This document shows positions 1-64,000 of a DNA stretch of 64,000 nt, one piece after another (positions within the stretch are counted from its first letter, which is position 1; every line of letters begins with the position of its first letter). The notes under the pieces are model-generated. The model saw only the letters and a list, made by a program, of their open reading frames with translations, was not told the origin of the DNA and did not search any database. The DNA comes from Psychrilyobacter atlanticus DSM 19335. Its GTDB lineage: Bacteria; Fusobacteriota; Fusobacteriia; Fusobacteriales; Fusobacteriaceae. The stretch covers positions 1,477,159 to 1,541,158 of the forward strand of contig NZ_KE384547.1 in assembly GCF_000426625.1 (NCBI RefSeq). Reading direction: 5' to 3'. The translations under genes were made by a program, and so were the position numbers.

Positions 1-750
1 CAGGATGAATATCACCATGAAATATCCCTTCATTAAATATATAGAAACTATGAATTCTAAAAAGCTCCAAAAGATTTTCATACGTAAGACATTCCTCTGT
101 TAAAAGGTGATCCAATGTATTCCCCTCGATATATTCAGATACAAGAATCCTTTGAGATGATAGCTCCTTGTATACCCAGGGAAAATTTAGAGTTTTCAAA
201 TCAAAGTTTTTCAAACTTAAATCCCTTATTTCTTTCAATTTTTCCATATCTGTATATTCATTTATAAGATTTAACTCCCTACCGGTATAATACCTAATGT
301 TTTCAAGAATCCCTTTGGGATCAAAGATCTTATTAAACTTTGGCCATACCATACCTATGAGGGTCACAAACCTCTCTACCTTTGAAATATCTCTAAAAAA
401 AGATTCTTTGAAGTCGCTTCTTATAATTTTTATAGCTACTTCTTCTCCGCTTTTTAAAATAGCTCTGTGAACCTGTCCCACAGAAGCCGAGGAAAAAGGC
501 TTTTCATCCCAAGAAGCTAGATTTTTTAGCAAAATATCATCTCCCTCTAATAGTTCTGATAAAGTCCTTTCTTCTGCCGGAAAACTATGAGTGTAGAGCT
601 GTGAAAGATGGGTACACATCTCTTCTCCTAAAAAATCAACCCTAAGAGCGTAGTGCTGAGCTATTTTTACGGCTAAAAGGCCCTGTTTTTGAATTTTATA
701 GAGATTGGGTGGTTTTTTTCTATAGAAGGAAAAAATAAGTCTTCCAAATC
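1..750 (-). CDS. ABC1/UbiB-family atypical protein kinase; C-terminus lies beyond the window edge
   Basis: The minus strand has an ATG at 750..748 and stays open to position 1. The translation MNIFGFGRL...KIAQHYALRVDFL...GQVHRAILKSGEEVAIKI matches the UbiB/AarF lysine motif. The six-frame track omits it because it is truncated. Confidence 0.55.
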
Positions 751-765
751 CAAAGATATTCATAA

Positions 766-2250
766 TCATTCCTCCTGATTTATTAAATCAGCTGTTATCT
801 TTCCTGATTCATAGATAGTAGGCAGCCCGCTTCCAGGATGAGTGCCTCCTCCTACTAAATAGAGATTCTTATAACCTTCAAGCTTATTGTGAGGTCTGAA
901 TATGAGCATCTGTGATACTTGATGTCCTAGATTAAATGTAGCTCCTAAAAACACATCTTTTTCCTCCTCCCAGTCTTTTGGAGTGATTATTTTTTCTGCT
1001 TCAATATGACGAGAAAGATCCTTAAATCCGCCCTTTGTTTCCAAGGCTTTAATAACTTTATCTCTGAAGATTTTTTTTTCTTTTTCCCAATCTATCTCAG
1101 ATTTATTATTAGGTACTGGAACAAGAATATAGAGAGTTGATTTTTCTTCTGGTGCCAAAGTAGAATCTGACACAGAGGCATTTTGGACATAGAGTGAAAA
1201 ATCATCTGAGAGAACCTTATTTTTGGTTATATCATCTATATTTGACTTATAATCTTCAGCAAACACAATATTATGGTGAGGTATATGATTGTATATCTTA
1301 TCTACTCCCAGGTATAGCATAAATGTAGAACATGAATATTTCTTTTTATATAGATTGGAATCAGAATATTTCTTCCTTAGATTTTTAGGAAAAAGTTTAG
1401 ACATTCCTTTAGCAAAATCAGCATTCATTATTATATGATCCCCTTTGACAATCTTACCGTCGTCTAGTTTTATTCCAACAGCCCTTTTACCTTCAAAAAT
1501 TATCTCCTCTACTGGAGAAGAAAGCTTTATATCTCCTCCTTGTTCTTTTATAACTTCTGCCATTGCCTGAGAAAGTTTATTTAACCCTCCCTCTACATGA
1601 TAAATACCATCACTATGTTCTAAATATGATATTATACTAAATGTCCCAGGAGCTTCCCAAGGTGACATTCCTATATATTTAGCTTGAAAAGTAAAAGCTA
1701 GTTTAAGCATGTCATCTTTAAAATATCTTTCTAGAGCACTATATAAAGACATGTGAGCATCTAAATATGGGAGAGCTTTTAAGAATCTAAGTTTAAGAAA
1801 ATCTTTCCAAGAACTATAAGGTACTTGAAGACAGGGTATTAGTTTTTTACACTTAATTTTCTCCCTTTTAAGATATGATAGGTAGCCTGAAGATTCTCCC
1901 GGGAATTTTTTTTCAATCTCTTCAATCATTTTTTCTTTGCGGTTAGAGGACCATGGATTAAATGATTTCCCGTCTCCAAATGTTAATCTATACATAGGGT
2001 TTATTTCTGTGAGTTTTACATAACCTTCTAATTTTCGACCTGTTTTTTCAAATATTTCCTCCAATATACTTTTCATAATAAAAAATGTAGGGCCCATATC
2101 AAAAGTATAATCACCTAAATTTATCGATGAATTTCTTCCTCCTATGTAGGCTTGTTTTTCAAATATACTTACTTTATATCCCATAGATGCCAGCAGCATC
2201 CCAGCTGAAAGGCCACCAGGGCCAGCACCAATTATCAATATATCTTTCAT
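766..2250 (-). CDS. FAD-dependent oxidoreductase of the phytoene desaturase (CrtI/CrtN) family
   Basis: N-terminal dinucleotide-binding motif IIGAGPGGLSAG...E.....GGR. Length of 494 aa fits the family. C-terminal GGGTHPGSG motif is typical of CrtI-like amine oxidases. Confidence 0.6.
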   Translation of the reverse strand: MKDILIIGAGPGGLSAGMLLASMGYKVSIFEKQAYIGGRNSSINLGDYTFDMGPTFFIMKSILEEIFEKTGRKLEGYVKLTEINPMYRLTFGDGKSFNPWSSNRKEKMIEEIEKKFPGESSGYLSYLKREKIKCKKLIPCLQVPYSSWKDFLKLRFLKALPYLDAHMSLYSALERYFKDDMLKLAFTFQAKYIGMSPWEAPGTFSIISYLEHSDGIYHVEGGLNKLSQAMAEVIKEQGGDIKLSSPVEEIIFEGKRAVGIKLDDGKIVKGDHIIMNADFAKGMSKLFPKNLRKKYSDSNLYKKKYSCSTFMLYLGVDKIYNHIPHHNIVFAEDYKSNIDDITKNKVLSDDFSLYVQNASVSDSTLAPEEKSTLYILVPVPNNKSEIDWEKEKKIFRDKVIKALETKGGFKDLSRHIEAEKIITPKDWEEEKDVFLGATFNLGHQVSQMLIFRPHNKLEGYKNLYLVGGGTHPGSGLPTIYESGKITADLINQEE

Positions 2251-2273
2251 CCTCTGCCTCCCTGTTAATATTT

Positions 2274-5030
2274 TTATAAATTAAATGTATTTTTTTCTAA
2301 ATATTCTTTTATTTTTTCTATTGGTACAGGTTCGCTAAAGTAATATCCCTGTATTTCATCACATTTATAAGTTTTTAAAAAATCAAACTGTTCTTTTGTT
2401 TCTACTCCTTCTGCTACAACTTTAAAACCTAAATTATGAGCCATTAAAATTATAGTTTTTACCATTACTTTATCTTCTTCATTAGTTGCAATTCCATCTA
2501 TAAAATTTTTATCTATTTTTAACCTATCTATAGGAAATTTTTTAAGATAGCTTAGAGATGAATAACCGATCCCAAAATCATCTATAGCCAATTTTATTTC
2601 TAAATCCTTTAACTTTAACATAGTATCCATACTCTTAGATATATCATCCATCAGTATAGATTCTGTTAATTCTAGTTCTATGTGTTTCAAATCTATCTTT
2701 TCTTTATCTAAAACATCTTCAATCATTTTAGGTAGATCACTGTGTTTTATCTGATACCCAGAGATATTAATAGATATATATATATCAGGATCTATCTCAA
2801 CAACTTTTTTTACTTGAGAGAAAACTTTTTCTAAGACCCACCTTGTCATAGGAACTATAAGTCCACTGTCTTCTGCTATACTTATAAATTCATTCGGTGA
2901 AACAACTCCAAATTCAGGATTTTTCCAACGAATAAGTGCTTCACAGGAAATAATTTTTTTTGTTACTGCATTTATTTGCGGCTGATACTCAAGATAAAAT
3001 TCATCTTCTTTTAACGATTTCCTCATTCTATTTTCAAGATCAAGATTTTTCATAAATTTAGAATTCATATTTTCTGTATAGAACTTATAGTTATTTCTTC
3101 CAGATTCTTTAGCATGATACATAGCTGTATCTGCATTTTTTATGAGTTCATTTAAAGAGTTACCATCTAAAGGATAGAGACTTACACCTATGCTGGTAGT
3201 TATAAAAAGATCTTTTCCTCCAATATTAAATGGAAATTTAAAAACATTTAATATGCTCATTACTAGTTTTTTTAAATTATCGATAGAATCAAAAGATGGT
3301 ATTAAAACCACAAATTCATCTCCACCAAACCTTGCGATGATTTCATCTTCTAATTTTATTTCTTTTAAAGACTTTGATACTTTTTTTAAAAGTTCATCCC
3401 CAGAAGAGTGTCCCAATGTATCATTTATATTTTTAAACCTGTCTAAATCTAAAAACATAAAAGCTATCCTTGTTTGATCTGGGTCAGCATTTATAATTAA
3501 ACTTTCTGCCTTACTATTAAAAAATTCTCTGTTGGGCAGATCTGTTAATGAATCATAATATGCCAGATGTTGAATCTGCTTTTTTATATGTTCTTGATTT
3601 GCAAGATCTGAAAACATAGCAATGTGATAATCTATCTTATTTTTATTATTTCGTATTGTTATTATATTTAACCATTCAGGAGAAATTTTGCCATTTTTTT
3701 TCTTATCCCAAATTTCACCCTGCCAGTTCCCATTATATTTAATCGACTTCCACATTTCCTTGTAAAAATATGGTTTATGATGATTGGATCTTAAAATTTT
3801 AGGATCATACCCAATTAAATCTCTTTTCAAATATCCGCTATTTTTTAAAAATGATTTATTGACAGAAACAATTTTATTGTATCTATCTGTAACTATCACA
3901 CCTTCAGGTGTATTTTCTAAGATTTCAGTAAATAAATTTAATTTTTTTTGAGATTCTTCAGATTTATTTGCTAAATTTCCAATTTTATTGGTATATTTAA
4001 TTTTTTTATAGACATATATACTCCACATTAAAGCTATAGTATTAAAAAAAATAAAAATTATCCAATCCCATTTTATAAATTTATTTACAAAAAATGATTT
4101 TCCTGGGATAAATCTAATTTTCCAATTTCGATTTGGAAAATCTACAAAATTTTCAAAATAGAGATCTGAATATTGATACAGTTCTAACCTTTTAAAATAA
4201 TTCTCAGTTGTATAAATTTCAATATTTTTATTTTCTGTGGCATCATAGATCTGAAACTCTAAATTATTTATTTTTAATAGATCTAAAGAAGAATCTATAA
4301 AATCATCTATTTTAAAAACTCCTGAGATAAAACCCAATACTTCTCCTTTAGAATTAAATCCATTTTTATATACAGGGTTTAAAAGAAGAAATATATCTTT
4401 CTCTCTTTTTCTTTGAATTAACCTAATCTTTGATGTCCCTACTACTTTTCCGATTTTTGAGGAGTTCAAAATTGCTTCTGATCTATTTTTATTAGCAAAC
4501 AAATCCAATCCTAAAATACCCTCATATCCCCTAAACGGTTCAATGTAATATATAGGATAATATTGCATTGATCTTTCTCTTTTTTTGATCTCACCGGAAT
4601 TCCCTATTTCAGTAAATTTAAAGTTCTTATATCCCTGTTTTTGAGCTAACCTCTCATATCTGTTTCTTTCGTCATCGCTGACTAGAGGTACCCATAAAAA
4701 AGCCTGAATTCTTCTATTTTCCTCTAAAAAATAGTTTGTAAATTTTTTAAATTGTTCTCTATCTACATTTTTAGAAGTTATAAATAATTGTTTTACAGTA
4801 TTTAAAGTATCTACATTTTTAGTCAATTCTGAATTAAAAGTCCTCAAATAATTTTCTCTTTCTACTCTAAATTTATGCTGAATAAATTTATTTTCTATAG
4901 TTCTAATTTCATAAAATATTAAATAGGATAATAAAAATCCAACAAAAAAAATAGAGTAAGATGGTATATAACTTTTATTAGTATTTGATCTCATAATAAC
5001 CTCCATAGATTTTACTTGATTTATCATCAT
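2274..5030 (-). CDS. Membrane sensor protein with diguanylate cyclase and phosphodiesterase domains (periplasmic sensor-TM-PAS-GGDEF-EAL)
   Basis: N-terminal TM helix and an extracytoplasmic domain, then a second TM. GGDEF motif RFGGDEF with upstream DxLT. EAL motif EALIRW, followed by the DDFG(T/I)GYSS signature. Confidence 0.75.
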   Translation of the reverse strand: MMINQVKSMEVIMRSNTNKSYIPSYSIFFVGFLLSYLIFYEIRTIENKFIQHKFRVERENYLRTFNSELTKNVDTLNTVKQLFITSKNVDREQFKKFTNYFLEENRRIQAFLWVPLVSDDERNRYERLAQKQGYKNFKFTEIGNSGEIKKRERSMQYYPIYYIEPFRGYEGILGLDLFANKNRSEAILNSSKIGKVVGTSKIRLIQRKREKDIFLLLNPVYKNGFNSKGEVLGFISGVFKIDDFIDSSLDLLKINNLEFQIYDATENKNIEIYTTENYFKRLELYQYSDLYFENFVDFPNRNWKIRFIPGKSFFVNKFIKWDWIIFIFFNTIALMWSIYVYKKIKYTNKIGNLANKSEESQKKLNLFTEILENTPEGVIVTDRYNKIVSVNKSFLKNSGYLKRDLIGYDPKILRSNHHKPYFYKEMWKSIKYNGNWQGEIWDKKKNGKISPEWLNIITIRNNKNKIDYHIAMFSDLANQEHIKKQIQHLAYYDSLTDLPNREFFNSKAESLIINADPDQTRIAFMFLDLDRFKNINDTLGHSSGDELLKKVSKSLKEIKLEDEIIARFGGDEFVVLIPSFDSIDNLKKLVMSILNVFKFPFNIGGKDLFITTSIGVSLYPLDGNSLNELIKNADTAMYHAKESGRNNYKFYTENMNSKFMKNLDLENRMRKSLKEDEFYLEYQPQINAVTKKIISCEALIRWKNPEFGVVSPNEFISIAEDSGLIVPMTRWVLEKVFSQVKKVVEIDPDIYISINISGYQIKHSDLPKMIEDVLDKEKIDLKHIELELTESILMDDISKSMDTMLKLKDLEIKLAIDDFGIGYSSLSYLKKFPIDRLKIDKNFIDGIATNEEDKVMVKTIILMAHNLGFKVVAEGVETKEQFDFLKTYKCDEIQGYYFSEPVPIEKIKEYLEKNTFNL

Positions 5031-5132
5031 TTAATAATAAAAAATTTTAGCTCTATTTCTCCCCCTAACTCTATCTAAATTATAATGAAGTAACGCATTA
5101 TTTCCTTTAAAAAACTTTAAATAAGTAATATA

Positions 5133-5172
5133 AAAAGGAGACAGTAAAATCTATCTCCTTTTTGTATTTTCT
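5133..5172. terminator. Bidirectional intrinsic terminator
   Basis: AAGGAGAcagtaaaatctaTCTCCTT stem-loop flanked by A-runs and T-runs. Lies downstream of the 5215..5610 minus-strand gene. Confidence 0.4.
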
Positions 5173-5214
5173 ATTTTTTCCTCTACAGAATTTTTAGTTT
5201 ATTAGTAAAAATAT

Positions 5215-5610
5215 TTAAATCCCTAATTCTTCCACATCAATACCTAAATACATAGCATATACCATAGGAATGAACATACCGTATCCAAGAAGAGCGACCG
5301 ACTCTCCATCAACTCCTAAATAATATGGATTGTAACCATCTGTTGTTACTTTCCATTGAATTAAAAGATCTATTTTCTTTTTTGTATTAGGATTAACTAA
5401 GGTCCCTTTAAATTCTACAAAATTTCCTTCTTCATCTTCAAAATGTAACCACTGTTCATTTTTGCTTACCTTATCCAATACTTTTCCAAACTCAACTTTG
5501 GGGTACATATTCAAATGAGAACTTTTAACTTTTTCTATATACTCATCTTTTTTCCCACACGCAACAAATATGAACACTACTGTTAAAATCATTAACATTT
5601 TTTTAATCAT
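5215..5610 (-). CDS. Hypothetical lipoprotein
   Basis: Signal peptide with lipobox (FVAC-GKK). No recognisable domain. Confidence 0.4.
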   Translation of the reverse strand: MIKKMLMILTVVFIFVACGKKDEYIEKVKSSHLNMYPKVEFGKVLDKVSKNEQWLHFEDEEGNFVEFKGTLVNPNTKKKIDLLIQWKVTTDGYNPYYLGVDGESVALLGYGMFIPMVYAMYLGIDVEELGI

Positions 5611-5744
5611 TTTACTTTCCCCCTTAATATTTTTTATTCCACTACTTCTAATTAAGATAATTATGGATATTTTAACTTTTTTTTAGTGTTTTCGCAACAA
5701 ATTTAATCTTTTTTTAACCACATATATTGTTTTAAACTTCTTGT

Positions 5745-5781
5745 ATAAAAAAATGCCCAAAATATTTTGGACATTTTTTTA
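5745..5781. terminator. Bidirectional intrinsic terminator after the VOC gene
   Basis: Perfect palindrome CCCAAAATATTTTGG, flanked by an A7 run upstream and a T7 run downstream. Confidence 0.45.
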
Positions 5782-5786
5782 TTGAG

Positions 5787-6161
5787 TCAATCTTCATTGT
5801 CTGCTGTTAATATTTCCAACAAATGACCATCTAGATCTCTAAAATAAACTCCACGGCCACCATGGCGATTGTTGATCTTACCATCTTTATCTGAATACGG
5901 TCCGCTACCAAAAGCAATATTATCAGTTTTTAGATGTTTAAATATTTTATCAAATTGCTGATCATTAACTTTAAAAGCATAATGGTTTTTAGAAAAATGA
6001 TCTCGTGTATCAAAATCTAAAGTTAATGTTGAATTAACCTCTACTACTGCGAAGTGACCCAACTCTTTAATAAATTTAAATCCAAATATTTTTTCATAGA
6101 ACTTCGCAGACTCAACATTATTCTTTGAAGGTACAATTGTATGATTCAATGTAATTTCCAT
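5787..6161 (-). CDS. VOC (glyoxalase/bleomycin-resistance/dioxygenase) family protein
   Basis: 124 aa. Beta-alpha-beta-beta-beta pattern with conserved H and E positions typical of the glyoxalase I-like fold. Confidence 0.5.
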   Translation of the reverse strand: MEITLNHTIVPSKNNVESAKFYEKIFGFKFIKELGHFAVVEVNSTLTLDFDTRDHFSKNHYAFKVNDQQFDKIFKHLKTDNIAFGSGPYSDKDGKINNRHGGRGVYFRDLDGHLLEILTADNED

Positions 6162-6194
6162 ATTTCACCTCCTTTTTAGATGACCTGTTTATTT

Positions 6195-7178
6195 TTAAAT
6201 TTTACTTTTTAACATCTCACTAAACTTTTTCTCTAAAGGATAAACTTTATATTTCCCCAACAAATTATTCTCTAAACAATATTTAAAAGTTTCTTCCACC
6301 CCTTCTTTAAAACTGTAGTCTATTGATCCGCCTTTTTCATCGAGTTTGGAAATATCCCCATATAAATTTTCGGTCCTAAAAGGAAACCATTCTCTTACTT
6401 TAATATTACTATCATCTACCTCTTTAATTATAGCTTTTTTCCCTATTACTTCTTCCATAACATTTATCATTTGTTTAAAATTCATATATTCATTTCCTGA
6501 TATATTGAAAATGTTGTTATTGAAATTATGATCTCTAACAGCTTTAAAAATATTATTCGCTAGATCTTTAACATATCCAAATTGAATAATTGTATCCTTT
6601 GAAGGTACAAAAATTGTTTTTCCATCTAAAATTCGATTAAAAAAATAAGTTTCTCTATCCAAGTTATTTCCAGCACCAAAAATATAAAAAGGCCTAAAGA
6701 CAATAAAATTAGAAGCATTCCTCATAGAAAATTCTTTAAGCGTCTCTTCACATAAAAACTTATTTAAAGCGTAATTTCCCCATCTGAAATTCCCACCTAT
6801 TTCATCCTCTTCTTTTGCCGGTGCTTTTTTTATATCTTGATAAACAGAAGCACTGCTTATAAGTATATATTTTTTATACTTTCCCTTAAGAACCTCTAAA
6901 GACATTTTTATTTGCTCTGGCTCATAAGCAGATACATCAATAATAGCTTCAAACTTATGTGAATCTAAAAGACAATGTAAATCCAGAAGGTTATGTAAAT
7001 CTAAGATATTATACAACTCCTTTTTTTTATTTCTATCTCCCTTTATATGAATTGCTCCTGTAGGATTACTTCTTGTACCTCTATTAAAAGCATATACCTG
7101 AAATTTTTCAGCTATTAACTTTTCACATATATGTCTTCCTAGAAATTGATTCCCTCCTAAAATTAAAACTTTTTTCAT
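6195..7178 (-). CDS. NAD-dependent epimerase/dehydratase family protein (extended SDR)
   Basis: N-terminal Rossmann motif LILGGNQFLGRH. About 327 aa. YxxxK-like catalytic region. Confidence 0.6.
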   Translation of the reverse strand: MKKVLILGGNQFLGRHICEKLIAEKFQVYAFNRGTRSNPTGAIHIKGDRNKKKELYNILDLHNLLDLHCLLDSHKFEAIIDVSAYEPEQIKMSLEVLKGKYKKYILISSASVYQDIKKAPAKEEDEIGGNFRWGNYALNKFLCEETLKEFSMRNASNFIVFRPFYIFGAGNNLDRETYFFNRILDGKTIFVPSKDTIIQFGYVKDLANNIFKAVRDHNFNNNIFNISGNEYMNFKQMINVMEEVIGKKAIIKEVDDSNIKVREWFPFRTENLYGDISKLDEKGGSIDYSFKEGVEETFKYCLENNLLGKYKVYPLEKKFSEMLKSKI

Positions 7179-7464
7179 TTAGTCCCTCCATGCTTATCTC
7201 GGATATTAAAAAATAAATAATTTTATTTAGTTATTTTCTTCCTTTTATCTGATTTACAATTTTTTCCATAATTTCCTTTATAAAATCATAAGATAACACA
7301 GAAAACAAAACATTTAAGATATAATCGTTGTGTAAATAGGAGTTCAGCAATACTTATCGCATACAAAATAATTTTTTAATATATTGTAACTTTATTTTAA
7401 TTTTGCTACAATTAATTATTAAGTAAATATTAAGCAAACGCTTTCAAATACAAGGAGGAATAAT

Positions 7465-8502
7465 ATGAAAAAACTATCGATTATGCTTGCAGCTATAGCA
7501 ATCAGCGGAATAACTTATGGAGCTCAATTAGAACTTAAAGGCGGCTTTGAACCTTGGAGAGAAGGTAACAATTCGTACTCAAGCTTTGATAACGGAGGAA
7601 GTTTAGGAGCTGAGCTTTTATTTAATGCTGAAAATATGCCTTTTGATTACGGTATTGGTATGGAATGGAAATCTGAATTCTCTGGTGGAGATGGAAATAA
7701 TGTATTAGCAGAAACAAAAGCAAATGCTTTCCCTATATATTTGACAGGTAAATATGGAATCGGAGAAGATTTGTTTTATTTAGTCGGTAGAGCTGGATGG
7801 TCAATCTATGACAATTCTAGTGCTAAAGATGGATTTTATGGTGCTGTTGGTATAGGAAAAGAACTTGGAAACTTCACTCTAGAAGCTCTCTATGAAACTA
7901 TGGATCTAAGTGGTTCTTCTAACATGTATTCAGGTGATAGAGCTAACTTAGCTTCTATCAAGTTTGGTTATAAATTTGGTGAAAACAAGAGAGATGTAAT
8001 CTCAAGAGAAAAAGAAGCCGCTGCTAAAGCTGAATATGAAAAACAGCAGGCAGAAATAAAAAAATTAGAAGAAGAGAATAGATTAGCCCAGGAAAGGCAG
8101 GTAGAGGAGCAAAATAGATTAGCTCAAGAAAAAGCTCTCAGAGAAACCATGCTTGATAAATACAGCTCTTTAGTAGTTACAGAAAATTATGAAACTAATA
8201 AATTAGAGTCTGATAGTAATAATGAATCATTCTTCAAAAACATCGATAATGATTTAACTGCAGAATCAGGAACACTTAAAGTGACTAGTTATACTGATAA
8301 CAGAGGTTCTGAAGAATATAATCAATCTATTTCCCAACAAAGAGCCGATAAGGTAGCTGACAAAATCAAATCAAACCTTACTAATGAAAATATTGAAGTT
8401 ATATCAGAAGGATTAGGAGAAACTAATTTCTTAAATGATAACGCTACTTTTGAACAAAGAAAAGCTAATAGAAGAACAGAAATTAATTTTATAGCTAAAT
8501 AA
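7465..8502 (+). CDS. OmpA-family outer-membrane protein (N-terminal beta-barrel, coiled-coil linker, OmpA-like C-terminal domain)
   Basis: Signal peptide. Aromatic-rich alternating beta-strands. Coiled-coil segment with EENRLAQE repeats. C-terminal OmpA_C motif TDNRGSEEYNQSISQQRADKV. Strong RBS AAGGAGG. Confidence 0.7.
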   Translation: MKKLSIMLAAIAISGITYGAQLELKGGFEPWREGNNSYSSFDNGGSLGAELLFNAENMPFDYGIGMEWKSEFSGGDGNNVLAETKANAFPIYLTGKYGIGEDLFYLVGRAGWSIYDNSSAKDGFYGAVGIGKELGNFTLEALYETMDLSGSSNMYSGDRANLASIKFGYKFGENKRDVISREKEAAAKAEYEKQQAEIKKLEEENRLAQERQVEEQNRLAQEKALRETMLDKYSSLVVTENYETNKLESDSNNESFFKNIDNDLTAESGTLKVTSYTDNRGSEEYNQSISQQRADKVADKIKSNLTNENIEVISEGLGETNFLNDNATFEQRKANRRTEINFIAK

Positions 8503-8513
8503 ATATAACAATG

Positions 8514-8546
8514 AAAGCAGGGTGATTACACCCTGCTTTCAATTTA
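8514..8546 (+). terminator. Intrinsic terminator of the OmpA gene
   Basis: GCAGGGTGattaCACCCTGC hairpin followed by TTTCAATTT. Confidence 0.5.
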
Positions 8547-8620
8547 CTCACTATTTTTATACATTTAATAATTCATATTAAATTTTTAGTCCCCATTCAT
8601 AATTTTTGTTTTTAAACCAT

Positions 8621-8962
8621 CTAATCTATTTTTTCTCCTTCTGTTTCAAGAATATTTCTTCCCCATTTTTCCATAAGGTCTAATATCTCTCCTAGTCCTT
8701 TTCCTTTAGAAGTTATTTTATATTCTACTCTAGGAGGAACTTCCGGGTAAACAGTCCTTTCTATAAACCCATTTTTTTCTAATTCTTTTAGATGTTCGGA
8801 TAATACTTTTTTACTTATGCCAGGAACTATTTTTTGTATTTCACTAAATCTTAAAATTTCTTTATTAAGGTGCCATACAATAAGCGACCTCCACTTACCG
8901 CCTAATACATCTATTGTAGTTTCTATAGGACATTTATACTCCTTATTGTTCCACCTATACAT
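8621..8962 (-). CDS. HxlR-family winged-helix transcriptional regulator
   Basis: CPIETTIDVLGGKWRSLIVWHL is the classic HxlR N-terminal motif. 113 aa. Divergent to a VOC gene, the typical HxlR/VOC pair. Confidence 0.7.
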   Translation of the reverse strand: MYRWNNKEYKCPIETTIDVLGGKWRSLIVWHLNKEILRFSEIQKIVPGISKKVLSEHLKELEKNGFIERTVYPEVPPRVEYKITSKGKGLGEILDLMEKWGRNILETEGEKID

Positions 8963-9221
8963 AACTTTCCTCCTAATCCTTCATTATTTACTATTATTCT
9001 ATCATGATATAATAACTTTTCCTCTATTTATTCCATTTCATTATTTTTTTCAAAAAAGTTTTTTCCTTCTAAGACAGTCTTTTTCATAAAAGGAACCTTT
9101 AGGTAACCTGACTACTAAAAAGTGCCTTCTTCATAAACTTTTTTATCTATGTTATTCTTACTCTATATTAGAAGAGTAGCAAGGAATTTATTAGTGTTCA
9201 TATATAATTTAGGAGGTAACA

Positions 9222-9734
9222 ATGAGATATCCAAGAGCGTTTTCACATATTGGAATTACAGTGTCAGATTTAGATAAAGCGGTTAAGTTTTATGAAGAGG
9301 TTATGGGTTGGTATATTATTATGAAACCCAGTGAAGTAGTAGAAGAAAAAGAAACGGCAATAGGTCAGATGTGTATAGATGTCTTTGGTGAAGGATGGGG
9401 TACATTTAGAATAGCTCACCTTTCTACTGCAGATGGTATAGGAATTGAGCTGTTCGAATTTCCTAATAACACTAAACCACAGGCTGAGTTTAAACCTTTC
9501 CAAACTGGTGTATTTCACTTTTCGGTAAAAGATCCAGATGTAGAAGGTTTGGCAGCTAAAATAGTAGAAGGTGGGGGAAAACAAAGAATGCCAATAAGAG
9601 AATACTATCCAGAAGATAAGCCATACAGAATGGTCTATATGGAAGATCCTTTTGGAAATATTATAGAAATTTACTCTCATTCATATGAACTTCACTATGG
9701 TGCAGGTGCATATCAACACGAATTAAATAAGTAA
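9222..9734 (+). CDS. VOC/glyoxalase-family protein
   Basis: FSHIGITVSDLDKAVKFY... glyoxalase-like N-terminus. 170 aa. Divergent from the HxlR regulator. Confidence 0.6.
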   Translation: MRYPRAFSHIGITVSDLDKAVKFYEEVMGWYIIMKPSEVVEEKETAIGQMCIDVFGEGWGTFRIAHLSTADGIGIELFEFPNNTKPQAEFKPFQTGVFHFSVKDPDVEGLAAKIVEGGGKQRMPIREYYPEDKPYRMVYMEDPFGNIIEIYSHSYELHYGAGAYQHELNK

Positions 9735-9773
9735 ATCAAAATTAACTTTAACAATAAAAATGTCTATTTAGCC

Positions 9774-9819
9774 GAATATATAAGAACTAAAAAAGCAGGA
9801 TGAAGCCCATCCTGCTTTT
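9774..9819. repeat. attL-like direct repeat containing a terminator hairpin
   Basis: ATAAGAACTAAAAAAGCAGGATGAAGCCCATCCTGCTTTT is identical to 60379..60418. The hairpin GCAGGATG/CATCCTGC lies at 9795..9815. Five more flanking bases match with one mismatch. Confidence 0.7.
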
Positions 9820-9863
9820 TTTGTAAATTAAGCTAACATAGCCTAAAATAAATAATTTCCTAA

Positions 9864-10289
9864 TTAGTCTACCCGTTTTTTTACCTTAGATGGGGTTTTC
9901 AAACGGAAATCATTTGTTTTTAACTGATAAACATCTGTTTCCCAGGTTGCTCCCAATTCATAGATATGCCATTCCATTTCCTTGGGGAGAATTTTTTTTT
10001 CGAGAAGATTATTTAAACCTTGAATTGCTTCTTCAACACTGCAATAAACCACACCATCACCATAGCTTCCATCTGCCTCTAAAAAGGACTTAGGGAAAGT
10101 TGGAGGCACTTGATCAGCCAGAATAACTCCTAATTTTATAACAGGCTTCCCATTTTCAAGTGATTTATCATAATTAATATCTGCAATTGTGTAAACGCCT
10201 GAACATCTACTGTTTTGTTCTTCACCTAAAGCCAAGCTATAAAAAGCTAAAATCATAATAACTAAAATTACAAATACATTATTTTTCAA
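9864..10289 (-). CDS. Hypothetical secreted protein (prophage cargo, next to the att site)
   Basis: 141 aa. N-terminal signal peptide. RBS GAGGGAG. No recognisable domain. Confidence 0.4.
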   Translation of the reverse strand: MKNNVFVILVIMILAFYSLALGEEQNSRCSGVYTIADINYDKSLENGKPVIKLGVILADQVPPTFPKSFLEADGSYGDGVVYCSVEEAIQGLNNLLEKKILPKEMEWHIYELGATWETDVYQLKTNDFRLKTPSKVKKRVD

Positions 10290-10329
10290 AATTTCATCTC
10301 CCTCAATTACTTTTCGGACTAATCCATCT

Positions 10330-10380
10330 GCTTATAGATATTAGTCCCTGTAGCTTGTACTAGCGGGAGTAATTTCTATC
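10330..10380 (-). pseudogene. Degenerate duplicate of the 3' end of the SDR gene, including its stop codon
   Basis: The reverse complement reads ...CAAGCTACAGGG...ATATCTATAAGC...GAAAAGTAA. It aligns to SDR codons QATGRDIYK...EK* at 60435..60500 (about 29 of 33 core positions identical). One frameshift and a premature TAG are present. Confidence 0.45.
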
Positions 10381-10534
10381 TTTTCATACAGTTGTATAAT
10401 TATAAATATAGACTTTTATTTTCTATGCATAAAGTAATTATATAACACTAAACACTCCGTGTCCACTAAGGTTAAGTGGTAGATTTTATGTGATAAATTC
10501 GGAGCACACGTTAGAGCCTCTGTCTTTAAAAGTA

Positions 10535-10572
10535 AATAAAAAATCAGGCAAGAATGGCCTGATTTTTTATTA
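10535..10572. terminator. Bidirectional intrinsic terminator after the HD-GYP gene
   Basis: ATCAGGCaagaatgGCCTGAT hairpin flanked by an A6 run and a T6 run. Confidence 0.5.
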
Positions 10573-10726
10573 TATTTTTTTATCTCTACCCTAGTAGTAC
10601 ACTAATGGTTTTCCACCATGTGATCTACTAGAATTGAAATGAATTTCTAAATCTTTTTTACTTCAACCTATACTATACGATCTCTTTTCTTCTTGTACGT
10701 ATAATTATCTAATTATAAAAATTTAA

Positions 10727-12262
10727 TTACTCGTTTGAATCAGGGAATTCTAAATGAATTTCTTGGAATTTATGATTTAACTTTTTAAAAGCTTCTAATA
10801 CATGAGGGTCAAAATGTTCTGGCATAGTTCTACCATTTCCCTCTAAAATAATTTTCATAGTCTTCTCATGAGTAAATGCTTCTTTGTAATGCCTTTTACT
10901 CATCAAAGCATCATATACATCTGCCATTGCCATTAATCTTGCAGAAATTGGAATTTCCTCTCCGACTAAACCTCTAGGATATCCTAATCCATCCCATTTT
11001 TCATGGTGAGAATAAGCTATTTCTTTCGCAAAGCGTAAAAAAGAGTTAGTTCCCATAATTTTTTCTGCTTTTAATATAGCATCTCTTCCATAAGTTGTAT
11101 GTTTTTTCATCTCTTCAAATTCTTCTTTTGTTAATTTTCCTGGTTTCATTAAGATGTTGTCTGGGATTCCAACCTTACCAATGTCATGTAGCTGGGCTGA
11201 ATCGACAATTAATTCGATTGTTGCTTTATTTAGATGATTTGAAAACTTGGGATGATCTTTAAGATGCTCTGCCAAAACTCTTACATAGCTTTTTGTACGA
11301 TAAATATGCATACCAGTCTCATTGTCTCTGGTCTCAGCTAAAACAGCGAGACTTTTGATGGTAACTTCTTGAGTTAATTTTACTTCTTTTGTACGTTCAT
11401 CAACTTTTTGTTCTAAAATTTCATTTTGTTCTTCTAATTTATATTTAACCTCTTTTAGCTCCATATCTCTTATATTAATTTTTTTAATCATAGAGTTAAA
11501 ATTTTGAATTAAGTAACCAAATTCTTCATTGAGGTTATGAATAATTTCATGTTTATAATCACCATTAGAGACTTCATTTACTGCATTAGATAATTTAGTT
11601 ATCGGTAAAAATATTATATATACCAATAAAATTAATATCCCTAGAAGTAACAAAGTTCCGCTTATAATATATTTTTTAAGGAATAAATCATGATTTTTCA
11701 AAAGGACTCCCTCAAAAGAACTAGTATTTGCTTCTACAAAAACAACACCTATTATATCATTTTTATTTATTTGGCTGTAGGCGATTCCTTTAATGGGAGC
11801 TGCAGCTTCAAATTTCTTTTTTTTAAAATCTGAATGAAAATATTGTAATCTATTTTCTTTAATAACCTTTTTTACATGTTCATTTTTGAGTATTTTACCG
11901 ATTTCAGCTTTGTTGTTGGAAGAAAGAATCGTATCATGCAGGTCATAAACACGTATTATTTTTATAAAGGAATATGCTCCAATTTTTTCAACCATTCTCT
12001 GTACTGACTTGAGGTCCCCTTTATCTAAAAGGATTGAAATCCCAAAATCTGAACTAAATAATGTAGAGGAAATCTGATCTTTAACTTGTTTCTCAAAATA
12101 ATTACGAAAAAGGTTATCGGTCAAAGAAAAAGTAAAAATAATATTTACTGTTACTGCTACTATTATTCCAGCAGCAATTTTAAAATATAATTTTATAAAG
12201 GATTTATTCCATTGCCTAATCATCTTTATCGCCTGCCTCTTGAGCGACAGGGTCTGCATCAA
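10727..12262 (-). CDS. Membrane sensor HD-GYP phosphodiesterase (TM-HAMP-coiled coil-HD-GYP)
   Basis: HD motif HDIGKVGIP. HD-GYP signature HHEKWDGLGYP. Two TM segments flank a periplasmic domain and a HAMP-like linker. Overlaps the upstream SBP gene. Confidence 0.7.
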   Translation of the reverse strand: MMQTLSLKRQAIKMIRQWNKSFIKLYFKIAAGIIVAVTVNIIFTFSLTDNLFRNYFEKQVKDQISSTLFSSDFGISILLDKGDLKSVQRMVEKIGAYSFIKIIRVYDLHDTILSSNNKAEIGKILKNEHVKKVIKENRLQYFHSDFKKKKFEAAAPIKGIAYSQINKNDIIGVVFVEANTSSFEGVLLKNHDLFLKKYIISGTLLLLGILILLVYIIFLPITKLSNAVNEVSNGDYKHEIIHNLNEEFGYLIQNFNSMIKKINIRDMELKEVKYKLEEQNEILEQKVDERTKEVKLTQEVTIKSLAVLAETRDNETGMHIYRTKSYVRVLAEHLKDHPKFSNHLNKATIELIVDSAQLHDIGKVGIPDNILMKPGKLTKEEFEEMKKHTTYGRDAILKAEKIMGTNSFLRFAKEIAYSHHEKWDGLGYPRGLVGEEIPISARLMAMADVYDALMSKRHYKEAFTHEKTMKIILEGNGRTMPEHFDPHVLEAFKKLNHKFQEIHLEFPDSNE

Positions 12263-13211
12263 AGAGGTTATTTATCTCAACATCCTTTGATATTAAATTA
12301 TTTTCTACAAGAAACATTTCAATATTTTTTAATTCATCCTTGAAGTCTTCTGAAGAAAAAATATTTTTATTTTCTTCCAAAGTAAAAAATTTAAAATCCT
12401 CATAAAAATTTTTAAATTCATCATAGGTCATCCCTTCTTTGGAAGCCATCAATTCATAAGCCTCTTGGGGGTTATTTTTTACAAATTTCTGTGCCCTATA
12501 CCAGGCTCGGATAATATTGGCATAGTCTTTTTTTCGTTTTTCCAAACTCTCGTTCCTAGCTACTAAAGCATCAATATAATTTAAGGTCTCGTCAGTAGCA
12601 GCTATTATTTTACCATGGCCTTTATCAGCTGCATTGCTTAAATAAGGCTCATAAATAAAGCATGCATCCACCTCTTCAGAGATAAATTTCTCCATTCCTT
12701 CCTCTGAACCTACAGATATTATTGTTATATCATTTTCTTTTAATCCCTCTCTTTTTAGAACTTTATATAGTAAAAAATGATCATCGGTTCCTATTTCTAC
12801 TGCCACTTTTTTGCCTTTTAAATCTTTTACACTTTTGATATAGTCTTTAACTACTAACCCATCTGCTCCATTAATTGTATCTGAAGAAAGTATTATTCTT
12901 GCGGATTCTCCTCTAGAATCATAGTATACAGTATTAAAATATGATGAATGCACTAAGTCAACTTTTCCAATATAAAGAGAGTCCATACTATCCGACCATC
13001 TAGAAAATCTGACAATTTCTACAGGTGTATCACCAAAATAACCTTTTTCTTCAGCAATATACCATAATTCGCAAGGAGGCCAACTGTCTATACCTATTTT
13101 AATGGGCTCTTTATAGGATTCACATGCTGTAAACAAAATTAAGATCACTGTTAAACATAAATTAATAATTCTATTTTTTTTAACTCTCATACTTTCCTCC
13201 TTTGTAATCAA
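12216..13211 (-). CDS. Periplasmic substrate-binding lipoprotein (NMT1/SsuA/TauA-like ABC-type SBP fold), translationally coupled to HD-GYP
   Basis: Signal peptide with lipobox (LFTAC). Type 2 periplasmic-binding-protein-like sequence. The likely true start is the internal Met (MRVKK...). 3' end overlaps 10727..12262 by up to 47 nt. Confidence 0.5.
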   Translation of the reverse strand: MITKEESMRVKKNRIINLCLTVILILFTACESYKEPIKIGIDSWPPCELWYIAEEKGYFGDTPVEIVRFSRWSDSMDSLYIGKVDLVHSSYFNTVYYDSRGESARIILSSDTINGADGLVVKDYIKSVKDLKGKKVAVEIGTDDHFLLYKVLKREGLKENDITIISVGSEEGMEKFISEEVDACFIYEPYLSNAADKGHGKIIAATDETLNYIDALVARNESLEKRKKDYANIIRAWYRAQKFVKNNPQEAYELMASKEGMTYDEFKNFYEDFKFFTLEENKNIFSSEDFKDELKNIEMFLVENNLISKDVEINNLFDADPVAQEAGDKDD

Positions 13212-13292
13212 ATAATGATCTAAGATAAAATAATAAATAATTATTATGGAACTTTCAAATCATTTTATATGACTAAAAAACTATCCAATTTA

Positions 13293-14201
13293 TTATAGTC
13301 TATTCATTAGAGTTATTTGGTTTTTACCATTTTTTTTAGATTCATACATAATTTTATCAGCTCTATCTATCAATTTTTTATGATTTTCAAATTTTCTATA
13401 TGTAGTGATTCCAATGCTCAAGCTTAATTTTATTTCACTTTCTTTTACTGATGACATAGAAGCATTTTGTTTAAGCCTTTCAGTTATTTTTAGCGCTGTC
13501 TTTACTTTTGTATTAGGGTAAATAATTAAAAATTCATCTCCACCATATCTGAAAGCATAGTCAGACTCCCTTATAGAATTATTTATTTGTTCACCCAAGT
13601 TTTTTAATGTCATATCTCCTTTTATATGACCATAAGTATCATTAATAGTTTTAAAATTATCTATATCAATAAACGCCACTGATATATCTGAGTATATTTC
13701 ACTCAATTCATTTAGTATATTATCTAGACGTTCTTCTAGATGGTATCGGTTATATAGTCCTGTTAGGGAATCTTTTATACTTTTATCATATATGACTTTA
13801 TTTTCTTCTGACAGGGTGTTCTTAATTTTCTTTTCGTTCATAAAACGCCAAATAATAGCAATTGATATAGTAATCAATCCAGTTGGTATTAAAATATTTT
13901 CTATTCTAGATAAAGGACCTTCTAGGATATAAATCTTATCCATTACATCTTGTAAATTTCCTAAATAAAACAAAATGAATCCACTGGTCATTAAATAATA
14001 GTTATTCTTATTTTTAAAATCAACTTTTCCAAAATATATCCATATTAGAGGTTGAATACATATCAAAATCTCACTTAAAATATCCGACAATTCTGTGTTT
14101 TCTATTTTTTTAAATGACATATCAAAGTAGATTAATATTATAGTTATTATCACTAAAATTAAGTAAGGTATAGTTTTCTTAACCCGTTTAAATTTTTTCA
14201 T
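13293..14201 (-). CDS. Membrane-anchored diguanylate cyclase (GGDEF)
   Basis: Four predicted TM helices. DSLTGLYNR...RYGGDEF active-site motif. Confidence 0.7.
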   Translation of the reverse strand: MKKFKRVKKTIPYLILVIITIILIYFDMSFKKIENTELSDILSEILICIQPLIWIYFGKVDFKNKNNYYLMTSGFILFYLGNLQDVMDKIYILEGPLSRIENILIPTGLITISIAIIWRFMNEKKIKNTLSEENKVIYDKSIKDSLTGLYNRYHLEERLDNILNELSEIYSDISVAFIDIDNFKTINDTYGHIKGDMTLKNLGEQINNSIRESDYAFRYGGDEFLIIYPNTKVKTALKITERLKQNASMSSVKESEIKLSLSIGITTYRKFENHKKLIDRADKIMYESKKNGKNQITLMNRL

Positions 14202-14295
14202 ATTACTTACTCCTTTTATTCTCTAGATTATTAGATTAAATGCAATTTAATACTTAGCTCTTCTAAAAGTTTTCTTGGGTAGTTTTCTAATTTAA

Positions 14296-14480
14296 ATATT
14301 TACTGTTCTTGCACTTTAAACTTTGTTATCAGTATTACCTCTTCAACACTCATTTTAAGTATTTTCACATCACGTTTATACTATAAATTAATAAAAAATT
14401 AATTTTATTTATTATTCTTTTATACCTTTTTCTCTTTTATTTCCTTTTTTATAAAAAAAGGTTTAACCCTCTCTAAAGTT
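14296..14480. repeat. Repeat E1, a decayed copy of the holin-terminator plus zinc-ribbon-gene 5' region (E2 at 17685..17906)
   Basis: About 80-85% identity to E2 over more than 170 bp, including an exact 16-mer TTCTTGCACTTTAAAC. Encodes a 17-codon pseudo-ORF MSVEEVILITKFKVQEQ*, homologous to the start of 17585..17732 (MEKKEVICLKCKKK...). The terminator stem lacks 5 nt relative to E2. Confidence 0.55.
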
Positions 14481-14819
14481 ACTTTCTTATTGAATTAGTT
14501 TCCTAAAAAATAACTTTGTTCTATGATTCCATGGATTTACTTTTAACTCTATCCTTTTCCTTTGATTTAAAATCTTTCAAACCCACCGATACCTTATATT
14601 TATCTAGCTCATTATAAAGCTTATCATTAGAGTTCAATTAATCACGGACAAAATTCTAAGAAAATCGAAAACAAATCAATAAATAATACTAAATAAAAGG
14701 ACAGTAAATTTATACTGTCCTTCAAAGGTTTATTTTATTGATGTCAATTATGAAAGTTACGAAAAAATTATTTTGTAACTTTCTTGTAATATGTTGAATG
14801 AACTTAAAAAATATTCCGT

Positions 14820-15998
14820 TTATAAAACTTCCCATTGGAAATTTTCATTCTCAAAAAGTTCCACGCAAAAATCTACTATTTCAGGATCGTAATATTTCCC
14901 TCTGCCTAGTTTTATCTCATCCAAAGCTGCTTTTATTCCTAAGGCAGGCCTATAAGGTCTATGGGAACTAATTGCTTCTACCACATCTGAGACTGCGATT
15001 ATCTTTGCCTCTATAATAATTTCTTCTTTCATCAACCCGTTGGGGTAACCAGAACCGTCTAATCTCTCGTGATGTTGGATTATCATCTTTTTTATATCCC
15101 ATGGAAAGTCGATACCACTTATTATCTCTTGCCCTATTTCTGAGTGAAGTTTGATCAAATCAAATTCAGGTTTAGTGATCTCCCCAGGCCTATTTAGTAT
15201 CTCTCCAGGCACATAGATCTTCCCTATATCATGGATCAAAGCCCCAAGACGTAGCCCCTCTATACGCTCCTCACTCAACCCAAGTTTCTTAGCAATAGCA
15301 ACTGCTAGCTTTGTCACTCTTTTCTGATGCCCTGCAGTATAAGGATCTCTTTTTTCTATGGCAAGTACAAAAGCATCTATTGTTTTCAACAGAATTTCAT
15401 AGTGAGCTTTCTGAGCTTGTTCCCTTTCTTTTTTAAGTCTTAAGACATAAATTCCTTGGGCAATATTTTTAGTGAGCCTATGAAAAAGCTCCACCTCCTC
15501 ATTTTTGAAGGCGTCTTTACTATTTGAATATACATTTAATGCTCCTATTATATCCCCTTCGGATTCAATAGGTAATGCAATACTTGACCTATAGCCGAAT
15601 TCCTTAGCTTTTTCTCTCCAAGGCAAATAATCCGTACCTTTCATGATATCTTTCATCAAATATTCCCTACATTCACGGATGGCCCTTCCTGTTGGGCCCT
15701 GACCGTAGACATTATCGCCCCAACTTATATTTATGGAGGATAAATACCCTTTTTTAAAACCCGCTTCTGCAACTGGTATGACCTTTTTCTCGGAATCGTT
15801 GCCAATAGAACCTATCCAGGCTAACTTATATGGACCTTCGTCAACTAGAATTTTGCAAATTTTTGTATATATCTCCATCTCATCTTTTGCAGCTACAATT
15901 ATATCTTGACACTTTATAACGGTAGAATATGCATTTCTCATTCTTTGAAAAGATATCTCTAAATTTTCAACCTTAAAATCACTAGACTGATTCTTCAT
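14820..15998 (-). CDS. Cytoplasmic GAF-domain HD-GYP phosphodiesterase
   Basis: N-terminal GAF-like region. HD motif LIHDIGKIYVP. HD-GYP signature HHERLDGSGYP. Confidence 0.7.
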   Translation of the reverse strand: MKNQSSDFKVENLEISFQRMRNAYSTVIKCQDIIVAAKDEMEIYTKICKILVDEGPYKLAWIGSIGNDSEKKVIPVAEAGFKKGYLSSINISWGDNVYGQGPTGRAIRECREYLMKDIMKGTDYLPWREKAKEFGYRSSIALPIESEGDIIGALNVYSNSKDAFKNEEVELFHRLTKNIAQGIYVLRLKKEREQAQKAHYEILLKTIDAFVLAIEKRDPYTAGHQKRVTKLAVAIAKKLGLSEERIEGLRLGALIHDIGKIYVPGEILNRPGEITKPEFDLIKLHSEIGQEIISGIDFPWDIKKMIIQHHERLDGSGYPNGLMKEEIIIEAKIIAVSDVVEAISSHRPYRPALGIKAALDEIKLGRGKYYDPEIVDFCVELFENENFQWEVL

Positions 15999-16348
15999 AT
16001 AGCACCTCTTCTTTTTACTTTATTCAATTTTAACTTTAATTTTTAGGTAAGTCAATTTTTTAAATAAAATATGAAAAGGGAGTAAATCAACAAATAATTT
16101 ATTGTACATTTATTTAGTATTATTTCGATTTTTATTTGTAACTATATTATTTTACTGAGCTATAGCTTGTCCGAGATAATTAAAACACTTCAATTTTTTT
16201 CAACATCAGTAATTTCAACAAAATATATGCTATATAACCGTTATTATATTTATTTCGATTACTTCATGTAATATTTAATTATTTATTTCATTAAAATATA
16301 TATGAAATAATTTTAAAATAAAAAAGACTCTCAAAAAGAGCCTTGATT

Positions 16349-16780
16349 TTATTTAATTAACGTTCCATCTTTTGATATTTTATTAGTTTTTGTATCATCT
16401 GCCATAGTAATTGAATTTTTACGCCACCACGTTTCTTGTTTTTGTAGACCTCTTTGATATGTCCCAATCATATATTTGTAGTAATCTGTAGCCCCTTCTA
16501 AATACATCCCAACATCATAGTTTGTAATAGTACTATTTTGAGGTGTCATGTTTTCATTATTAAAAAAATGAACTAATGTATTTCCTCTTTCTGTATACAT
16601 TTTTTTTCTAGCATATTCAATCATTTCTTTTGTACTTTTAGAATTAGTATAGACTGTGAAACTCCTACTAACACTAGGAAGCCCTTGTTTTGTTTTAAAA
16701 TATCCAACATCTTTAAAAATAGACTTACTAAAACTAACACAACTTACTACCAACATCAATATAACTATTATTTTTTTCAT
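16349..16780 (-). CDS. Hypothetical lipoprotein
   Basis: Signal peptide with lipobox (VVSC). No domain recognised. Confidence 0.4.
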   Translation of the reverse strand: MKKIIVILMLVVSCVSFSKSIFKDVGYFKTKQGLPSVSRSFTVYTNSKSTKEMIEYARKKMYTERGNTLVHFFNNENMTPQNSTITNYDVGMYLEGATDYYKYMIGTYQRGLQKQETWWRKNSITMADDTKTNKISKDGTLIK

Positions 16781-17023
16781 TTTTTCCTCCTTTAAATTGT
16801 ATTATTTACTTAATCTTAAGTAAATAATACATCAAAATTCAGATTTTTTATATTTATTTTTAATTAATATTATATTTAAATTTCTAAGAAGTCAATTTTA
16901 TTAAATTTAATAAAAAGCATATTAGTTTTATCGCTCGTTAAAAGTATCATATTAAGTGATCATACTATTTTATGTGTTCTTTTACGTATTTTGACACAGT
17001 TTATAGAATAGTTAAAAATGACA

Positions 17024-17227
17024 TTATTTTCTCTTTATTTCTATACTGTATGAAACTCTAACTTTACCATTTAGATGAAAATTTTTAATGTATTCTAATG
17101 CTGAGATGGTTCCAACTTTTTTATTGTCTAAGTAATAAGTTATTTTATAATTATCTAAAAAAGAATAATTACCAGTTAAATATTGTGTTATCAAATCTAA
17201 AAATAATTGTGATTTTTTTTCATCCAT
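17024..17227 (-). CDS. Hypothetical small protein
   Basis: 67-aa ORF in an AT-rich moron-like region. No domain. Confidence 0.2.
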   Translation of the reverse strand: MDEKKSQLFLDLITQYLTGNYSFLDNYKITYYLDNKKVGTISALEYIKNFHLNGKVRVSYSIEIKRK

Positions 17228-17344
17228 TCCATCTTCCTCTCTTATTAATTGTCTTTTACTATTTATACTACTATGTTCTAATTATTTCAATATAAATTTA
17301 AAAAGAATAAAAAAAGGAATATTTAAAATATCCCTTTTATTTTT

Positions 17345-17578
17345 CTATATATTTTCCTCATTACAAATTTTACATGGAGTATACCCTTCTTTAATAGCTA
17401 CTTTTAAAGCTATAGGTTCTAAGTTTTCAGAATATGGACATTTCTCTTGATGATATTTTTTAGTTTTCTTATTTATAAAAACAAAATTTATTAATTCTTT
17501 TTCTTCCCTTTTTATAATCAAAAAAATGATTCCAATTAAAATTATAACTAAGATTATTTTTACCATATTCCCCTCCAA
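17345..17578 (-). CDS. Small bitopic membrane protein with a C-terminal Cys pair motif
   Basis: N-terminal TM helix (IILVIILIGIIFLII). C-terminal CPYSEN...CKIC. Confidence 0.3.
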   Translation of the reverse strand: MEGNMVKIILVIILIGIIFLIIKREEKELINFVFINKKTKKYHQEKCPYSENLEPIALKVAIKEGYTPCKICNEENI

Positions 17579-17584
17579 TTTTCA

Positions 17585-17732
17585 TTTAAGTAGTCCCACT
17601 TACGCCTCTTCCAAATTTCTGAATACTTTTTTTACACTTACTACATATCCTTCTATACGGGATTCCCTTTGAATCAATTTCAGTAATAAATTTTTTCTTG
17701 CACTTTAAACAAATAACTTCTTTTTTTTCCAT
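17585..17732 (-). CDS. Small zinc-ribbon protein (49 aa, CxxC...CxxC)
   Basis: ATG at 17732..17730 with RBS AGGTGA. The product is MEKKEVICLKCKKKFITEIDSKGIPYRRICSKCKKS.... Below the ORF-track length cut-off. Confidence 0.3.
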
Positions 17733-17906
17733 TAGTATCACCTCTTCGACATTTATGTTATTTTAAGTATTAATGTATCACATTTTTGCTATAAAATTTA
17801 AAAATTAATTTAAATTTAAGATCTATTTGTTATTTTTTTATACTTTCTTTCTTTTTATTTCCTTTTTTTATAAAAAAAGAAGAGGTTTAATCCTCTCCTA
17901 AAAATC
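17685..17906. repeat. Repeat E2: holin terminator plus promoter/RBS plus start of the zinc-ribbon gene. Intact copy of E1.
   Basis: Minus-strand terminator AGAGGattaaaCCTCT followed by a T-run immediately after the holin stop. Homologous to 14296..14480. Confidence 0.5.
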
Positions 17907-18368
17907 TCACTTTTTATTAATTTCGGAACTCCCGAAATAGAAACCTATTATTAGCATGGTGATGTTAGTAATAGACCCAACTACCATGCTATTCATCTGT
18001 TTGTCACTACCTACTTCTCCTTTTAGGCTTATCCAGTATAAATAAATACAAAATGATACCCATACAAGTGCTATCAAGGCACTGATGTTCTTTTGAAGCC
18101 AAGATGAGTTATTAGAATTATTTATTTTAAAATTCATATCTCTGGCATTTTTCTTGTCATCTAAGATAAATTTTATATATTCATTTTCCTTTTCTTTTAA
18201 TTTTAAAACCAGCTGAGGATCTCCCTGTAGGGCTTCTAGGATCCCATTTGCTGTGTTAGAGCCTGTAAGTCCTGTAAGAGTTGTTAATGCTCCTACAGGG
18301 TTTCCAATGACTGCCTGGGCTAGTGCCGGAAGTCCTTTATCTTTGAAAAAATTTATAATTTTATTCAT
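17907..18368 (-). CDS. Putative holin
   Basis: 153 aa. C-terminal hydrophobic segments (ISALIALVWVSFCIYLYWI and MLIIGFYF). Sits immediately downstream of the endolysin. Confidence 0.45.
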   Translation of the reverse strand: MNKIINFFKDKGLPALAQAVIGNPVGALTTLTGLTGSNTANGILEALQGDPQLVLKLKEKENEYIKFILDDKKNARDMNFKINNSNNSSWLQKNISALIALVWVSFCIYLYWISLKGEVGSDKQMNSMVVGSITNITMLIIGFYFGSSEINKK

Positions 18369-18376
18369 GTTACCTC

Positions 18377-18751
18377 CTAATCCAACTGGAAATGTGGATA
18401 GTCTTTAAAAGTCTTCCAATCCCCGCCATAACTATTTTTTATACCCAGATAATCAGCACAAACTTTCAATTCCTCACCAACCTTTTTAAAACTTTCTATG
18501 TCGTTCCACCCATTAAATGGATACGGAATAAAATCTATAGCTTTCCCTATTTGATGTTTAGATTTTTTATTGACTCCATCCAATTTACTAAATCCATTTT
18601 TAAATGCTTTTTGCTGGTCCTCTAAGCTCCTTAAGCCACACGTAATAGTCAGGTCTACCTTCCCTCTGGCTAATACCATTCCAACTATTAGAGGTAGTCT
18701 AGGATCTATTTCTTGGATATTTTTGATGCTTCTATTCGATATTTTATTCAT
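18377..18751 (-). CDS. Endolysin, M15-family zinc peptidase (L-alanyl-D-glutamate / D-Ala-D-Ala peptidase fold)
   Basis: SxHxxGxAxD motif (SKHQIGKAIDF) and a distal D...H (DYPHFQLD). 124 aa. Confidence 0.65.
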   Translation of the reverse strand: MNKISNRSIKNIQEIDPRLPLIVGMVLARGKVDLTITCGLRSLEDQQKAFKNGFSKLDGVNKKSKHQIGKAIDFIPYPFNGWNDIESFKKVGEELKVCADYLGIKNSYGGDWKTFKDYPHFQLD

Positions 18752-18754
18752 TTT

Positions 18755-19009
18755 TCACCTCCTGTCTTTTAATAGATCAATAGCTATCTTTATATGTTCT
18801 AAAAGGCTTTTATGATCTTCTTGATGATTTTTAATATATGTTTTAAAGTCACTCTTATCTACCTTCTTGTCATCCAGGAATCTTTCCATGGTTTTAATCT
18901 CTATTTTAATTTTCCCTTGTTCCCTCCAGAGATATAAACTAAATAAGATAATGATGACAATCAACCCTTTTAATGGGTCATCTAGAATTAAATTAAATAA
19001 TGGTATCAT
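18755..19009 (-). CDS. Small membrane protein (possible second holin or antiholin)
   Basis: 84 aa with one TM helix (GLIVIIILFSLYLW). Position upstream of the endolysin. Confidence 0.3.
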   Translation of the reverse strand: MIPLFNLILDDPLKGLIVIIILFSLYLWREQGKIKIEIKTMERFLDDKKVDKSDFKTYIKNHQEDHKSLLEHIKIAIDLLKDRR

Positions 19010-19021
19010 TCCGCCTCCTAT

Positions 19022-19549
19022 TTAAATTAGAGTAAGTTCTTGAGAAGTATCAGCATGAAGTTGTAATAATCTTACTATTTCAGGATCTGGTTTAATTATT
19101 TTCATCCCTAGTTTTTCTCTAGAATCTAACCTCGTTTGTCTATTTTCTAAATCAGTTTCGATTGCTTTAATCCTATTATTTATACTATCGATCTCACTTT
19201 GTTTATCATAGATCCAGATATTAGCGTTCCAGGTATAAAATTCTCCAGGAGAGGGAATAGTTTTTATCATATTCTCTTCTAAGATTTCACCAATTCCAAG
19301 GATTTTATACCCTTTTTCTATTTGCTCTCTATCGTTTAGAAAGTATAGAGTAAAATCAGATTGAATAGTATATGGTTCTACTAATTCTCCCTCGTATACA
19401 AAATGGATCTCTGGATCATAGTCATATGGGAATGCTTTTTCATATTTCCCATCAATTCTATTCTCATCCAAAGAAACAGATTTTATATGTTTTTCTTTTG
19501 CTAGTTCCCATGTATTGGCTGCTTCTTTTTTAAATAAGTTATATCTCAT
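19022..19549 (-). CDS. Putative tail fibre assembly or distal fibre protein
   Basis: Position immediately downstream of the tail fibre gene, as gpG sits in P2-like clusters. No motif. Confidence 0.3.
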   Translation of the reverse strand: MRYNLFKKEAANTWELAKEKHIKSVSLDENRIDGKYEKAFPYDYDPEIHFVYEGELVEPYTIQSDFTLYFLNDREQIEKGYKILGIGEILEENMIKTIPSPGEFYTWNANIWIYDKQSEIDSINNRIKAIETDLENRQTRLDSREKLGMKIIKPDPEIVRLLQLHADTSQELTLI

Positions 19550-19586
19550 TTTTCACCTCACTTTTTATCTCTCAACCAAAACAAAT

Positions 19587-20801
19587 TTAGAATTGTTTTG
19601 TAAAAGTAATCTCTGCAATATAATCACTTGAAGTTCCTAATAATCTATTAACTATGTAGTTCCTTCCATCTGTTGTAACCTTATATCCTTGTATGAAATG
19701 TACAACTGAACCCATGTCTTGAAAAGACACCTTACAGTTATTTCTTGTGAATCCTGTTGGATAAGGAATACTAATTAACTTTTGAAAATCACTCCCACTC
19801 ACTTTTACTACTTTTGTTAAATTCTCTATTTGTTCTGTATTATTCTGTATTGCATTTTTATTTGTATTAGCTAACCCAAGAGCTTCTAATGCTTTATCAT
19901 AAGCGGTTTTCACTGCTAATGCTGATGCTACTAAAGTTTTACTTGTTGAATTAACTAGATGGGTTATATTAAGGTTGAATCCTGTCTTTTTAGTAAATTT
20001 AGGCTCTTTTTCACTTGCTAAAGTATAAGCCTGGTTAGCTTTTGTCTGCGCCGAATTAGCTGTGTTTTGAGCTGATGTAGCTTTAGTTAACGCAGCTGCG
20101 CCTTTATCATAAGCAATTTTTACAGCATATGCTGAAGCTATTAAGACTTTACTTGTTGAACTAATTACATGAGAAAAACTTCTATTAAAAGCATCTTTTT
20201 TAGTAAATGCAGGCTCTCCTCCTAGATCACTAGCCCTTTTATCTCCTTCCATTACTGTTCCGGTAATAGTTCCAAATGATTTGTTAAAAGCGTCATTCTT
20301 ATTAAACTTATCTTCTTTAGTTGCTAGACCTTCTACAAGGTCTTTTATGGTAGCATAGACATTACTTTGATCTATAACCGCATTGATAGTTGCTGCACTT
20401 GAAATATAGGTAATAATGTCTTCTACTGATTCTATGACCCCACTGGATTCATTGGGAATTAAATTTGGTGTGTCTGTATTGCAATATGAATAAAGGATCT
20501 CAACTCCATCTTCTCCCCTGGCATAAACTCCTACTTCTCTTAAATATGTATCTTCTATAAAACCCTTATTATTAAAGGATATCCTTATCCTATATCCTCC
20601 ATTAGGTAGTTTGGATGAACTGGTAATACTTAAAATTTTAAAACTATCTATTAGAGAAGTTAAAGCTTCTTTATCTGTTCCTAAAGGAAGGATCCCTTTC
20701 CCAATTTCGACCTTAGTAAAGACTATAGCTTCTCCTAAGATAGCTCTAGCTAATAGTTCTTTCCCTTTGTTGGTTAGGACTGTACCTGTATATTTAGCCA
20801 T
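19587..20801 (-). CDS. Tail fibre protein with an internal tandem repeat
   Basis: Position after baseplate proteins J and I. An internal block of about 50 aa is duplicated (EPAFTKKDAFNRSF...AYAVKIAYDKGAAAL / EPKFTKKTGFNLNI...ALAVKTAYDKALEAL), as in phage tail-fibre repeat families. Confidence 0.55.
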   Translation of the reverse strand: MAKYTGTVLTNKGKELLARAILGEAIVFTKVEIGKGILPLGTDKEALTSLIDSFKILSITSSSKLPNGGYRIRISFNNKGFIEDTYLREVGVYARGEDGVEILYSYCNTDTPNLIPNESSGVIESVEDIITYISSAATINAVIDQSNVYATIKDLVEGLATKEDKFNKNDAFNKSFGTITGTVMEGDKRASDLGGEPAFTKKDAFNRSFSHVISSTSKVLIASAYAVKIAYDKGAAALTKATSAQNTANSAQTKANQAYTLASEKEPKFTKKTGFNLNITHLVNSTSKTLVASALAVKTAYDKALEALGLANTNKNAIQNNTEQIENLTKVVKVSGSDFQKLISIPYPTGFTRNNCKVSFQDMGSVVHFIQGYKVTTDGRNYIVNRLLGTSSDYIAEITFTKQF

Positions 20802-21414
20802 TTCTTCCTCCTAAATATTTTTCGAAATCTGAAGCTACATTAGGATCTAATGGAATAACCTCATAAAGTGATGAATGAAAAACAGTTCCTGAGTAGTTTG
20901 TCCCTTCCCATTGGCTACTGACTATAATTCCATCCAGAGAACTCCTTTCATTTTTAGTCATATTAATTGATTTATATAGTTCTTTTAGTTTTTCACTTGT
21001 TGGCGGGACACTTCCAATGATCTTGAAATGATATGGATTCCCATCATATTCTGACCATTCCAAAAGTTCAAAATCACCATGAATATCTTTCATTGTTTTT
21101 TCAACTGCATACCTGGTCCCCTTTGTTTTTCTGACAATATATGCAGTTTCTACTAAACTAGCTTTAATATCTTTGGATAAGGTCTGCTCGTATCCCTCAA
21201 CTCTCCATTGATATGCTAACTCATCCAAGACAGGCTCATCTAATATCTTGAAATTTCCATAGAGAAAAAGGTTCTTTTCCCTGGTATTAATCAGATCTAA
21301 TTCTTCCTGGATAATCTGAACTAAAAACTTTATCTCTTCATCTTCCTGAAGGAAATTAGGAAGAAGTCTTAAGATTGAAATATCATCTATTTTAATCATC
21401 TTCCACTCCCCCAT
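20794..21414 (-). CDS. Baseplate/tail protein I-like
   Basis: Position between the baseplate J gene and the fibre gene. Size about 200 aa. Confidence 0.4.
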   Translation of the reverse strand: MGEWKMIKIDDISILRLLPNFLQEDEEIKFLVQIIQEELDLINTREKNLFLYGNFKILDEPVLDELAYQWRVEGYEQTLSKDIKASLVETAYIVRKTKGTRYAVEKTMKDIHGDFELLEWSEYDGNPYHFKIIGSVPPTSEKLKELYKSINMTKNERSSLDGIIVSSQWEGTNYSGTVFHSSLYEVIPLDPNVASDFEKYLGGRNG

Positions 21415-22489
21415 ATCTGATATTTAAATTTATTTCCTTGGCCACTTCAAATGAGTTAACAATTTTAAAAGTTGGAGATACAACAGTAACTCTCTTAGCT
21501 CCTGCGCTTCTAACTAGATAAACTAATTCAGTAGGAGTTATATCTCTTTTAAGAGCTCCTTTTTGCCAGGTTACATATTCACTAACTGCCTTATTAACCT
21601 GTTCCTGGATCTCATTTACTAACCCTATATTTCGATTAGAGATATAGTAGGTAAAATCTATATCATAGTTTATTTGCGTAGGTTTATTGACTACTAGATT
21701 ATCAGTTAAGGGTCTTCTCTTATCTGCACTACAAATAGTCAGGACATCTTGAAGTACACTATCAGTAGGAAGTTCACCACCCTTCATTAGAGGAGTTATA
21801 CGGACTGTTCCTGGAGTAGTCATCTCTACATTTACATCTATGATCTCCTGGTTAGCAGTTTTGGCCCAATAGATATATCCATCTCCCGGACCTGCAGTTG
21901 AGAACTTACTTGGAGCAGTTCGGATCCTTTCCTTTAAACTTTCATCGGATTCTATCTCAGCTCCTCCTTGGGAGATCTCCATATTTATTACTGATTTAAA
22001 AAATGGAAAAGGATCAACTATCTTGTTTATTTCTCCTGGAAGGTATCCGTTTCCAACTATCCCTTCTTCGGTGCAAACAGCAATAACTTCTTTAATAGTT
22101 TCTCCTGGTTTAAATTCAAAATATGGTGTTAGAAAATACATGTTATTCCCTGGTGTTACCCTTACCGGATTAACTCCTAAAAGGTGTTCCTTTGCTTCCT
22201 CTATCTCAAACTTTAAGAGTACACTGGCTTTTTTAGCTCCCAATCTTTCTGTATCTGTAAAGGCTCCCATCTCAGTGGCATAGTCTCCCTTTGTATACCT
22301 GAGTAGATTCATCTTGAGTCCCTCATTAGTGGCTTCATTTCTGATAAATAAAGAATAAGCAACTGTCTGCAGTAGCCACCTTCTTTCATCTGCTAACCCT
22401 AAAGAAACACCGCTTAACTCTTCATACTTTTTAACCATCCTTCCGAGTATCTCTTCAGAACTTTCATTATGTATATTTAAATCATTCAA
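21392..22489 (-). CDS. Baseplate J-like protein
   Basis: 365 aa. Position after the gp25-like gene. Conserved baseplate order V-W-J-I-H. Confidence 0.55.
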   Translation of the reverse strand: MNDLNIHNESSEEILGRMVKKYEELSGVSLGLADERRWLLQTVAYSLFIRNEATNEGLKMNLLRYTKGDYATEMGAFTDTERLGAKKASVLLKFEIEEAKEHLLGVNPVRVTPGNNMYFLTPYFEFKPGETIKEVIAVCTEEGIVGNGYLPGEINKIVDPFPFFKSVINMEISQGGAEIESDESLKERIRTAPSKFSTAGPGDGYIYWAKTANQEIIDVNVEMTTPGTVRITPLMKGGELPTDSVLQDVLTICSADKRRPLTDNLVVNKPTQINYDIDFTYYISNRNIGLVNEIQEQVNKAVSEYVTWQKGALKRDITPTELVYLVRSAGAKRVTVVSPTFKIVNSFEVAKEINLNIRYGGVEDD

Positions 22490-22781
22490 TAATACTCACC
22501 TCCATAATGGGCTTTAAAGTTCCCCTTTGATGATCTGTTATATATTCAATCTTATGTATCTTTAATCGAGGCTCATATTTTTTAAATTGGGTTTGGATAT
22601 TCATCAAGGCAGCACTCCTATTAAGTGGTGAATCAACTATATCTCCATTTATTCCAATTCTCCTGGCCAGGATAACTTCTCCTATGACTACTGAAAGGAT
22701 GTTTCTCCCATTTTGAAGAATCCTATCTATTCCGGTAGCTTTTAGATTAACTGTATTTTTCGGTTCTAATCTATAGATCAT
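22482..22781 (-). CDS. Baseplate wedge protein, GPW/gp25-like
   Basis: 99 aa. Position and size match gpW/gp25. Overlapping start and stop with its neighbours. Confidence 0.5.
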   Translation of the reverse strand: MIYRLEPKNTVNLKATGIDRILQNGRNILSVVIGEVILARRIGINGDIVDSPLNRSAALMNIQTQFKKYEPRLKIHKIEYITDHQRGTLKPIMEVSIIE

Positions 22782-23299
22782 TAAGCCTCACCTCTGTCTA
22801 TCATTCCCTGGTTAAATCCTTGAGGAACACTCTTTTTCTTGGTAGCTTTTTTAGGTTTAATAACTACATCTGTATTTTTGTATATCAGTTCCACATACTC
22901 TTCTAATGTAAGGGAGACATCAATCTTCCTTACCTTTCCGCCATTGGTTATATACTCATATCCGGCATCATAGGAGGTAATAACATACTGACCACTTCTT
23001 ATGGGTTTATCCCCTAAATTAAAATCTAAAGTTTCTCCAGTATTTTTGTATAGGTCTAATTTTTTAACTAGTTCCAGGGGATCTACTCCAAAGTCACTCC
23101 TAAGAACCATTTTGAATGTAAGAATATCGGTTTTCAGATCTATAAACTCCAGAGCAGGTTTCTGCCCTTTCCGGCTATGTTTTTCATAATTAGCTCCGCC
23201 GCTTAATTTTAAATTGATAAAATTCAATATTTTCTTATTCTTTCCATCAAAGGAGACCTCAAAAGGAATATCTCCTAATCTTCCTATCATTGTTATCAC
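22781..23299 (-). CDS. Hypothetical baseplate-module protein
   Basis: 172 aa, between the V-like and W-like genes. No motif. Confidence 0.3.
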   Translation of the reverse strand: MITMIGRLGDIPFEVSFDGKNKKILNFINLKLSGGANYEKHSRKGQKPALEFIDLKTDILTFKMVLRSDFGVDPLELVKKLDLYKNTGETLDFNLGDKPIRSGQYVITSYDAGYEYITNGGKVRKIDVSLTLEEYVELIYKNTDVVIKPKKATKKKSVPQGFNQGMIDRGEA

Positions 23300-23412
23300 C
23301 TCATTTAAATTTGACTTTTTGCAATTTATGATGAAGACTTTAAATAAGAAGAGATGTTGTCTTCATGTTATTGTCCTTTTAAAAGCCTTAACTCGCGAAG
23401 TTAAGGCTTTTA

Positions 23413-24048
23413 TTATTCTGGGACTGTAGTTGGTCTATTTTCAGCATCTTTATGTTTATGAAGGTCTACATCGCCTTTAGGAGTGGTAAGTTTAGTTACT
23501 CCTACTTCTTCAGCGGTAATATTCTTGGCAGTTGTTATTGCATCTATATTTAATGAAGTTCCTATAATGGAAGTAGCTTTTGAATTAATAGTTAGTTTGT
23601 CTGTAGTAATCACTATATTTTTAGAAGATATATTTACGTTTTTAGCTCCCTTTATATCTATATCACCTACACAATCAACTTCTAATAGGTGGCTTTCAAA
23701 GTTATATTTGACCTTAGTTCCATCTGGAAAGATAATATATTTCATCTTCCCGGAATCTTTAGGTAGGTTTTTTTCAGTTGAGTAGCTCCCTAAAATAAAG
23801 CCTGCTCCTTCATTTGAGCCAGGTAAAAATATACAAACTACATCTTCTTTTAAGCTGGGCATTGAATAATTTTTTTCTTTGTTAGTATGATCTGTTAAAA
23901 CTTGTAAAGGTTTAGATATTTCTCCAGGAGTATCATCAAACTCTACCCTTGCTGTAGTATCCTTATAACTTATAGATGATATCTTCCCAGTCCTTAAAAA
24001 CCTAAACTCCATTAAAAGTTCAACCTCCTTCTCATTTCTAAACTGCAT
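23413..24048 (-). CDS. Baseplate spike/assembly protein V-like
   Basis: 211 aa (P2 gpV is also 211 aa). Position downstream of the late-control-D-like gene. Confidence 0.4.
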   Translation of the reverse strand: MQFRNEKEVELLMEFRFLRTGKISSISYKDTTARVEFDDTPGEISKPLQVLTDHTNKEKNYSMPSLKEDVVCIFLPGSNEGAGFILGSYSTEKNLPKDSGKMKYIIFPDGTKVKYNFESHLLEVDCVGDIDIKGAKNVNISSKNIVITTDKLTINSKATSIIGTSLNIDAITTAKNITAEEVGVTKLTTPKGDVDLHKHKDAENRPTTVPE

Positions 24049-25058
24049 ATATATTCCCTGGTAATATCATGGGTAACTGAAGTTATTAAATACACTCCAT
24101 CATATCTTCCAAATCCTAAAATTTTAGTTGTTAAACCTGCTAAGTATTCTGGATCTCCCATATGAGATATTTTCATCTTTGTTTCATTTTTATTCATATT
24201 TCTAAGTATCTTTTTTGCACGTTCATTTAAAAATTTTTCTTTTTCTTCTTTTGTTGTTCCAGTAACTTTTGTATCTACATTTTTATAGAGAATCTTTCCT
24301 GTTTTCACCTTATAGAAAGAACTCGTAGGGGCTTCGTATTCCCCCTTTAAGAGCTCTCCTAAAATTGGATCATAGAATGTTAGTTCACATCCATCATAGA
24401 CCTCTAAATCATCACATTGGAGGTCATAACTCTCCAGATCTGATTTATTAAAAGTAATAACTGTTTCTTTATCTTCATATGTCTTTTCATCGAAAAGAAT
24501 AATTTTATCCATAGTTATCTTTAAAGCCATTCCCTGCTCTTTTGAGAGCCTAGCCAGCAAACTGGCATCTGATTCTTTTAATTGGTTTACCTTATCAAAA
24601 GTAAACTCTTCAGGACAGTCATAGAATAGATCCATGGAATAATTAGTTGATATTTCCTGTGCGATCTCTCTCAGAGATACATTCTCCCAAGTATTATCTT
24701 TTTTCACTCCTTTAAGGTCTTTGGTTACATCTATAGAAGTTGCTGAGATACTCATGGTGTCTGGAGTTCCAGAAAAAGAAAGATCATCTATGGTAAATAT
24801 TCCACATTTTAAGGTTCTGTTATCTCCTTCATTTCTCCAGTTAATAACTCCTAATTCGATTTTAAGCTTATCTCCCTTTAAGATCGTCCATTCTTTTATC
24901 CATTTATCACCTGTGAGGCTGAGAGTTACACTGTCGCCCTTATCCAGGTTATCTGTATATGAAAACCCTTTGATATATGGTGATGTGTCTCCTGTGATAT
25001 CCTTGCCTTCATAGGTTACAGTTAAGTATGTTCTCCTGGATATCATGGCTGCCTCCAA
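24012..25058 (-). CDS. Late control gene D-like tail/baseplate hub protein
   Basis: 348 aa. Position immediately after the tape measure and LysM-like X protein, as in P2 and PBSX. Confidence 0.45.
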   Translation of the reverse strand: MEAAMISRRTYLTVTYEGKDITGDTSPYIKGFSYTDNLDKGDSVTLSLTGDKWIKEWTILKGDKLKIELGVINWRNEGDNRTLKCGIFTIDDLSFSGTPDTMSISATSIDVTKDLKGVKKDNTWENVSLREIAQEISTNYSMDLFYDCPEEFTFDKVNQLKESDASLLARLSKEQGMALKITMDKIILFDEKTYEDKETVITFNKSDLESYDLQCDDLEVYDGCELTFYDPILGELLKGEYEAPTSSFYKVKTGKILYKNVDTKVTGTTKEEKEKFLNERAKKILRNMNKNETKMKISHMGDPEYLAGLTTKILGFGRYDGVYLITSVTHDITREYICSLEMRRRLNF

Positions 25059-25258
25059 GGTGGAAGGGATAAGTTTTTAGTATTAGGTATATCAGGACAT
25101 ATTAACTCTATTCCACCACTGAAGATAGCTATATTCATATATCTGGGATTAGCTCGTATTAATGATTTAGAAAATTTATCTTCTCCGTATACTTTGAAAC
25201 TAATATTATCCCAGGTATCACCTTGGATAGTTTTGTATATATCCACTTCTCTAGTCAA
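25043..25258 (-). CDS. Tail protein X-like (LysM-like) protein
   Basis: 71 aa. The YKTIQGDTWDNISFKVYG motif resembles a LysM-like motif. Position after the tape measure. Confidence 0.45.
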   Translation of the reverse strand: MTREVDIYKTIQGDTWDNISFKVYGEDKFSKSLIRANPRYMNIAIFSGGIELICPDIPNTKNLSLPPWRQP

Positions 25259-27989
25259 AAGCCATCCTCCTTTCAGATTTGATTCCCTCTGCTATTGTTT
25301 CTTTTACAACCTTTTTTATCATTTTTACTAAGTCTTCGTTTGAGCTTTTCAATAAGTCACCTATGTTTTCCATGTTTCCTATGATTGTAGGTTTGTTTTC
25401 TATGTTAAATTCAAATTTATTCTCTATATTTGTCTTTAATATTTTTTCTTTAACAGTAGAAGCTAAGGCGGGAATTCCTTTCCCCGCAAACATTCCTAAT
25501 TTATTTCCTGCGTTATACCATAGATTTTTAGATCTTCCGCTACCATCATGAGGGATAATTGATTCAGGAGTTTTTCCATCTCCTACTAATGCTAAATGAG
25601 GATTACTTACTACTCCACCTTTTGCATAAGCAGGACCATTCCAATTACCAGATAGACCAGAATTTATAGAGGTATTTTGTCTTTTTCCATTTTTATCTTG
25701 TGTTAAATTTAATGTCTTAACTTGTTGAAGAGGAGGCATTTCATTATCCTTTTCCCCTTTGATCTTTTTCCAGTATCCATAAAGTTTCTTAATGCCTTTA
25801 ATCCACATTCCTAAAGGAGAGTATTCAAAAATCTTACTAATAGGACTTTCTTTAAATGCATTCCATAATTCAATTGTTTTAGTTTTAGTCTTGGTCAATC
25901 CTTCTTTTACTTTATCCCAATTCTTGTATATTAAATATACTCCTCCTGCTAATGCAGCTAAGGCTATTCCCCATGGAGAGAATAAAAGTGCCATTCCTGA
26001 TTTACCCAAGGATATTATTCCATTTCCTAAAGTTTTAAATCCTGTCCCTGCTATAGAAGCACCTGCTTTTAAAGTTTGAAAAGATTTCTTACCATTAGTA
26101 GTTATCAAATTAAAAGTGGGACCCCATTGTTTCCATTCCTTTATTTTTTTACCTGCAGACATAAATGCCCTATAGTCATCTTTCATTTTAAATACTTGTT
26201 CTAACCCTAACCTGGCTCCACCTGAAGCTAATCTTAATCCTACTAACCCTGTAATACCGTAAGCTAATGCTTTAGACATCTGAGGATGTTCTTCTGTAAA
26301 AGAGTTAATACCATCAGTTAGAGAAGTTATTCCGGATGTAGTAGATTTAATAGCCGGTAACATTAAGCTTGTAAATGACATAACTAACTGCCTGCTAGAT
26401 CTTATAGCTACTTTCATTGAACTGGCAGTTGTATCCATCTTATTTTTTAGTTCTGACATGGAGCTGCCGGAATACCCGGCTTTATCTTTAACTAATTTTA
26501 GGTTCTCTCCTAAAAACTTTAAATTGTCTGTTAAGAGTGGAACTGTAGAGAGTGCCTCTTCGCCAAATAGCTGTTTGGTTACTGCTAGCTGCTCTGATTT
26601 ATCTAATTGTTTTATCTGTTGAAATACTTTAAACATTGTTCCAGTAGCATTATCTTGTAGTTCTATACTTAGATCTACTGGATCTAATCCTAACTTTTGT
26701 AGAGCTTTTAATTTATCACCACTAGCTGAAGCTCCTGCGCTTAAAGTAGTAAATACTTTCTGTAATCCTGTAGCTGCCCTTCCAGTATCAGATACTCCTA
26801 GTGCTACTAAGGTTCCACCTAATGCTGCTGTTTCAGCTTCAGAGAAATTAGCTATCTTACCTAAACTTCCAACTCTTGTTGTCAGCTCTGCAATTTGTGC
26901 AGGAGAAGCTTTTATCTTAGCTCCTAGATAGTTCATTTTGTCGGCTAGATCTACTACTTCACCTTGGGTCATCTTAAATGATTGTCTCCAGGTAGCTAAC
27001 ATATCTCCTGCTTGACCTGTCTCCATATCAAAGGCTACAGATACCATAGCTGTATCTTTAGTAAACTTTGTAAGTTCATTCATCTTTATCCCGGCTTGTC
27101 CTGCTGCAGCTGCTATCTCATAAATTTGATTATTAAATAAAGGCAACTCCTTAGTTGCACTGAGGATATCCCTTTTAAATTTAAGAGCTTCTTTTCCTTG
27201 TAATCCTGTAGTTTTCTTTACATCCGCAAAAGCTGACTCATCGTCTATTGCAAACTTAACCCCTACACCAAGGGCTACTGCCTGCCCAACTCCTCTATAA
27301 AGAGAATTTCTTCCTTTTTCTTTATTAGAGGCTCTAAACTTTTTAAACCTTTCTTGATTCTCCTGGTATAAAGCTTTTTTCATCTCTTTAGATAATCGGA
27401 TCTGTTCCTTATATCTTTTGGCCATTTCGTTACTTCTAGCTAATGTGTTCTGTCTTTTAGATACCTGGCTTATTTGTTTAGAAAGTTCTTCCTGGCTTCT
27501 ACCATATTTATTTGTTTCCTGTTTAACTGACTTCATTTTACGCATTAAGTCAGTTAAAGATTTTCTTTCTTTGTCTGTACTAGCTCTTAGTTTATCTTCA
27601 GCTAATTTAGCCTTTTTAAACTCATTAATCATTTTCTTGGTAGGTTTAGATGTTCTCTCCAAAATTTTTTTCAAATCTTTAGTTTTTTTAGTCATTTCAA
27701 ATAGAGATCTTTGCTGTTCTGAATAAGTTTTTCTACCTTTAGTAAATTGAGTTTCTAGCTTTTTACTTTTTTGTTCTAACTTTGAGATCTCACGACTGGT
27801 AGTTTTAAGATTTTTCATTTCATTACTTAATTTTTTGACTTCTTCAGAACCTTTAGCAAAGTTTATATCTTTAACTTTTTTCATGTGATCGCTAAGTTTT
27901 TTTACTTCTTTTGAACTCTGATTAAAACTCTTGGTTAAAGAGGGATCAACCTTTCCTCCAATTTTTAATATAAAATTTCTATTGCTCAC
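25251..27989 (-). CDS. Tail tape measure protein
   Basis: 912 aa. Long N-terminal coiled coil, a Gly/Ala-rich central hydrophobic region and a C-terminal basic region. Position after the frameshifted chaperone. Apparent GTG start. Confidence 0.8.
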   Translation of the reverse strand: MSNRNFILKIGGKVDPSLTKSFNQSSKEVKKLSDHMKKVKDINFAKGSEEVKKLSNEMKNLKTTSREISKLEQKSKKLETQFTKGRKTYSEQQRSLFEMTKKTKDLKKILERTSKPTKKMINEFKKAKLAEDKLRASTDKERKSLTDLMRKMKSVKQETNKYGRSQEELSKQISQVSKRQNTLARSNEMAKRYKEQIRLSKEMKKALYQENQERFKKFRASNKEKGRNSLYRGVGQAVALGVGVKFAIDDESAFADVKKTTGLQGKEALKFKRDILSATKELPLFNNQIYEIAAAAGQAGIKMNELTKFTKDTAMVSVAFDMETGQAGDMLATWRQSFKMTQGEVVDLADKMNYLGAKIKASPAQIAELTTRVGSLGKIANFSEAETAALGGTLVALGVSDTGRAATGLQKVFTTLSAGASASGDKLKALQKLGLDPVDLSIELQDNATGTMFKVFQQIKQLDKSEQLAVTKQLFGEEALSTVPLLTDNLKFLGENLKLVKDKAGYSGSSMSELKNKMDTTASSMKVAIRSSRQLVMSFTSLMLPAIKSTTSGITSLTDGINSFTEEHPQMSKALAYGITGLVGLRLASGGARLGLEQVFKMKDDYRAFMSAGKKIKEWKQWGPTFNLITTNGKKSFQTLKAGASIAGTGFKTLGNGIISLGKSGMALLFSPWGIALAALAGGVYLIYKNWDKVKEGLTKTKTKTIELWNAFKESPISKIFEYSPLGMWIKGIKKLYGYWKKIKGEKDNEMPPLQQVKTLNLTQDKNGKRQNTSINSGLSGNWNGPAYAKGGVVSNPHLALVGDGKTPESIIPHDGSGRSKNLWYNAGNKLGMFAGKGIPALASTVKEKILKTNIENKFEFNIENKPTIIGNMENIGDLLKSSNEDLVKMIKKVVKETIAEGIKSERRMAFD

Positions 27990-28505
27990 TAGGGATCGCC
28001 TCCAACCAATTAACCAATTCTTCTAATCTCATCCTATAGAAAAAATCAGCTCCACTTTTTGTTAGTTTACCTGCCATTAGGATAGATTCTCTTAAGTCCT
28101 TAATTTTTTTCTTAGAGTTGAGATCTACCCTAGCAAGAAACCCTTGGTACATTCTGTTATCGTTTTAAAATCTTTAGATTTAATCTCTAATATTGCTTCA
28201 AATGGTAGCCCTGAAGCTTTAGCCGCAATAGCTCCTTGATATGCAGTTGAATAATTTGTATCTGGTAATGGAGTATAGAACTTTCCTAATGCCTCACTTT
28301 CAGCTTCACAAATATCTACTCCCGTAAGAGAATTAAAATCTAATTCTAGTTTCTCTATTATTTCACCATTGAAGTTGATAGGAATTCCTAGAGTAATAAT
28401 TACGATTTCGTTTTTTATTTCTAATTTTGTTTTTTCTTTAATTGTTTTTATTTCTGTTTTTACTACTGTTTTCTCACCTTCAGGCACTTCATCTTTACTT
28501 TTCAT
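27978..28505 (-). CDS. Tail assembly chaperone with a programmed -1 frameshift (G/GT-type)
   Basis: Frame 0 is the ORF 28125..28505 (126 aa). A canonical slippery heptamer G GGT TTC (plus strand 28137..28143) lies 5 codons before the stop. The -1 frame stays open for 54 more codons and ends at 27978..27980, just inside the tape-measure start. Position between tube and tape measure. Confidence 0.5.
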
Positions 28506-28653
28506 TAGAACCTCCTAAGTTTTTAATTTGACTTTTCATAATATTTGAAGTAATAATATGACTGTATTGATGTTTATTAGACCAAACATACATACCGCCT
28601 TTAAAGTAAAAAGCTCTCGTCGACTTTACGAGGACTTTTTACTTTTTTCTTTT

Positions 28654-29169
28654 CTATAGAAAATCATCATCTTCTAGATAATTAACCCCATCTACTACAA
28701 ATTTATTGTTAAGTTTATCAATATGAAGATTTTCTATCTCGTCTACAAATACTCTTAAACTAATTACTTCAAATTCTGCTTCTGTGTCCATTGCCTTGGC
28801 TGTTTCTGCTTTCCCTAAGTTCTTATTCTTAGGAGTTACTTTAGCCATGATTCTTATCTTTCTATTCCTCATCCTTCCTATAGGGCTTCCTGGATCAGCC
28901 ATCTGAAGATTACCTCTAAAAGCAAGCTGATGTGTAATAGGAGCAAGAAGTGTTGTAAATTGAGCATTGACCGCCCTTTTCTTTATTTTAATTCCCATAG
29001 ATTTAGTTAATCCGGCAATAGGAACTTCTAATTCTCCTGCTATTCCTGATCCTGTAACTGTATCAGTCATAAACTGGATATTAGGCAGCTCTACGTCTAC
29101 TGTTCCTACTTCTTTCAATGCATTTAGATACAAACTAAATCCTTGTAGAGATATTGGAAATCCATTCAT
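28654..29169 (-). CDS. Tail tube protein
   Basis: 171 aa, immediately downstream of the sheath gene. The stop of the sheath gene and the start of this gene overlap. Confidence 0.55.
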   Translation of the reverse strand: MNGFPISLQGFSLYLNALKEVGTVDVELPNIQFMTDTVTGSGIAGELEVPIAGLTKSMGIKIKKRAVNAQFTTLLAPITHQLAFRGNLQMADPGSPIGRMRNRKIRIMAKVTPKNKNLGKAETAKAMDTEAEFEVISLRVFVDEIENLHIDKLNNKFVVDGVNYLEDDDFL

Positions 29170-30617
29170 TACTTACCACCTCCAAATAGTTTCTTTAAGT
29201 ATTCTGTGTCATACTCTAGAGCTGATTCTATCTTTTCTGCTACTCCTACCGGTGTCATATATCTTTTAAAATTGTACTTTCCATCCATTAGTTTAGTAGT
29301 GGGGTTATCTTGTTTGTTAAATTCAATTCTTCCACCTAGAATAGCTCCTGTAGTTACTAATCCATTGTAGTAGTCGTTATAGCTATCTACTATCTTATCC
29401 ATTAGCTTATTGTTGGCCGGTTTATCTACATCTAACCAATAAGTTAGTGTAAAGTTGTTGTTATCCCAGATAAACATCCTCTTACAAGAAATAGTATTAT
29501 CTTTAATATCACTATTAGCCGGATAACATCCAGTTCTATTTCCCCATAATCTCCAACCGTTATTAAAGTTAATAGAAGTTGCTACTCCATTATCATTTAG
29601 ATAATCAGCCTGGGTTAATAGAAGATCTACTTCCGTTTTATTCTTCAGACAGATTCCTGTAATGTTTAGAGGCTTATTGGAAGGTGATTCATAAGGAATA
29701 TCTCCATTTTTAGTATCTACTGCATACATAGAGGCAGCTACCAAAGTAGAAATATGATAAAGAGTTTTATCGATTAAAGCCATTGGCCAAAAGTTATACA
29801 AGTTTTCATGGATATAACTATTGTCGTTTTTCCATGCAGGAACTTTATTGTATTTATCAATAGTAGTTGCATCTATATCAGCTAATGCTATACCGGTAAA
29901 GACCTCATTAATACTTTTCATACCTGATACAAGAGATGTCATTACTTTACTCTTATCGGTCCATCCAGGGGCCAATCCAATATTAGGGACTTTATTGTAT
30001 TTAGGGAATATCTGATTTATTAAAGAAATTCCTTTAGTTTCAAGGGTAGTTGTATCAATCCCTCCAATAATATCTGTTTCATTCACTAAAATAGGTTTTA
30101 ATTTATCAAAACTAACTTTTCCTGCGTTAAGTGTCCCTGCTAAGGCTGTATCTGTAATTATGATACTTACAGAACCATCCTCATTAAATACTGCTGTATA
30201 TTTATCTTTAGGAACTACAGTATCATCAGATTGTTTTAGGGATAAACTAGGTAATAGGATCCCTTTATCTGTGATGGTTCCTTTTTTCTTAGTAAATGTA
30301 ATAGCTGTATCTGCCACTGCTTCCTTGTGAGTAGCAGGGTCTAAGACATTTATAAATACTACTGGTCCTACTTTGAATAGCCTGAAGAACACATCTATAG
30401 CTTCACAAAGAGTATAGCTTGCCCAATCGTCTGAATACCCAAATGCTTCTATTGCTTCTTTTTCTGAATAGCAGAGAACCGGGGTATTTATCTTAGGTGA
30501 CTTTGCTAAGTTTACTGGTGCAGTTCCTATAATTACTGCACAATTACCACTTTCTATTACACTAGCCATAGAGGTAGAAGTTTCACTTGTTTTTACTCCA
30601 TGATTTATAGTTCCCAT
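29169..30617 (-). CDS. Contractile tail sheath protein
   Basis: 482 aa. Position upstream of tube, chaperone and tape measure. Beta-rich C-terminal region typical of sheath proteins. Confidence 0.7.
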   Translation of the reverse strand: MGTINHGVKTSETSTSMASVIESGNCAVIIGTAPVNLAKSPKINTPVLCYSEKEAIEAFGYSDDWASYTLCEAIDVFFRLFKVGPVVFINVLDPATHKEAVADTAITFTKKKGTITDKGILLPSLSLKQSDDTVVPKDKYTAVFNEDGSVSIIITDTALAGTLNAGKVSFDKLKPILVNETDIIGGIDTTTLETKGISLINQIFPKYNKVPNIGLAPGWTDKSKVMTSLVSGMKSINEVFTGIALADIDATTIDKYNKVPAWKNDNSYIHENLYNFWPMALIDKTLYHISTLVAASMYAVDTKNGDIPYESPSNKPLNITGICLKNKTEVDLLLTQADYLNDNGVATSINFNNGWRLWGNRTGCYPANSDIKDNTISCKRMFIWDNNNFTLTYWLDVDKPANNKLMDKIVDSYNDYYNGLVTTGAILGGRIEFNKQDNPTTKLMDGKYNFKRYMTPVGVAEKIESALEYDTEYLKKLFGGGK

Positions 30618-30913
30618 TAGTTCATTACCTCCTCTACTGCCTTATTAAAAAGTATATTTATTACAGTTCCTGGTTGATTTATTTCGTTGAAAGCTGTTAC
30701 ATATTCATCTTCTGAGACAAACAATGGAACTATGGATGGATATGTCTTTTTTAGTTCCTCTACTTCTTTAGGAAGATTTCCTATGAATACAGTCCCTTTA
30801 TCTAAAATCCCCCTTTGTACTCCAGGTCCTATGTAAAATATGCTCTCTTTTTTCTTTTCTTCTTTTGGTTCTTCTTTTTTTTTCTTTTTGGTTACTTTTT
30901 TTACTGCCATCAT
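30617..30913 (-). CDS. Hypothetical phage protein (Lys-rich N-terminus)
   Basis: 98-aa ORF. Overlapping ATGA junction with the sheath gene. Confidence 0.3.
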   Translation of the reverse strand: MMAVKKVTKKKKKEEPKEEKKKESIFYIGPGVQRGILDKGTVFIGNLPKEVEELKKTYPSIVPLFVSEDEYVTAFNEINQPGTVINILFNKAVEEVMN

Positions 30914-30919
30914 TCCTCC

Positions 30920-31399
30920 CTACAAATAGTCATCTTGTGGCTGCGTTACTGCTATTTCAAATGAACATTTAGTTTCACCAAGGTAATATGGTGTTTTTAC
31001 CGCACCAAATACTTCATGTTTCATAGATCTCTTAAGGATCCCAAACTGGAAGTTTGTATCTTTAAAGAAATCTTCTCTGATTTTATCTATTACCGAAAGA
31101 GTATCCCAGTGTCCCGTTGATAGAGCTTCTCTTTTAGTCTCCGGATCATTTCTCCCTTCTCTACTGGCTCCAATAGTTGCATAGAGAATACTAATATCAA
31201 CATTACCGTTCATCTCTTCATCTTGGATATTAGTTGTTTGAATTAATATATATGGTTTACCTCTTACTGTATCCATTGGCAATACACCGGTAACAACTAA
31301 AGGAATCACTTCGTTCCCTTCATCATCTATTAACTGAATACCTTTTATTGCATTTTCAAGTCTGTTTTTAATTTCTTGCTCTAAATTTCTTATAGACAT
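30920..31399 (-). CDS. Hypothetical tail-completion/neck protein
   Basis: 159 aa. Position between the head and tail modules. Confidence 0.3.
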   Translation of the reverse strand: MSIRNLEQEIKNRLENAIKGIQLIDDEGNEVIPLVVTGVLPMDTVRGKPYILIQTTNIQDEEMNGNVDISILYATIGASREGRNDPETKREALSTGHWDTLSVIDKIREDFFKDTNFQFGILKRSMKHEVFGAVKTPYYLGETKCSFEIAVTQPQDDYL

Positions 31400-31553
31400 A
31401 AACTACTCCTTTTTACTAATATCTTTTGGCGAGAACTCTTTAACTACATTCGAAACATCTTTAATAACATTTGAAATTTCTGCCATTTTAGATGGAGGAT
31501 TTTTTCTGTTTAAGTTTGTTTTTTCTATATTTTTAACTGTCATAAATACCTCC

Positions 31554-32447
31554 TTAGTCCCTAATATCTATTAGTGGACTTCCTCCAGAAGTTACTTTAG
31601 GCAGCTGACCATCCCATCTTAAGGTTTGTTCATATTTAATTAATTCACTAGATAAAGATTTTTTCTTAAGATCGTTAGCTTTAGCCTGGGCTTTAGCTAC
31701 AGTTAATATTTTTTCTGCTTCAGCTGTTGCTTGAATTAATTTAACCTTAGCTTTTCCCTCTTCCTGGATAGCATTTCTTTCAGCTTCAATTTGAGCTTTT
31801 TGTTTTTCTATCTTTTGTCTCTCTAATTCTTGTTGAGTATTCACCCTTTGTTGTATAACTGTTGCTGTAGCAGGATCTAATCCTATTCTTGAGAAATTTA
31901 CAGATTCAATGATTATTCCATCTTTAGCAAACTTATCTTTAATATGTTGATAAGTCTCTAAATTTAATTCCGCCCGTTTAGATCCATAAATATCAAGAAC
32001 ACTAAATTTAGAAGTTACTTCAGATACATATGCTTTTATCTTTACCCTGGTATATGTATTTTGAATAATATCTCCGCTTTTACCTTTAAACCTTGTAAAT
32101 ATCTTAGCTACCTTATTTTCATCATATCTATATGAATATTCTAAATCTACATTAACCATCTTCCCATCTGATGTAGGAACCATAAATGAATCATTATCTT
32201 CAGATCCTTCCCTTTCATCTGCAGATAGATACGCTTGTTCTGTTCCTATGGTATACTCAGTTACATTTTTAAATGGATTGATAAAGTTGTATCCTTGAGT
32301 TAATACTTTTTCCTGAACTCCTCCATTAGGGCTATAAACAACACCTACATATCCTGCAGATATTTTGTGACACGATTTAAACATCATTAATATGACCATA
32401 ATTACTACCACGACTACTGCGCTAAACTTTTTTCCATTAACTATCAT
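31554..32447 (-). CDS. SPFH/band-7 (prohibitin/HflC-like) domain membrane protein encoded within the virion morphogenesis operon
   Basis: N-terminal TM helix. SPFH core (GYVGVVYSP...VDLEYSYRY...) followed by a long Ala/Glu/Lys-rich coiled coil (EAERNAIQEEGKAKVKLIQATAEAEKILTVAKAQAKAN). Confidence 0.6.
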   Translation of the reverse strand: MIVNGKKFSAVVVVVIMVILMMFKSCHKISAGYVGVVYSPNGGVQEKVLTQGYNFINPFKNVTEYTIGTEQAYLSADEREGSEDNDSFMVPTSDGKMVNVDLEYSYRYDENKVAKIFTRFKGKSGDIIQNTYTRVKIKAYVSEVTSKFSVLDIYGSKRAELNLETYQHIKDKFAKDGIIIESVNFSRIGLDPATATVIQQRVNTQQELERQKIEKQKAQIEAERNAIQEEGKAKVKLIQATAEAEKILTVAKAQAKANDLKKKSLSSELIKYEQTLRWDGQLPKVTSGGSPLIDIRD

Positions 32448-32465
32448 TTTTGTCCTCCTAATTTT

Positions 32466-33029
32466 TTATTCTTCAAAGAAATCATTTAATTTGATTTCAA
32501 ATTCATTCTCTAAGTCTTCATTGATAAATTTTTCTATGAGTTCTGGATTATTTTCTATCATTCCGCCAACACTATATCCATACTGCCTTTCAATAGCTTT
32601 TCTAAATTTAGATTCTGCAAATAAACGCCTGAACACCATTATGTTTCCTGGTTGATTTCTAGGAGACTGAAGAAAGGCTCTTTTTAAATCTATCAGCCCT
32701 CCGCTCCTTCTTAATCCAATTTTAATCGGTCCATCATCTGGAACATCTACCCTAAAGTTTTGTAATCCATAATAATCTTTCTTTCTATTGTTTGCTAACT
32801 CAGCTGTTGTATTCTGCAGAGTGGCTTTCTTCATAGAGATCCCTGGATTAACTTTATCTTTATTGATATAGAAATCTTCTATAATTTGATCTACTATGTA
32901 CCTTTTAGCTCTTTTAGCAGTTTGATTCGAAGCTTTGGAAACAACTTCTTCAACACCATCTGTGATACCTTCTAATTCTTCTCTAATTTTATCTAGTGCT
33001 TCACTATCAAATTCAATCATAGGTTTCAC
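32466..33029 (-). CDS. Putative virion morphogenesis/tail-completion protein
   Basis: 187 aa. Position after the head genes. Confidence 0.3.
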   Translation of the reverse strand: MKPMIEFDSEALDKIREELEGITDGVEEVVSKASNQTAKRAKRYIVDQIIEDFYINKDKVNPGISMKKATLQNTTAELANNRKKDYYGLQNFRVDVPDDGPIKIGLRRSGGLIDLKRAFLQSPRNQPGNIMVFRRLFAESKFRKAIERQYGYSVGGMIENNPELIEKFINEDLENEFEIKLNDFFEE

Positions 33030-33058
33030 CTCTTATATTTCGTAACTCTCGAAATTGG

Positions 33059-33373
33059 TTATTTGTAATTAGAAATAAGAGATAGTCTAATGGTATTTCC
33101 TTTATCTTCAATATCTATAACTTCATATGATTCATCGTTAAGATTTACAGTGCTGTTTATATAGACATCCCCTGGAAAAACTTCCTTTTTCATTGATAAA
33201 GTAATTCCACCATGATAGATACCTGCTTCACTGTATCTATCATTATTTTTTCCTTCATACTTTTTATTAAATTCTTCAGATGATTTTATTGCTATAATTT
33301 CTTTTCCTTCAAAGGTAACCTTCTCTCCTATTTCATCCGGGTCAAAAAGTAGATCTAGGTCCTCATCCATCAT
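33059..33373 (-). CDS. Hypothetical head-tail connector protein
   Basis: 104 aa. Position only. Confidence 0.3.
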   Translation of the reverse strand: MMDEDLDLLFDPDEIGEKVTFEGKEIIAIKSSEEFNKKYEGKNNDRYSEAGIYHGGITLSMKKEVFPGDVYINSTVNLNDESYEVIDIEDKGNTIRLSLISNYK

Positions 33374-33377
33374 GTCT

Positions 33378-33689
33378 TTAAAGTTTATCTTCAGCTTCCA
33401 TAATTGCTTTTATTATGTCGGCTTTCTTAGTCACTTCAAGTTGAAGTTCCATGTCTGCTGCCATCTCTTTCAATTCCGGAATAGTATGCTCATCTAATTC
33501 TTTTATTCTTTCTTCCTGGGCTAGTTCTCCAGGAGTTTTCTTTTCTAAAGAAAGAGATTTTATCTCTCTTACAAAATCAGATTTAATAAGATCTGATGCA
33601 TCTTTATCTTCTAATTCTATGATCGCGCCTGGCTTATAGATTTTCTCTTTATATTCAATAGCCGTTATTTTAACTTTACATTTTTTCAT
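33378..33689 (-). CDS. Hypothetical head protein with a C-terminal Rho_N/HeH-like motif
   Basis: 103 aa. The TIPELKEMAADMELQLEVTKKADIIKAIM motif resembles a SAP/HeH helix-extended-helix. Confidence 0.3.
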   Translation of the reverse strand: MKKCKVKITAIEYKEKIYKPGAIIELEDKDASDLIKSDFVREIKSLSLEKKTPGELAQEERIKELDEHTIPELKEMAADMELQLEVTKKADIIKAIMEAEDKL

Positions 33690-33698
33690 TGTTACCCC

Positions 33699-34727
33699 CT
33701 ATATTACTTTAGCTGCAATCCAGCCTTGAGCATCTTCTGGTATGATTAATGGTGAAGATCTAATTTCTAATAGATCTGTATTACCTTCATCTGAAGGAAT
33801 AGTTTTTACTGCCTCTTTTCCAACAAATATTTTAGATTTATCTGTTAGCTTTTCTCTGAATGGAAAACTTCCGTAATTTACTCTAAAACTCTTAGCTTTA
33901 AAGTATAAAAGTGTTCCATCTGGAAGGATAGGTTCCTCAGTAGGTTTACCGTATTCTTTTACCCAATCCATGTATGAATAGATTTTGGTGTCTATTTCTG
34001 GAATATATCCGATGTATGAAACTCCTGGTTCTTTTTCCTTTGGTTTAAGATTGATAAGAGTATCATTAAGGATTCTTATCTTTTCCATCAAACTTTTGTT
34101 GTTGATAATAGATCTCGCTACATCTGGGGTAACTATTACTGTATCAACTACATTTCCTGTGTTCTTTTGGACCTCAAGTTTTTGATTACTTAACCATCCA
34201 ATGATATCTGAACCTTCCGCATCAAACTTATCTGATCCAGTTAATACCTTTAAAGTAAAGTCTCCATATCTAATCCCTTCCTTCCCATTTCCCATAGGAA
34301 AAACACCACTCATTACCAATTGAGATAATGCCCAAATTTTAGTCCTATGAGCTATTGTTTTTAATGTTTTTAAATCCTCTGCTACCTGTTTTTTCAAGAT
34401 CTTATTCAGATCTTTTTTACCAGTAACATAGATACCTTCACCAAATTGCTGTTGATATGCTGATTCAGCAGTCGCAGGGATCTTCAATGAAATAAATGGA
34501 GGCTTATATCTTGCAACCTCGAATCCTTCTCTTTCGATAAGTATCCCATTAGACATAGGACCTACAAATGCTGCTCTTACTCTTCCATTATCCTTAGAGT
34601 GGATCTCTATCTCTTGTACTACTTCCTCTATTTCTTTACCAATCATAATATTCCATAAGAAATTTACTGGTCTTTTTATTCTTTTTATTGCATCCGTTAT
34701 CTTTCTTGCCTCATATGTTTTTGGCAT
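33699..34727 (-). CDS. Major capsid protein (lambda gpE-like by size and order)
   Basis: 342 aa. Follows the decoration-protein-like gene and the protease. Lambda order W-B-C-D-E. Confidence 0.55.
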   Translation of the reverse strand: MPKTYEARKITDAIKRIKRPVNFLWNIMIGKEIEEVVQEIEIHSKDNGRVRAAFVGPMSNGILIEREGFEVARYKPPFISLKIPATAESAYQQQFGEGIYVTGKKDLNKILKKQVAEDLKTLKTIAHRTKIWALSQLVMSGVFPMGNGKEGIRYGDFTLKVLTGSDKFDAEGSDIIGWLSNQKLEVQKNTGNVVDTVIVTPDVARSIINNKSLMEKIRILNDTLINLKPKEKEPGVSYIGYIPEIDTKIYSYMDWVKEYGKPTEEPILPDGTLLYFKAKSFRVNYGSFPFREKLTDKSKIFVGKEAVKTIPSDEGNTDLLEIRSSPLIIPEDAQGWIAAKVI

Positions 34728-34757
34728 TATTAACCACTCCTTTTGTTATTTAAATTT

Positions 34758-35081
34758 TTATCTCATATAGATATTTTTAGGAATACCATTTATTCTTATT
34801 TTTTCTATATCTGTAGCATCTTCTTTGATTACTCCATTTTTATAGAACATTCCACTAACGTAAACCATTGCTGTTTCGGTTGTTTTAACTACTGCATCCT
34901 CACTTAAAATTCCAAAGAATTTAGTTTCATCTGTACACTTAGATAATTTTAAAGTAGTGGGATCTAATTCTAAGAGCATCCCCCTAGTATAAGTTCCAGC
35001 GACAAATCCCATAGGTTCTACTAGGTAGGGAACTACTCCTCCAGCTTTTAGATTTTCAGGCATTCTTTTTTCTTTTTCCAT
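34758..35081 (-). CDS. Head decoration protein (gpD-like)
   Basis: 107 aa, between the protease/scaffold gene and the major capsid gene. Confidence 0.4.
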   Translation of the reverse strand: MEKEKRMPENLKAGGVVPYLVEPMGFVAGTYTRGMLLELDPTTLKLSKCTDETKFFGILSEDAVVKTTETAMVYVSGMFYKNGVIKEDATDIEKIRINGIPKNIYMR

Positions 35082-35096
35082 TTAAAGTCACTCTCC

Positions 35097-36260
35097 TTAT
35101 TCTTCTCCATTTGCTAACGCTACTATGTCATCTATCTCATCCTTTTCCTGTTTTTCTTTAATTTCTTCCTGAGTCATTCCATCTAATACTTGGTCCTGGA
35201 CTCCTCCAGCTTTTGCATCATCGATTTTATTTAGTAAAATTTCCATTTTATTTTGAGCGTTAGGTTGTTTTTCAGTATTTTTAGGCTGAGTTGCCATCTC
35301 CTGAAGAACATCAGTCATTAATTCCTGATTAGTAGCTTCTAAAGGAGTTTCAAACTTTGCTTTTTGAACACATTCTAATGATCTTCCTGCTCTTTGTTCT
35401 ATTGTTTCTAGATTTTGAATTCTTTCTCTTTCCTGGTTAACTCCTACTTGAACTATTTGTTTGTATAGATCTGGATGTTCTTGCATTAATTGATTTAAAT
35501 CCATCTTTTCAACTCCTTGTGTATTTTTTAAATTCTTATTTTTTGGTTCTAATTTTTTCTTCATACTATTTTTAAGATTTTCTCTATTTAGAAAACTATC
35601 TAAATTTTTAAAGTCAGAGACATTTATCTCTTCATCTCCACACATAAGCATATTATTCTGAAAACTCATTTGAGCTTTACTATCGTTTTCTATATCAGTG
35701 ATAAACCCATCTTTTAAAGCTTCTTTAGCAGTCATCCAAGTAGTCTCATCCATCTTTTCAATTAAGGTTTCACGAGGGATATTGACTTTAGTTAGGTATG
35801 CTTCTATAGAAGTTTCCCTAAACTGATCTAGTTCATCAGCTTGTTTTCGAAGCTCACGAGCTTCTCCACTTGTCCAACCATAATATGGGTTATGGATCAT
35901 CATCATAGAAACTTTACTCATATGTATCGTATCTCCTGCCATGACTACTACAGTGGCAATTGAAGCACAGATACCATCGATAAACATGTTTACTTTAGCT
36001 TTACTTCTTTTTAAACTGTTGTATATGGCACATCCTGCAAATACTCCTCCACCTCTAGAATTAATTCTGACATCAATCTCCGTTATATCTCCTAATGCAT
36101 CTAATTCTCTGTTTATGTCTTCAGGAGTAACATCTGCCATCCAACCTTCACCAATAACACCATACATTCGTATCTCAGCTTTAGTTTTACTCATCATTAC
36201 CGCATTAAGTAAGCTCATTTTTTTCACCTTCTTTAGTTTTTTCTTTTTTAGATTTTCCAT
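35097..36260 (-). CDS. Head maturation protease (ClpP/S14-like) with a C-terminal scaffold-like region
   Basis: ClpP-fold motifs (GxCASIATVV...MIHNP). Acidic coiled-coil C-terminus. Overlaps the portal gene. Confidence 0.65.
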   Translation of the reverse strand: MENLKKKKLKKVKKMSLLNAVMMSKTKAEIRMYGVIGEGWMADVTPEDINRELDALGDITEIDVRINSRGGGVFAGCAIYNSLKRSKAKVNMFIDGICASIATVVVMAGDTIHMSKVSMMMIHNPYYGWTSGEARELRKQADELDQFRETSIEAYLTKVNIPRETLIEKMDETTWMTAKEALKDGFITDIENDSKAQMSFQNNMLMCGDEEINVSDFKNLDSFLNRENLKNSMKKKLEPKNKNLKNTQGVEKMDLNQLMQEHPDLYKQIVQVGVNQERERIQNLETIEQRAGRSLECVQKAKFETPLEATNQELMTDVLQEMATQPKNTEKQPNAQNKMEILLNKIDDAKAGGVQDQVLDGMTQEEIKEKQEKDEIDDIVALANGEE

Positions 36261-37716
36261 TATTTATTAATCCATATTTTTTCATCTTCTTTACCTCTCG
36301 ACCTCTCTGCTCGATGTTATCATCAATATCACTGCCGTTAATCTCCATACTTTCTCGTCCGCTTGTACTTAGATTGTTTTTAATTCTAAGTTCTGCAGCT
36401 TTAGCTTCTTTTAAAGGATCTAATGACCCCTGAGCCTGTCCAAACCATTGGGTTTTCTGATATGCCTTTCTTTTAAAGGGATCTTCATATCCAGGAAGAT
36501 CTATATAGTCCATGGCTACACAATAATCTAAAAACTCCTCATAGATAGGCTGCATAAAATCATCTGTAAACCATTGTCTTTTAGCTTTTAACATCTTCCA
36601 TGATTCTAATAGAGCTCCCTTTGAAGCTGAATAGTTGTTAGAAAACTTTAGTAATAGCTGCTCTGGTGCTAACTCTAAAGACGCGCCTATATGAGTACTC
36701 ATAGTTTCCATAAACTTGGTAAATCCTGAATTAGGCCTGTTAGAATCAGGAAATTTAATCTTTTGCCCGGGAGCCATTTGACTTATGATCCCGCTTTCTA
36801 AAGTTGCATGTTTACCATTTATGATTCTAAAAGGACTTTGCTGTTTGGTTTCTTCAGTTTCATTTTCTACAAAGGCTGCAAAATATGAATTTACTGTTGC
36901 TGCCATAAGTTCTGCATGGGTAAACTTTCTCATTTGATGGAGGATCTCAAGGACTGGTGATATTATTGGAACTCCTCTTCTCTGACCTATCCTCTCTTTT
37001 TCCATAAGGACCAATAAGTTCTTTCTACCAGTCTTATTTCCATGGACTTGAATCTTAGTAGTTTCAGAACCAGTTTTATTCTTTTTAAAGTGATAAGCTG
37101 TTATTATCCCGTTTTTATCCTTTTCTACACCGTTTTTTATGTCTTTATCTCCAACATCTGAAGGATTAATACAACTAGCCGGATCTAATAACCTTACTTT
37201 TAATCCAAATAGCTCTCCTGGATTAAGTTTAAATGATAAAGCTGCGAAACATTCACCATCTATTAATGCTGTTAAGATAGCTAATGATTGAATATGACTT
37301 AGTTTAGATTGCCTTCCCCAATCACATTCAGTTGATTCCGCCCACATTCTCCATAAATTCTCTATATTTTTTTCTATCTCTTCTTTTTTCTCTTGCTCTA
37401 GATTTAGGATGTTGTTGTCTATAGATGATTTTAGTTTTATCCCTACACCTACAACATTAGATTTGATTCTTTTAATAGCTCCATTTGCTATGGCATTTCC
37501 CATATATTCATCTCTAGATCTAGCCATAAGAGTTTCTTTTGATTCTCCTATATCAACATCAGCACTATTTATTTCATCGTCATAATCCATAGCATTTTGA
37601 GTTCCTGCCCCATGGTTATGATACTGAAGAACTTCTTTACTCTTATGTAAAAATGTCTCTGCTCTTATTTTCATAGCTCCTAACCCAGAAACCATTTTAT
37701 TAAATGATATTTCCAT
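36205..37716 (-). CDS. Portal protein (lambda gpB-like)
   Basis: 503 aa. Sits between the gpW-like gene and the protease. Confidence 0.65.
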   Translation of the reverse strand: MEISFNKMVSGLGAMKIRAETFLHKSKEVLQYHNHGAGTQNAMDYDDEINSADVDIGESKETLMARSRDEYMGNAIANGAIKRIKSNVVGVGIKLKSSIDNNILNLEQEKKEEIEKNIENLWRMWAESTECDWGRQSKLSHIQSLAILTALIDGECFAALSFKLNPGELFGLKVRLLDPASCINPSDVGDKDIKNGVEKDKNGIITAYHFKKNKTGSETTKIQVHGNKTGRKNLLVLMEKERIGQRRGVPIISPVLEILHQMRKFTHAELMAATVNSYFAAFVENETEETKQQSPFRIINGKHATLESGIISQMAPGQKIKFPDSNRPNSGFTKFMETMSTHIGASLELAPEQLLLKFSNNYSASKGALLESWKMLKAKRQWFTDDFMQPIYEEFLDYCVAMDYIDLPGYEDPFKRKAYQKTQWFGQAQGSLDPLKEAKAAELRIKNNLSTSGRESMEINGSDIDDNIEQRGREVKKMKKYGLINNGKSKKEKTKEGEKNELT

Positions 37717-37725
37717 CTGTCCCTC

Positions 37726-37962
37726 CTAATGTCTTCCTGGGATTACATTCTCAATTGTCATTCCTGTGTTACCAGAATTACCATATTTTCTACACCTTTC
37801 TTCCCAGAGTTTAATTCCTGATTGTATTCTCCCTAAATCTGCTCTTGTAACTTCTTTTCCATCTATGTTATATGCCTGACCTAACAAAACTTTTTCTTCA
37901 GCTTTTAAATACATTTTTAGTTTCTCTTGGCACATTTCCAAGGTTATTCCTGTGATACTCAT
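37726..37962 (-). CDS. Head-tail joining protein gpW-like
   Basis: 78 aa, between the large terminase and the portal, exactly as lambda W. Confidence 0.4.
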   Translation of the reverse strand: MSITGITLEMCQEKLKMYLKAEEKVLLGQAYNIDGKEVTRADLGRIQSGIKLWEERCRKYGNSGNTGMTIENVIPGRH

Positions 37963-39749
37963 TCTGCCTCCCTTTCTAGATATCCAAGTTTAGATAATAA
38001 ACTTAAATCTTCTTTGGATAATTTTGCTAAAGTTTTCATGTCGTAATTATATATTTCTAATGCTGCTTCATTGTAGTTATGTAGATCTAATGCTTCATTT
38101 CTATCTCTTATTTTTATCCATTTGTTACTGCTAGGATCTCGCACTTCGGCAGTTAAACTCATAAAGTATTCCTCGGTGTAGTTCCTAGTTGGATTTTTAG
38201 GATAATGACAATATCCTTTTCCTTTTTTCTTGATCCTTAATTTACTCATAGTTGAATCTTTTAATGCATTAACCCCTATTGAATAAAGATTTATTTCATT
38301 GTTTTTAGTTTTTCTAAATCCGTTATTTATTGGAACTATTCCACCTTGTCCCTTAATACCATAGATTCTTTCATGCTCTTTATCAGAAACAAAATTATAT
38401 ACATTTTGTGTGTTATAACCAGTGTCTATACAAGTTGCAAAGATTTTTAATGGAGTTCCACATTCAAAATAGAAATCAGATTTTAAAAATTCATACAGTT
38501 CATTCCAAACTTCTTCTTTTGATGGGTTTCCATAAAATACTTGATATATGATTCCCCAATTTTCACGACCTAATCCCCAACCCTTGACCTCTACTTCAAT
38601 CCTGTTATGTTGAATATCTACTCCTGCAGTTAAAAGTAAAACACCTTCAGGAACTTCTGCTTCATATGTTTCTCTTCTTTTATATAGAGTCATATAGTCG
38701 ATAGTTTTAATATTTTGCTCTTCCCATGTTTCTGCTAAGACAGTATTTTTAAAGGTTTTTATTTTTTCCATATCTCCCTGGGACTCTATCCATTCTTCAA
38801 CTATTGATTCCCAAGTTCTCCATGGACTAGCTAATGCACTTAGGTGATAACTTAACTTCTTTTTCTTTTCAGGAAATTTATGCACCCATTTTCCTTTAGA
38901 TTGGTTTCCTTTTTTCCATTCTTTTTCATGGGATAAAGCTCCACATTCAGTACAAAGCATCTCTACAGTTTCATGATCATCATCAATCCATTTTAAGTTT
39001 TTAAAATCTAATACCTGGTATTCTCCACAATGGGGACAAGGAAGCTTCCATACTGCCTGTGACCCATTAGCAAACTCTTTTTCTATAGCACTCTTAGTTT
39101 TTACAGTTGGTGTTCCGGTGATAATACATTTACTCTCATCACCATAGGTAGTTAATCTTTTTCGCCCAAGAGATATTACATCTCCTTCCCTACCTGAAGA
39201 CTCCGGATACCTGTCTACCTCATCAAAGAAAATTATCTTGATTGGTCTAGCTGCTAATTTACTTGGTGAGTTAGATCCTATAAAAGCAAGGTATCCTCCT
39301 GGGAACATCTTGTGTGTAACCGTATTCCCTGAGTTCTTAGAATTGGCATCCTTGATTCTAGTTTTCAATACATAGGTATCTCTTATCATTGGAGCTATCC
39401 GCTCCTTTGAATAAGCTATTGCCATGGTATCTGTTGGTTGAACCAAGAGCATTGGACAGGGAGATAAGTGTGCATTTTTCCCAAAAATATTATTTATGAA
39501 TTCTGATTTGGCCAGTTGCGAAGCCATCATAAGAATTACTTCTCTGACGTCTCCAGATTCTAATCTTTCATAGATCTCTATCATGTATGGAGTTCTCTTT
39601 GTCTCCCAGGCTCCGATCTCTTTAGAGCCCTCTGAAGATAAGATCCTATTTGCATCTGCCCATTCACTTATACTTAAATTAAGTGGTGGTCTCAATAACT
39701 CAAGGCATTCCTTGAACAAGTTTCTTACTTTTTTTCTTTCATTCATCAT
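37959..39749 (-). CDS. Terminase large subunit (GpA family)
   Basis: 596 aa. ATPase Walker B-like IIFFDEVDRY. C-terminal nuclease region. Overlaps the small-subunit gene by 4 nt. Confidence 0.75.
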   Translation of the reverse strand: MMNERKKVRNLFKECLELLRPPLNLSISEWADANRILSSEGSKEIGAWETKRTPYMIEIYERLESGDVREVILMMASQLAKSEFINNIFGKNAHLSPCPMLLVQPTDTMAIAYSKERIAPMIRDTYVLKTRIKDANSKNSGNTVTHKMFPGGYLAFIGSNSPSKLAARPIKIIFFDEVDRYPESSGREGDVISLGRKRLTTYGDESKCIITGTPTVKTKSAIEKEFANGSQAVWKLPCPHCGEYQVLDFKNLKWIDDDHETVEMLCTECGALSHEKEWKKGNQSKGKWVHKFPEKKKKLSYHLSALASPWRTWESIVEEWIESQGDMEKIKTFKNTVLAETWEEQNIKTIDYMTLYKRRETYEAEVPEGVLLLTAGVDIQHNRIEVEVKGWGLGRENWGIIYQVFYGNPSKEEVWNELYEFLKSDFYFECGTPLKIFATCIDTGYNTQNVYNFVSDKEHERIYGIKGQGGIVPINNGFRKTKNNEINLYSIGVNALKDSTMSKLRIKKKGKGYCHYPKNPTRNYTEEYFMSLTAEVRDPSSNKWIKIRDRNEALDLHNYNEAALEIYNYDMKTLAKLSKEDLSLLSKLGYLEREAE

Positions 39750-40198
39750 TTATCACCTTTGTTACTTGGAGGATTATATTTTTCTAATTCTTCCAGGGAT
39801 TTCAATACATGTTTTTCTACGATCTTTTTAATATCCGGATTTTCTTTTTGTTCTATTTCAATAATAATTTTTCTACTAGCACTGAGAAGCTGTGACTTAA
39901 ACTTAATTAACATGTCAGACAAGGCCCCTCTAACTATATGATCAGGATAATATTCATCTTTTAAAATTTTTAAGTTGAATTCTTGAGTTTCTCTTTTTGC
40001 TTTTTTTAATTTCTGATCTTCAAGATTATGGTCTCCATGTTTACTTTTTATCTGCTTGATATACTCTTTAACACATTCTTTATACAAATATTCTCCAGGA
40101 GCATATTTGAAATTTTTAAATAGAGATCTCACTTGTCTTTCAGTGATTAAAAACTGCTTAGCTAATTGTTTTTCACTGATTAAAATTGTCTGTCCCAT
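39746..40198 (-). CDS. Putative terminase small subunit
   Basis: 150 aa, immediately upstream of and overlapping the large terminase. N-terminal HTH-like segment. Confidence 0.4.
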   Translation of the reverse strand: MGQTILISEKQLAKQFLITERQVRSLFKNFKYAPGEYLYKECVKEYIKQIKSKHGDHNLEDQKLKKAKRETQEFNLKILKDEYYPDHIVRGALSDMLIKFKSQLLSASRKIIIEIEQKENPDIKKIVEKHVLKSLEELEKYNPPSNKGDK

Positions 40199-40304
40199 AT
40201 ATCCTCCTAAAAATTTTGGAAGTCTCGAATAAAAAATTTCAGACGGAAAAACTTCCGCAAATTATCCCCGCAAAGCTCTCTGTAGAACGCTCACAGTACC
40301 TTTT
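40199..40304. promoter_or_regulatory. Candidate cos/packaging site region
   Basis: 106-bp non-coding gap directly upstream of the small terminase gene. Locally GC-rich (CCCCGCAAAGCTCTCTGTAGAACGCTCACAG). Lambda-like GpA terminases use a cos site upstream of Nu1. Confidence 0.25.
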
Positions 40305-41060
40305 TTAATCTTCCTCATCTATCCTAACTACTTCTTTGCCTGAAGCTGTTGTTCCACTGTGCTTCTTCTCTGTTGCATAACTATATCCAAGGATGTTATT
40401 GATCTCTCTTATGGCACTGATCTCTGTGTCCAGGGACTTCTTACTCTTTACAATCTTCTTTGTTTTCCTGCCCTTTGGTGTATTCTCCTCTACATACTCT
40501 GTCTCTGTCACACCTTCCTTGGCTCTTCTTTTGATATCTCTCAGGTCATTGATCTGTGCGTATGCTCCTAGCTTTGTATCTGTGATAAGATCTTTTCTTA
40601 GTTCTTCTATGGTTTGAGTTAGATTTCTAGATCGTTCCACATCATAGGTCTTAGTCTTATCTGAATAGCCGGCTATCTTCTTAGCTTCCTCTGTCCCATT
40701 TCCTTCCAGCCTGGCTTTGACATACTTGGTCTGTTTTTCTGTCAACCCATTAAAGGTGCATTTAATTGCATTTTTTTCTTCTACTATCTCTGCTATGTAT
40801 TCTCTGTAATGAACTTCATGTCTATAGATCCAGGCAGTGATTGTATTTACCGGTAACTTCATCCTCTTGGATATCTCTTGGTATTTAGCCTTCTTAGTCT
40901 TTCCAAACTTATTAGCTGTAAGTTGCACATATAGTTCCAGTGCTGCTAATTGATCTTTAGTTAGTTTATCTATCTTCTTTCTGGCCATATATTTACTCCT
41001 AATTCTCAACTTTATACTTAAAATTAATATAAGTTTCTTAAGTTTTACTTTGGTTTTCAT
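40305..41060 (-). CDS. Hypothetical HTH-containing phage protein (possible late regulator or alternative small terminase)
   Basis: 251 aa. Basic N-terminal helix-turn-helix-like segment. Confidence 0.3.
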   Translation of the reverse strand: MKTKVKLKKLILILSIKLRIRSKYMARKKIDKLTKDQLAALELYVQLTANKFGKTKKAKYQEISKRMKLPVNTITAWIYRHEVHYREYIAEIVEEKNAIKCTFNGLTEKQTKYVKARLEGNGTEEAKKIAGYSDKTKTYDVERSRNLTQTIEELRKDLITDTKLGAYAQINDLRDIKRRAKEGVTETEYVEENTPKGRKTKKIVKSKKSLDTEISAIREINNILGYSYATEKKHSGTTASGKEVVRIDEED

Positions 41061-41098
41061 GTTATACTTTCAGCAAACAATACGTAGGAGGAACAAAT

Positions 41099-41320
41099 AT
41101 GCTTTTTTACATCGATATGAAAACCCAAAAGATTCACACTAAGAAATGTCTACAACTGATAAGGTACCTTGATTTACCGTTAGCCCTTCGTACTAAACTC
41201 AGGTTTTATCTTAGTTTAGGACTCCATAAGAATTTAGAATCTGCAGTACTTAAGGCTATAAATAAAGGTTATATTAATGCTAGTGCCGATTCTTGCTGTT
41301 GTAACTTGGTGGAATGGTAG
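41099..41320 (+). CDS. Hypothetical small protein on the opposite strand, with a strong RBS
   Basis: 73-aa ORF preceded by AGGAGG 7 nt upstream of the ATG. Lies in an intergenic gap between minus-strand genes. Confidence 0.3.
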   Translation: MLFYIDMKTQKIHTKKCLQLIRYLDLPLALRTKLRFYLSLGLHKNLESAVLKAINKGYINASADSCCCNLVEW

Positions 41321-41356
41321 CTTGGAATAGTAATTAGAGCCATTTATTGGCTCTTT

Positions 41357-42673
41357 TTATTCTTTATAATTTTCTTTTACTTCATCCCAAGTATATTCTT
41401 GACCATCTCTGATGAGTGTTATATCTTCTTTGGCTATTGCATACCTCTTTACTTCTACATCTACATACTTTGGATCAAACTCCATTAAATATGCTGTTCT
41501 ATCTATCTGATCACAACTCATAAGAGTGCTTCCACTTCCTCCAAACCAATCCACTACGAGATCTCCCGGCTTAGTATTATTTAAAATTAGCCTGGCTAAT
41601 AGCTTTAATGGTTTCATTGTAGGATGAACATCATTTCGTGTTGGTTTATCTTCTCTAATGATTGTTGAGTGCTGTTCTAGTAGTTTTGTCATTTTCACTA
41701 TATATTCTCTAAGTTCACTCTTGCCCATACTGTTAAGAGTTCCAGGTAGTTCTAGTACTGTGTCTTGTGTGTAGTCTTTAATAAAATAGTGTGCTGCTCC
41801 CTCTTTCCATCCATAGAGTATTGGTTCATGTCTCCAGTTGTAGTCCTGCCTCGATAGATTGAATCCATTCTTAACCCATATGAGGCACTGAGATATCTTT
41901 AGCTTAGCTTCTTTTAATGCTCCTCTAAATGCTTCTGTCTCTATATCTGCATGGAATATATAATATGCTCCTCCTGGTTCCAGATACTTATGCATATTCT
42001 TATAAAACCTTAATAGGAAATCATAGAAATCTTTTGAATTCATATTGTCATTGATGATCTTCTTTCCATCCTCTGACTCATAATTTATGTTATATGGTGG
42101 ATCAGTTATACATAGCTTCCCTTTGCTCCCATCCATCAGTCTCTTAGCATCTTCTTTGGAAGTAGAATCACCACATAAAACTTTATGTCTTCCTAACAGC
42201 CATAGGTCACCTTGCTTAGTGAAAGGTTCTTTGTGTTCTTCTACTTCTGGTGCATCTATCTCTTCTATGTTTTCAGAGCTTTCCAGTTCCTCTTCAATCA
42301 GTTTTTGAACTTCTTCAGTATCAAAACCGGTAAGATATGATTTATCTCCTAATGATTTTAATTCTTCATATAGTTTTTCAAACTCCCACTCACCTAATTC
42401 AGCTGCTCTTGATTCTCCTATTCTGATTATTTGTATATCTTCTTCAGATAGATTTTCTATTCGATAGCAATTAATCTCTTGAATCCCTAATTCTACCAAT
42501 GCTACATACCTAGCCGGCTCTCCTACAACTACATTGTTCTTATCAATGACTAATGGAATATACTGATTGTAAGTTTTAATTAAATTCTTATATAGCTTTA
42601 CCTGGGCATCGGTATATATTCTTGAGGTATAACCTATGCTTATCTCTGATATATTTACAATAATTTGATTCAT
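41357..42673 (-). CDS. ParB-like nuclease domain fused to a DNA methyltransferase (N6-adenine/N4-cytosine type)
   Basis: N-terminal ParB/Srx-like region. Motif IV DPPY (CITDPPYNI). C-terminal motif I FGGSGST. Confidence 0.7.
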   Translation of the reverse strand: MNQIIVNISEISIGYTSRIYTDAQVKLYKNLIKTYNQYIPLVIDKNNVVVGEPARYVALVELGIQEINCYRIENLSEEDIQIIRIGESRAAELGEWEFEKLYEELKSLGDKSYLTGFDTEEVQKLIEEELESSENIEEIDAPEVEEHKEPFTKQGDLWLLGRHKVLCGDSTSKEDAKRLMDGSKGKLCITDPPYNINYESEDGKKIINDNMNSKDFYDFLLRFYKNMHKYLEPGGAYYIFHADIETEAFRGALKEAKLKISQCLIWVKNGFNLSRQDYNWRHEPILYGWKEGAAHYFIKDYTQDTVLELPGTLNSMGKSELREYIVKMTKLLEQHSTIIREDKPTRNDVHPTMKPLKLLARLILNNTKPGDLVVDWFGGSGSTLMSCDQIDRTAYLMEFDPKYVDVEVKRYAIAKEDITLIRDGQEYTWDEVKENYKE

Positions 42674-42807
42674 GATAGCTCCTCCATCTTCGTAAAATGT
42701 CGTTACTTGTTTTAGCTAAAATCTTTTTAATATTAAATACTCTTTCAGGACTTAGATACTTTCTACTTATTATTACGCGAGGCAAATGTCTCTAGGTACT
42801 ATTTTTA

Positions 42808-43941
42808 TTAAGATGTTACTTTTTTTTTTACCAAAAACCCCTCATGTTTATGATGGTTTTTAAGCTGATTAAAAGTTAAATGTTTCTTGTAACTACATTT
42901 AACTTCACATTCGATTAGAAGTAATTTATTTATAAATAACTCTAGCCGTTCTATATTTTTAAAATTATCTCTATATGGAGAACTCCTTATTTGGCTTTCC
43001 CTCAATGCTATCTTAACTGTCCTTCGATATCTTTCTATCTGTGCTCTAGATCTCTTACTATTTCTGGTTATAATTGAATTTAATATCTTTTCATCGTAGA
43101 TCCATTCTTCATAATCTCTAACCAGGTTAGATAGTTCTCTCGAATCAAAATCAAAGAATTTCTTTTCTAAGATCTTGTCGTTCCGGGATAATTCATTTAC
43201 TATCAATTTAAATAGTTTTTCTCCAATATGATTTTTAACTGAGTTTGTTATATCTTTTATGGTAAGATCATTGACACTGTTTGTCTGACATACTCTTTTG
43301 ATTATAGATTGGGTTATCTTATGCTCTAATTTAATTAATGCACCTTTTTGCTTCTTCAAGTTTTTCTTATTGTGTTCATGTGCTTTTGAATATAATCTGA
43401 TCTGCCATCCAACCATGATCTTAAATAAGAACCCTGTAGAATAAAACCTGTCCATAGTTGATCTATAGTTTGAATAGACCAGGCTGTCTTTAGTATCATA
43501 TTCCCTGGCTAAGGCCCTATAAAATATCATAATTAGATTATTAAACTTATAGAATGAACCTATATACTCCTGAACAGCTAATTCAAAATAATCATAGAAT
43601 AGATCATGGATAGTTATCTCATTATCCAGGGATATTTCTCTTACTAAATTTAAGATCTTATCATCTACAATTTTCTTTTCTATCTCTGAGGTTAGTGGAT
43701 ACAGGTTAGTTGCTGCATTACTCCTGGGATAAGAAAAATCTATTTTTATTGTAGAAGTTTTATTTAAATGACTTATAACCTTGATCTCATTTATGTTTTC
43801 TTTTCCTATGGAGTAATTTTGTGTATCTCCTAATGCTTTTCTGCCTAGGATATGACGGTACTTTTTTCGTATTCCTATGTCTATTAACTCAATATGAGCA
43901 TCAACTAATACCCATATAGAAGCTCTATCTAGCCCTACCAT
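42808..43941 (-). CDS. Hypothetical protein (377 aa)
   Basis: No recognisable motif. Highly basic C-terminal half. Confidence 0.3.
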   Translation of the reverse strand: MVGLDRASIWVLVDAHIELIDIGIRKKYRHILGRKALGDTQNYSIGKENINEIKVISHLNKTSTIKIDFSYPRSNAATNLYPLTSEIEKKIVDDKILNLVREISLDNEITIHDLFYDYFELAVQEYIGSFYKFNNLIMIFYRALAREYDTKDSLVYSNYRSTMDRFYSTGFLFKIMVGWQIRLYSKAHEHNKKNLKKQKGALIKLEHKITQSIIKRVCQTNSVNDLTIKDITNSVKNHIGEKLFKLIVNELSRNDKILEKKFFDFDSRELSNLVRDYEEWIYDEKILNSIITRNSKRSRAQIERYRRTVKIALRESQIRSSPYRDNFKNIERLELFINKLLLIECEVKCSYKKHLTFNQLKNHHKHEGFLVKKKVTS

Positions 43942-44042
43942 ATCCCCTCCTTCTTAACTTATGTATTCATAGAGATACTGCAATAGTGATTTGTTTTAGG
44001 AGGTCCACTTCATTGCAATATCTTTAAAAATACATAAAATTT

Positions 44043-44324
44043 TTATTTTAGTTTCCTGGCTTTCTCTACACAATAGTTTTCTATCTCTAATGCTACATAT
44101 CCCTCTTTGGAAGGTATTCTGTCCCTTATAAATCTCTGCATATTATCCCAATCAAAGTTTATTTTAGTGTATAGCTCTTCTTTTTCTACCTTCCCCATGG
44201 ATTTCCATCCTATCTTTGCAAGATCCTTTCTTTCATCTTCCAGGGCTTTTATTTGTGTTTGTCTAAGCTCTCTTTGCTCTTTCCAATTCATATCTCCTCC
44301 CCTGCTGGGTAATTGAGTTCCCAC
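44043..44324 (-). CDS. Hypothetical small protein
   Basis: 93-aa ORF, charged. No motif. Confidence 0.25.
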   Translation of the reverse strand: MGTQLPSRGGDMNWKEQRELRQTQIKALEDERKDLAKIGWKSMGKVEKEELYTKINFDWDNMQRFIRDRIPSKEGYVALEIENYCVEKARKLK

Positions 44325-44448
44325 CTTCTCAATGTTGAATAGTTTCCCGTTAAATTAACTATTTCCCTAAAAAAAAGAACCCATTAAAGACAATCTAGTA
44401 AAATACATACTAAATTATCGATAATGGGTTCAAGACCTCGAATATCAT

Positions 44449-44646
44449 TTATTTTGTTTTAAATTTATTTATTGAGTTACAATTGGAGCATATAATAGTT
44501 GATTCTATCCCATTAGAAGAATAATTTGTTTTTCCCTTTATCATAAAATAATCATTTTCTATGGTAGCTAATTTTCGATTACATTTTTTACACCTTATTT
44601 CTTTTTTCTCATCTTTTAATTTAGTCATCCATCCTCCTACATTCAA
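44449..44646 (-). CDS. Small zinc-ribbon protein
   Basis: CKKCNRK...CSNCNS pattern. The probable start is the internal Met with RBS AGGAGG. Confidence 0.35.
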   Translation of the reverse strand: MNVGGWMTKLKDEKKEIRCKKCNRKLATIENDYFMIKGKTNYSSNGIESTIICSNCNSINKFKTK

Positions 44647-44664
44647 TTTTAAAATGCTTATTAA

Positions 44665-44835
44665 CTACATAACATCTAAAATTGATCTAATTTCAGATAG
44701 AGCTTTTAAATCTCCTCTATTAATTGCTTTTCTTAATCCCCAGGCTGATTTAAACTTTGAAAGTGTAACTAGTTTAGTAAAAGTAACATTCTTATCAATT
44801 AATTGTTTTTTGATTTCCTTCATATGTTCGCTCAT
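44665..44835 (-). CDS. Hypothetical small protein (56 aa)
   Basis: ATG at 44835 with RBS AGGTGA. Not in the ORF track because it is under 60 aa. Confidence 0.25.
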   Translation of the reverse strand: MSEHMKEIKKQLIDKNVTFTKLVTLSKFKSAWGLRKAINRGDLKALSEIRSILDVM

Positions 44836-44945
44836 AATTTCACCTCATAAATTATATTACACTAAAAAAAGCTAATTAGCAATAATAAATTTTTAAAAAA
44901 TAAAAAAACTTGGATATCTCACCAAGTTTTCATTAATTACTTTTA

Positions 44946-45212
44946 TTATTTATTTAAAGCATAAAATTCAATAGCTTTATTTTTCATATCTTCAATATTT
45001 TTAAACTTAGTATAAGTTGTAATCATATTTTGTAGGTGCTTTTCCTGGGTCATTCCCTTTCCAAGTTTGATATTAACTTTCTCCTCAAACTCCTCCATTG
45101 ACCTAAGAGTTGAATATTCTTTAAAAAATTTTTCTGAAAGTAGTTCCTCTGTTGAAATTTCACCATTGTCCAAAGCCTTCATAACTGTCTTTATAGCTAA
45201 TTTATCTACCAT
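44946..45212 (-). CDS. Hypothetical small protein
   Basis: 88-aa ORF. Confidence 0.3.
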   Translation of the reverse strand: MVDKLAIKTVMKALDNGEISTEELLSEKFFKEYSTLRSMEEFEEKVNIKLGKGMTQEKHLQNMITTYTKFKNIEDMKNKAIEFYALNK

Positions 45213-45239
45213 TGTTACCCCTCCATATTTTTTAAATAA

Positions 45240-46145
45240 TTATCCTCCTACATTCTCAAAAGAAATCTTTATTAATTCCTTTGCTGTTTCTAAATCCTTT
45301 TCCTCAGTTATATAAAACTGAAAATTTCCAGTTCCAAAATGTCCTATATTAGTTACATCTCTTCCAACGTCTTTCCACTTTTCTAACTCACTACTAGTAA
45401 ACTTTAAGTTTATTATTATTCTTTTCTTTTGGCATTCAAGACTTGTAAAGTTTTTAGCTATCTTATATGCCACATAATTCTTTTGAGGGACTTCTTCTAC
45501 TTCTTCACTTAAGTTAACTGTATAGTCCCTTATGTCATCTATAAATTCTTTCAAATCAGTAGTTCCTAATTTATTGGATATTCGTTCATATGTCCAAACA
45601 GGTTTTTCTGTTTCTTTTTCATCTACACGAACTACTTTTTCTTTGCATTTGTTATTTTCCATGTTAACAAATATCTCCTCAAGATTAAACATCCCGTTTT
45701 CAAAGTTTTTATATTTCCAGAGTTCTATTGATTTATTCATGACTTTTACAGCATGAAGATCATATTTTTTATATCCTGGAGCGATACAAATAACCCTTAT
45801 ATTACTCCAGTCAATATCTATATATCCAAGCTGTTTATTAACAGCCATTTGAAAATCTCCCTTGTGGTCTTCTAACCAAGACAGATAATATAGTGATTGG
45901 TTAAGAAGACTTGAAGATTCTTCTTTTTTATATTCAATGATTACAGGGTTATTATCTTCAGATATAGCTATAGTATCTATCCTTCCAGAGTGAATACTAC
46001 CAGTATAAAACTCTGAAGCTACAAATTTACAATTAAATATTTCTTCTAAATTATTTTCAACTAATTGTTGGAGCTCTCTTTCTAGTGGAAAATTCTTTTG
46101 TTTTACTACATTAAGAACCCCATTTTCTTGATTAAATAATGGCAT
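45240..46145 (-). CDS. Putative PD-(D/E)xK nuclease-fold protein (NucS/DUF91-like N-terminus)
   Basis: The GRIDTIAI...VIIEYKK motif matches the D...(D/E)xK pattern of restriction-endonuclease-like folds. Sits downstream of hsdS. Confidence 0.35.
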   Translation of the reverse strand: MPLFNQENGVLNVVKQKNFPLERELQQLVENNLEEIFNCKFVASEFYTGSIHSGRIDTIAISEDNNPVIIEYKKEESSSLLNQSLYYLSWLEDHKGDFQMAVNKQLGYIDIDWSNIRVICIAPGYKKYDLHAVKVMNKSIELWKYKNFENGMFNLEEIFVNMENNKCKEKVVRVDEKETEKPVWTYERISNKLGTTDLKEFIDDIRDYTVNLSEEVEEVPQKNYVAYKIAKNFTSLECQKKRIIINLKFTSSELEKWKDVGRDVTNIGHFGTGNFQFYITEEKDLETAKELIKISFENVGG

Positions 46146-46158
46146 AGTTATGTCTCCT

Positions 46159-46983
46159 TTATTTTTTTAAATTAAATAAACTCTCTTCGTTTGAAGAAAA
46201 TACCTGTTTCGAGCAATTTTTCCCTACATCGTTAGCATAAGAAATCATTTTAGAATCTGCAGGAAGAATACAATTATTTTTTAAGTCTGGATAATTAGGA
46301 TATAAAGCTAAACAATAATCTTTACTTAAAGGGAAAAAATGTATCTGCGTGTATGAGTCTAGTGAAACACCACTAGAATAAGCACAAAATTTTATTTTAG
46401 AATTTTCTTTTGCCTCAAGAATAACCCATTTTTTTTGTAAAAAGAATCGACTTATTTCATTAAATGGAAAATTTTTTAATGTTTCTAAGTGTGATAATTG
46501 TTTATCTATACTAAATTTTATTTTATTTTCAGGAATATCATTATTAAACATACCTTTTTCTTTTAATATTTGATAAGCCCCTTTAAATGCCCATGAATTA
46601 ATTTCAGCTGCCATTTCCCTAAATTTATCTGTTCTACTTATTTGAAAAGCGAGATAAAATGCCAGATGACCTTTTGTTTTTGAATCAAAAATATTTTGTA
46701 TATTAAGTAATCCATTTGGATAAACTCTGTTATAAAAAGGTACTTCAATATATTTGCTTATATAGTCTTCTAGTTCGTTATTGGGAGCATCCTTATCAAC
46801 CTCATAAAAATAATGTTCTGAACAAATTTTTTCTATTCTTTTTTTTAATATTTTTAAATTATCAACATCTAGTACATAAACTTTAGCTTTTTTTCGATCT
46901 TTATTTTTTGAGTTTATTTGAAATTTTCTTAAATATCCTTGTGGAATGTAATGTTGATTTTTTACTAAGTTTAATTTAGACAT
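46159..46983 (-). CDS. DUF4238-family protein (defence-island associated)
   Basis: N-terminal HYIPQGYLRKF matches the hallmark HY(I/V)PxFYLxxF start of DUF4238 proteins. Confidence 0.5.
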   Translation of the reverse strand: MSKLNLVKNQHYIPQGYLRKFQINSKNKDRKKAKVYVLDVDNLKILKKRIEKICSEHYFYEVDKDAPNNELEDYISKYIEVPFYNRVYPNGLLNIQNIFDSKTKGHLAFYLAFQISRTDKFREMAAEINSWAFKGAYQILKEKGMFNNDIPENKIKFSIDKQLSHLETLKNFPFNEISRFFLQKKWVILEAKENSKIKFCAYSSGVSLDSYTQIHFFPLSKDYCLALYPNYPDLKNNCILPADSKMISYANDVGKNCSKQVFSSNEESLFNLKK

Positions 46984-47016
46984 CCTTAACCTCCTCTAAT
47001 CACTTCAGTATTATTT

Positions 47017-48234
47017 TTACACAAACATCTGTTGTAATAATCCCTTTTTAAAATCTTTCATTTCATTTATTTTGGTATTAACTACCCCTATTTTTTTATC
47101 AATCATCGATAGAAAATTAGCTATTCTATTTTGCTCTTCAAGACATGGATAAAATAATTTAAGATCTCCAAAAACAGAATAACTAATCTGTTTCCCATCA
47201 CGAATTCCTACAACTGCACTATTCAATCTAGAAATGAAATCTTCTTTTTTTAGATAATTTTTATAAAAAACATCTGAAATAGATAACTTCGGTTTTAATA
47301 CTGTATAAGCGGGACTACTGATACCTAAAATATTAGAATATTCTATTCCTCCTTGAAAGGATCTTAAACTGATTACAAAATCTCCCGGTTCAATAATTTT
47401 ATAATTTTTTATCCCTGCTTCTGAAGAATTAATTTTAAGATTTAAGTTATCCCTCAAAACTACACCTTTATCTTGTGTTACTGCTAATATGGGTAAATCT
47501 CCATTGTGTTCTTTATTAGATTGATTCTTAAATATTTCCTTAGCTTTCAAAAATTCCCAAGCAGGATACTCATTCCCATTCTCATTTTTAAACTTAATCT
47601 CTTGAGAAAATATTTTTTGCATTATTCCTTTCTTATATTCCTCTAATAATTCTTTCTTTTCTTCCAATTTTCCTATCTTGTTGTCTACAGATGATAGAAA
47701 TGAAGCTATTTTTTTTTGCTCAAATATAGTAGGATACACTATCTTTAATTTAGCTATTTCTTTAGTATTTATAACTCCCTGAGTTGATCCTGCTGTAACT
47801 GCTAATGTTTGTTTTTTTACTCTGTCAGAATTAATCAAATTAATCAGAAGAATATTATTCATAAATTCTTTGGCCCTAAGAATGACTATATTAAGAGTAT
47901 TTGCACTATCTATGTCTGTATATAATGATGCTTGACCATTCGAACCATGTCTAGCAATTAATATATCTCCATTTAAAATCTGTGATTTTTTATTTTTTTC
48001 ATGAAATTCATTTGTTACATATTTTATATTTTTGGTTACAACTTTTCCATTAACTAGATTACCTGTTCTAATAAGTTTTACACCTTTACTTGACGTAGTA
48101 TAAAACTTTTCACAAGTCCCTACAAAACCAACATTCAATTTTGAACAAACTTCAGATAAATTTTTACTCTCCCAATCCCCATTAAACTCTTTAAATCTTA
48201 ATTTAGGTTGTAATTTATTTTCCATAGCTACCAC
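47017..48234 (-). CDS. hsdS: Type I restriction-modification specificity subunit
   Basis: 405 aa. Two target-recognition-domain halves separated by conserved coiled-coil repeats. Immediately downstream of and abutting hsdM. Confidence 0.75.
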   Translation of the reverse strand: MVAMENKLQPKLRFKEFNGDWESKNLSEVCSKLNVGFVGTCEKFYTTSSKGVKLIRTGNLVNGKVVTKNIKYVTNEFHEKNKKSQILNGDILIARHGSNGQASLYTDIDSANTLNIVILRAKEFMNNILLINLINSDRVKKQTLAVTAGSTQGVINTKEIAKLKIVYPTIFEQKKIASFLSSVDNKIGKLEEKKELLEEYKKGIMQKIFSQEIKFKNENGNEYPAWEFLKAKEIFKNQSNKEHNGDLPILAVTQDKGVVLRDNLNLKINSSEAGIKNYKIIEPGDFVISLRSFQGGIEYSNILGISSPAYTVLKPKLSISDVFYKNYLKKEDFISRLNSAVVGIRDGKQISYSVFGDLKLFYPCLEEQNRIANFLSMIDKKIGVVNTKINEMKDFKKGLLQQMFV

Positions 48235-49776
48235 CTAAACCATTGGAGCTTCTATTCCAAGCTCCTCACAATACCTTTTTATTTCTTCATCAATATCTTT
48301 CATACTTTCATCTAATGCTTTTATTTTTTTAGCTGTTTCTTTTAAATCTATTTCCTCTTCCTCTTCAAATGTATCAACATATCTTGGGATATTGAGATTA
48401 TAGTCATTTTCTTTTATCTCTTCCATAGTAGCTAGGTGGGAAAACTTCTCTATCCCTTCTCTTTTTTTGTAAGTTTCAATTATTTTTTCTACGTCACTGT
48501 CTTTCAACATATTTTGATTCTTATTCTTTTCAAATAATTTACTTGCATCTATGAATAATACGTTATCCGATACTTCCCTGCACTTTTTAAAAACTAAAAC
48601 ACAAGTTGGGATAGATGTCCCATAAAATATATTAGCCGGTAGTCCGATTACTGCATCTAGATAGTTTTTTTCTTCCAACAGGTATTTCCTGATAGTTCCT
48701 TCAGCTGCTCCTCTAAATAATACTCCATGAGGTAATACAGTTGCCATAGTCCCGTTATCATCTAATTGATGGATCATATGTTGTACAAAAGCAAAATCAG
48801 CCTTAGTTTTCGGTGCTAACTTACCATAACTAGCAAATCTTTCATCAGATAAAAATATCTGATTAGCAGACCATTTTGCAGAAAATGGAGGATTAGCCAC
48901 TACAGCTTCAAACCTTTCCTCTCTGTGATGAGGTTCTTCTAGTGTATCTCCCTGTAAGATATCAAAATCACTAAATTTAACATCATGTAATATCATGTTC
49001 ATCCGAGCCAAGTTATATGTGGTAGTATTTAATTCCTGCCCATAAAAATGACTTACTTTGCTTTCTTTAGCTACTCTTAGAAGAAGTGATCCTGATCCAC
49101 AAGTAGGGTCATATACAGATTTTAATTTTGTTTTATTTGCTGTTACTAATTTTGCAAGTATCTTTGATACCTGTTGAGGAGTATAAAACTCTCCTGCCTT
49201 TTTACCTGCTCCACTTGCAAATTCTCCTATAAGGTATTCATAGGCATCTCCTAATACATCTATCTCTGTGTCTTCATGTTTAAATTTTATTTCATCCAAA
49301 TGTTTTATTACTTCAGATATTAATGTATTTTTCTGTTCTACAGTTCTTCCTAATTTACTGGATGTAAGGTCTACATCTTCAAATAAACCTGTAAAATCCT
49401 GTTCACTGTCATGACCTAATGCTGATTCTTCTACAAGTTTTAAAGCTTTAGTTAGATCTTCTATAACCATCTCTTTATTTCTAGCTCTTTCAGATAGATT
49501 ATGGAATAAGTATTTTGGTTCAATAAAATATCCTAATTCATCTATAATAGCTTCTTTTAATTCTTCCATTAACTCACTGTCTTTAACAGCATCTATAAAT
49601 GTAATTCCATCTTCTTTTAATTCTTCATTTGCAAAATCTTCTATTTTTTCAGATAAAAATTTAAAGAATATAAATCCTAAAATATAATCTCTAAATTCAT
49701 CTGCTCCCATATTTCCTCTTAGTTCATTGGCTATTGCCCATAGTCTTTTCTCTAATTCCTGCTTATGTTCTGACAT
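48235..49776 (-). CDS. hsdM: Type I restriction-modification DNA methyltransferase subunit
   Basis: HsdM N-terminal domain. SAM-binding motif. Catalytic NPPF (VANPPFS). Confidence 0.85.
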   Translation of the reverse strand: MSEHKQELEKRLWAIANELRGNMGADEFRDYILGFIFFKFLSEKIEDFANEELKEDGITFIDAVKDSELMEELKEAIIDELGYFIEPKYLFHNLSERARNKEMVIEDLTKALKLVEESALGHDSEQDFTGLFEDVDLTSSKLGRTVEQKNTLISEVIKHLDEIKFKHEDTEIDVLGDAYEYLIGEFASGAGKKAGEFYTPQQVSKILAKLVTANKTKLKSVYDPTCGSGSLLLRVAKESKVSHFYGQELNTTTYNLARMNMILHDVKFSDFDILQGDTLEEPHHREERFEAVVANPPFSAKWSANQIFLSDERFASYGKLAPKTKADFAFVQHMIHQLDDNGTMATVLPHGVLFRGAAEGTIRKYLLEEKNYLDAVIGLPANIFYGTSIPTCVLVFKKCREVSDNVLFIDASKLFEKNKNQNMLKDSDVEKIIETYKKREGIEKFSHLATMEEIKENDYNLNIPRYVDTFEEEEEIDLKETAKKIKALDESMKDIDEEIKRYCEELGIEAPMV

Positions 49777-49791
49777 TTATTTATCTCCTAT

Positions 49792-50697
49792 TTATTTGAA
49801 TTTATTCTCATATTTTTTTTTGAAATTTTTAATTTTTATATCTTTCTCTTTAGCCCATTCTTTTAAGTATGTAGTATCTTTTTTTAATAATTTTTCTTCG
49901 ATTGCTTTGATCAGTTCATTTACTGCAGTAAAAACACCTTCTAGAGCAAGTTCTATATCTTTTGGATATCTTAAAGATCTTAGTTCTAATATCCCAGACT
50001 CATTCATTCTATTGTGTATAATTGAAGTTTGTCCATGAACACTCATAGAATAAATTTTAAATGGCCCATTAAAAAGTCCTCTATAAGAATTACTATTATC
50101 ATTATAAAGGTCATACCATTTTACTCTCCCTTTCTTTTTTTTATTCACCTTGACTAATTCATCTTTTATTTTTTCTTTAAAACTTTTTAAGTCCTCAACC
50201 ATTACAGTATAATTTATTCGGGCCTCTTTTAGTTTCTTTTGTTGTTTTTCCTTGGCTGATTTATCTTCTATACTTTCTTTAAAAGTTTCCAAGTCTTTAT
50301 ATTCTTTATTGAATTCTTTATCAAGTTCATCGAGTGCCTTTTTTTTATATTTAAGAAAGTCTTCTTGTTTAAAATATAAATATGACATAGCTCTCTTTTC
50401 AGAATTTTTTTTTAAAATAAACAAAATTTCGCAAGTCAATTCGATAAGACATCGCATTAAAATATTTATATTATCTGCCGAAGCATAACTTCCTAATATT
50501 TTTATCCCATCTATTTTTTCTAAAGCTTCTCTACTCAGCATTAATGTAAGGTTTTCCGTAACCCCAATAATTTTAATTTTATTTATTTCTTTAAATACTT
50601 TATAAAAATCTCTGAATAATTCATCTATTATAGATACAAATTCCTTACTCATCTCATTTATAAGTTCAGTTTTTTCTTGAAAGCAATCCAATTCCAT
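49792..50697 (-). CDS. Hypothetical protein inserted between hsdR and hsdM
   Basis: 301 aa. No NTPase or nuclease motifs. Lys/Glu-rich coiled-coil C-terminal half. Occupies the slot that PrrC/Abi-type genes occupy in other type I loci. Confidence 0.35.
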   Translation of the reverse strand: MELDCFQEKTELINEMSKEFVSIIDELFRDFYKVFKEINKIKIIGVTENLTLMLSREALEKIDGIKILGSYASADNINILMRCLIELTCEILFILKKNSEKRAMSYLYFKQEDFLKYKKKALDELDKEFNKEYKDLETFKESIEDKSAKEKQQKKLKEARINYTVMVEDLKSFKEKIKDELVKVNKKKKGRVKWYDLYNDNSNSYRGLFNGPFKIYSMSVHGQTSIIHNRMNESGILELRSLRYPKDIELALEGVFTAVNELIKAIEEKLLKKDTTYLKEWAKEKDIKIKNFKKKYENKFK

Positions 50698-50721
50698 AAA
50701 TCCTCCTCTGGCAGTAAGTCC

Positions 50722-53523
50722 CTACCAAGTATACTTATGTACAATCTCTGCAACCTGGTCTTTGATTAATTCTATTTTTGCTTTTCCATCTCTAAATCCT
50801 AATTTTTGTGTGAAAGCTCCCTTTATCTGTTTTCTGTCAAACTTGTTGGAATATTCATATTCACTCATTATATTTTCCATTCCCTCTCTATCCAACTGTT
50901 CATCTTCTACAAGGTTATTTATCGCACTTTCTTTTTCTACTTGTATAAATTTATCGAATTCATCTTCGATATTTTCCGGATTATCCAAATGAGGTACATT
51001 TTCTTCTATAAATTTCTCTATAAGTTTCTTCTTACTTCTAAGTTCAGGTGCATTTTCTATAGCTTTTAGTATAAACTCTTTATCCTTGGCAAAACCTTCA
51101 GCTTTAGGATCAAGTTCCTTTAATAAAGCCATGATATAAGCCACATTTATATCATCTCTTCTGATAAGATCTATTTCAAAATCCAATTCATCTATTATAG
51201 ACGTTTTCTCAATTCCATTTTCATTTGTATTTTTATATTTTTCAAAAATATCTAGATATTTACTTTTATAATCTTCAAATGTCTGATGATCTATATCTAA
51301 TACATCAAAAGAAAACTCACTAAAACTAGTTAATCTAGTCATAACTCTGAGCAGGTTTCTATATGCTTGGACAAAATGTGCTATATCATCTTCACTCTGC
51401 AGGTCATCTACTGAATCTACACTTGGAGTTATTGCTGTTAGTTTTTCTAAATAACCATTAAATTCATCTACATATGCAGAATATTCTTTCATTAATACAG
51501 TCTCTAAAGCTTCTTTATTAGAAAATAATTTTATAGCTTCATCTGTTCTATTTTTTAGATTTCTAAAACAAACTATATTTCCATGCTTTTTCTTTTCATT
51601 TAATAACCTATTAGTTCTTGAAAATGCCTGAACAAGTCCATGATATTTTAAATTTTTATCTACATAAAGTGTATTTAATCCTTTACTGTCAAAACCTGTT
51701 AGGAACATATTTACTACTAATAGAATATCTATCTTTTGTTTTTTTACTTTCTTGGAAATATCAATATAATACCCATTAAACCCGCCATCTTTGTTTAGGT
51801 CATGGTTAGTTCCAAATGTAGTATTATACTCAGTAACTATTTCATCTAGCTTATCTCTTGTATGCTTATTAGTTTTTTCTTTCTCTTCTTCAGTATAACC
51901 ATCTGCTTCCAGATCTTCTTCATTAGCTGAATATGTAAATATTGTAGCTATTTTTAGATTATGGTCCTGGCTTTTAAGCAAATCATAATATTTAATCAAT
52001 GTATCGATAGAACTAATTGCAAAAATAGATGTAAACTCTTTACCATATGTTTTCCTGGTATGATTAGCAATTATAAATTTTGAAATATTTTCTAATCTTT
52101 GGGGAGCATTAAAGACCTCTTTGGTATCTATACCCTGAACTTTGAGATCATCTACCGGGAGATCTTCTCCATCAGGCCCGATGAGACACTTGGACTTAAA
52201 TGTATTATAATATTCCACTGAAAATCCCAATACATTGTCATCACTTATGGCATCTTTAATCACATATTTATGTAAACAGTCATTAAAAAGATCTGCAGTA
52301 GTTTTATGTTTTATTGCATTATCTGCAAATATAGGTGTACCGGTAAATCCGAAAAATTGTTTTTGATTAAAAAATTCAGTTATCTTATTATGTGTATCTC
52401 CAAACTGGGATCTGTGACACTCATCAAATATAAATACCATCCTTTTATCTTTTGCTATACTCATTTTTTTCTCTAAATTTCCCTTACTAATAGCATTATT
52501 TAATTTTTGGATAGTGGTAATTATTAGTTTAGTTTTATTATCTGTTATCTGTTTTACCAGGTGATTGGTGTTATCTGTACCATCTATACTTCCCTTTGAA
52601 AAAGCATTAAATTCTTTTATAGTCTGATAATCCAGATCTTTTCTGTCTACTACAAATAATACTTTTTCTATATTTTTATTCTGAGTAAGAATTTGACTTG
52701 CCTTAAATGAAGTAAGGGTTTTCCCTGACCCGGTAGTATGCCAGATATAACCATTTTTACCTGGTGAAGTTTCAACTCTGTTCAAGATTTTTTCTACTGC
52801 ATAATACTGATATGGTCTCAGTGCCATCAATATTTGGTCCGATTCATGAAGCACTATATATTTAGCTATAATCTTAGCTAAATGACATTTTTCCAAGAAT
52901 ATATCTGTAAATTTATTTAACTCACTATATCTGTTATTTTCAATGTCAGTCCAATAAAAAGTCTGCTTAAACGACTGATACCTGTTATTGGCATAATATT
53001 TTGTATTTACACCGTTACTTATTACAAACAGCTGGATATAGTGAAATAATCCCTGATAAGAATGTTTATGATATCTGTTTACCTGGTTAAATGCTTCTTT
53101 AAGTTCTATCCCTCTTCTCTTTAGTTCGATCTGTACCATGGGAATTCCATTTATAAGAATAGTCACATCATATCTATTTTTATATTTTCCTACCATGGTA
53201 ATTTGATTAGAAACCTGAAATATATTTTTACACCACTCTTTTTGATTAAAGAATTCTAAATAAAAAATATCTCCATTATCTCGGTTTAATTCAAATTTAT
53301 CTCTTATTTTCTTGGCTTTTTCAAATACACTCCCTCCAGACAAATGGATAAGAACTCTTTCAAATTCTCTGTCAGAAAGATATATCTTATTATGAATCTC
53401 AAGCTGTTTTCTAAAGTTTATTTGAAGTTTGGCTTCATCATCTATACAAACTTTTTCATACCCTTGTGATACTAGCTGATCTATAAGTTTATTTTCAAGT
53501 GCTGCTTCTGATTGTGTGCACAT
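50722..53523 (-). CDS. hsdR: Type I restriction endonuclease R subunit
   Basis: HsdR N-terminal nuclease region. SF2 helicase motif I TGSGKT and motif II DECH (FDECHRS). 933 aa. Confidence 0.8.
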   Translation of the reverse strand: MCTQSEAALENKLIDQLVSQGYEKVCIDDEAKLQINFRKQLEIHNKIYLSDREFERVLIHLSGGSVFEKAKKIRDKFELNRDNGDIFYLEFFNQKEWCKNIFQVSNQITMVGKYKNRYDVTILINGIPMVQIELKRRGIELKEAFNQVNRYHKHSYQGLFHYIQLFVISNGVNTKYYANNRYQSFKQTFYWTDIENNRYSELNKFTDIFLEKCHLAKIIAKYIVLHESDQILMALRPYQYYAVEKILNRVETSPGKNGYIWHTTGSGKTLTSFKASQILTQNKNIEKVLFVVDRKDLDYQTIKEFNAFSKGSIDGTDNTNHLVKQITDNKTKLIITTIQKLNNAISKGNLEKKMSIAKDKRMVFIFDECHRSQFGDTHNKITEFFNQKQFFGFTGTPIFADNAIKHKTTADLFNDCLHKYVIKDAISDDNVLGFSVEYYNTFKSKCLIGPDGEDLPVDDLKVQGIDTKEVFNAPQRLENISKFIIANHTRKTYGKEFTSIFAISSIDTLIKYYDLLKSQDHNLKIATIFTYSANEEDLEADGYTEEEKEKTNKHTRDKLDEIVTEYNTTFGTNHDLNKDGGFNGYYIDISKKVKKQKIDILLVVNMFLTGFDSKGLNTLYVDKNLKYHGLVQAFSRTNRLLNEKKKHGNIVCFRNLKNRTDEAIKLFSNKEALETVLMKEYSAYVDEFNGYLEKLTAITPSVDSVDDLQSEDDIAHFVQAYRNLLRVMTRLTSFSEFSFDVLDIDHQTFEDYKSKYLDIFEKYKNTNENGIEKTSIIDELDFEIDLIRRDDINVAYIMALLKELDPKAEGFAKDKEFILKAIENAPELRSKKKLIEKFIEENVPHLDNPENIEDEFDKFIQVEKESAINNLVEDEQLDREGMENIMSEYEYSNKFDRKQIKGAFTQKLGFRDGKAKIELIKDQVAEIVHKYTW

Positions 53524-53591
53524 AATTTATCTCCTAAAACCTTTATTTTTTTAATTCTTCACCATTTAAAATTATCATTGGAATTTCCTAA

Positions 53592-54053
53592 TTAAAGATT
53601 GTTTTTTTCCTCTATTAACTCTAGCAACACATCTAATTTATTGACATCTAATAGCGTTTTTGATTGATTAAATGTTACCTTTCTAGAAAAAACATCCCCT
53701 AACTCTTCACTAGAAATTGGACTAAATGTTTTAATAGTTCCCTTTGAAAAGAAATATCTTCCTTTCTCTTCCCATACGTCCTTAACAACTTTATCTAAAA
53801 TTCCACATGCTACAATTGAAGCTCTAAATTGAAATAATATGAGTGCTTTTTCTCCATCTGGGAGGGCGATTCCTTGCCCTTCATAGTTATAAAACATCTT
53901 TCCAGTTATTTTTTCTCTTTCTTTTAACCTTCCTTTAAAAAATTCTTCTTGTAAATCTTCTATCCCCCACTCTTTAAATTCTTCTTTAGAGCTCATAGGT
54001 AGAATTTGTATCCTTGTCCTAGTCATTAAAGATTCTAGATCTTTTATTTCCAT
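53592..54053 (-). CDS. Hypothetical protein
   Basis: 153-aa ORF between the CI-like gene and hsdR. Confidence 0.3.
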   Translation of the reverse strand: MEIKDLESLMTRTRIQILPMSSKEEFKEWGIEDLQEEFFKGRLKEREKITGKMFYNYEGQGIALPDGEKALILFQFRASIVACGILDKVVKDVWEEKGRYFFSKGTIKTFSPISSEELGDVFSRKVTFNQSKTLLDVNKLDVLLELIEEKNNL

Positions 54054-54082
54054 AATTTACTCCTTATAAGTTTTAGTTATTT

Positions 54083-54790
54083 TTAATTCCATTCATCCTC
54101 ATAATATGTTTTTATTACCTTTCCTTCACACTTTAATTCCTCACTATTTAAAATTATTAATGCAGGAACATCAGGGTTAAATGATACTAATTGGATAATA
54201 TTCTGACTATCTATTAATAATTGTTTTATAAAAGTCTCCTCATTATACGTAAACACACAAACTTTTTTATTCAGTTCTTTAGGGTCTTCACACATTCCAG
54301 GGTCTACCAACGCTACTGATCCATCAAAAATAGATTTTTTCCCCATCCTAGTCATGGAATCTCCTTCTACCCTCACTGCAAATCTTCCTGGAGCATAGTC
54401 TTCTGCCGGAATAACAAATTCTTCATCAATCATATCTGATAAATTTATATATCCTGGACCTGCACTTGCAGTTCCATACATTGGAACTGTAGTTTTTTGA
54501 GTTTCGATTCTAGAATTTATTCTTTTTACATTTGATGGTATGTTTAAATAGCCTATCTCGTTAAATACTTTAATTACATCAAGATCGTATATTTTGCATA
54601 AGCTTTTTAGCAATATTGCATTGGGAACTTTTCTCTCTGCATTTTCCAACCTTTGAACATCACTCTTACTAATTTTTAGATTTAAAAAATCTAATTTTAT
54701 TTTTACCTGTTCTAATGTTAATTTTTTATTTGAACGACCATTTTTCAATAATTCTCCTAATTTAATCATTTGGTCATTATTTAATTTCAT
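54083..54790 (-). CDS. LexA/CI-like repressor (XRE HTH plus S24 peptidase)
   Basis: N-terminal HTH. C-terminal S24 autopeptidase motif (VRVEGDSMTRMG...) with a downstream Lys region. Confidence 0.75.
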   Translation of the reverse strand: MKLNNDQMIKLGELLKNGRSNKKLTLEQVKIKLDFLNLKISKSDVQRLENAERKVPNAILLKSLCKIYDLDVIKVFNEIGYLNIPSNVKRINSRIETQKTTVPMYGTASAGPGYINLSDMIDEEFVIPAEDYAPGRFAVRVEGDSMTRMGKKSIFDGSVALVDPGMCEDPKELNKKVCVFTYNEETFIKQLLIDSQNIIQLVSFNPDVPALIILNSEELKCEGKVIKTYYEDEWN

Positions 54791-54954
54791 GAAATCACCT
54801 CACTTACATTCTATAGCTTTTTAGCTACTTTTCAAAACAAAATAAAAAAAAATGTTGCTTTAAAGCTAAAAAGGTAATATACTAAAATTATAAATAGTTT
54901 ATTAGCAACAACCGAATAGCTAATTAAATATTTTTTTAGTTTGAAACCCATTTA

Positions 54955-54985
54955 ATAAAAAAAGAGCAGAATATTCTGCTCTAAA
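54955..54985 (-). terminator. Intrinsic terminator after small membrane protein gene A
   Basis: AGAGCAGAatatTCTGCTCT hairpin followed by a T-run on the minus strand. Confidence 0.5.
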
Positions 54986-54997
54986 TTATCTATTATA

Positions 54998-55186
54998 TTA
55001 ACAACAATTTTGATTACTATAACTATTTCCATTAAGAAAATAAGAATTTGTATCTTTATTTTGTAAAAGTATCTTCTTATAGCTAAGATCCTTTTTTTCT
55101 TTAGATATATAGAATTCATTTAAATATCCTAATAAAGATAATCCCATTAGACCTATAATTATTAAATCTTTTGTTTTTAATTTCAT
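54998..55186 (-). CDS. Small membrane protein A (62 aa)
   Basis: The true start is the ATG at 55186, preceded by RBS AAGGAGA. The ORF-track start at 55264 runs through the leader. One TM helix (LIIIGLMGLSLLGYL). Confidence 0.4.
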   Translation of the reverse strand: MKLKTKDLIIIGLMGLSLLGYLNEFYISKEKKDLSYKKILLQNKDTNSYFLNGNSYSNQNCC

Positions 55187-55190
55187 TTTT

Positions 55191-55276
55191 TCTCCTTTAA
55201 ATTCTGAATAGTGTGGTTCAAGATGTAAAGAAATAGCCCCCAAGCTGCTCTTGAACTGCACCATTGAGATTTTAAT
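55191..55276 (-). ncRNA. Conserved 5' leader with stem-loop, copy A
   Basis: About 80% identical to 55561..55626. Contains GTTCAAGA...TCTTGAAC plus a GGTGCA/CCACAC outer stem, with covariation relative to copy B. Confidence 0.4.
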
Positions 55277-55279
55277 TTA

Positions 55280-55552
55280 TTATTTATAATATATTTTTCT
55301 ACACATAAAACCTAAAAATATAATCCAAAAGAGTGTATATCCAAAGGTTACAAAAAAATGAATTGGAATATTTTCAAAATATATAACTGCATCGAAAAAT
55401 GCTCTGAAGCTAAAAAGTGTAACTAATCGATCATAAGAAGGATTCCCTTTTTTACCTTTTTCTTCCCTTAAAAGGGCATATAATCCTACTGGAGCAAAAA
55501 AAATAAAAGAAAGAATAAAAAATGTCTTTTTGAACTTACTTATTGCTCTCAT
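55280..55552 (-). CDS. Small membrane protein B (90 aa)
   Basis: The true start is the ATG at 55552 after RBS AAGGAGA. Two or three TM helices. Confidence 0.4.
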   Translation of the reverse strand: MRAISKFKKTFFILSFIFFAPVGLYALLREEKGKKGNPSYDRLVTLFSFRAFFDAVIYFENIPIHFFVTFGYTLFWIIFLGFMCRKIYYK

Positions 55553-55560
55553 AGAAATCA

Positions 55561-55626
55561 TCTCCTTAAACTCTGAATAGTATGGTTCAATACGCACTTA
55601 TTGAACTGTACCATTGAGACTTTAAT
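55561..55626 (-). ncRNA. Conserved 5' leader with stem-loop, copy B
   Basis: GTTCAATAagtgcgTATTGAAC with GGTACA/CCATAC outer pairs. Begins immediately after the XRE gene stop. Confidence 0.4.
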
Positions 55627-55627
55627 C

Positions 55628-55906
55628 TTACTTTGAGTCTTCTTTTGGAATGTACTCGATTAGGTCTTGAATTTTGCAATCGAATAATTTGCAAAGCTTA
55701 TCTATCGTGTCATAATCCATTCTTTTGATTTTTTCATTATAAATATTTGAAATAGTCGATGGACTCATTCCAGTCAACCTTGATACTTCAACTATAGAAT
55801 ATCTTTTTTCTCCCATAAGTTTTGATAGGTGATTTTTAATCATATATTTACCTCCTTTATTTTCTTTGATTATACTACGAAAATAATGGTTAAACAAGGT
55901 AATCAT
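55628..55906 (-). CDS. XRE-family HTH repressor (Cro/CI-type)
   Basis: HTH segment SIVEVSRLTGMSPSTISNIYN. 92 aa. Confidence 0.65.
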   Translation of the reverse strand: MITLFNHYFRSIIKENKGGKYMIKNHLSKLMGEKRYSIVEVSRLTGMSPSTISNIYNEKIKRMDYDTIDKLCKLFDCKIQDLIEYIPKEDSK

Positions 55907-56023
55907 ATGATTAGTTTAGTAAAATCATTTGACAAGTCATATGATATATAATATACTTCAACTGAGAAAACAAAGTTTTAAACTTATTAATCATTCTTAT
56001 CAACTGATTAATAATATGAAAAA
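55896..56023. promoter_or_regulatory. Divergent early promoter/operator region of the prophage switch
   Basis: Two copies of the palindrome TCATATGA (55901..55912 and 55936..55947). TTGACA at 55929..55934 precedes an AT-rich -10-like TATAAT. Separates the leftward immunity genes from the rightward early genes. Confidence 0.4.
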
Positions 56024-56341
56024 ATGTTTTTACTTAGGGGGTATAAAATGGATAAAAAAGATATAGAAAAGTTTCTAGGCTTTCTCGGTGAGCTAGAAAC
56101 TAATGGAAAATTAAAAGACAATTCTTTGGAAAGAGAGTTCTCAAGGTTATTTAATAAAATTTTTAATTTAATAAAGGAAACAGGTGATAAAGATCTTGAA
56201 AACTTGCTTATTGAATTTGAAGGTTTAAATGTTTCTTTTATTGAGCAAGTAAAAAAAGATTACTTTCTTTATGGATCTATCGGAAAAAATGTTTGTGAAG
56301 GTTGTGCCTTGGAAGATTTAAAGTCTGGTGATCTATCATGA
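56024..56341 (+). CDS. Hypothetical early protein
   Basis: 105-aa ORF. First rightward gene. RBS GGGGGT. Confidence 0.35.
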   Translation: MFLLRGYKMDKKDIEKFLGFLGELETNGKLKDNSLEREFSRLFNKIFNLIKETGDKDLENLLIEFEGLNVSFIEQVKKDYFLYGSIGKNVCEGCALEDLKSGDLS

Positions 56342-56431
56342 GTTTTAAAGATTTTAGAAAATTAGATGTAAAAAAATATTTAGAAAAATATGGGAATATA
56401 AGTCTTTCAGAATTGATTGAAATTTTAGAAG

Positions 56432-56620
56432 GTGAGAGCCATGCTGAGTAAAACTATTTATGTCATTGTGTGCAATGGCGTTCCAGTAGTGGCTTTTGAG
56501 GATCATTTAGTAGCTGAGGTTGAGTTAAGGAAAAGAAGCGATACACAGGGCATCACGTTTTCTTTGGAGCCTTGTGATCTAGAGTTAATGGTAGATAAAA
56601 ATGTAAAGACTGAGAATTAA
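56432..56620 (+). CDS. Hypothetical early protein
   Basis: 62-aa ORF. RBS AGGTGA. Confidence 0.3.
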   Translation: MRAMLSKTIYVIVCNGVPVVAFEDHLVAEVELRKRSDTQGITFSLEPCDLELMVDKNVKTEN

Positions 56621-56847
56621 AAACAAATAAAAAGAAGGAGGAGTTCTCCAATAAAAGACAATTTCTTCCTTCTAATTTATTACAATTAACTCTCTCCGTG
56701 CTAATTATAAATTACATTTCAGACAAAGTAAAGCTTTTATTAAAATTTTATTATTTGAATGTTGGGCACTCAGGGATCCTTGGATCCCGACATTGAAATA
56801 ATAAAAACTAGGAGTGTCCAACAACCTCCTGGAAAGGAGTAAAAATT

Positions 56848-57819
56848 ATGGAAAAAGAAAACATGAAGTACACCATTGGGGCTGTCCAGCAGCACCAACT
56901 CATAAAACATGACCTGGATATTAAAGATGCTTTTATTATCACTTATTTAAAAGAGATTACTACTTCTAAGAAATTAATAAACAAAAAAATTGCAGGTAAG
57001 AAATATGTTTGGATAGATTATCAAAGTCTCATTGATTATCTTCCGGCATTAAAAATTAATTCTAAAGATGTGATTGCTAGGAGGATGGCCAATTATGAAA
57101 AAATCGGATTAATTAAAAAACATATCCATAAAACTATGGCTTATGGGTCATATACGTTTTTCCATCTTGAAGAAAAGTTTAATACTATGTTTGAAATTCA
57201 AAAAGTAGAAAAGGATGATAGTGAGTTAGAAAAAATAAAAGAAAAGATGGGGCTTCTAGACCAACAAAATGAGGAACCTACTTTTGAGTCGGGTGGTTTC
57301 GACTCAAAAGTAGAGACTACACCGACTCAAAAGTCGAGACATAATACTCCCAATAGCATTCTCCCATCAAAAGATAGTAGTAGCACAGAAACAAATCCTG
57401 CTGCCTCTGATGATGATTTTTTTAAAGAATTAAAAACTATTCTTTCAGATGCCAGTATTAAAAATCATAATTCTAATACTTTGAAAAATATTAAAAATTA
57501 TTCCAATGGAGATATCGGTGAGGTTAAAAAAGTAATTGAGTTTATAAAACTTAAAAATAAAAATATGAACTCTAAAATATTAGTGGCAATTTTAAAAGAT
57601 AAAGATCATCAGATAGTTGAGCCTGTAGATATAAAAAAGGTCCCTAGAAAAGAGAAAATAGCCTTCATGATTGAAGAATTAGGAGAATTTAAAATCAGAT
57701 CTATGAGAAATGCTATTTTAAAAGAGATTGGCTGTGAATGCCAAGGTGTAGATGATGATCTGGGGAATCAGCTGTGTAAAAAATACAATAAGCTAAAAAC
57801 TCAAGGAGGAGTGGAATGA
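56848..57819 (+). CDS. Putative phage replication initiation/organiser protein containing candidate iterons
   Basis: 323 aa. Position in the early rightward operon upstream of the integrase. N-terminal region resembles replisome-organiser proteins (weak). Internal 18-bp direct repeats. Confidence 0.35.
   Translation: MEKENMKYTIGAVQQHQLIKHDLDIKDAFIITYLKEITTSKKLINKKIAGKKYVWIDYQSLIDYLPALKINSKDVIARRMANYEKIGLIKKHIHKTMAYGSYTFFHLEEKFNTMFEIQKVEKDDSELEKIKEKMGLLDQQNEEPTFESGGFDSKVETTPTQKSRHNTPNSILPSKDSSSTETNPAASDDDFFKELKTILSDASIKNHNSNTLKNIKNYSNGDIGEVKKVIEFIKLKNKNMNSKILVAILKDKDHQIVEPVDIKKVPRKEKIAFMIEELGEFKIRSMRNAILKEIGCECQGVDDDLGNQLCKKYNKLKTQGGVE
57286..57340. repeat. Candidate origin iterons inside the replication gene
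   Basis: Direct repeats CGACTCAAAAGTAGAGAC (57300..57317) and CGACTCAAAAGTCGAGAC (57323..57340). Preceded by the inverted repeat GAGTCG-8nt-CGACTC. Confidence 0.35.
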
Positions 57820-57989
57820 AACGAACATTGATTAAAAATTGGGATTATTTTAGGATTAAGACCTTGCCTGATATTAAAAAATTAGTGCTGCACGATGTGG
57901 AATATACCGATCAAGTTGATATCCAAGGAATGTACTTTGAAGCATATCTGCAGAAAGAAGCTATTGAATTTGAAGTAGAGAGGAGTTGA
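57816..57989 (+). CDS. Hypothetical small protein (57 aa), translationally coupled
   Basis: The ATGA overlaps the upstream stop. ORF MKRTLIKNWDYFRIKTLPD.... Confidence 0.25.
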   Translation: MKRTLIKNWDYFRIKTLPDIKKLVLHDVEYTDQVDIQGMYFEAYLQKEAIEFEVERS

Positions 57990-57993
57990 TTTT

Positions 57994-58380
57994 ATGAAAC
58001 GAGGAGTTTTAAACGATGATATTTTAGTTGAACTAGAGCAGATTATCCCTGAATATCTCCCATTTCAGCATTTAAAACTATTAAGGTTTTTACCTTTTAT
58101 TGATCACACAGTAAAAAATAAAGGAATATTTAAAAAAGACCAAGTAACTCGGGAAGAATTTGAAATATTATCTTATTTAGTTGAAAAAAGACATTTAGAT
58201 CTAAGTCTTCTTAATGGGCAAGCAATAAGTTCAATAATTAATCCCAAATATAAAAAAGTGGTAAGTTCAATGATTAATCCTAAATATAAAATAAAGATTA
58301 GAGATTATAAATTTTATAATCTTATGCAAAGAGCTCTATGGTTCTCATATGTCGAAAGAAGGCTTCCATGGGAAAAGTAA
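57994..58380 (+). CDS. Hypothetical protein
   Basis: 128-aa ORF. RBS GAGGAG. Confidence 0.3.
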   Translation: MKRGVLNDDILVELEQIIPEYLPFQHLKLLRFLPFIDHTVKNKGIFKKDQVTREEFEILSYLVEKRHLDLSLLNGQAISSIINPKYKKVVSSMINPKYKIKIRDYKFYNLMQRALWFSYVERRLPWEK

Positions 58381-58486
58381 AATTTATTAAGGAGGGTATA
58401 AACTATGCTATTAGGAAACGAAAAATTAACTAAAAAACAAAAGAGGGAGATCTCCAAAAGAGTCATGGAACTTTTAAGGGAATTAG

Positions 58487-59830
58487 ATGATGAAGAATAA
58501 AAAAGGAATAATTTATGTCAGAGAATCCACCAAAGACCAGGACTGGGAAGCTCAGCTTATAGAGTGTAGAAATTATGCTGCTAAACTGGGAATCGAAGTT
58601 GTAAAGGAATATGTAGATCAGATGTCCGGAGCCAGGAACGACCGGAAAGGATTCCTTGAGCTTCAGGATGATATAAAAAATGCTGAATTTGATATCTTAA
58701 TCCTATGGGAACTTTCTCGTGCCACCAGGGATTTCATAACCTATCGACTTCTATTCCAGAGTCTAAAAGAAGCCGATATAGAACTTCACTCCCTTCAGGA
58801 AGGTATCCTGGCTACTGATGATGATATAGATAAAAACTTTGGTATAGACATTATGGCTCTCCTAAACGAGAGGGAAAGAAAGATCGTCGGCCGTAGGATA
58901 AAAATAAGAAAAGACTCCCTCAGATATTCCGGTAGATGGGGAGGAGGGAGAACTCCCCTTGGATACTCCAGTAATGGCCCTGAATTATTTATAAATGATG
59001 ATGCTCCCTTAGTTCGTGAGATCTTTAATCTCTATTCAAAAGGTGAATCTATAGCAGCTATAGCTAGAAAATTTGGAATGAATGATCGAAAAAGAGTAGG
59101 CAGAATATTAAAAAATCCATTATATACCGGTAAAATAGTTATAGCCACTGAATCTGTCAATGGAAAAACTAAAGTATACAACCCCCCTAAACTAATAGAC
59201 GGGCTCCATGAACCCATCATCTCTGAAGAATTATTCTATTCCATCAATAAAATCAGGAAAAGTAATAAACCTAAGAGTTATAAAGATCATTATCTATTCA
59301 ATAATGTAATCTGCCAATGTGGAAAAAAAGCCTATCCCTGCAGAAATAAACATGGTCACCTCACATATGATTGTTTGAACCACGTACACTGGCATAGTGG
59401 CGCTATGTTGGAGGAACAGGTTATTGATATCTTAGAAAAAGAGATGGAAAAAATGACCCTAGAAGATGATGATCCAAACAATCCAAAAGTAAGAATTACC
59501 CTCTATGAAAATGAACTAAAAAAAATTATAACCAAGGAAAAAAACTTGTTAACTAAATACCTGGATGGAAAAGTTACTGAATCCCTTTTTGATTCTACTA
59601 GTTTAGAATTATCCAAAACAAAGAAAGGGATCCAGGAAGAAATAAAATCATTGAAAGAATACAAACCTAATACTATTAATATAGATAACAAAACTCTGTT
59701 AAAAAAGTACCTGAAAAAAATTAAAAATGAAAAGGACCGAAAAAAGATAAAGAAAATATTGAATTTAATAATTTATGAAATTAAATACGTTAATAATTTT
59801 AGAGCTGTAGTTATCACTAACCTTATTTAG
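58487..59830 (+). CDS. Large serine recombinase (phage integrase)
   Basis: N-terminal resolvase catalytic domain with IIYVRESTKDQ (serine nucleophile motif). Recombinase domain. C-terminal Cys-rich zinc ribbon (CQCGKK...CRNKHGH...C) and coiled coil. 447 aa. Confidence 0.8.
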   Translation: MMKNKKGIIYVRESTKDQDWEAQLIECRNYAAKLGIEVVKEYVDQMSGARNDRKGFLELQDDIKNAEFDILILWELSRATRDFITYRLLFQSLKEADIELHSLQEGILATDDDIDKNFGIDIMALLNERERKIVGRRIKIRKDSLRYSGRWGGGRTPLGYSSNGPELFINDDAPLVREIFNLYSKGESIAAIARKFGMNDRKRVGRILKNPLYTGKIVIATESVNGKTKVYNPPKLIDGLHEPIISEELFYSINKIRKSNKPKSYKDHYLFNNVICQCGKKAYPCRNKHGHLTYDCLNHVHWHSGAMLEEQVIDILEKEMEKMTLEDDDPNNPKVRITLYENELKKIITKEKNLLTKYLDGKVTESLFDSTSLELSKTKKGIQEEIKSLKEYKPNTINIDNKTLLKKYLKKIKNEKDRKKIKKILNLIIYEIKYVNNFRAVVITNLI

Positions 59831-59838
59831 GAGGAGCC

Positions 59839-60402
59839 ATGATTTTATATGACAAAATCAAAGCAAAATATAGTAAAGAAGAAATAAAAGAACTCTTAGG
59901 CATTTCTATTGGCGGAAGAATAATTCGAAATGAAATAAATGTGAATCCCAGCTCCATAAGCTCAAAAATAAATTTATTGGAACTCTGCTATACAATGGAA
60001 GATTTTTTTATTGATTATAAGGAAATCACTGATAAATATATAGAAAAAAATATGTATTATAACCTTTTTTTAAGGGGTTTAACTATAAATTATATTAAAA
60101 ATAAATTTGATTTAGAAACCCAAATATATGCATATTTAATCCGGGGTTTTGATTATAATGGTTTCACTAGAAACATGCATCTAGCTTTTGATTCTTTAGG
60201 GATTGTAGTAGATACCTCTCCCTTTACAGTAGATTTATATAAAACTCATGTAGAGCTCTTTGGAAAAAAAGAGGACCTGGAAAACTTTAGGAATAGATAC
60301 GGCATCAAATGGGAGCTCTGGTATGAGCCATACAGAAAGTCCTGGCATCTTGCCTTTAACGGCTGCCTAGCTGAATACATAAGAACTAAAAAAGCAGGAT
60401 GA
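59839..60402 (+). CDS. Hypothetical protein whose 3' end overlaps attR
   Basis: 187-aa ORF. Its last 8 codons and its stop lie within the 40-bp att repeat; the stop sits in the hairpin loop. Confidence 0.35.
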   Translation: MILYDKIKAKYSKEEIKELLGISIGGRIIRNEINVNPSSISSKINLLELCYTMEDFFIDYKEITDKYIEKNMYYNLFLRGLTINYIKNKFDLETQIYAYLIRGFDYNGFTRNMHLAFDSLGIVVDTSPFTVDLYKTHVELFGKKEDLENFRNRYGIKWELWYEPYRKSWHLAFNGCLAEYIRTKKAG

Positions 60403-60418
60403 AGCCCATCCTGCTTTT
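60373..60418. repeat. attR-like direct repeat containing a terminator hairpin
   Basis: Identical 40-mer to 9780..9819. Confidence 0.7.
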
Positions 60419-60434
60419 AATTTATTGGTTATTT

Positions 60435-61256
60435 TTACTTTTCGTCCAGATTTGTGAGCTTATAGATATCTCGCCCTGTAGCTTGTTTATTAGGAGTCAG
60501 CATAAGCTCACACACCTGTACATTTTGTGGCAGTGAAGTTGTATATACAATAACTTCCGCTACATCATCTGGAGTTAATGCTTCTATCCCTTTATATACA
60601 TTTTCTGCTTTTTTGTCATCTCCTCTAAACCTAATATTTGAAAACGGAGTTTCTACCATACCCGGTTCTATATTAGTTACCCTGATAGGAGTATCTATAA
60701 GATCTATCCTCATGGCATCGGATAATGTTTTTACTGCCGCTTTGCTGGCACAATAAACTCCTCCACCTGCATATGCTCCCCTTCCTGCTGTGGAACCTAA
60801 ATTTACCACATGACCATTCACTTTGGCCTCCAACATAAGAGAAATTATTTTTTTAGACATATATAATAATCCCTTTATATTTACATCTACAACATTGTCA
60901 AATGAATTATATTCACTTTCATGGATCTTATCCATCCCCAATGCTAATCCGGCTGAGTTTACCAAAATATCTATCTTTTTCCACTTATCTTCTAGTGAAT
61001 TAATACTATTTTCAACTTCTTTTGAATTAGATATATCTATCTGTAGAAGTTGAATTTCAATATTTTTTAGTCCTAATATCTCATCTCTAAGTTCCGCTAA
61101 CTTATCTAACCTTCTTGCCACCAAAATTAAATCATAAGATTTGTCTGCGTATCTAAGTGCTGCTGCTCTACCTATTCCTGAACTAGCTCCTGTTATTAAA
61201 ACAATTTTTTTCATTTTTGCCCCCCATATAAAATTTAAAATTTTGTTTACATTCAT
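60435..61256 (-). CDS. Short-chain dehydrogenase/reductase (SDR) family oxidoreductase
   Basis: TGASSGIGRA Rossmann motif. NSAG. Catalytic YxxxK (YCASKAA). Confidence 0.8.
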   Translation of the reverse strand: MNVNKILNFIWGAKMKKIVLITGASSGIGRAAALRYADKSYDLILVARRLDKLAELRDEILGLKNIEIQLLQIDISNSKEVENSINSLEDKWKKIDILVNSAGLALGMDKIHESEYNSFDNVVDVNIKGLLYMSKKIISLMLEAKVNGHVVNLGSTAGRGAYAGGGVYCASKAAVKTLSDAMRIDLIDTPIRVTNIEPGMVETPFSNIRFRGDDKKAENVYKGIEALTPDDVAEVIVYTTSLPQNVQVCELMLTPNKQATGRDIYKLTNLDEK

Positions 61257-61529
61257 TTTTTATTTTATCCTTTTTAATCTTTCTATACAAGTTTTTTATT
61301 TCAACATTTTTATAATTTCAATATCTCCATAAAATTTATCAGTAACTATCTATTAAACCGCTAGAATATACTATAATTTTGTATCTAAATATAGATACAA
61401 AATACCCTTTATTTAAACCCTCAATAAAGCACTTTTCTTGCCATTTTTCATATTATAGTGTATAAATAAGATGTAACACAATTTTTTTATAATAGATACC
61501 GTATCTATAGATTAACAAAAGGAGACAGG

Positions 61530-62597
61530 ATGGATGATCTTACCCACTGGGTTGAAGAGTTTCAAGATAATATGCAGGAATATGAAATATTTATATTTCA
61601 CCTACAGCAAAAAATTGAAAGGATTCTAAAAGACAATAATATATTCTATGTAAAGACAGAGGCTCGTGTAAAAAGTCTGGATAGTTTTAAAAGAAAATTA
61701 GAAATGAAAAAAAATAAATATCAAAACCCTTTGGAAGAGATGACTGATATCTTAGGCATCCGTATAATCACATATTATAGGGAAGACCTCGATGAGATTT
61801 TAAAACTTCTCAAAGAAAACTTTAAGATCGATTATAAAAATTCAACAAATAAACTTCAAAGTTTAAAATATAACGAGATGGGCTATCTGTCTCTCCACTA
61901 TATCTGCAAATGTAAACCCAGCCAAAAAAATCTTTATGGGTGCACTGATTTTAAATTTGAAGTACAGATACGAACTGCTCTACAGCATATTTGGGCTCAA
62001 ATTGATCATCAGTTAAGATATAAAACCCTTGCCAATATACCAAATAAAGTTCAAAGAAAATTATTTAGAATAAGTGCCATGTTAGAAAGTGTCGATGATG
62101 AATTTGATTCTATTAAACACGACGTTCAAGTAGTCGAGAATTTTTATAAGGACAGATTTAATGAGAAAGAATACAGCCTTCGTTTGGATCTTTCCAGCAT
62201 CAATTTCTATCTAAAATATAATGATAGGTTCATTCGTTCTATCTGCAAAAAATTAGGGGTCTTTCATTTCAATAATTTTGAAGTCGCAAAAGAGGAACAT
62301 TTGGAGAAAAAATTGATTAAATTTGCACTTCAATTCAATAAGAATAGAGTAATTTATATTGAAGAATTAGTTAACAGTATCTACAAAAATACAGACATTA
62401 TTCTAGATAAATTAGATAAAGATACCTTAAAAAAAATAAATTATGTGGTTAATTCCAGCTGTTCTTTTGTCTTAACATTTTTACTCCTACTAAATGAAGA
62501 TATTTTAGAGATACAAAAAATCTATAAATTAACAGATTCCAGTTTAGAAAAGATTAAAGATCTCAGAAAGATTATTTTATTGGGAGAACCTAACTAA
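61530..62597 (+). CDS. RelA/SpoT-domain protein (small alarmone synthetase-like nucleotidyltransferase with a C-terminal extension)
   Basis: Synthetase-domain motifs RVKSLDSFKRK, DILGIRIITYY and EVQIRTALQHIWAQIDH. About 150-aa C-terminal region of unknown function. Confidence 0.6.
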   Translation: MDDLTHWVEEFQDNMQEYEIFIFHLQQKIERILKDNNIFYVKTEARVKSLDSFKRKLEMKKNKYQNPLEEMTDILGIRIITYYREDLDEILKLLKENFKIDYKNSTNKLQSLKYNEMGYLSLHYICKCKPSQKNLYGCTDFKFEVQIRTALQHIWAQIDHQLRYKTLANIPNKVQRKLFRISAMLESVDDEFDSIKHDVQVVENFYKDRFNEKEYSLRLDLSSINFYLKYNDRFIRSICKKLGVFHFNNFEVAKEEHLEKKLIKFALQFNKNRVIYIEELVNSIYKNTDIILDKLDKDTLKKINYVVNSSCSFVLTFLLLLNEDILEIQKIYKLTDSSLEKIKDLRKIILLGEPN

Positions 62598-62659
62598 AAC
62601 ATAATTTTTAACTATCCAAAAATGCTCCTAATTTAGGAGCATTTTTTTAATTAAAACTA

Positions 62660-62920
62660 TTAATATAAAATCTTAAAATCATCGTAACTAAGTTCTAGAG
62701 TCTCTGTTTTTATTATGTTTTCAACATGACTGAAAAAGTTACCTTTTTTTATCTCCTTTAGGATCTCTTCCTGCCTGTTACTGTCTATGACTATTTCTAC
62801 ACTTCCATCAGGCAAGTTTTTTACACTCCCATTAAATTTTAACTTCTCGGATAATTTATAGACAAAATACCTAAACCCTACTCCCTGTACACGACCATAA
62901 ACAATATATTTATTAATCAT
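62660..62920 (-). CDS. Acylphosphatase
   Basis: VYGRVQGVGFRYF matches the acylphosphatase signature. 86 aa. Confidence 0.7.
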   Translation of the reverse strand: MINKYIVYGRVQGVGFRYFVYKLSEKLKFNGSVKNLPDGSVEIVIDSNRQEEILKEIKKGNFFSHVENIIKTETLELSYDDFKILY

Positions 62921-63830
62921 TGGTCATCATGCCCTCTAAGATATCGGCCTCTGAAACTATAATTTCATCCCTTTCTAAAACTTCCATTATCCACAACAAT
63001 AAATATGTTCCTGGAATAATTACCTCAGCTCTCTTTGGATGTAAACCTGCTATTTTTTTTCTCTCCTCCAGTGACAGTTTTGAAAACTTATCCAAATTTT
63101 TTAAGATATCTTTCTTAGTCAGCCTATACATATGGATCCTATCTGTATCATACTCCTCCATCTCTAAAAGTACACTTACATGGGTAGTAACAGTCCCAGC
63201 TACTCCTACCAATTTAAATGACTGATCTTTATACTTAGATAGTTTTTTCAAAATTTCTTTTACCCAAACTTCGCCATTTAAAAGTTCCTCTTTCTCCTTA
63301 AAGAATTTCTCCCCCAGCCTTACTGCACCTACATTGAAACTCTCTATATATTCAATATTATTTTTATCCCCTAGGATAAATTCGGTACTCCCACCGCCTA
63401 TATCAAACACCATAATTTTTTCATCAAATTCAGATACCGCACCAGAAAAACTAAGCCTTCCCTCTTCTTCTCCTGTAATACAATGGATCTCGAGATTTGT
63501 TTCTGCCTTTACCCGGGAGATAAATTCTTCCCTATTTTTAGAATCACGGGTAGCAGAAGTTGCAGTAACTTTTACCTCCTCTACACCATAGTCATCTATC
63601 TTTTTTCTATAAAATTTCAGTGTTTCTATGGTTCTATCCATAGCATCCTGACTTAAAATCCTGGTTTTATCTACATCTTGCCCTAATCTTGTTATTTCCA
63701 TTAATTTTAATATTTTATTTGTGATCTTCCCATCTTCCATACAGGCAATAAATAACCTGCATGAATTAGTTCCAATATCAATCACAGCTCTAGTTTTTTT
63801 TACACGAGTATTAATCATTGTCCCCACCAA
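62913..63830 (-). CDS. Ppx/GppA-family phosphatase (exopolyphosphatase / pppGpp phosphohydrolase)
   Basis: N-terminal actin-like ATPase motif VIDIGTNSCRL. DIGGGSTE. About 300 aa. The likely true start is the ATG at 63819. Confidence 0.7.
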   Translation of the reverse strand: MVGTMINTRVKKTRAVIDIGTNSCRLFIACMEDGKITNKILKLMEITRLGQDVDKTRILSQDAMDRTIETLKFYRKKIDDYGVEEVKVTATSATRDSKNREEFISRVKAETNLEIHCITGEEEGRLSFSGAVSEFDEKIMVFDIGGGSTEFILGDKNNIEYIESFNVGAVRLGEKFFKEKEELLNGEVWVKEILKKLSKYKDQSFKLVGVAGTVTTHVSVLLEMEEYDTDRIHMYRLTKKDILKNLDKFSKLSLEERKKIAGLHPKRAEVIIPGTYLLLWIMEVLERDEIIVSEADILEGMMTND

Positions 63831-64000
63831 ACATACTTCCTAATATACCTCCTGCTATTCCTCCAGCCAGCATATCTCCACCACTGTTACTCTGTCCTCT
63901 GTTGCTTCCTACTGCTGCACTTAATCTCTCAGCTAATTTTGATATTGGCATAGATTGTATATATACAGTCCCTGGCCCCTGTAAAGTTGCTAAAAATAGC
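63811..64000 (-). CDS. Hypothetical protein, C-terminal fragment only (Gly-rich tail)
   Basis: The reading frame is open from the window end to the stop at 63811..63813. It ends ...GGDMLAGGIAGGILGSMFGGDND. The N-terminus lies outside the window. Confidence 0.25.
   Translation of the reverse strand, partial: LFLATLQGPGTVYIQSMPISKLAERLSAAVGSNRGQSNSGGDMLAGGIAGGILGSMFGGDND

What the first reader, a model, noticed from the sequence alone, without database searches (positions are those of the whole stretch)
9774..60418. Prophage of about 50.6 kb between convergent host genes, bounded by a 40-bp perfect direct repeat that is itself a bidirectional terminator hairpin
ATAAGAACTAAAAAAGCAGGATGAAGCCCATCCTGCTTTT occurs at 9780..9819 and 60379..60418, and in total 45 of 46 positions match. 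Everything between is phage: integrase, immunity, replication, defence island, head, tail and lysis. Outside lie the convergent host genes VOC and SDR. Joining the outer flanks rebuilds a plausible attB: VOC stop, 40 nt, a shared GCAGGATG/CATCCTGC terminator, 16 nt, SDR stop. The att core is an intergenic terminator rather than a tRNA or a protein 3' end. On the phage side the core forms the last codons and stop of ORF 59839..60402.
Basis: seen in the sequence. Interest (0 to 1): 0.6.

Follow-up and report, generated by a model that had tools for sequence, protein, structure and literature searches.

The report
Serine-integrase prophage with duplicated right-end remnant
A roughly 50-kb prophage really does sit between two host genes of Psychrilyobacter atlanticus, but its 40-base flanking repeat is probably a leftover of an earlier related phage, and the integrase most likely targets the end of the neighbouring dehydrogenase gene instead.

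Summary
The repeat is real: 40/40 at 9780-9819 and 60379-60418, or 49/51 from 9769/60368. It folds as a two-way terminator hairpin. About 50 kb of myovirus-type prophage lies between the copies, in Psychrilyobacter atlanticus. Relatives without the phage have VOC and SDR 22 nt or 1.1 kb apart.

The interpretation needs correcting in three ways.
1. The only recombinase is a large serine integrase. That type normally leaves cores of a few bases.
2. The repeat holds the last 11 codons and stop of phage gene orf187, so the left copy is a truncated phage remnant, not a plain host terminator.
3. A second, diverged repeat exists. The last ~21 codons of SDR are duplicated at 10307-10372, with a perfect 13-nt core (CCCTGTAGCTTGT) at 10346-10358 and 60474-60486. 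That core sits in a pseudo-palindrome.

The live SDR tail matches the tails of related lysogens rather than those of the closest hosts. The integrase-orf187 pair lies beside an SDR orthologue in five contexts, one in another genus.

Most likely the integrase targets the SDR 3' end and the phage supplies a substitute tail plus terminator. It is unresolved whether this prophage entered there (10359-60486) or by homologous recombination inside the 40-mer. This is an ordinary kind of element with an instructive locus history.

The parts
9222..9734 (+). Left host flank: VOC/glyoxalase-family gene (TIGR03645 lactoylglutathione lyase family)
   Evidence: Pfam and NCBIfam hits. The HxlR-VOC pair is conserved in relatives L016-L022.
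9769..9819 (+). Left copy of the repeat. It is an in-frame relic of the last 11 codons and stop of orf187 (LAEYIRTKKAG*, 9771-9803) fused to the terminator hairpin (stems 9795-9802 and 9808-9815). The 40 exact bases are 9780-9819.
   Evidence: The two mismatches (GCC/GCT, TAT/TAC) are both synonymous.
9864..10289 (-). ORF141, a DVU_2496-family exported lipoprotein. It lies between the left hairpin and the SDR-tail relic. It is either a host gene downstream of the original SDR or a moron in a phage arm.
   Evidence: NCBIfam NF041942. Homologues occur in chromosomal, non-phage contexts in L023, L026 and L028. L028 is 84% identical in nucleotides over 9848-10301 only.
10307..10372 (-). Relic copy of the last ~21 codons of the SDR gene (…QATGTNIYKQMD*SEK*)
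   Evidence: Direct repeat D7 with 60435-60486, 39/52 identical. BLAST E = 2e-5 in a search space of about 1 kb. Closest to the SDR tail of phage-free L005, at 83%. Tail-type table.
10346..10358 (.). Left copy of the 13-nt perfect core CCCTGTAGCTTGT, the proposed serine-integrase crossover region (attL). The pseudo-palindrome is centred on TG at 10356-10357.
   Evidence: Symmetry is 16/24, reached by only 16 of 63940 positions in the window, and 18/32 with longer arms.
10535..10571 (.). Second two-way terminator-like hairpin. It closes the c-di-GMP cargo operon just inside the proposed left end.
10727..15998 (-). Cargo: Cache/HAMP-HD-GYP sensor, NMT1-like binding protein, GGDEF cyclase and GAF-HD-GYP phosphodiesterase
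   Evidence: Pfam. Absent from the VOC-SDR interval of relatives.
17907..40198 (-). Late genes: lysis (endolysin 18377-18751), tail fibre, baseplate, tape measure, tube, sheath, neck, major capsid, protease, portal, and large (37959-39749) and small terminase
   Evidence: PHROG and Pfam hits.
41357..42673 (-). ParB-like N6/N4 DNA methyltransferase
45240..53523 (-). Defence island: type I R-M (HsdS 47017-48234, HsdM 48235-49776, HsdR 50722-53523), plus DUF5677, DUF4238 and a PDC-S18 candidate
54083..54790 (-). HTH + S24 peptidase repressor (CI/LexA-like)
58487..59830 (+). Large serine recombinase. It has the catalytic motif YVRESTKDQ, a recombinase domain, a Cys-rich zinc-ribbon region and a Lys/Glu-rich coiled-coil region.
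   Evidence: Pfam PF00239 and PF07508. phrog_95 integrase. Aligns to the A118 integrase C-terminal domains and to XisF over its full length. Sequence.
59839..60402 (+). orf187, the conserved partner gene of the recombinase. Its last 11 codons and stop lie in the right repeat.
   Evidence: 17 homologues. In every context fetched where the upstream DNA is present, it lies directly downstream of the recombinase. Its C-terminus WHLAFNGCLAEYIR.KK is the best-conserved part.
60368..60418 (+). Right copy of the repeat: the orf187 3' end plus terminator hairpin (stems 60394-60401 and 60407-60414)
60435..60500 (-). Live 3' tail of the SDR gene (…QATGRDIYKLTNLDEK*). It is proposed to be phage-borne.
   Evidence: 27/30 identical to the tail in lysogen L010, although the two SDR bodies are only about 77% identical. 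Only 60% identical to the tail of the closest host, L016.
60474..60486 (.). Right copy of the 13-nt core CCCTGTAGCTTGT (attR)
60435..61256 (-). Right host flank: YdfG-like short-chain dehydrogenase (SDR)
   Evidence: Synteny SDR-RelA/SpoT-acylphosphatase-Ppx holds in relatives.

Best explanation
The window holds a temperate myovirus-type prophage of Psychrilyobacter atlanticus. Its only recombinase is a large serine integrase.

Proposed mechanism. The integrase's attachment site is not the terminator hairpin. It lies in the last ~20 codons of the SDR gene, around the conserved coding motif QATG (13-nt core CCCTGTAGCTTGT). In the phage, the DNA between orf187 and attP carries three things: a two-way terminator that contains the orf187 stop codon, a 16-nt spacer, and a substitute copy of the SDR tail. 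Integration therefore leaves SDR intact and terminated.

On this reading the present prophage spans about 10359-60486 (50.1 kb). The displaced older SDR tail survives at 10307-10372.

The stretch 9769-10306 was already in the chromosome. It is what remains of the right end of an earlier related element, namely the last 11 codons of its orf187, its terminator and ORF141. That is why the current phage's orf187 end and terminator appear twice, as the 40/51-nt repeat.

What is shown: the two repeats, the insertion relative to other genomes, the integrase type, the conservation of the orf187 C-terminus, and the link with SDR.

What is inferred: the crossover position, the phage origin of the live tail, and the order of events.
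For: - The integrase is a large serine recombinase, and no tyrosine integrase or transposase was found among the ORFs scanned.
- Phage serine integrases have short common cores of 5-8 bp, and their attP sites are pseudo-palindromic with 25-bp half-sites (PMC8092301 and PMC3783163).
- The SDR tail is duplicated, 39/52 with a perfect 13-nt core.
- The site at 10356 is pseudo-palindromic at 16/24, reached at a frequency of 0.00025 across the window. The reconstructed attP scores 14/24, and 18/32 with longer arms.
- The relic tail is of the T type (QATG followed by T). The phage-free relatives L005 and L016 have the same type, and L016 is the closest host (RelA 90.5%, SDR body 87.4%).
- The live tail is of the R type (QATG followed by R). 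It matches lysogen L010 at 27/30, although the two SDR bodies are about 77% identical. R-type tails also occur in lysogens L003 and L011.
- The integrase-orf187 pair lies beside an SDR orthologue in the window, L003, L009, L010 and L011-L012. In L011 the SDR is only 63% identical in amino acids.
- The right-end layout orf187-hairpin-short spacer-SDR is shared with L003 and L010.
- The left repeat copy is an in-frame relic of the conserved orf187 C-terminus.
Against: - A 40/40 identity between an old remnant and the incoming phage is unexpected. The hairpin differs between related elements: 37/40 against L003, and less against L010. Under this model the identity is a coincidence or the result of later gene conversion.
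- If the left structure is the arm of an earlier phage, which the presence of small exported-protein genes at the same position in L009 and L011 suggests, then the integrase would have had to use an attR-type site. The standard serine-integrase model forbids that.
- L009 is a lysogen with a T-type tail, and L004 is phage-free with an R-type tail. Neither fits without extra assumptions.
- In L015 the module lies next to an epimerase gene, not SDR.
- The higher tail identity to L010 (45/53 against 433/565 for the gene body) is not statistically significant on its own.
- No empty site from the same species and no free phage genome was available.
Confidence: 0.42

Rival explanations
1. Entry by homologous recombination inside the 40-mer. 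The phage genome itself carries orf187-hairpin-ORF141-SDR-like tail-core-P', which is an intact serine-integrase attP at 10346-10358. The chromosome carried a compact remnant of an earlier lysogeny: an orf187 relic, the hairpin, 16 nt, and an R-type tail joined to SDR. That remnant is an attR-type site the integrase cannot use. So the phage integrated Campbell-fashion by RecA-type recombination in the only long stretch of perfect identity. The prophage then has the reader's limits (about 9820-60418), and the 40-mer is the crossover site but not a site-specific att core.
For: - It explains the perfect 40 nt flanked by diverged sequence: 2/11 mismatches to the left, an unalignable spacer to the right, and a tail about 25% diverged. 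Recombination needs such a stretch of identity.
- It respects the rule that attP x attR does not recombine (PMC3783163).
- The left arm layout, hairpin-small exported protein-T-type tail, matches the right ends of L009 and L011. The L009 integrase is the closest, at 93.5%.
- The left junction as it stands is as symmetric as any reconstruction, at 16/24 and 18/32.
- L005 carries a similar remnant joined to its SDR: GCCGAATA, a hairpin with compensatory stem changes, a T-run and GTAAATTAA.
Against: - Recombination over 40-51 nt is rare compared with integrase-mediated entry.
- The prophage would have no integrase-mediated way out.
- ORF141 homologues are otherwise found in ordinary chromosomal contexts.
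- It requires that the hybrid right end happens to look exactly like the compact right ends of L003 and L010.
Confidence: 0.33
2. The terminator hairpin is itself the site-specific attachment core, shared by attP and attB. The integrase crosses over inside or right next to it, for example at the TTAA found at 9828-9831 and 60417-60420.
For: - A hairpin with the same stem follows VOC in the phage-free L016/L017.
- Joining the left flank through GTAAATTAA to the right flank from TTTATTGG recreates a 23-nt string, TTTTTTTGTAAATTAATTTATTG, that exists contiguously in L005.
- All right junctions read hairpin, T-run, A(A/G)TTT.
Against: - Serine integrases do not need or create long identities.
- The left copy contains phage coding sequence, so this model too needs an earlier phage remnant in attB.
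- It does not explain the duplicated SDR tail, the pseudo-palindrome at the 13-nt core, or why elements in another genus with different hairpins still sit by SDR.
Confidence: 0.1
3. Both repeat copies belong to the phage. The crossover lies left of the left copy, near 9760-9768, so the phage delivers a terminator to each end and attB had no hairpin.
For: L004 shows VOC and SDR 22 nt apart with no hairpin. This model needs no earlier remnant in the host.
Against: - Host-like sequence continues to about 9759, and a hairpin follows it at the same place in L016/L017.
- The left copy shares GCC with the L005 remnant, whereas all five phage copies have GCT.
- L004 looks rearranged: VOC has an internal deletion, there is a phage fragment upstream of SDR, and the tail is R-type.
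- It does not explain the SDR-tail relic.
Confidence: 0.05

Closest known systems
Phage large serine integrases (phiC31, Bxb1, A118/LI, TP901-1, SPbeta SprA; cyanobacterial XisF; staphylococcal CcrA/B)
   Same: Same domain series: a resolvase catalytic domain with the nucleophile serine motif, a recombinase domain, and a Cys-rich zinc ribbon with a coiled coil. The enzyme is 447 aa. It is encoded at the prophage end next to the attachment site. The proposed site is a pseudo-palindrome inside a conserved gene, with a short common core.
   Different: Described phage examples mostly disrupt the target gene and share 2-16 bp (5-8 bp in PMC8092301; the wider range is from my own knowledge). Here the target gene's 3' end appears to be replaced by a phage-borne copy plus terminator, and a much longer repeat (40-51 nt) also flanks the element. 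Sequence identity to characterised enzymes is low: about 27-29% to Fusobacterium phage Funu1, and all NCBIfam matches fall far below their cut-offs. No activity data exist.
Tyrosine-integrase prophages and islands that insert in the 3' end of a tRNA or protein gene and carry a replacement 3' end (P4, P22 and mycobacteriophage attB types)
   Same: A duplicated 3' end of the target gene flanks the element and the gene stays intact. The repeat is long and partly imperfect. PMC8092301 reports 25-76 bp cores at tRNA sites and one site seven codons from a stop.
   Different: No tyrosine integrase is present. The best-conserved repeat lies outside the target gene and includes phage coding sequence.
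Integration by homology with resident defective prophage remnants, such as lambda lysogeny in attB-deleted or int-minus settings through cryptic prophage homology (from my own knowledge)
   Same: A perfect stretch of identity bounded by diverged sequence flanks the element, and one copy is a truncated phage gene remnant.
   Different: Only 40-51 nt of homology is available. recA dependence has not been shown. It is one of two nearly equally likely routes here.
REP/BIME-type or other dispersed terminator-like repeats
   Same: A palindromic, G+C-rich stem in A+T-rich intergenic DNA.
   Different: Only two copies occur in 64 kb. None occurs elsewhere in about 250 kb of related loci except at the orthologous position. 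The exact 30-mer is absent from three public collections.

Membership tests
Integrated temperate tailed phage (prophage) | Gene modules for packaging, head, tail and lysis, plus a repressor and an integrase | tested here: met
   PHROG and Pfam hits for TerS/TerL, portal, protease, major capsid, sheath, tube, tape measure, baseplate, fibre, endolysin, S24 repressor and integrase. No replication genes were recognised.
Integrated temperate tailed phage (prophage) | The block is absent from the same locus in related genomes | tested here: met
   VOC and SDR are 22 nt apart in L004 and 1.1 kb apart in L016/L017. The flanking synteny is conserved. These are other species; no empty site from the same species was found.
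Integrated temperate tailed phage (prophage) | Excision or induction gives a circular genome and virions | not testable with these tools
   Needs reads or PCR across the attP and attB junctions, or induction.
Large serine recombinase | N-terminal resolvase domain with the catalytic serine motif | tested here: met
   PF00239 at E = 1.7e-25. The motif YVRESTKDQ lies at residues 10-18.
Large serine recombinase | Recombinase domain followed by a zinc ribbon with an inserted coiled coil | tested here: met
   PF07508 at E = 2e-14. Residues 152-401 align to the A118 integrase C-terminal domains, chain 4kis, at E = 7e-5. Full-length alignment to the XisF model. Cys cluster CQCG…C…C and a Lys/Glu-rich stretch. 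The zinc-ribbon Pfam model itself gave no hit.
Large serine recombinase | attL and attR share only a short core, and attP is pseudo-palindromic | tested here: inconclusive
   The 40/51-nt repeat does not fit. The 13-nt core in the SDR tail does fit, with 14-16/24 symmetry. The actual crossover point is not shown.
Tyrosine-integrase att with a long identity block | A tyrosine recombinase encoded in the element | tested here: not met
   No Phage_integrase hit in any ORF scanned between 9.8 and 60.4 kb. A few ORFs under 110 aa were not scanned.
Intrinsic two-way terminator | G+C-rich stem-loop followed by a U-run on both strands, placed between convergent genes | tested here: met
   Folds at -17 to -20 kcal/mol on both strands and is picked up by the terminator scan. 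Termination itself was not measured.
Dispersed REP-like repeat | Many copies per genome at unrelated loci | tested here: inconclusive
   Two copies in the window and none at non-orthologous places in the fetched loci. No exact match in three collections. The rest of the source genome could not be read.

The most novel reading that the evidence does not exclude
This serine-integrase phage family carries, as one arm of attP, a working copy of the target gene's 3' end plus a two-way terminator. Integration then recreates an attB-like site at attR. Related phages could stack or replace one another at the SDR gene, leaving nested remnants. The conserved orf187-terminator block would give a second, RecA-dependent way in and out when the integrase site is blocked. 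orf187, a confidently folded protein with no family assignment that is always coupled to the integrase, would be its directionality or accessory factor.
Probability: 0.15. Interest if true: 0.6.

Novelty: new member of a known kind. Interest (0 to 1): 0.38.

Why it matters
Taken at face value, the finding would have recorded a serine-integrase phage whose attachment core is a 40-bp terminator. That would be odd for this enzyme class and would misplace the prophage ends by about 0.5 kb.

The corrected picture is mostly ordinary: a new temperate phage of a little-studied marine Fusobacteriota genus, carrying a type I R-M system and c-di-GMP genes. It has two useful lessons.
1. The longest perfect flanking repeat need not be the att site. 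Remnants of earlier occupants can mimic one.
2. The integrase-orf187 pair, the 13-nt SDR core and the replacement tail give a concrete attP/attB pair to test for a new serine integrase, a class of interest as a genome-engineering tool.

If the replacement-tail design holds, it would be an unusual way for a serine-integrase phage to avoid inactivating its target gene.

Tried and rejected
- **Exact pattern scans.** The hairpin 30-mer, or a version with a degenerate loop, gave nothing in GTDB representatives, IMG/VR or JGI metagenomes. The source genome seems to be withheld from these collections, so this says nothing about other copies in the same genome.
- **Searches for a related free phage, to read attP directly.** The integrase and an orf187 alignment found nothing in IMG/VR. 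tblastn against GenBank phages gave only matches of 27-29% identity or less for the integrase and none for orf187.
- **Exact-protein look-ups for VOC and SDR.** These returned only short Logan contigs from SRR1797344. They break exactly 30 nt into the 40-mer, as expected for a 31-mer graph at a two-copy repeat. They carry no excision information.
- **VOC homologue P0020.** This led to an unrelated locus.
- **Dyad-symmetry scoring around the hairpin-adjacent TTAA and other candidate centres.** Uninformative.
- **Symmetry with 32-nt arms.** This does not separate the two leading models; both score 18/32.
- **A remnant of ORF141 in L005, L016 and L009.** None found.
- **Models rejected or downgraded.** I considered that the c-di-GMP genes might be host DNA with the true left end near 16-18 kb. 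I rejected this because relatives lack them between VOC and SDR and no junction signal was found there. I also considered a tandem-dimer origin of the left junction. It fits only if the two copies differed in arm structure, so I folded it into the serial-occupancy scenarios.

Full report
**1.
The 40-mer occurs exactly twice, at 9780-9819 and 60379-60418. None of 100 shuffles gave a match, even allowing three mismatches. The identity runs to 51 nt with two mismatches, 9769-9819 against 60368-60418.

Each copy folds on both strands into an 8-bp G+C-rich stem with a 5-nt loop, set between an A-run and a T-run. The energy is -17 to -20 kcal/mol, with z-scores of -3.5 to -6.3. The consensus terminator scan also finds both.

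ORF 59839-60402 (orf187) ends inside the right copy, with its TGA in the 5' stem and loop. The outer genes are a VOC/glyoxalase-family gene (9222-9734, +) and a YdfG-like short-chain dehydrogenase, SDR (60435-61256, -).

**2. What lies between the repeats.**
From right to left the block contains:
- a large serine recombinase (58487-59830) followed 8 nt later by orf187, with several small unknown genes further upstream;
- a Cro-like HTH protein and an HTH-S24 repressor (54083-54790);
- a complete type I restriction-modification system with DUF5677, DUF4238 and PDC-S18 neighbours (45240-53523);
- a ParB-like DNA methyltransferase;
- small and gpA-type large terminase, portal, protease, major capsid, neck, sheath, tube, tape measure, baseplate, fibre and endolysin, down to about 17.9 kb;
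- about 8 kb that is not core phage. It holds two small exported proteins and four c-di-GMP signalling genes (GAF-HD-GYP, GGDEF, an NMT1-like binding protein and a Cache/HAMP-HD-GYP).

I found no tyrosine integrase, no transposase and no recognisable replication gene. There are no tRNA genes in the window.

**3. Host and comparative loci.**
orf187 and ORF141 are identical to proteins of Psychrilyobacter atlanticus. SDR relatives come from Psychrilyobacter metagenome-assembled genomes.

Several relatives lack the phage:
- L016/L017 is the closest host (VOC 98% amino-acid identity; RelA 90.5% and SDR body 87.4% nucleotide identity). Its order is HxlR-VOC, a hairpin with the same stem (loop AATCG), 300 nt, a second related hairpin, a hexapeptide acetyltransferase, then SDR-RelA.
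- L004 has VOC and SDR 22 nt apart with no hairpin. That contig looks rearranged.
- L005 has SDR, then about 120 nt, then GTAAATTAA, a T-run, a hairpin with compensatory stem changes, and GCCGAATA. Unrelated host genes follow (RtcB).

So the roughly 50-kb block is an insertion relative to other species. I found no empty site from the same species.

Related elements, with the recombinase 60-94% identical and orf187 52-87% identical, lie next to an SDR orthologue in four other loci:
- L003 and L010, which are compact: orf187, hairpin, 8-16 nt, SDR;
- L009, which has a 132-aa lipoprotein gene in between;
- L011/L012, from another genus (SDR 63% amino-acid identity), with a 114-aa exported protein and an HNH gene in between.

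L015 is the exception, with an epimerase gene as neighbour.

**4. The repeat is not just a host terminator.**
The orf187 family has 17 members. In every fetched locus where the upstream DNA is present, orf187 lies directly after the recombinase. The most conserved segment is the C-terminus, EPYRKSWHLAFNGCLAEYIR.KK.

The left repeat copy reads in frame as LAEYIRTKKAG-stop. It differs from the live gene by two synonymous changes, and nothing resembling orf187 lies upstream of it. It is therefore a truncated copy of a phage gene end fused to its terminator.

Any model with a single crossover between one phage copy and one host copy needs the chromosome to have held such a remnant beforehand. The five phage copies read GCT-GAA. 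The left copy and the L005 remnant both read GCC-GAA.

**5. The enzyme does not fit a 40-bp core.**
The recombinase has these features:
- the catalytic motif YVRESTKDQ;
- Pfam Resolvase and Recombinase domains;
- an alignment to the A118 integrase C-terminal domains;
- a full-length alignment to XisF;
- a Cys cluster and a coiled-coil-like stretch.

Phage serine integrases have characteristically short common cores, 5-8 bp in 122 Mycobacterium abscessus prophages, and insert within genes (PMC8092301). Their attP sites are pseudo-palindromes with 25-bp half-sites, and only attP x attB recombines (PMC3783163).

**6. A second repeat points to the SDR gene.**
A repeat search found that 10307-10358 matches 60435-60486 at 39/52. 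Translated, 10307-10372 encodes …LLPLVQATGTNIYKQMD*SEK*. The live SDR end is …LTPNKQATGRDIYKLTNLDEK*.

A perfect 13-nt core, CCCTGTAGCTTGT, lies at 10346-10358 and 60474-60486. The DNA around the left core is a pseudo-palindrome centred on TG at 10356-10357, scoring 16/24. Only 16 of 63940 positions in the window reach that score. The reconstructed attP, the live tail joined to 10359 onward, scores 14/24, and 18/32 with longer arms (a frequency of 0.0013).

SDR tails fall into two types directly after the QATG codons:
- T type (QATG followed by T): the phage-free L016 and L005, the relic, and L009.
- R type (QATG followed by R): lysogens L003, L010 and L011, the live window gene, and L004.

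The live tail matches L010 at 27/30, although the two SDR bodies are about 77% identical. It matches the closest host, L016, at only 60%. The relic is closest to L005, at 83%.

These four points, together with the cross-genus link to SDR, suggest three things:
- the integrase site lies in the SDR 3' end;
- the phage brings a substitute tail;
- the terminator sits between that tail and orf187.

**7. How this prophage got in.**
Two histories fit almost equally well.

(a) *Integrase crossover at the SDR core.* The prophage is 10359-60486. The region 9769-10372 is the old locus, made up of a remnant of an earlier element, ORF141 and the displaced tail. The 40/40 identity is then a coincidence or a later conversion. 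This route is canonical, and it gives a right end collinear with L003 and L010. ORF141 homologues are ordinary chromosomal genes.

(b) *Homologous recombination inside the 40-mer.* The partners are a phage whose arm carries hairpin-ORF141-T-type tail-core-P' (an intact attP) and a compact chromosomal remnant whose site is attR-type and therefore unusable by the integrase. This explains the perfect 40 nt bounded by diverged sequence: 2/11 mismatches on one side, an unalignable spacer and a tail about 25% diverged on the other. It matches the arm layout of L009 and L011 and obeys the attP x attB rule. It is, however, a rare route with no integrase exit.

I rate (a) at 0.42 and (b) at 0.33. It keeps some support from the L016/L017 hairpin and from a 23-nt string in L005 that is recreated by joining the flanks at a shared TTAA. 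A model in which both copies are phage-borne gets 0.05.

**8. Comparison with known systems and novelty.**
This is a new temperate phage with a new, uncharacterised large serine integrase. In kind it is a known system.

The closest analogies for the gene-end replacement are tyrosine-integrase elements at tRNA or protein 3' ends. For history (b), the closest analogy is integration through homology with defective prophage remnants. No paper in the searched library mentions Psychrilyobacter prophages.

The most novel reading not excluded is a serine-integrase family whose attP arm recreates an attB-like site, which would allow serial occupancy, with orf187 as the accessory factor. I give that 0.15.

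**9. Limits.**
- All comparisons are between species.
- Only right ends of related elements were available.
- The source genome outside the window could not be read.
- The tail-type argument rests on eight sequences with two exceptions.
- No experiment supports any crossover point.

Noticed in passing
window 45240-53523: A complete type I restriction-modification system (HsdR, HsdM, HsdS) with DUF5677, DUF4238 and a PADLOC PDC-S18 candidate lies inside the prophage, between the repressor region and the methyltransferase and terminase genes.
   Followed up: partly
window 10727-15998: Four c-di-GMP signalling genes lie within the inserted block, between the left end and the lysis genes. They are a Cache/HAMP-HD-GYP sensor, an NMT1-like binding protein, a GGDEF cyclase and a GAF-HD-GYP. 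They look like lysogenic-conversion cargo. Their own two-way terminator is at 10535-10571.
   Followed up: partly
[not shown]
   Followed up: partly
window 9864-10289; L009 5583-5981; L011 5126-5470: Three unrelated small exported or lipoprotein genes occupy the same slot, between the orf187 terminator and the SDR tail, in three related elements. This looks like a moron slot in the attP arm.
   Followed up: partly
window 60453-60463 and 60502-60512: A perfect 11-nt inverted repeat, TGTGAGCTTAT / ATAAGCTCACA, straddles the 13-nt core in the live SDR gene. In the five other Psychrilyobacter SDR genes compared, the same two segments match at only 4-7 of 11 (read by eye from the alignment).
   Followed up: partly
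L004 (MAG contig NZ_JBATVM010000019.1) 377-484 and 2074-2388: The contig that shows VOC next to SDR also has an internal deletion in VOC. In place of RelA/SpoT upstream of SDR it has a fragment 80% identical to the C-terminus of the 171-aa structural protein encoded at 28654-29169 (positionally the tail tube; PHROG calls it head closure). The locus is rearranged and may be a decayed lysogen.
   Followed up: no
L016 10547-10575 and 10867-10900 (same in L017): Two related hairpins (GCAGGATG… and GGCAGGATGAT…) lie 320 nt apart between VOC and a hexapeptide acetyltransferase gene in the phage-free relative.
   Followed up: no
window 31554-32447: An SPFH/Band-7 family protein (phrog_200) is encoded within the head-tail morphogenesis module.
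   Followed up: no
L001 end and L002 end (Logan contigs of SRR1797344): Both short-read contigs stop exactly 30 nt into the 40-mer from opposite sides. This is the signature of a 31-mer assembly graph branching at a two-copy repeat, and it confirms independently that the repeat has two different contexts in that sample.
   Followed up: yes
window 19892-19961 and 20102-20171: A 70-nt internal direct repeat, 80% identical and spaced 210 nt apart, lies inside the tail-fibre gene.
   Followed up: no

Follow-up and report, generated by a model that had tools for sequence, protein, structure and literature searches.

Four intact genes in c-di-GMP cassettes likely form the cargo end of a prophage in the marine bacterium Psychrilyobacter atlanticus and may act in lysogenic conversion of its host. 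We analyzed a 64,000-nucleotide stretch of DNA (the window; all coordinates are counted from its first letter). The region is most probably the variable cargo end of a prophage of ~50 kb that carries four host-type c-di-GMP genes. Genes that make, break, and sense c-di-GMP, a messenger for biofilm formation and motility, are uncommon phage cargo.

The prophage and its attachment junctions

The window covers a segment of the P. atlanticus chromosome, and the prophage in it is genuine, as originally predicted: terminase, portal, capsid, sheath, tape measure, baseplate, fiber, and lysis genes were all found. It is of myovirus type and spans ~50.1 kb, within the 47.8-53.4 kb size range of related prophages. 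The structural and packaging module (19022-40198, minus strand) showed 87-98% amino acid identity to IMG/VR prophages. The cargo slot had been likened to that of lambda-like phages, but the integrase (58487-59830, plus strand) is not lambda-like; it is a large serine recombinase, assigned by profile match and ~26% identical to phiFC1-type phage integrases. It shares 97.5% identity with the integrase of a related prophage in strain ZRK30, which is inserted at the same SDR site. ORF187 (59839-60402, plus strand), a conserved recombinase partner identified by family and phage searches and by comparison with ZRK30, follows the integrase gene, and next to it lies the integration target, a gene encoding an SDR (YdfG-like) oxidoreductase (60435-61214, minus strand), whose last ~13 codons come from the phage arm. 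No replication module was recognized in the prophage, which may thus be defective.

The best candidate for the crossover site and the prophage ends is an identical 13-nt core, CCCTGTAGCTTGT, with only two exact copies in the window, both on the plus strand, at 10346-10358 (candidate attL) and, inside the 3' end of the SDR gene, at 60474-60486 (candidate attR). Left of the core the arms are homologous, with the SDR tail and the terminators T and T', whereas right of it they differ, the phage-side (P') arm at one junction corresponding to SDR gene body at the other. Alignment with the SDR C-terminus identified 10310-10345 (minus strand) as a degenerate remnant of the SDR gene 3' end, presumably the displaced host tail; it reads QATGTNIYKQMD*, and the SDR C-terminus reads QATGRDIYKLTNLDEK*. 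The P' arm (10359-10425), unlike the SDR gene body, is common to the related prophage L097 and contigs L108 and L109, and in L097 it stands at the prophage end, directly ahead of a host alcohol dehydrogenase gene. Comparison with relatives and a terminator scan showed that 10440-10579 holds a small-ORF remnant and the bidirectional terminator (10535-10571) that closes the c-di-GMP operon; in L097 and L109 the P' arm and these elements come in reverse order. From these junctions we infer that the large serine recombinase would have inserted the prophage into the SDR gene 3' end. The SDR tail and its terminator would thereby have been swapped for the phage arm, and the original tail would be decaying at the left junction.

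The original prediction had placed the att sites in a 51-nt direct repeat. The repeat is real, its copies at 9769-9819 (T) and 60368-60418 (T') being identical at 49 of 51 positions, but it is a terminator in a duplicated arm and not the crossover. T belongs to the host-side (B) arm, where it forms a bidirectional intrinsic terminator downstream of a glyoxalase gene, whereas T' is part of the P arm, which is phage-borne. A repeat of this length is atypical, since long stretches of identity are not normally required by serine recombinases. The hairpin motif of the repeat occurred 0 times in shuffles, and an alignment traced the T family to the 3' end of an OmpA-like gene together with its terminator. 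The reconstructed attP had only modest dyad symmetry (11/18), and a search for an attP-containing or circular contig found none.

Architecture and origin of the cargo region

All four predicted ORFs were recovered at the coordinates given earlier, on the minus strand, between the lysis cassette and the left att junction and inside the most probable att junctions, and the catalytic motifs of all the enzymes were intact. The lysis cassette (17907-19009, minus strand) comprises a holin (18755-19009), an M15 endolysin (18377-18751), and a 153-aa holin-like membrane protein (17907-18368). The ~7.5 kb from this cassette to attL is a mosaic of self-contained promoter-gene-terminator cassettes. Terminators had been predicted to set the four genes off from the late operon, and terminator-like sites do separate the cassettes (12 against 2.9 expected), each of which has its own terminator. 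In at least six related prophages, the post-lysis slot, proposed earlier to house accessory genes, holds hypervariable cargo.

Linker copy B (17723-17922, minus strand), a terminator and promoter element, directly follows the lysis cassette. Beyond it, all on the minus strand, are a 48-aa zinc-ribbon-like ORF read from the sequence (17586-17732; homologous region in L097 and L106), a 77-aa membrane/Cys-motif ORF (17345-17578), a 67-aa ORF (17024-17227), and a 143-aa lipoprotein gene (16349-16780) with its own terminator (16324-16344), found by ORF and terminator scan; this lipoprotein had no match in family or phage searches. The next cassette (14820-15998, minus strand) encodes a cytoplasmic GAF-HD-GYP phosphodiesterase, recognized by Pfam GAF and HD_5 domains. 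Like PmGH of Persephonella marina (PDB 4MCW) and V-cGAP3 (PDB 5Z7C), it has a GAF domain followed by HD-GYP, with the motifs HDIGK, HHE, and GYP, and its orthologs range from 96 to 73% identity. Its upstream (promoter) region (15999-16255, minus strand) is co-inherited, since the homology block shared with L112, the nearest GAF-HD-GYP relative, spans window positions 14821-16255 at 87% and ends there.

Downstream of the GAF-HD-GYP gene lies a linker (14633-14773, minus strand) with a terminator (14696-14723), found by comparison with related prophages; it is 85% identical to L097 16599-16736 and 80% identical to L092 16893-16996. Next comes a 3' remnant of 29 codons (14551-14637, minus strand) from the gene that closes the lysis cassette in related prophages and encodes 100 aa; the L092 protein matches it at 65% identity (E 2e-6), and L091-L094 and L097 match it at 73-81% nucleotide identity. 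The presence of this truncated lysis gene between two cassettes indicates at least one swap by recombination with a related phage. Linker copy A (14382-14496, minus strand), a terminator and promoter element upstream of the GGDEF gene, has counterparts in L106 (7745-7890) and in the linkers that follow the lysis genes in related prophages. These short linkers recur in related prophages beside quite different cargo, and cargo exchange appears to proceed via conserved linkers of ~150 nt. Phage-derived DNA (the lysis remnant, the post-lysis linkers, and the att arm) therefore lies both between and beyond the four genes, with the phage-side att arm coming after the last of them.

The remaining three genes, all on the minus strand, form an operon whose order is kept as a unit in relatives. 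The first (13293-14201) encodes a membrane GGDEF diguanylate cyclase with an RxxD I-site, identified by Pfam and motif scan, in which RESDYAFRYGGDEF contains the I-site and active site together. Its membrane location and intact GGDEF motif were as predicted, but just two strong transmembrane (TM) segments were confirmed of the four proposed. The second (12216-13211) encodes a lipoprotein NMT1/SsuA-type substrate-binding protein (Pfam), in which both a signal peptide and the lipobox LFTAC are present. This gene is translationally coupled to the HD-GYP gene, and the predicted overlap of the two genes measures 14-47 nt depending on the start codon and recurs in L106, L109, and L113. The third gene (10727-12262) encodes a TM-Cache-TM-HAMP-HD-GYP phosphodiesterase (Pfam, TM and motif scan): two TM segments surround a Cache-like periplasmic domain, which scored below the Pfam cut-off (E 1.7e-5); HAMP and HD_5 domains come next, with the motifs HDIGK, HHE, and GYP. 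Its orthologs range from 91 to 50% identity.

The original prediction treated the four genes as a single module, but they represent two acquisitions, the conserved three-gene operon and the independent GAF-HD-GYP cassette. Orthologs of both units, 73-91% identical, occur in related Fusobacteriaceae, and some of them sit at ordinary chromosomal sites; L110, L111, and L113 are contexts without phage-like DNA. Such close orthologs point to recently captured host-type genes, and both units were probably captured from host chromosomes. Codon usage of the cargo is closer to that of host genes than to that of the structural genes. None of about ten related IMG/VR prophages carried these cargo genes, nor did any INPHARED phage. 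In L109, the same operon (91% nucleotide identity) lies ~130 nt from the same junction sequence, and in L106 and L107 the operon and its linker occur at 88% identity without phage structural genes within 8-10 kb. The L112 GAF-HD-GYP protein (88-89% amino acid identity) is encoded in a contig that begins with the post-lysis linker found in five prophages. The order in L108 is ArsB-like gene, GAF-HD-GYP gene, further genes, P' arm and core, SDR tail, T, and OmpA-like gene. We also searched for prophage-free strains with these genes at this locus and found none.

Alternative explanations

The four genes might lie outside the mobile phage genome, as host DNA or as the fossilized cargo end that an older related prophage or island, since mostly deleted, left at this SDR site, with the active prophage ending nearer the lysis genes, between 16255 and 17020. 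We consider this rather improbable. It would fit the chromosomal contexts of L110, L111, and L113, the L106 and L107 operons without nearby structural genes, the end of GAF-HD-GYP homology at 16255, the lack of any related prophage with these genes, and the age of the SDR-tail remnant (74-78% identity between genomes); the truncated lysis gene could be the older prophage's stump. However, no second core or att-like junction occurs between 10400 and 60400, so the only excision partners enclose the cargo. The join at ~14640 falls within a phage gene and not at an att site, which argues for recombination in one phage genome and against tandem elements. The 77-aa and 67-aa ORFs (17024-17578) have homologs after the lysis genes of L097 and L094, respectively, and thus belong to the cargo region, and the 50.1-kb total matches the length of relatives. 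A possible but doubtful alternative is that the genes are inside the phage genome as neutral passengers, host DNA picked up beside attL when excision was imprecise or recombination illegitimate, and useful to neither phage nor lysogen. The operon is only ~370 nt from the att core, a classic specialized-transduction-type position, a host-side junction fragment (the small-ORF remnant and hairpin) lies inside the P' side, composition is host-like, and all other related prophages sampled lack the genes. Yet none of the four frames is broken, the catalytic and regulatory motifs are all intact, and the cassettes kept their own promoter regions and terminators. Moreover, the operon's recurrence beside the same junction in L109 and that of the GAF-HD-GYP ortholog in the equivalent slot of L108 and L112 suggest retention across lineages.

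We regard it as highly improbable that one or both HD-GYP enzymes act in counter-defense for the phage by hydrolyzing cyclic-oligonucleotide immune signals, such as the 3'3'-cGAMP of CBASS. This idea is not new, since HD-GYP genes of jumbo phages were earlier predicted to be counter-nucleotide defenses (PMC7824862), and a Microcystis phage HD-GYP gene is annotated as a cGAMP phosphodiesterase. The jumbo phages likewise encode the HD-GYP catalytic domain, but they are lytic and their enzymes stand alone, whereas the phage described here is temperate and its enzymes are sensor-gated, have near chromosomal orthologs, and in one case share an operon with a cyclase. The GAF-HD-GYP protein aligned over both domains with PmGH (E 9e-36) and matched the Vibrio cholerae 3'3'-cGAMP phosphodiesterase V-cGAP3 almost equally well (E 8e-33), E-values so similar that sequence alone does not separate c-di-GMP from cGAMP specificity. 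A dedicated counter-defense role is nevertheless unlikely, given the bacterial orthologs, some at ordinary chromosomal sites, and the ligand-sensor domains, one enzyme being anchored in the membrane with a periplasmic binding protein coupled to it. The genes lie behind terminators after the late genes, a position suited to expression in the lysogen and not in early infection, and the window contains no CBASS genes. The known anti-CBASS and anti-Pycsar enzymes Acb1 and Apyc1 have folds other than HD-GYP and are not known to carry sensor domains.

Predicted role and comparison with known systems

Judged from sequence, lysogenic conversion of host c-di-GMP signaling is the likeliest role of the cargo. 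In the lysogen, each cassette would rely on a promoter of its own for transcription and would not depend on the late operon. Through the binding protein, a periplasmic ligand would be signaled to the Cache-HAMP-HD-GYP enzyme; a cytoplasmic ligand would be reported by the GAF domain, and the cyclase would be the source of product-inhibited c-di-GMP synthesis. Together they may provide extra, signal-gated turnover of c-di-GMP in a host with an existing network of this kind; a GGDEF-EAL gene lies in the host flank. If so, lysogeny would convert surface, biofilm, or motility behavior.

Phage morons and other lysogenic-conversion cargo include bor and lom of the lambda b region and old and tin of P2. 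Like these, the cassettes are self-contained promoter-gene-terminator units lying in the interval from the late genes to the att site. In both cases, the units differ from phage to phage even where the phages are otherwise alike, and their position suits expression from a prophage. The cassettes described here differ in belonging to a serine-recombinase myovirus of a fusobacterium instead of a lambdoid phage, in comprising 7.5 kb of sensor-coupled second-messenger enzymes instead of surface or exclusion proteins, and in their apparent exchange via conserved ~150-nt linkers. DgcK and DgcL are diguanylate cyclases on SXT/R391 ICEs of Vibrio, where a mobile element likewise brings active c-di-GMP enzymes into a host with an existing network, as predicted here. 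Those elements are conjugative and carry cyclases only, whereas this phage combines synthesis, degradation, and binding-protein input. A virome survey assigned a mucR cyclase and a yhjH phosphodiesterase to sargassum-associated viral or prophage contigs and read them as biofilm modulation (PMC11295528). Those were single genes on fragmentary contigs with the virus/host boundary unresolved; here, junctions, cargo architecture, and gene sources were traced.

The pairing of a periplasmic binding protein gene with an adjoining gene for a membrane phosphodiesterase that has a periplasmic sensor and HAMP domain resembles NspS-MbaA, the polyamine-sensing system of V. cholerae. NspS resembles PotD, and MbaA combines GGDEF and EAL domains, whereas the proteins described here are an NMT1/SsuA-like binding protein and an HD-GYP enzyme. 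The only hint of a ligand comes from L113, in which an orthologous binding-protein/HD-GYP pair lies beside polyamine biosynthesis genes.

Four c-di-GMP genes and their products

Four ORFs for c-di-GMP turnover had been predicted at 10727-15998, and all four are found there on the minus strand. Their catalytic motifs, described as intact in the original prediction, are indeed all intact based on Pfam domains and motif reading. The gene at 10727-12262 (minus strand) encodes a Cache-HAMP-HD-GYP protein, with two transmembrane (TM) segments around a Cache-like domain, a HAMP domain, and an HD-GYP domain. Its start is overlapped by the gene for a lipobox-containing, exported binding protein of the NMT1/SsuA type (SBP; 12216-13211, minus strand). 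A membrane GGDEF protein (13293-14201, minus strand) and a cytoplasmic GAF-HD-GYP protein (14820-15998, minus strand) are encoded by the other two genes.

HD-GYP domains were assigned where an HD-superfamily domain scored above the curated cut-off and the HD, HHE...D, and GYP motifs were present. The HD_5 scores of the two HD-GYP proteins were 96.5 and 123.8 bits (Pfam, cut-off 27.2). The motifs are HDIGK359, HHE419, and GYP427 in the Cache-HAMP-HD-GYP protein and HDIGK256, HHE309, and GYP317 in the GAF-HD-GYP protein. The latter aligned over both domains to the c-di-GMP enzyme PmGH (PDB 4MCW), and its match to the cGAMP enzyme V-cGAP3 (PDB 5Z7C) was about as strong. The GGDEF domain of the cyclase scored 150.3 bits (Pfam, cut-off 23.8), with GGDEF at residue 220 and an intact active site. 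An RxxD inhibitory site (I-site) lies five residues upstream of the active site, and both are contained in RESDYAFRYGGDEF. The cyclase is a membrane protein as predicted, with two strong TM segments verified in place of the four claimed. The SBP scored 70 bits for NMT1 (Pfam, cut-off 20.5), matched the structures of SsuA, NrtA, and TauA, and has an export signal consisting of a hydrophobic N-terminal segment and an LFTAC lipobox read from the sequence. Judged by these domains and motifs, the four proteins are ordinary HD-GYP, GGDEF, and NMT1 family members.

The prophage and its probable attachment junctions

A complete myovirus-type late region occupies about 17900-40200 and encodes the small and large terminase, portal, protease, capsid, sheath, tape measure, baseplate, fibre, holin, and M15 endolysin. 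About ten related prophages in IMG/VR have structural proteins that are 87-98% identical. At the right end lies the gene for a large serine recombinase (58487-59830; Pfam Resolvase, 90.2 bits; Recombinase, 54 bits), which ends ~640 nt from attR, together with the gene for a conserved 187-aa partner (ORF187). A cI-like S24 repressor is encoded at 54083-54790. Between the repressor and terminase genes, no genes of a replication module could be recognised. The position expected for them is occupied by a defence island (45240-53523) that comprises a complete Type I R-M system (hsdR, 50722-53523; DUF5677 gene, 49792-50697; hsdM, 48235-49776; hsdS, 47017-48234) and a gene for the candidate defence protein PDC-S18 (45240-46145), and the prophage may thus be defective. 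An N6 DNA methyltransferase with a fused ParB-like nuclease domain (phrog_498; 41357-42673) is encoded shortly upstream of the terminase genes.

The 51-nt repeat originally read as an att repeat is real (9769-9819 and 60368-60418, 49/51 identical) and is a terminator instead. Alignment traces this repeat family to the adjoining OmpA-like gene, namely to its 3' end and terminator. A genome-wide REP-like element was considered and rejected, as among 113 loci the hairpin motif was found only at the two window sites and at the OmpA terminator of metagenome contig L108. A second colinear left/right match lies 0.5 kb further in, inside a decayed remnant of the 3'-terminal codons of the SDR gene (a YdfG-like oxidoreductase gene, 60435-61214, minus strand) that is the integration target. 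Alignment of the left junction with the right junction, related prophage L097, and L108 identified a 13-nt core, CCCTGTAGCTTGT, identical at 10346-10358 and 60474-60486 and without a further copy in the window.

Left of the core, the two arms share homology over >100 nt, covering the SDR tail and terminator, and to its right they differ. The segment at 10359-10425 recurs in L097, L108, and related locus L109 and does not resemble the body of the SDR gene; from this comparison, we regard it as the phage P' arm. In L097, the same sequence lies at the cargo end of the prophage, directly before a host alcohol dehydrogenase gene. Fusobacteria bacterium ZRK30 has a related prophage located at the same SDR gene, with a recombinase that is 97.5% identical. 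Based on the core, the homologous left arms, the P' arm in relatives, and the ZRK30 prophage at the same gene, we place the prophage at 10346-60486, with its ends read from the junctions. The predicted length of about 50.1 kb falls inside the range of relatives (47.8-53.4 kb), and the phage arm would restore the tail of the SDR gene. In ZRK30 (CP102405.1; L114 10795-11410), a 616-nt insert consisting of a 69-aa gene and a DUF2335 gene lies between the right-hand repeat terminator (T') and the SDR stop codon, indicating that the phage-borne arm is itself an insertion site.

The four genes lie inside these sequence-derived junctions and are probably true prophage cargo. Several observations count against this reading. 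Serine-recombinase att sites were defined by a short common core, attP and attB that otherwise differ, and dyad symmetry in each; in the reconstructed attP, dyad symmetry is modest (11/18), and left arms with such long homology are atypical of serine recombinases. The lack of a recognised replication module is a further point against it. A search for an attP-containing or circular contig found none. The c-di-GMP genes are absent from the related prophages and from all IMG/VR and INPHARED records searched, two databases in which no close relatives of the cargo, recombinase, ORF187, or lipoprotein were found. The order of sequences at the left junction also counts against cargo status: a hairpin terminator and small-ORF sequence that lies outside the junction in L097 (18403-18520) and L109 (3640-3760) is found inside it in the window (10440-10579), where it is on the side of the P' arm that faces the cargo. 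Imprecise excision may have captured the copy at 10440-10579 as a fossil junction. The swapped order would have been explained by a second SDR-tail remnant at 10580-10727, a candidate that was rejected because its alignment scores were within the shuffle range. An AT-rich inverted match (16852-16880 versus 60078-60106) was likewise rejected as a pair of att half-sites, being low-complexity sequence.

An empty SDR site was searched for with the left-flank glyoxalase, and none was found. This glyoxalase shares 70-89% identity with proteins of many unrelated phyla, and synteny in relatives is limited to the HxlR-glyoxalase pair. The pair, an HxlR regulator and a glyoxalase/VOC protein (8621-9734), is bounded by terminators that belong to one family (8513-8540 and 9769-9819) and looks like a small horizontally moving cassette. 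The host right flank (60435-63830) places nucleotide-messenger genes beside the integration target, namely a RelA_SpoT-type small alarmone synthetase-like gene (61530-62597), an acylphosphatase gene, and a Ppx/GppA phosphatase gene (62913-63830). The layout is conserved in ZRK30.

Probable cargo cassettes and the origin of the genes

Phage moron cargo was defined by location inside the att junctions, an own promoter and terminator, presence or absence among close relatives, and presence in the excised or packaged genome. The cargo region extends for 7.5 kb from the lysis cassette to attL and consists of cassettes that each end in an intrinsic terminator (17878-17899, 16324-16344, 14696-14723, and 10535-10571); 12 terminators were found where 2.9 were expected. 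The upstream regions of the cargo genes, which are putative promoters, are co-inherited with the genes. The related prophages are colinear in their structural genes up to the fibre genes, followed by lysis genes and then by dissimilar cargo. Relatives with 87-94% identical baseplate genes have different cargo in the equivalent slot: a MORN lipoprotein and membrane proteins follow the lysis genes in related prophage L092, and small ORFs and an AAA ATPase follow them in L097.

A terminator-promoter element of ~150 nt directly after the lysis genes (17723-17922) has a second copy (14382-14496) upstream of the GGDEF gene. The sequence at 14551-14637 corresponds to the last 29 codons of a 100-aa lysis-cassette gene of the relatives (65% identity, E 2e-6), and two further cargo linkers of related prophages lie between the GAF-HD-GYP and GGDEF genes. 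The lysis remnant and linkers indicate that phage-derived DNA flanks each c-di-GMP cassette on both sides. As read from this alignment, the truncated lysis gene is the trace of a recombination by which the segment with the present endolysin, small ORFs, lipoprotein, and GAF-HD-GYP genes was imported; before it, the GGDEF operon would have stood directly after the lysis genes. No Rfam match to a riboswitch or known RNA was obtained for the linkers.

Full-length orthologues of the Cache-HAMP-HD-GYP protein occur through Psychrilyobacter and Ilyobacter at 91% to 50% identity, and those of the GAF-HD-GYP protein are 96% to 73% identical. In related loci L106 and L107, the GGDEF-SBP-HD-GYP operon and its promoter linker are conserved at 88% nucleotide identity over 3.7 kb, with no phage structural genes within 8-10 kb. 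L106 holds three short cargo-like modules and may be a source or a decayed remnant. In L109, the operon is 91% identical and lies ~130 nt from the same junction sequence as in the window. GAF-HD-GYP orthologues in three further loci (L110, L111, and L113) have plain chromosomal settings without phage-like DNA, the one in L113 lying within 10 kb of an SBP and Cache-HD-GYP pair. On the basis of these relatives, the single four-gene module of the original prediction gives way to two independent acquisitions of host-type genes. Composition and codon usage were weakly informative.

In L112 and L108, the GAF-HD-GYP gene is paired with an ArsB-like transporter gene. A post-lysis linker lies on one side of the pair, and on the other side, a few genes further on, come the P' arm and core and then the SDR tail and OmpA-like gene. 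By sequence comparison, this layout agrees with the cargo end of a further related prophage at that site. L108 had been considered as proof of a host backbone, since it carries the OmpA-like gene, the left-repeat sequence (T), an SDR-tail remnant, and GAF-HD-GYP without phage genes. That reading was dropped because the right half of the remnant is the P' arm of L097 and the L112 linker lies beside the pair.

Two smaller features were noted in the cargo region. A 34-nt near-perfect palindrome (16798-16831) lies immediately upstream of the 143-aa lipoprotein gene and is a possible operator. A module of a 48-aa zinc-ribbon-like ORF (17586-17732, minus strand), shorter than the length threshold of the ORF list used, and a 77-aa membrane/Cys-motif ORF (17345-17578, minus strand) recurs after the lysis genes of L097 and also in L106, where no phage structural genes were seen. 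Two prophages of 47.8 and 53.4 kb (IMGVR_UViG_2524614854_000002 and _000003; L085, L087, L091, and L092) reside in one isolate genome. They are distinct from the window prophage, with structural genes 92-98% identical to it, and such co-resident relatives would be partners for cassette swaps.

Possible roles of the cargo

The cassettes come after the late genes, each with its own upstream region and terminator, which suggests that they are positioned to be expressed in the lysogen. c-di-GMP genes are also present in the host itself, such as that for a GGDEF-EAL protein at 2274-5030. Lysogenic conversion by additional, ligand-gated c-di-GMP turnover appears the likeliest role, in which a periplasmic ligand would act through the SBP and the Cache-HAMP domains and a cytoplasmic ligand through the GAF domain. 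With lower probability, the operon may instead be a neutral passenger, as it lies only about 370 nt from the att core. Dedicated counter-defence, a role already proposed for jumbo-phage HD-GYPs (PMC7824862), is unlikely because the enzymes are sensor-gated, chromosomal orthologues exist, and one enzyme shares an operon with a cyclase. The dedicated anti-CBASS and anti-Pycsar phage nucleases (Acb1, Apyc1) are small stand-alone enzymes that lack sensor domains and have a 2H-phosphoesterase or metallo-beta-lactamase fold, whereas the cargo HD-GYPs have an HD-superfamily fold with Cache/HAMP or GAF sensors and fall outside that class. A broader proposal is doubtful in our view: that this family of marine Fusobacteriaceae temperate phages trades whole signal-gated c-di-GMP circuits (cyclase, binding-protein-coupled HD-GYP, and GAF-HD-GYP) among its hosts via att-proximal cassettes and actively reprograms lysogens, an environmental ligand setting the surface/planktonic switch, receptor exposure, or induction, or that the HD-GYPs double as degraders of cyclic-nucleotide immune signals.

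The four-gene cargo would work like classical phage moron cargo. c-di-GMP cargo has so far been documented chiefly on conjugative elements and fragmentary virome contigs, and the cyclases on conjugative elements are a mobile precedent that resembles the present cargo. Single c-di-GMP genes reported on virome contigs (PMC11295528) are also similar. New here are the carrier, a temperate fusobacterial phage, the completeness of the set, and the traceable cassette exchange. Provided that the cargo is packaged and expressed, it would represent a well-resolved example of a temperate phage that carries a whole sensor-gated set for making and breaking c-di-GMP from one bacterium to another. The cargo-swap mechanism, with its conserved post-lysis linkers and att arm, could serve to find further cargo, and the cultured strain P. 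atlanticus DSM 19335 offers a tractable system to ask whether prophages tune biofilm or motility signalling.

In L113 (1-6837), the SBP and Cache-HD-GYP pair (63% amino acid identity) lies beside an HTH-cupin regulator and a polyamine biosynthesis operon encoding a decarboxylase, AdoMet decarboxylase, spermidine synthase, and an arginase-fold enzyme. By analogy with NspS-MbaA, this neighbourhood possibly hints at the ligand of the SBP.

Follow-up and report, generated by a model that had tools for sequence, protein, structure and literature searches.

The interval between the repressor gene and the ParB-methyltransferase region of a Psychrilyobacter atlanticus prophage is likely to be a variable cargo bay, or hotspot, of a temperate phage, holding independent defence layers and not one machine. 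The bay would open straight after a CI/LexA-like repressor gene and close at a conserved block made up of PDC-S18, p88, small genes, p377, a ParB-methyltransferase and terminase. Its first layer would be a complete type IC-like restriction-modification (R-M) system, its second a DUF5677 gene and its third a stand-alone DUF4238 gene. The locus is a fresh example of two known arrangements, the prophage defence hotspot and genes embedded in type I R-M.

Conserved flanks and exchanged cargo in a prophage hotspot

The window, by which we mean the whole 64,000-nt stretch of DNA analysed, contains a complete prophage. Proteins 100% identical to those encoded here bear source names that point to Psychrilyobacter atlanticus. 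Terminase, portal, protease, capsid, tape measure, baseplate and endolysin genes lie at 18-40 kb and a large serine recombinase gene at 58487..59830, and host genes lie past 60.4 kb and below ~16 kb. The prophage corresponds to a temperate phage of roughly 43 kb that a serine recombinase integrated, and the island is prophage-borne, as the earlier note had held. We searched for a tRNA as a marker of the attachment site and found none, and when the 40-60 kb segment was compared with 50,697 phage records for near-identical DNA, nothing matched. The genes of the hotspot and its flanks are as follows.

54083..54790, minus strand: CI/LexA-like prophage repressor, HTH and S24 peptidase (Pfam Peptidase_S24, 1.2e-15; phrog_4, 3.9e-31)
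53592..54053, minus strand: 153-aa protein, first gene past the repressor, no family match
50722..53523, minus strand: hsdR, 933 aa, family IC-like restriction subunit (PADLOC REase_I, 1.2e-303; TIGR00348, 2e-147)
49792..50697, minus strand: DUF5677 gene, 301 aa, between hsdR and hsdM (Pfam PF18928, 36.3 bits against a cut-off of 27.1)
48235..49776, minus strand: hsdM, N6-adenine methyltransferase subunit (N6_Mtase, 1.7e-114; HsdM_N; TIGR00497, 2.2e-140)
47017..48234, minus strand: hsdS, specificity subunit (two Methylase_S stretches; PADLOC Specificity_I, 3.9e-114, full length)
46159..46983, minus strand: DUF4238 gene (Pfam PF14022, 8.8e-20, 71.7 bits against a cut-off of 27, model positions 1-280 of 281)
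45240..46145, minus strand: PDC-S18 protein, 301 aa (PADLOC PDC-S18, 1.7e-101, residues 2-299; Pfam DUF5655 at the C-terminus)
44946..45212, minus strand: p88, an 88-aa conserved phage gene (88-90% identical in L003 and L008)
42673..41357, minus strand: ParB-methyltransferase (phrog_498, 1.6e-128)

The block does sit between the CI-like repressor and the ParB-methyltransferase, as the earlier note described. Five small or unknown genes, among them one for a 377-aa phrog_36664 protein (p377), lie between PDC-S18 and the ParB-methyltransferase and went unmentioned in that note.

Six related phages carry the same flanks with a different cargo in each, and flank proteins are 85-92% identical in the closest relatives. 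The order is CI-like repressor, cargo, then PDC-S18, p88, small genes, p377, ParB-methyltransferase and terminase; the repressor, which forms the conserved upstream flank, has 85-86% aa identity to those of L003 and L008. Seven different cargo sets were seen, with an R-M system in every one. Those of the six relatives are listed below.

L003: AbiH, type III R-M, TIR (PDC-S35) and Bro-N (PDC-S13)
L005: type III R-M and a 297-aa ORF
L008: type I-like MTase, S and TIR
L032: hsdM-hsdS-RT (UG30/DRT)-330 aa-hsdR
L033: hsdM-hsdS-PD-Lambda-3_A-like-161 aa-DUF4238-hsdR, and FRG (PDC-S15)
L038: hsdM-hsdS-hsdR

The cargo is enriched in known defence genes (type I and III R-M, AbiH, TIR/PDC-S35, PDC-S13, DRT-type RT, PD-Lambda-3_A-like, PDC-S15 and DUF4238), in line with the prophage defence hotspot that had been suspected. 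The earlier note had allowed that these ORFs might turn out by HMM to be ordinary phage replication or recombination genes; our HMM searches did not identify them as such.

The limits of the variable segment are sharp at the DNA level. On the repressor side, homology with relatives breaks at 54096 or 53572; on the PDC-S18 side the break is at 46146 or 46160. With L003 it stops at 54096, by the repressor gene; homology to L003 and L008 picks up again at 46146 and 46160, just past the DUF4238 stop, and the variable cargo of the window has hsdR as its first gene and DUF4238 as its last. A search for direct and inverted repeats around the cargo found a 31-nt copy of the 3' end of the repressor gene and otherwise only short AT-rich matches.

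The 153-aa ORF (54053..53592) lies inside the interval covered by the earlier note, which did not mention it. Its product had no match in Pfam, PADLOC, NCBIfam or PHROGs and is present in only some relatives; L008 carries a truncated ORF of 101 aa that matches it at 88% identity, and a second copy of the gene at the distal cargo end.

From the repressor gene to p88 the intergenic gaps are 29, 68, 24, 15, 0, 33, 13 and 27 nt. Terminator-like minus-strand hairpins outside coding sequence were found only at 54982-54963 and 44931-44904, the latter just past the p88 gene and the only convincing site of its kind downstream of the island; hsdM itself contains one weak terminator-like site (48622-48607). 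Given the short spacing and lack of terminators, the run of nine genes that starts with the repressor and ends with p88 would probably form one long transcription unit in the lysogen, or be reached by read-through from the repressor promoter. A promoter scan of this AT-rich DNA gave 73 sites against 70.5 expected from shuffled sequence, so co-transcription is something we infer from layout. Lambda rexAB, downstream of cI and co-transcribed with it, is a precedent for repressor-linked defence, and BstA adjoins the BTP1 repressor. As in these two cases, defence genes in the window are co-oriented with a lysogeny repressor and directly downstream of it; unlike them, the window has a downstream block of about 8 kb with several systems, and its co-transcription is deduced from spacing and terminators.

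A type I R-M operon and its embedded DUF5677 gene

All ORFs and motifs named in the earlier note, those of the three hsd genes among them (hsdR by TGSGKT and DECH, hsdM by NPPF), were located where it had placed them; the genes of the block are co-oriented on the minus strand with gaps of 0-68 nt. HsdR has HSDR_N, SWI2_SNF2/ResIII, T1R_D3-like and EcoR124_C domains in Pfam; its TGSGKT is at 52717-52734, its DECH at 52414-52425 and its nuclease motif D...ELK within aa 119-135. HsdM carries DPTCGSG and NPPF (48883-48894) and a TIGR00497 score above cut-off, and the two Methylase_S stretches of HsdS correspond to two target-recognition domains. The N-terminal PD-(D/E)xK nuclease, SF2 motor and EcoR124-type C-terminus of HsdR, together with the AdoMet and NPPF motifs of HsdM as a gamma-class methyltransferase and the HsdS domains, place the system in type I (family IC-like). 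Profile searches of the island genes against PADLOC models, a check proposed by the earlier note, matched REase_I, Specificity_I and PDC-S18. By sequence, the type I system looks intact, with an extra gene embedded at the hsdR/hsdM junction. HsdM2S would be expected to methylate lysogen DNA at a bipartite site, and HsdR2M2S to translocate along unmethylated incoming DNA and cut it.

The 301-aa ORF noted as wedged between hsdR and hsdM belongs to the DUF5677 family. Its product is all-alpha and without a P-loop. It had no structural relative among solved or viral structures, no model in the PADLOC known, HEC or PDC sets, and no recognisable enzymatic domain. A word-based homologue search gave only two DUF5677 proteins, and a full HMMER scan of 1.84 billion proteins was needed to recover 91 representatives at E <= 1e-3. 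Four residues (R82, E86, W194 and H221) do not vary among 46 family members, an observation that hints at a defined site of catalysis or binding. Two enzymatic candidates were tried and rejected: a PrrC/RloC-type anticodon nuclease, given an all-helical protein with no P-loop and no Pfam or PADLOC match beyond DUF5677, and a HEPN RNase, for which the test for an Rx4-6H motif on a HEPN four-helix fold failed.

Genes inside type I R-M operons have been used as defence candidates under the principle of guilt-by-embedding (bioRxiv 10.1101/2024.01.29.577857), and such genes are often defence systems, as with TgvAB in V. cholerae VPI-2 (PMC11411939) and DarTG2 in EPEC (PMC12255303). Embedding is also common in the R-M clade of the window, for which we surveyed 47 metagenome loci with an HsdM 62-80% identical to that of the window and hsdR visible. 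Embedded ORFs were present in 19 of them (40%) and included PDC-S18 (6 loci), PDC-S13, PDC-S02, PDC-S23 and an AriA/OLD-like ATPase. The window has the order R-X-M-S, whereas 46 of the 47 relatives have M-S-(X)-R; the sole other R-first locus, L093, carries Septu PtuA/PtuB between hsdR and hsdM. The hsdR-DUF5677-hsdM order recurs in one metagenome contig, L001 (hsdR 86% aa identity, DUF5677 84%, hsdM 94%), and on these comparisons the cassette is inherited as a unit. The window and L001 form the only independent lineage in which we found DUF5677 embedded in R-M.

DUF5677 would most likely be a separate anti-phage gene, inherited with the cassette and sharing the expression of the operon. A more far-reaching proposal, which we put forward as possible but speculative, is that it represents a novel kind of anti-phage protein, or a guard of R-M, whose all-alpha fold has not been seen before and for which the type I operon would be both expression source and trigger; PDC-S18 would in parallel be a general R-M-coupled auxiliary nuclease and not a free-standing system.

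We think it fairly unlikely that DUF5677 plays no part against phages and is a passenger, such as a hitchhiker of variable genomic islands that landed in the operon. Consistent with a passenger, the gene has a GC content of 25% against 29-31% for hsdR and hsdM, a subfamily scan of 2.9 million viral contigs and a tblastn search of the plasmid collection returned no match, and the only published test of a family member was negative: a DUF5677 ORF, tested alone in E. faecalis, fell outside the five of nine candidates that were positive (bioRxiv 10.1101/2025.10.07.681051). Genomic neighbourhoods are heterogeneous as well. At 22 genomic loci, found with a profile of a 5-sequence subgroup that is mostly from Bacteroidota and does not contain the nearest relatives of the window gene, an R-M-like neighbour was present at a single one, and the majority of neighbours had no relation to defence. 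However, some of those neighbours are defence proteins (PDC-S18, PDC-S06, PDC-S46, Drt8, dGTPase and MzaA), and the family is statistically enriched in serine-recombinase-associated defence contigs (bioRxiv 10.1101/2025.10.07.681051). Also against a passenger, the other genes in the seven cargo sets are almost entirely defence genes or candidates, and it is Septu that occupies the equivalent junction in L093.

It is distinctly improbable that DUF5677 is a functional accessory of the type I system and not an independent gene. One form of accessory would be a PrrC-style guard that the Hsd complex keeps inactive until a phage anti-restriction protein attacks that complex; another would be a factor that regulates or assembles HsdR. 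Its place 24 nt past hsdR and 15 nt before hsdM, its co-divergence with both and its four invariant residues would fit such a role.

The DUF4238 and PDC-S18 genes

The earlier note had also placed a DUF4238 protein and a protein with a D...ExK motif directly after hsdS. Both are there, with gaps of 33 nt and 13 nt, and the HYIPQGYLRKF motif of the former is at 46921-46953. DUF4238 is a validated single-gene defence against T7 in E. coli, from the P2 hotspot (PMC9122126). A word-based search found four DUF4238 proteins. The closest homologue with long context (L033, 43% identity) is found inside a different type I system, flanked by hsdS and hsdR, and the neighbours differ among the window, L033 and L035, leaving no fixed partner gene. 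The window subfamily is attached to or inside type I R-M in both of the two informative contexts. We propose that the window gene is a stand-alone defence gene.

PADLOC lists PDC-S18 as a candidate single-gene system, one of the PDC set that comes from guilt-by-embedding (bioRxiv 10.1101/2024.01.29.577857); our literature search found no match to it by name and no published defence phenotype. The protein combines an N-terminal NucS-like PD-(D/E)xK nuclease with a C-terminal DUF5655 (YdhG/YjbR-like) domain. NucS is the nearest match for the nuclease fold, the residues of the D-ExK triad are invariant, and the motif RIDT...EYK is encoded at 45972-45983 and 45927-45935. We regard it, on sequence and context, as a lineage-conserved, R-M-associated defence candidate. 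Besides the HMM match, embedding in type I R-M, BREX or DISARM is a mark of PDC-S18; the window copy is one gene downstream of hsdS, outside the R-M operon.

PDC-S18 might instead serve the phage lineage as a housekeeping gene, for instance one for a nuclease of recombination or DNA processing, which we think unlikely. It does behave in part like one, as a semi-conserved downstream flank at a fixed position with 86-91% conservation in most relatives, like the neighbouring core genes, and as an unusually slow-evolving protein with about 50% identity across Bacteria and Archaea and 59 invariant columns. But the related phage L033 lacks it, phages very rarely carry it (4 of 50,697 phage records had it, as did 10 of 2.9 million viral contigs), and it also occurs in a toxin-antitoxin/integrase island of Desulfitobacterium.

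A two-gene module of DUF4238 with the PD-(D/E)xK protein, suggested in the earlier note, found no support, and an obligate pair is very improbable: the two are adjacent and co-oriented, but PDC-S18 occurs without DUF4238 at the same position in L003, L005, L007, L008, L032 and L038 and also in L031 and six embedded R-M loci, DUF4238 occurs without PDC-S18 in the L033 phage, the homology breakpoint with relatives falls exactly between them, and DUF4238 works alone in E. coli (PMC9122126).

Relation to known systems and meaning

The P2 old/tin locus and the P4 hotspot likewise have conserved phage flanks around interchangeable, almost entirely anti-phage cargo, with DUF4238 among the cargo there and in P. 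atlanticus (PMC9122126). The P. atlanticus hotspot differs from them in that it belongs to an unrelated serine-integrase phage of a Fusobacteriota host, lies directly downstream of the repressor and has R-M in every cargo set. In the window, as with PrrC in EcoprrI, the Campylobacter rlo genes, TgvAB and DarTG2, a foreign gene sits among hsd genes in the same orientation and with tight spacing; what sets the window apart is that this gene is a DUF5677 gene, outside the PADLOC sets and with no recognisable enzymatic domain. Like Rst_DUF4238, the window DUF4238 gene is prophage-borne, has variable neighbours and matches the Pfam domain over its full length; that likeness is one of Pfam domain, as the window protein had no PADLOC match and no tblastn match in the phage collection. 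PDC-S18 lacks the architecture of the NucS N-terminal DNA-binding domain and has DUF5655 instead, and in the window it is beside R-M and not inside it.

The papers that we retrieved contain no description of phage defence in Fusobacteriota. The analysis corrects a tempting pairing of DUF4238 with the PD-(D/E)xK gene and draws attention to DUF5677, a gene inside type I R-M whose product is a structural orphan. PDC-S18 turns up repeatedly with a single type I R-M clade and evolves unusually slowly, which makes it a sensible next experimental target. Together, the flanks, breakpoints and seven cargo sets are comparative evidence that a phage family from Psychrilyobacter and Propionigenium, both Fusobacteriota, has a defence hotspot, and they may be mined for further candidates.

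The gene block and its type I system

The minus strand between 54790 and 44946 carries nine co-oriented genes that lie 0-68 nt apart, to which families were assigned by searches of Pfam, PADLOC, NCBIfam and PHROGs.

Genes of the block. PDC-S names denote PADLOC candidate defence families.
54790..54083, minus: CI/LexA-like repressor, S24 peptidase and HTH; phrog_4
54053..53592, minus: p153 (153 aa), no family match in Pfam, PADLOC, NCBIfam or PHROGs
53523..50722, minus: hsdR; nuclease D...ELK, SF2 motifs, EcoR124-type C-terminal domain
50697..49792, minus: DUF5677 gene, Pfam PF18928
49776..48235, minus: hsdM; DPTCGSG and NPPF
48234..47017, minus: hsdS; two recognition domains
46983..46159, minus: DUF4238 gene, Pfam PF14022
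46145..45240, minus: PDC-S18 gene (301 aa), PADLOC 1.7e-101; Pfam DUF5655 at the C-terminus
45212..44946, minus: p88 (88 aa), kept in relatives

When motif positions were checked, all the motifs quoted in the earlier note were found where expected, and because the motifs and domains of HsdR, HsdM and HsdS are all present, the restriction-modification (R-M) system looks complete and undamaged. GC content is 24.6% in the DUF4238 gene (46159-46983) and 25.3% in the DUF5677 gene (49792-50697) versus 29-31% in hsdR and hsdM, consistent with separate origins.

The non-coding DNA of the minus strand has just two terminator-like hairpins, one at 54982-54963, which lies upstream of the repressor gene, and one at 44931-44904, which follows p88; one more weak terminator-like site lies within hsdM (48622-48607). 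Since no other non-coding hairpin intervenes, we infer that in the lysogen the block would be transcribed with the repressor gene, or by read-through from it.

A prophage hotspot with exchanged cargo

The window contains a complete prophage, with terminase large subunit, portal, protease, major head protein, tape measure, baseplate and endolysin genes at ~18-40 kb, as well as a tail-fibre repeat protein and a large serine recombinase (58487..59830). Host genes lie to its right (SDR, RelA/SpoT-type synthetase, Ppx/GppA) and left (GGDEF and HD-GYP proteins), and a tRNA search of the window found none. The small RelA/SpoT-domain (alarmone synthetase-like) gene, 61530-62597, sits just beyond the right end and adjoins the Ppx/GppA phosphatase gene.

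The neighbourhoods of close homologues of PDC-S18 and DUF4238 yielded six related phages in which the variable stretch was visible, plus one partial locus. Protein and DNA comparison with the closest relatives, L003 and L008, gave identities of 85-86% for the repressor, 86-91% for PDC-S18, 88-90% for both p88 and p377 (the 377-aa protein beyond PDC-S18) and 90-93% for the ParB-methyltransferase. DNA similarity ends on the repressor side at 54096 (L003) or 53572 (L008) and restarts at 46146 or 46160. Between these shared flanks, no two phages carry like cargo.

Cargo of the window and the six related loci.
Window: p153, hsdR-DUF5677-hsdM-hsdS, DUF4238
L003: AbiH, type III Mod/Res, TIR protein (PDC-S35), Bro-N protein (PDC-S13)
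L005: type III Mod/Res, 297-aa protein of unknown family
L008: type I-like methyltransferase, S subunit, TIR protein
L032: hsdM-hsdS-reverse transcriptase (UG30/DRT-like)-330 aa-hsdR
L033: hsdM-hsdS-PD-Lambda-3_A-like-161 aa-DUF4238-hsdR, then FRG protein (PDC-S15)
L038: hsdM-hsdS-hsdR

An R-M system is present in all seven sets, and nearly all the remaining cargo consists of known or candidate defence genes. The earlier note had called this block a prophage-borne defence island, and the conserved flanks with swapped, defence-rich cargo across related phages bear that out; on these comparisons we regard the interval as a true prophage hotspot.

Several features of the surroundings were also observed. 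L008 holds two p153-like genes (L008:321-1744 and L008:6317-6690, against window 54088-53572): a truncated copy of 101 aa directly after the repressor, and one of 156 aa (77% nucleotide identity) at the distal cargo end, directly before PDC-S18. This gene may mark recombination boundaries of cassettes. The 3' end of the repressor gene reappears between p153 and hsdR as a 31-nt direct repeat (87%; 53550-53580 and 54132-54162); the L008 breakpoint at 53572 falls within this repeat, which may be a scar left by an exchange of cassettes. A 570-nt segment (54996-55565) missing from L003 and L008 holds two small membrane-like ORFs (55597..55280 and 55264..54998) whose leaders are repeat copies, 92% identical, and is followed by the hairpin 54982-54963; we read the segment as a possible separate moron lying between the HTH and repressor genes. 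At L005:17-2517 (Propionigenium maris), RepA_N and ParA genes adjoin the repressor in place of an integrase, so members of this phage family may live as plasmid-prophages; a 323-aa protein of the window (56848..57819) is 39% identical to the L005 RepA_N protein.

DUF4238, PDC-S18 and the embedded DUF5677 gene

The suggestion that DUF4238 and the PD-(D/E)xK protein (PDC-S18) form a two-gene module did not hold up, as each gene is found without the other and the breakpoint of homology with relatives sits exactly between them. PDC-S18 adjoins quite different genes in L003, L005, L007, L008, L032 and L038. L033 embeds a DUF4238 homologue (43% identity) in another type I operon and lacks PDC-S18 altogether. 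DUF4238 is a published single-gene defence against T7 from the P2 hotspot (PMC9122126), and PDC-S18 is entered in PADLOC as a candidate consisting of one gene. Judged by these gene contexts, the pairing hypothesis appears wrong.

PDC-S18 is remarkably well conserved: it has more than 2,000 homologues, the best 120 of which, bacterial and archaeal, are all at least 48% identical, and a 38-sequence alignment has 59 invariant columns, including D57, E71 and K73. Its C-terminal domain resembles YdhG, YjbR and DUF419 proteins, and it is rare in phage collections. The PDC set was compiled from genes that lie inside BREX, DISARM or type I R-M systems, with experiments on Hma-embedded candidates only (bioRxiv 10.1101/2024.01.29.577857). 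The gene (45240-46145; homologues P0004-P0122) retains ~50% identity across bacterial and archaeal phyla, and so evolves far more slowly than DUF5677 or DUF4238 of the same island.

DUF5677 lies 24 nt from hsdR upstream and 15 nt from hsdM downstream. The metagenome contig L001 has the same order, with amino acid identities of 86% (hsdR), 84% (DUF5677) and 94% (hsdM), and therefore the cassette has diverged as a unit. Defence genes inside type I operons are an established pattern, exemplified by PrrC, Campylobacter rlo genes, TgvAB (PMC11411939) and DarTG2 (PMC12255303; see also bioRxiv 10.1101/2024.01.29.577857). We compared 47 loci in which hsdR is visible and HsdM is 62-80% identical to ours. 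The order was M-S-R in 46; 28 had no embedded ORF and 19 did, including PDC-S18, PDC-S13 (Bro-N), PDC-S02 (YhcG), PDC-S23 (RhuM-Fic), an AriA/OLD-like ATPase and a Schlafen/AlbA_2 protein. In L093, the sole other R-first locus, the hsdR/hsdM junction that DUF5677 occupies here holds Septu PtuA/PtuB.

The DUF5677 family is small (91 representatives at E <= 1e-3 among 1.84 billion proteins) and fast-evolving, with a mean column identity of 28% and R82, E86, W194 and H221 invariant. AlphaFold predicts a wholly helical protein with high confidence (pLDDT 91); an HEPN RNase reading was rejected, Rx4-6H on a four-helix HEPN fold not being found. At about aa 125-185 the window protein has a helical insertion, rich in K and E, that is absent from relatives, and the gene there holds a 63-nt direct repeat (78%; 50131-50193 and 50233-50295). 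A subgroup mainly from Bacteroidota, whose members are not the nearest relatives of the window protein, gave 22 genomic loci, of which only one (L022) had an R-M-like neighbour; the other neighbours were a mix of uncharacterised genes, housekeeping genes and a small number of defence proteins. In L022 (2127-8936; Namhaeicola litoreus), an R-M-like methyltransferase, PDC-S18 (6436-7329) and DUF5677 (8001-8936) lie a few kb apart, with PDC-S18 within 2 kb, which adds another genome, unrelated to the first, where PDC-S18 and DUF5677 lie close together. DUF5677 is enriched in serine-recombinase-associated defence contigs, and the DUF5677 ORF assayed there was not among the positives (bioRxiv 10.1101/2025.10.07.681051).

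Proposed working of the island

The R-M system would methylate self DNA and cut unmethylated invaders, protecting the lysogen and its prophage. DUF4238 would add an independent layer, and the probable role of PDC-S18 is that of a nuclease. For DUF5677 the most plausible reading is a further independent layer sharing the operon's expression; a PrrC-like guard role and a passenger role are less likely. The locus is at once a prophage defence hotspot and a type I R-M system that carries an embedded gene, both of them known arrangements. DUF5677 is the one candidate that it offers, the slow-evolving, R-M-linked PDC-S18 nuclease is a noteworthy side observation, and the island interpretation now has comparative backing.
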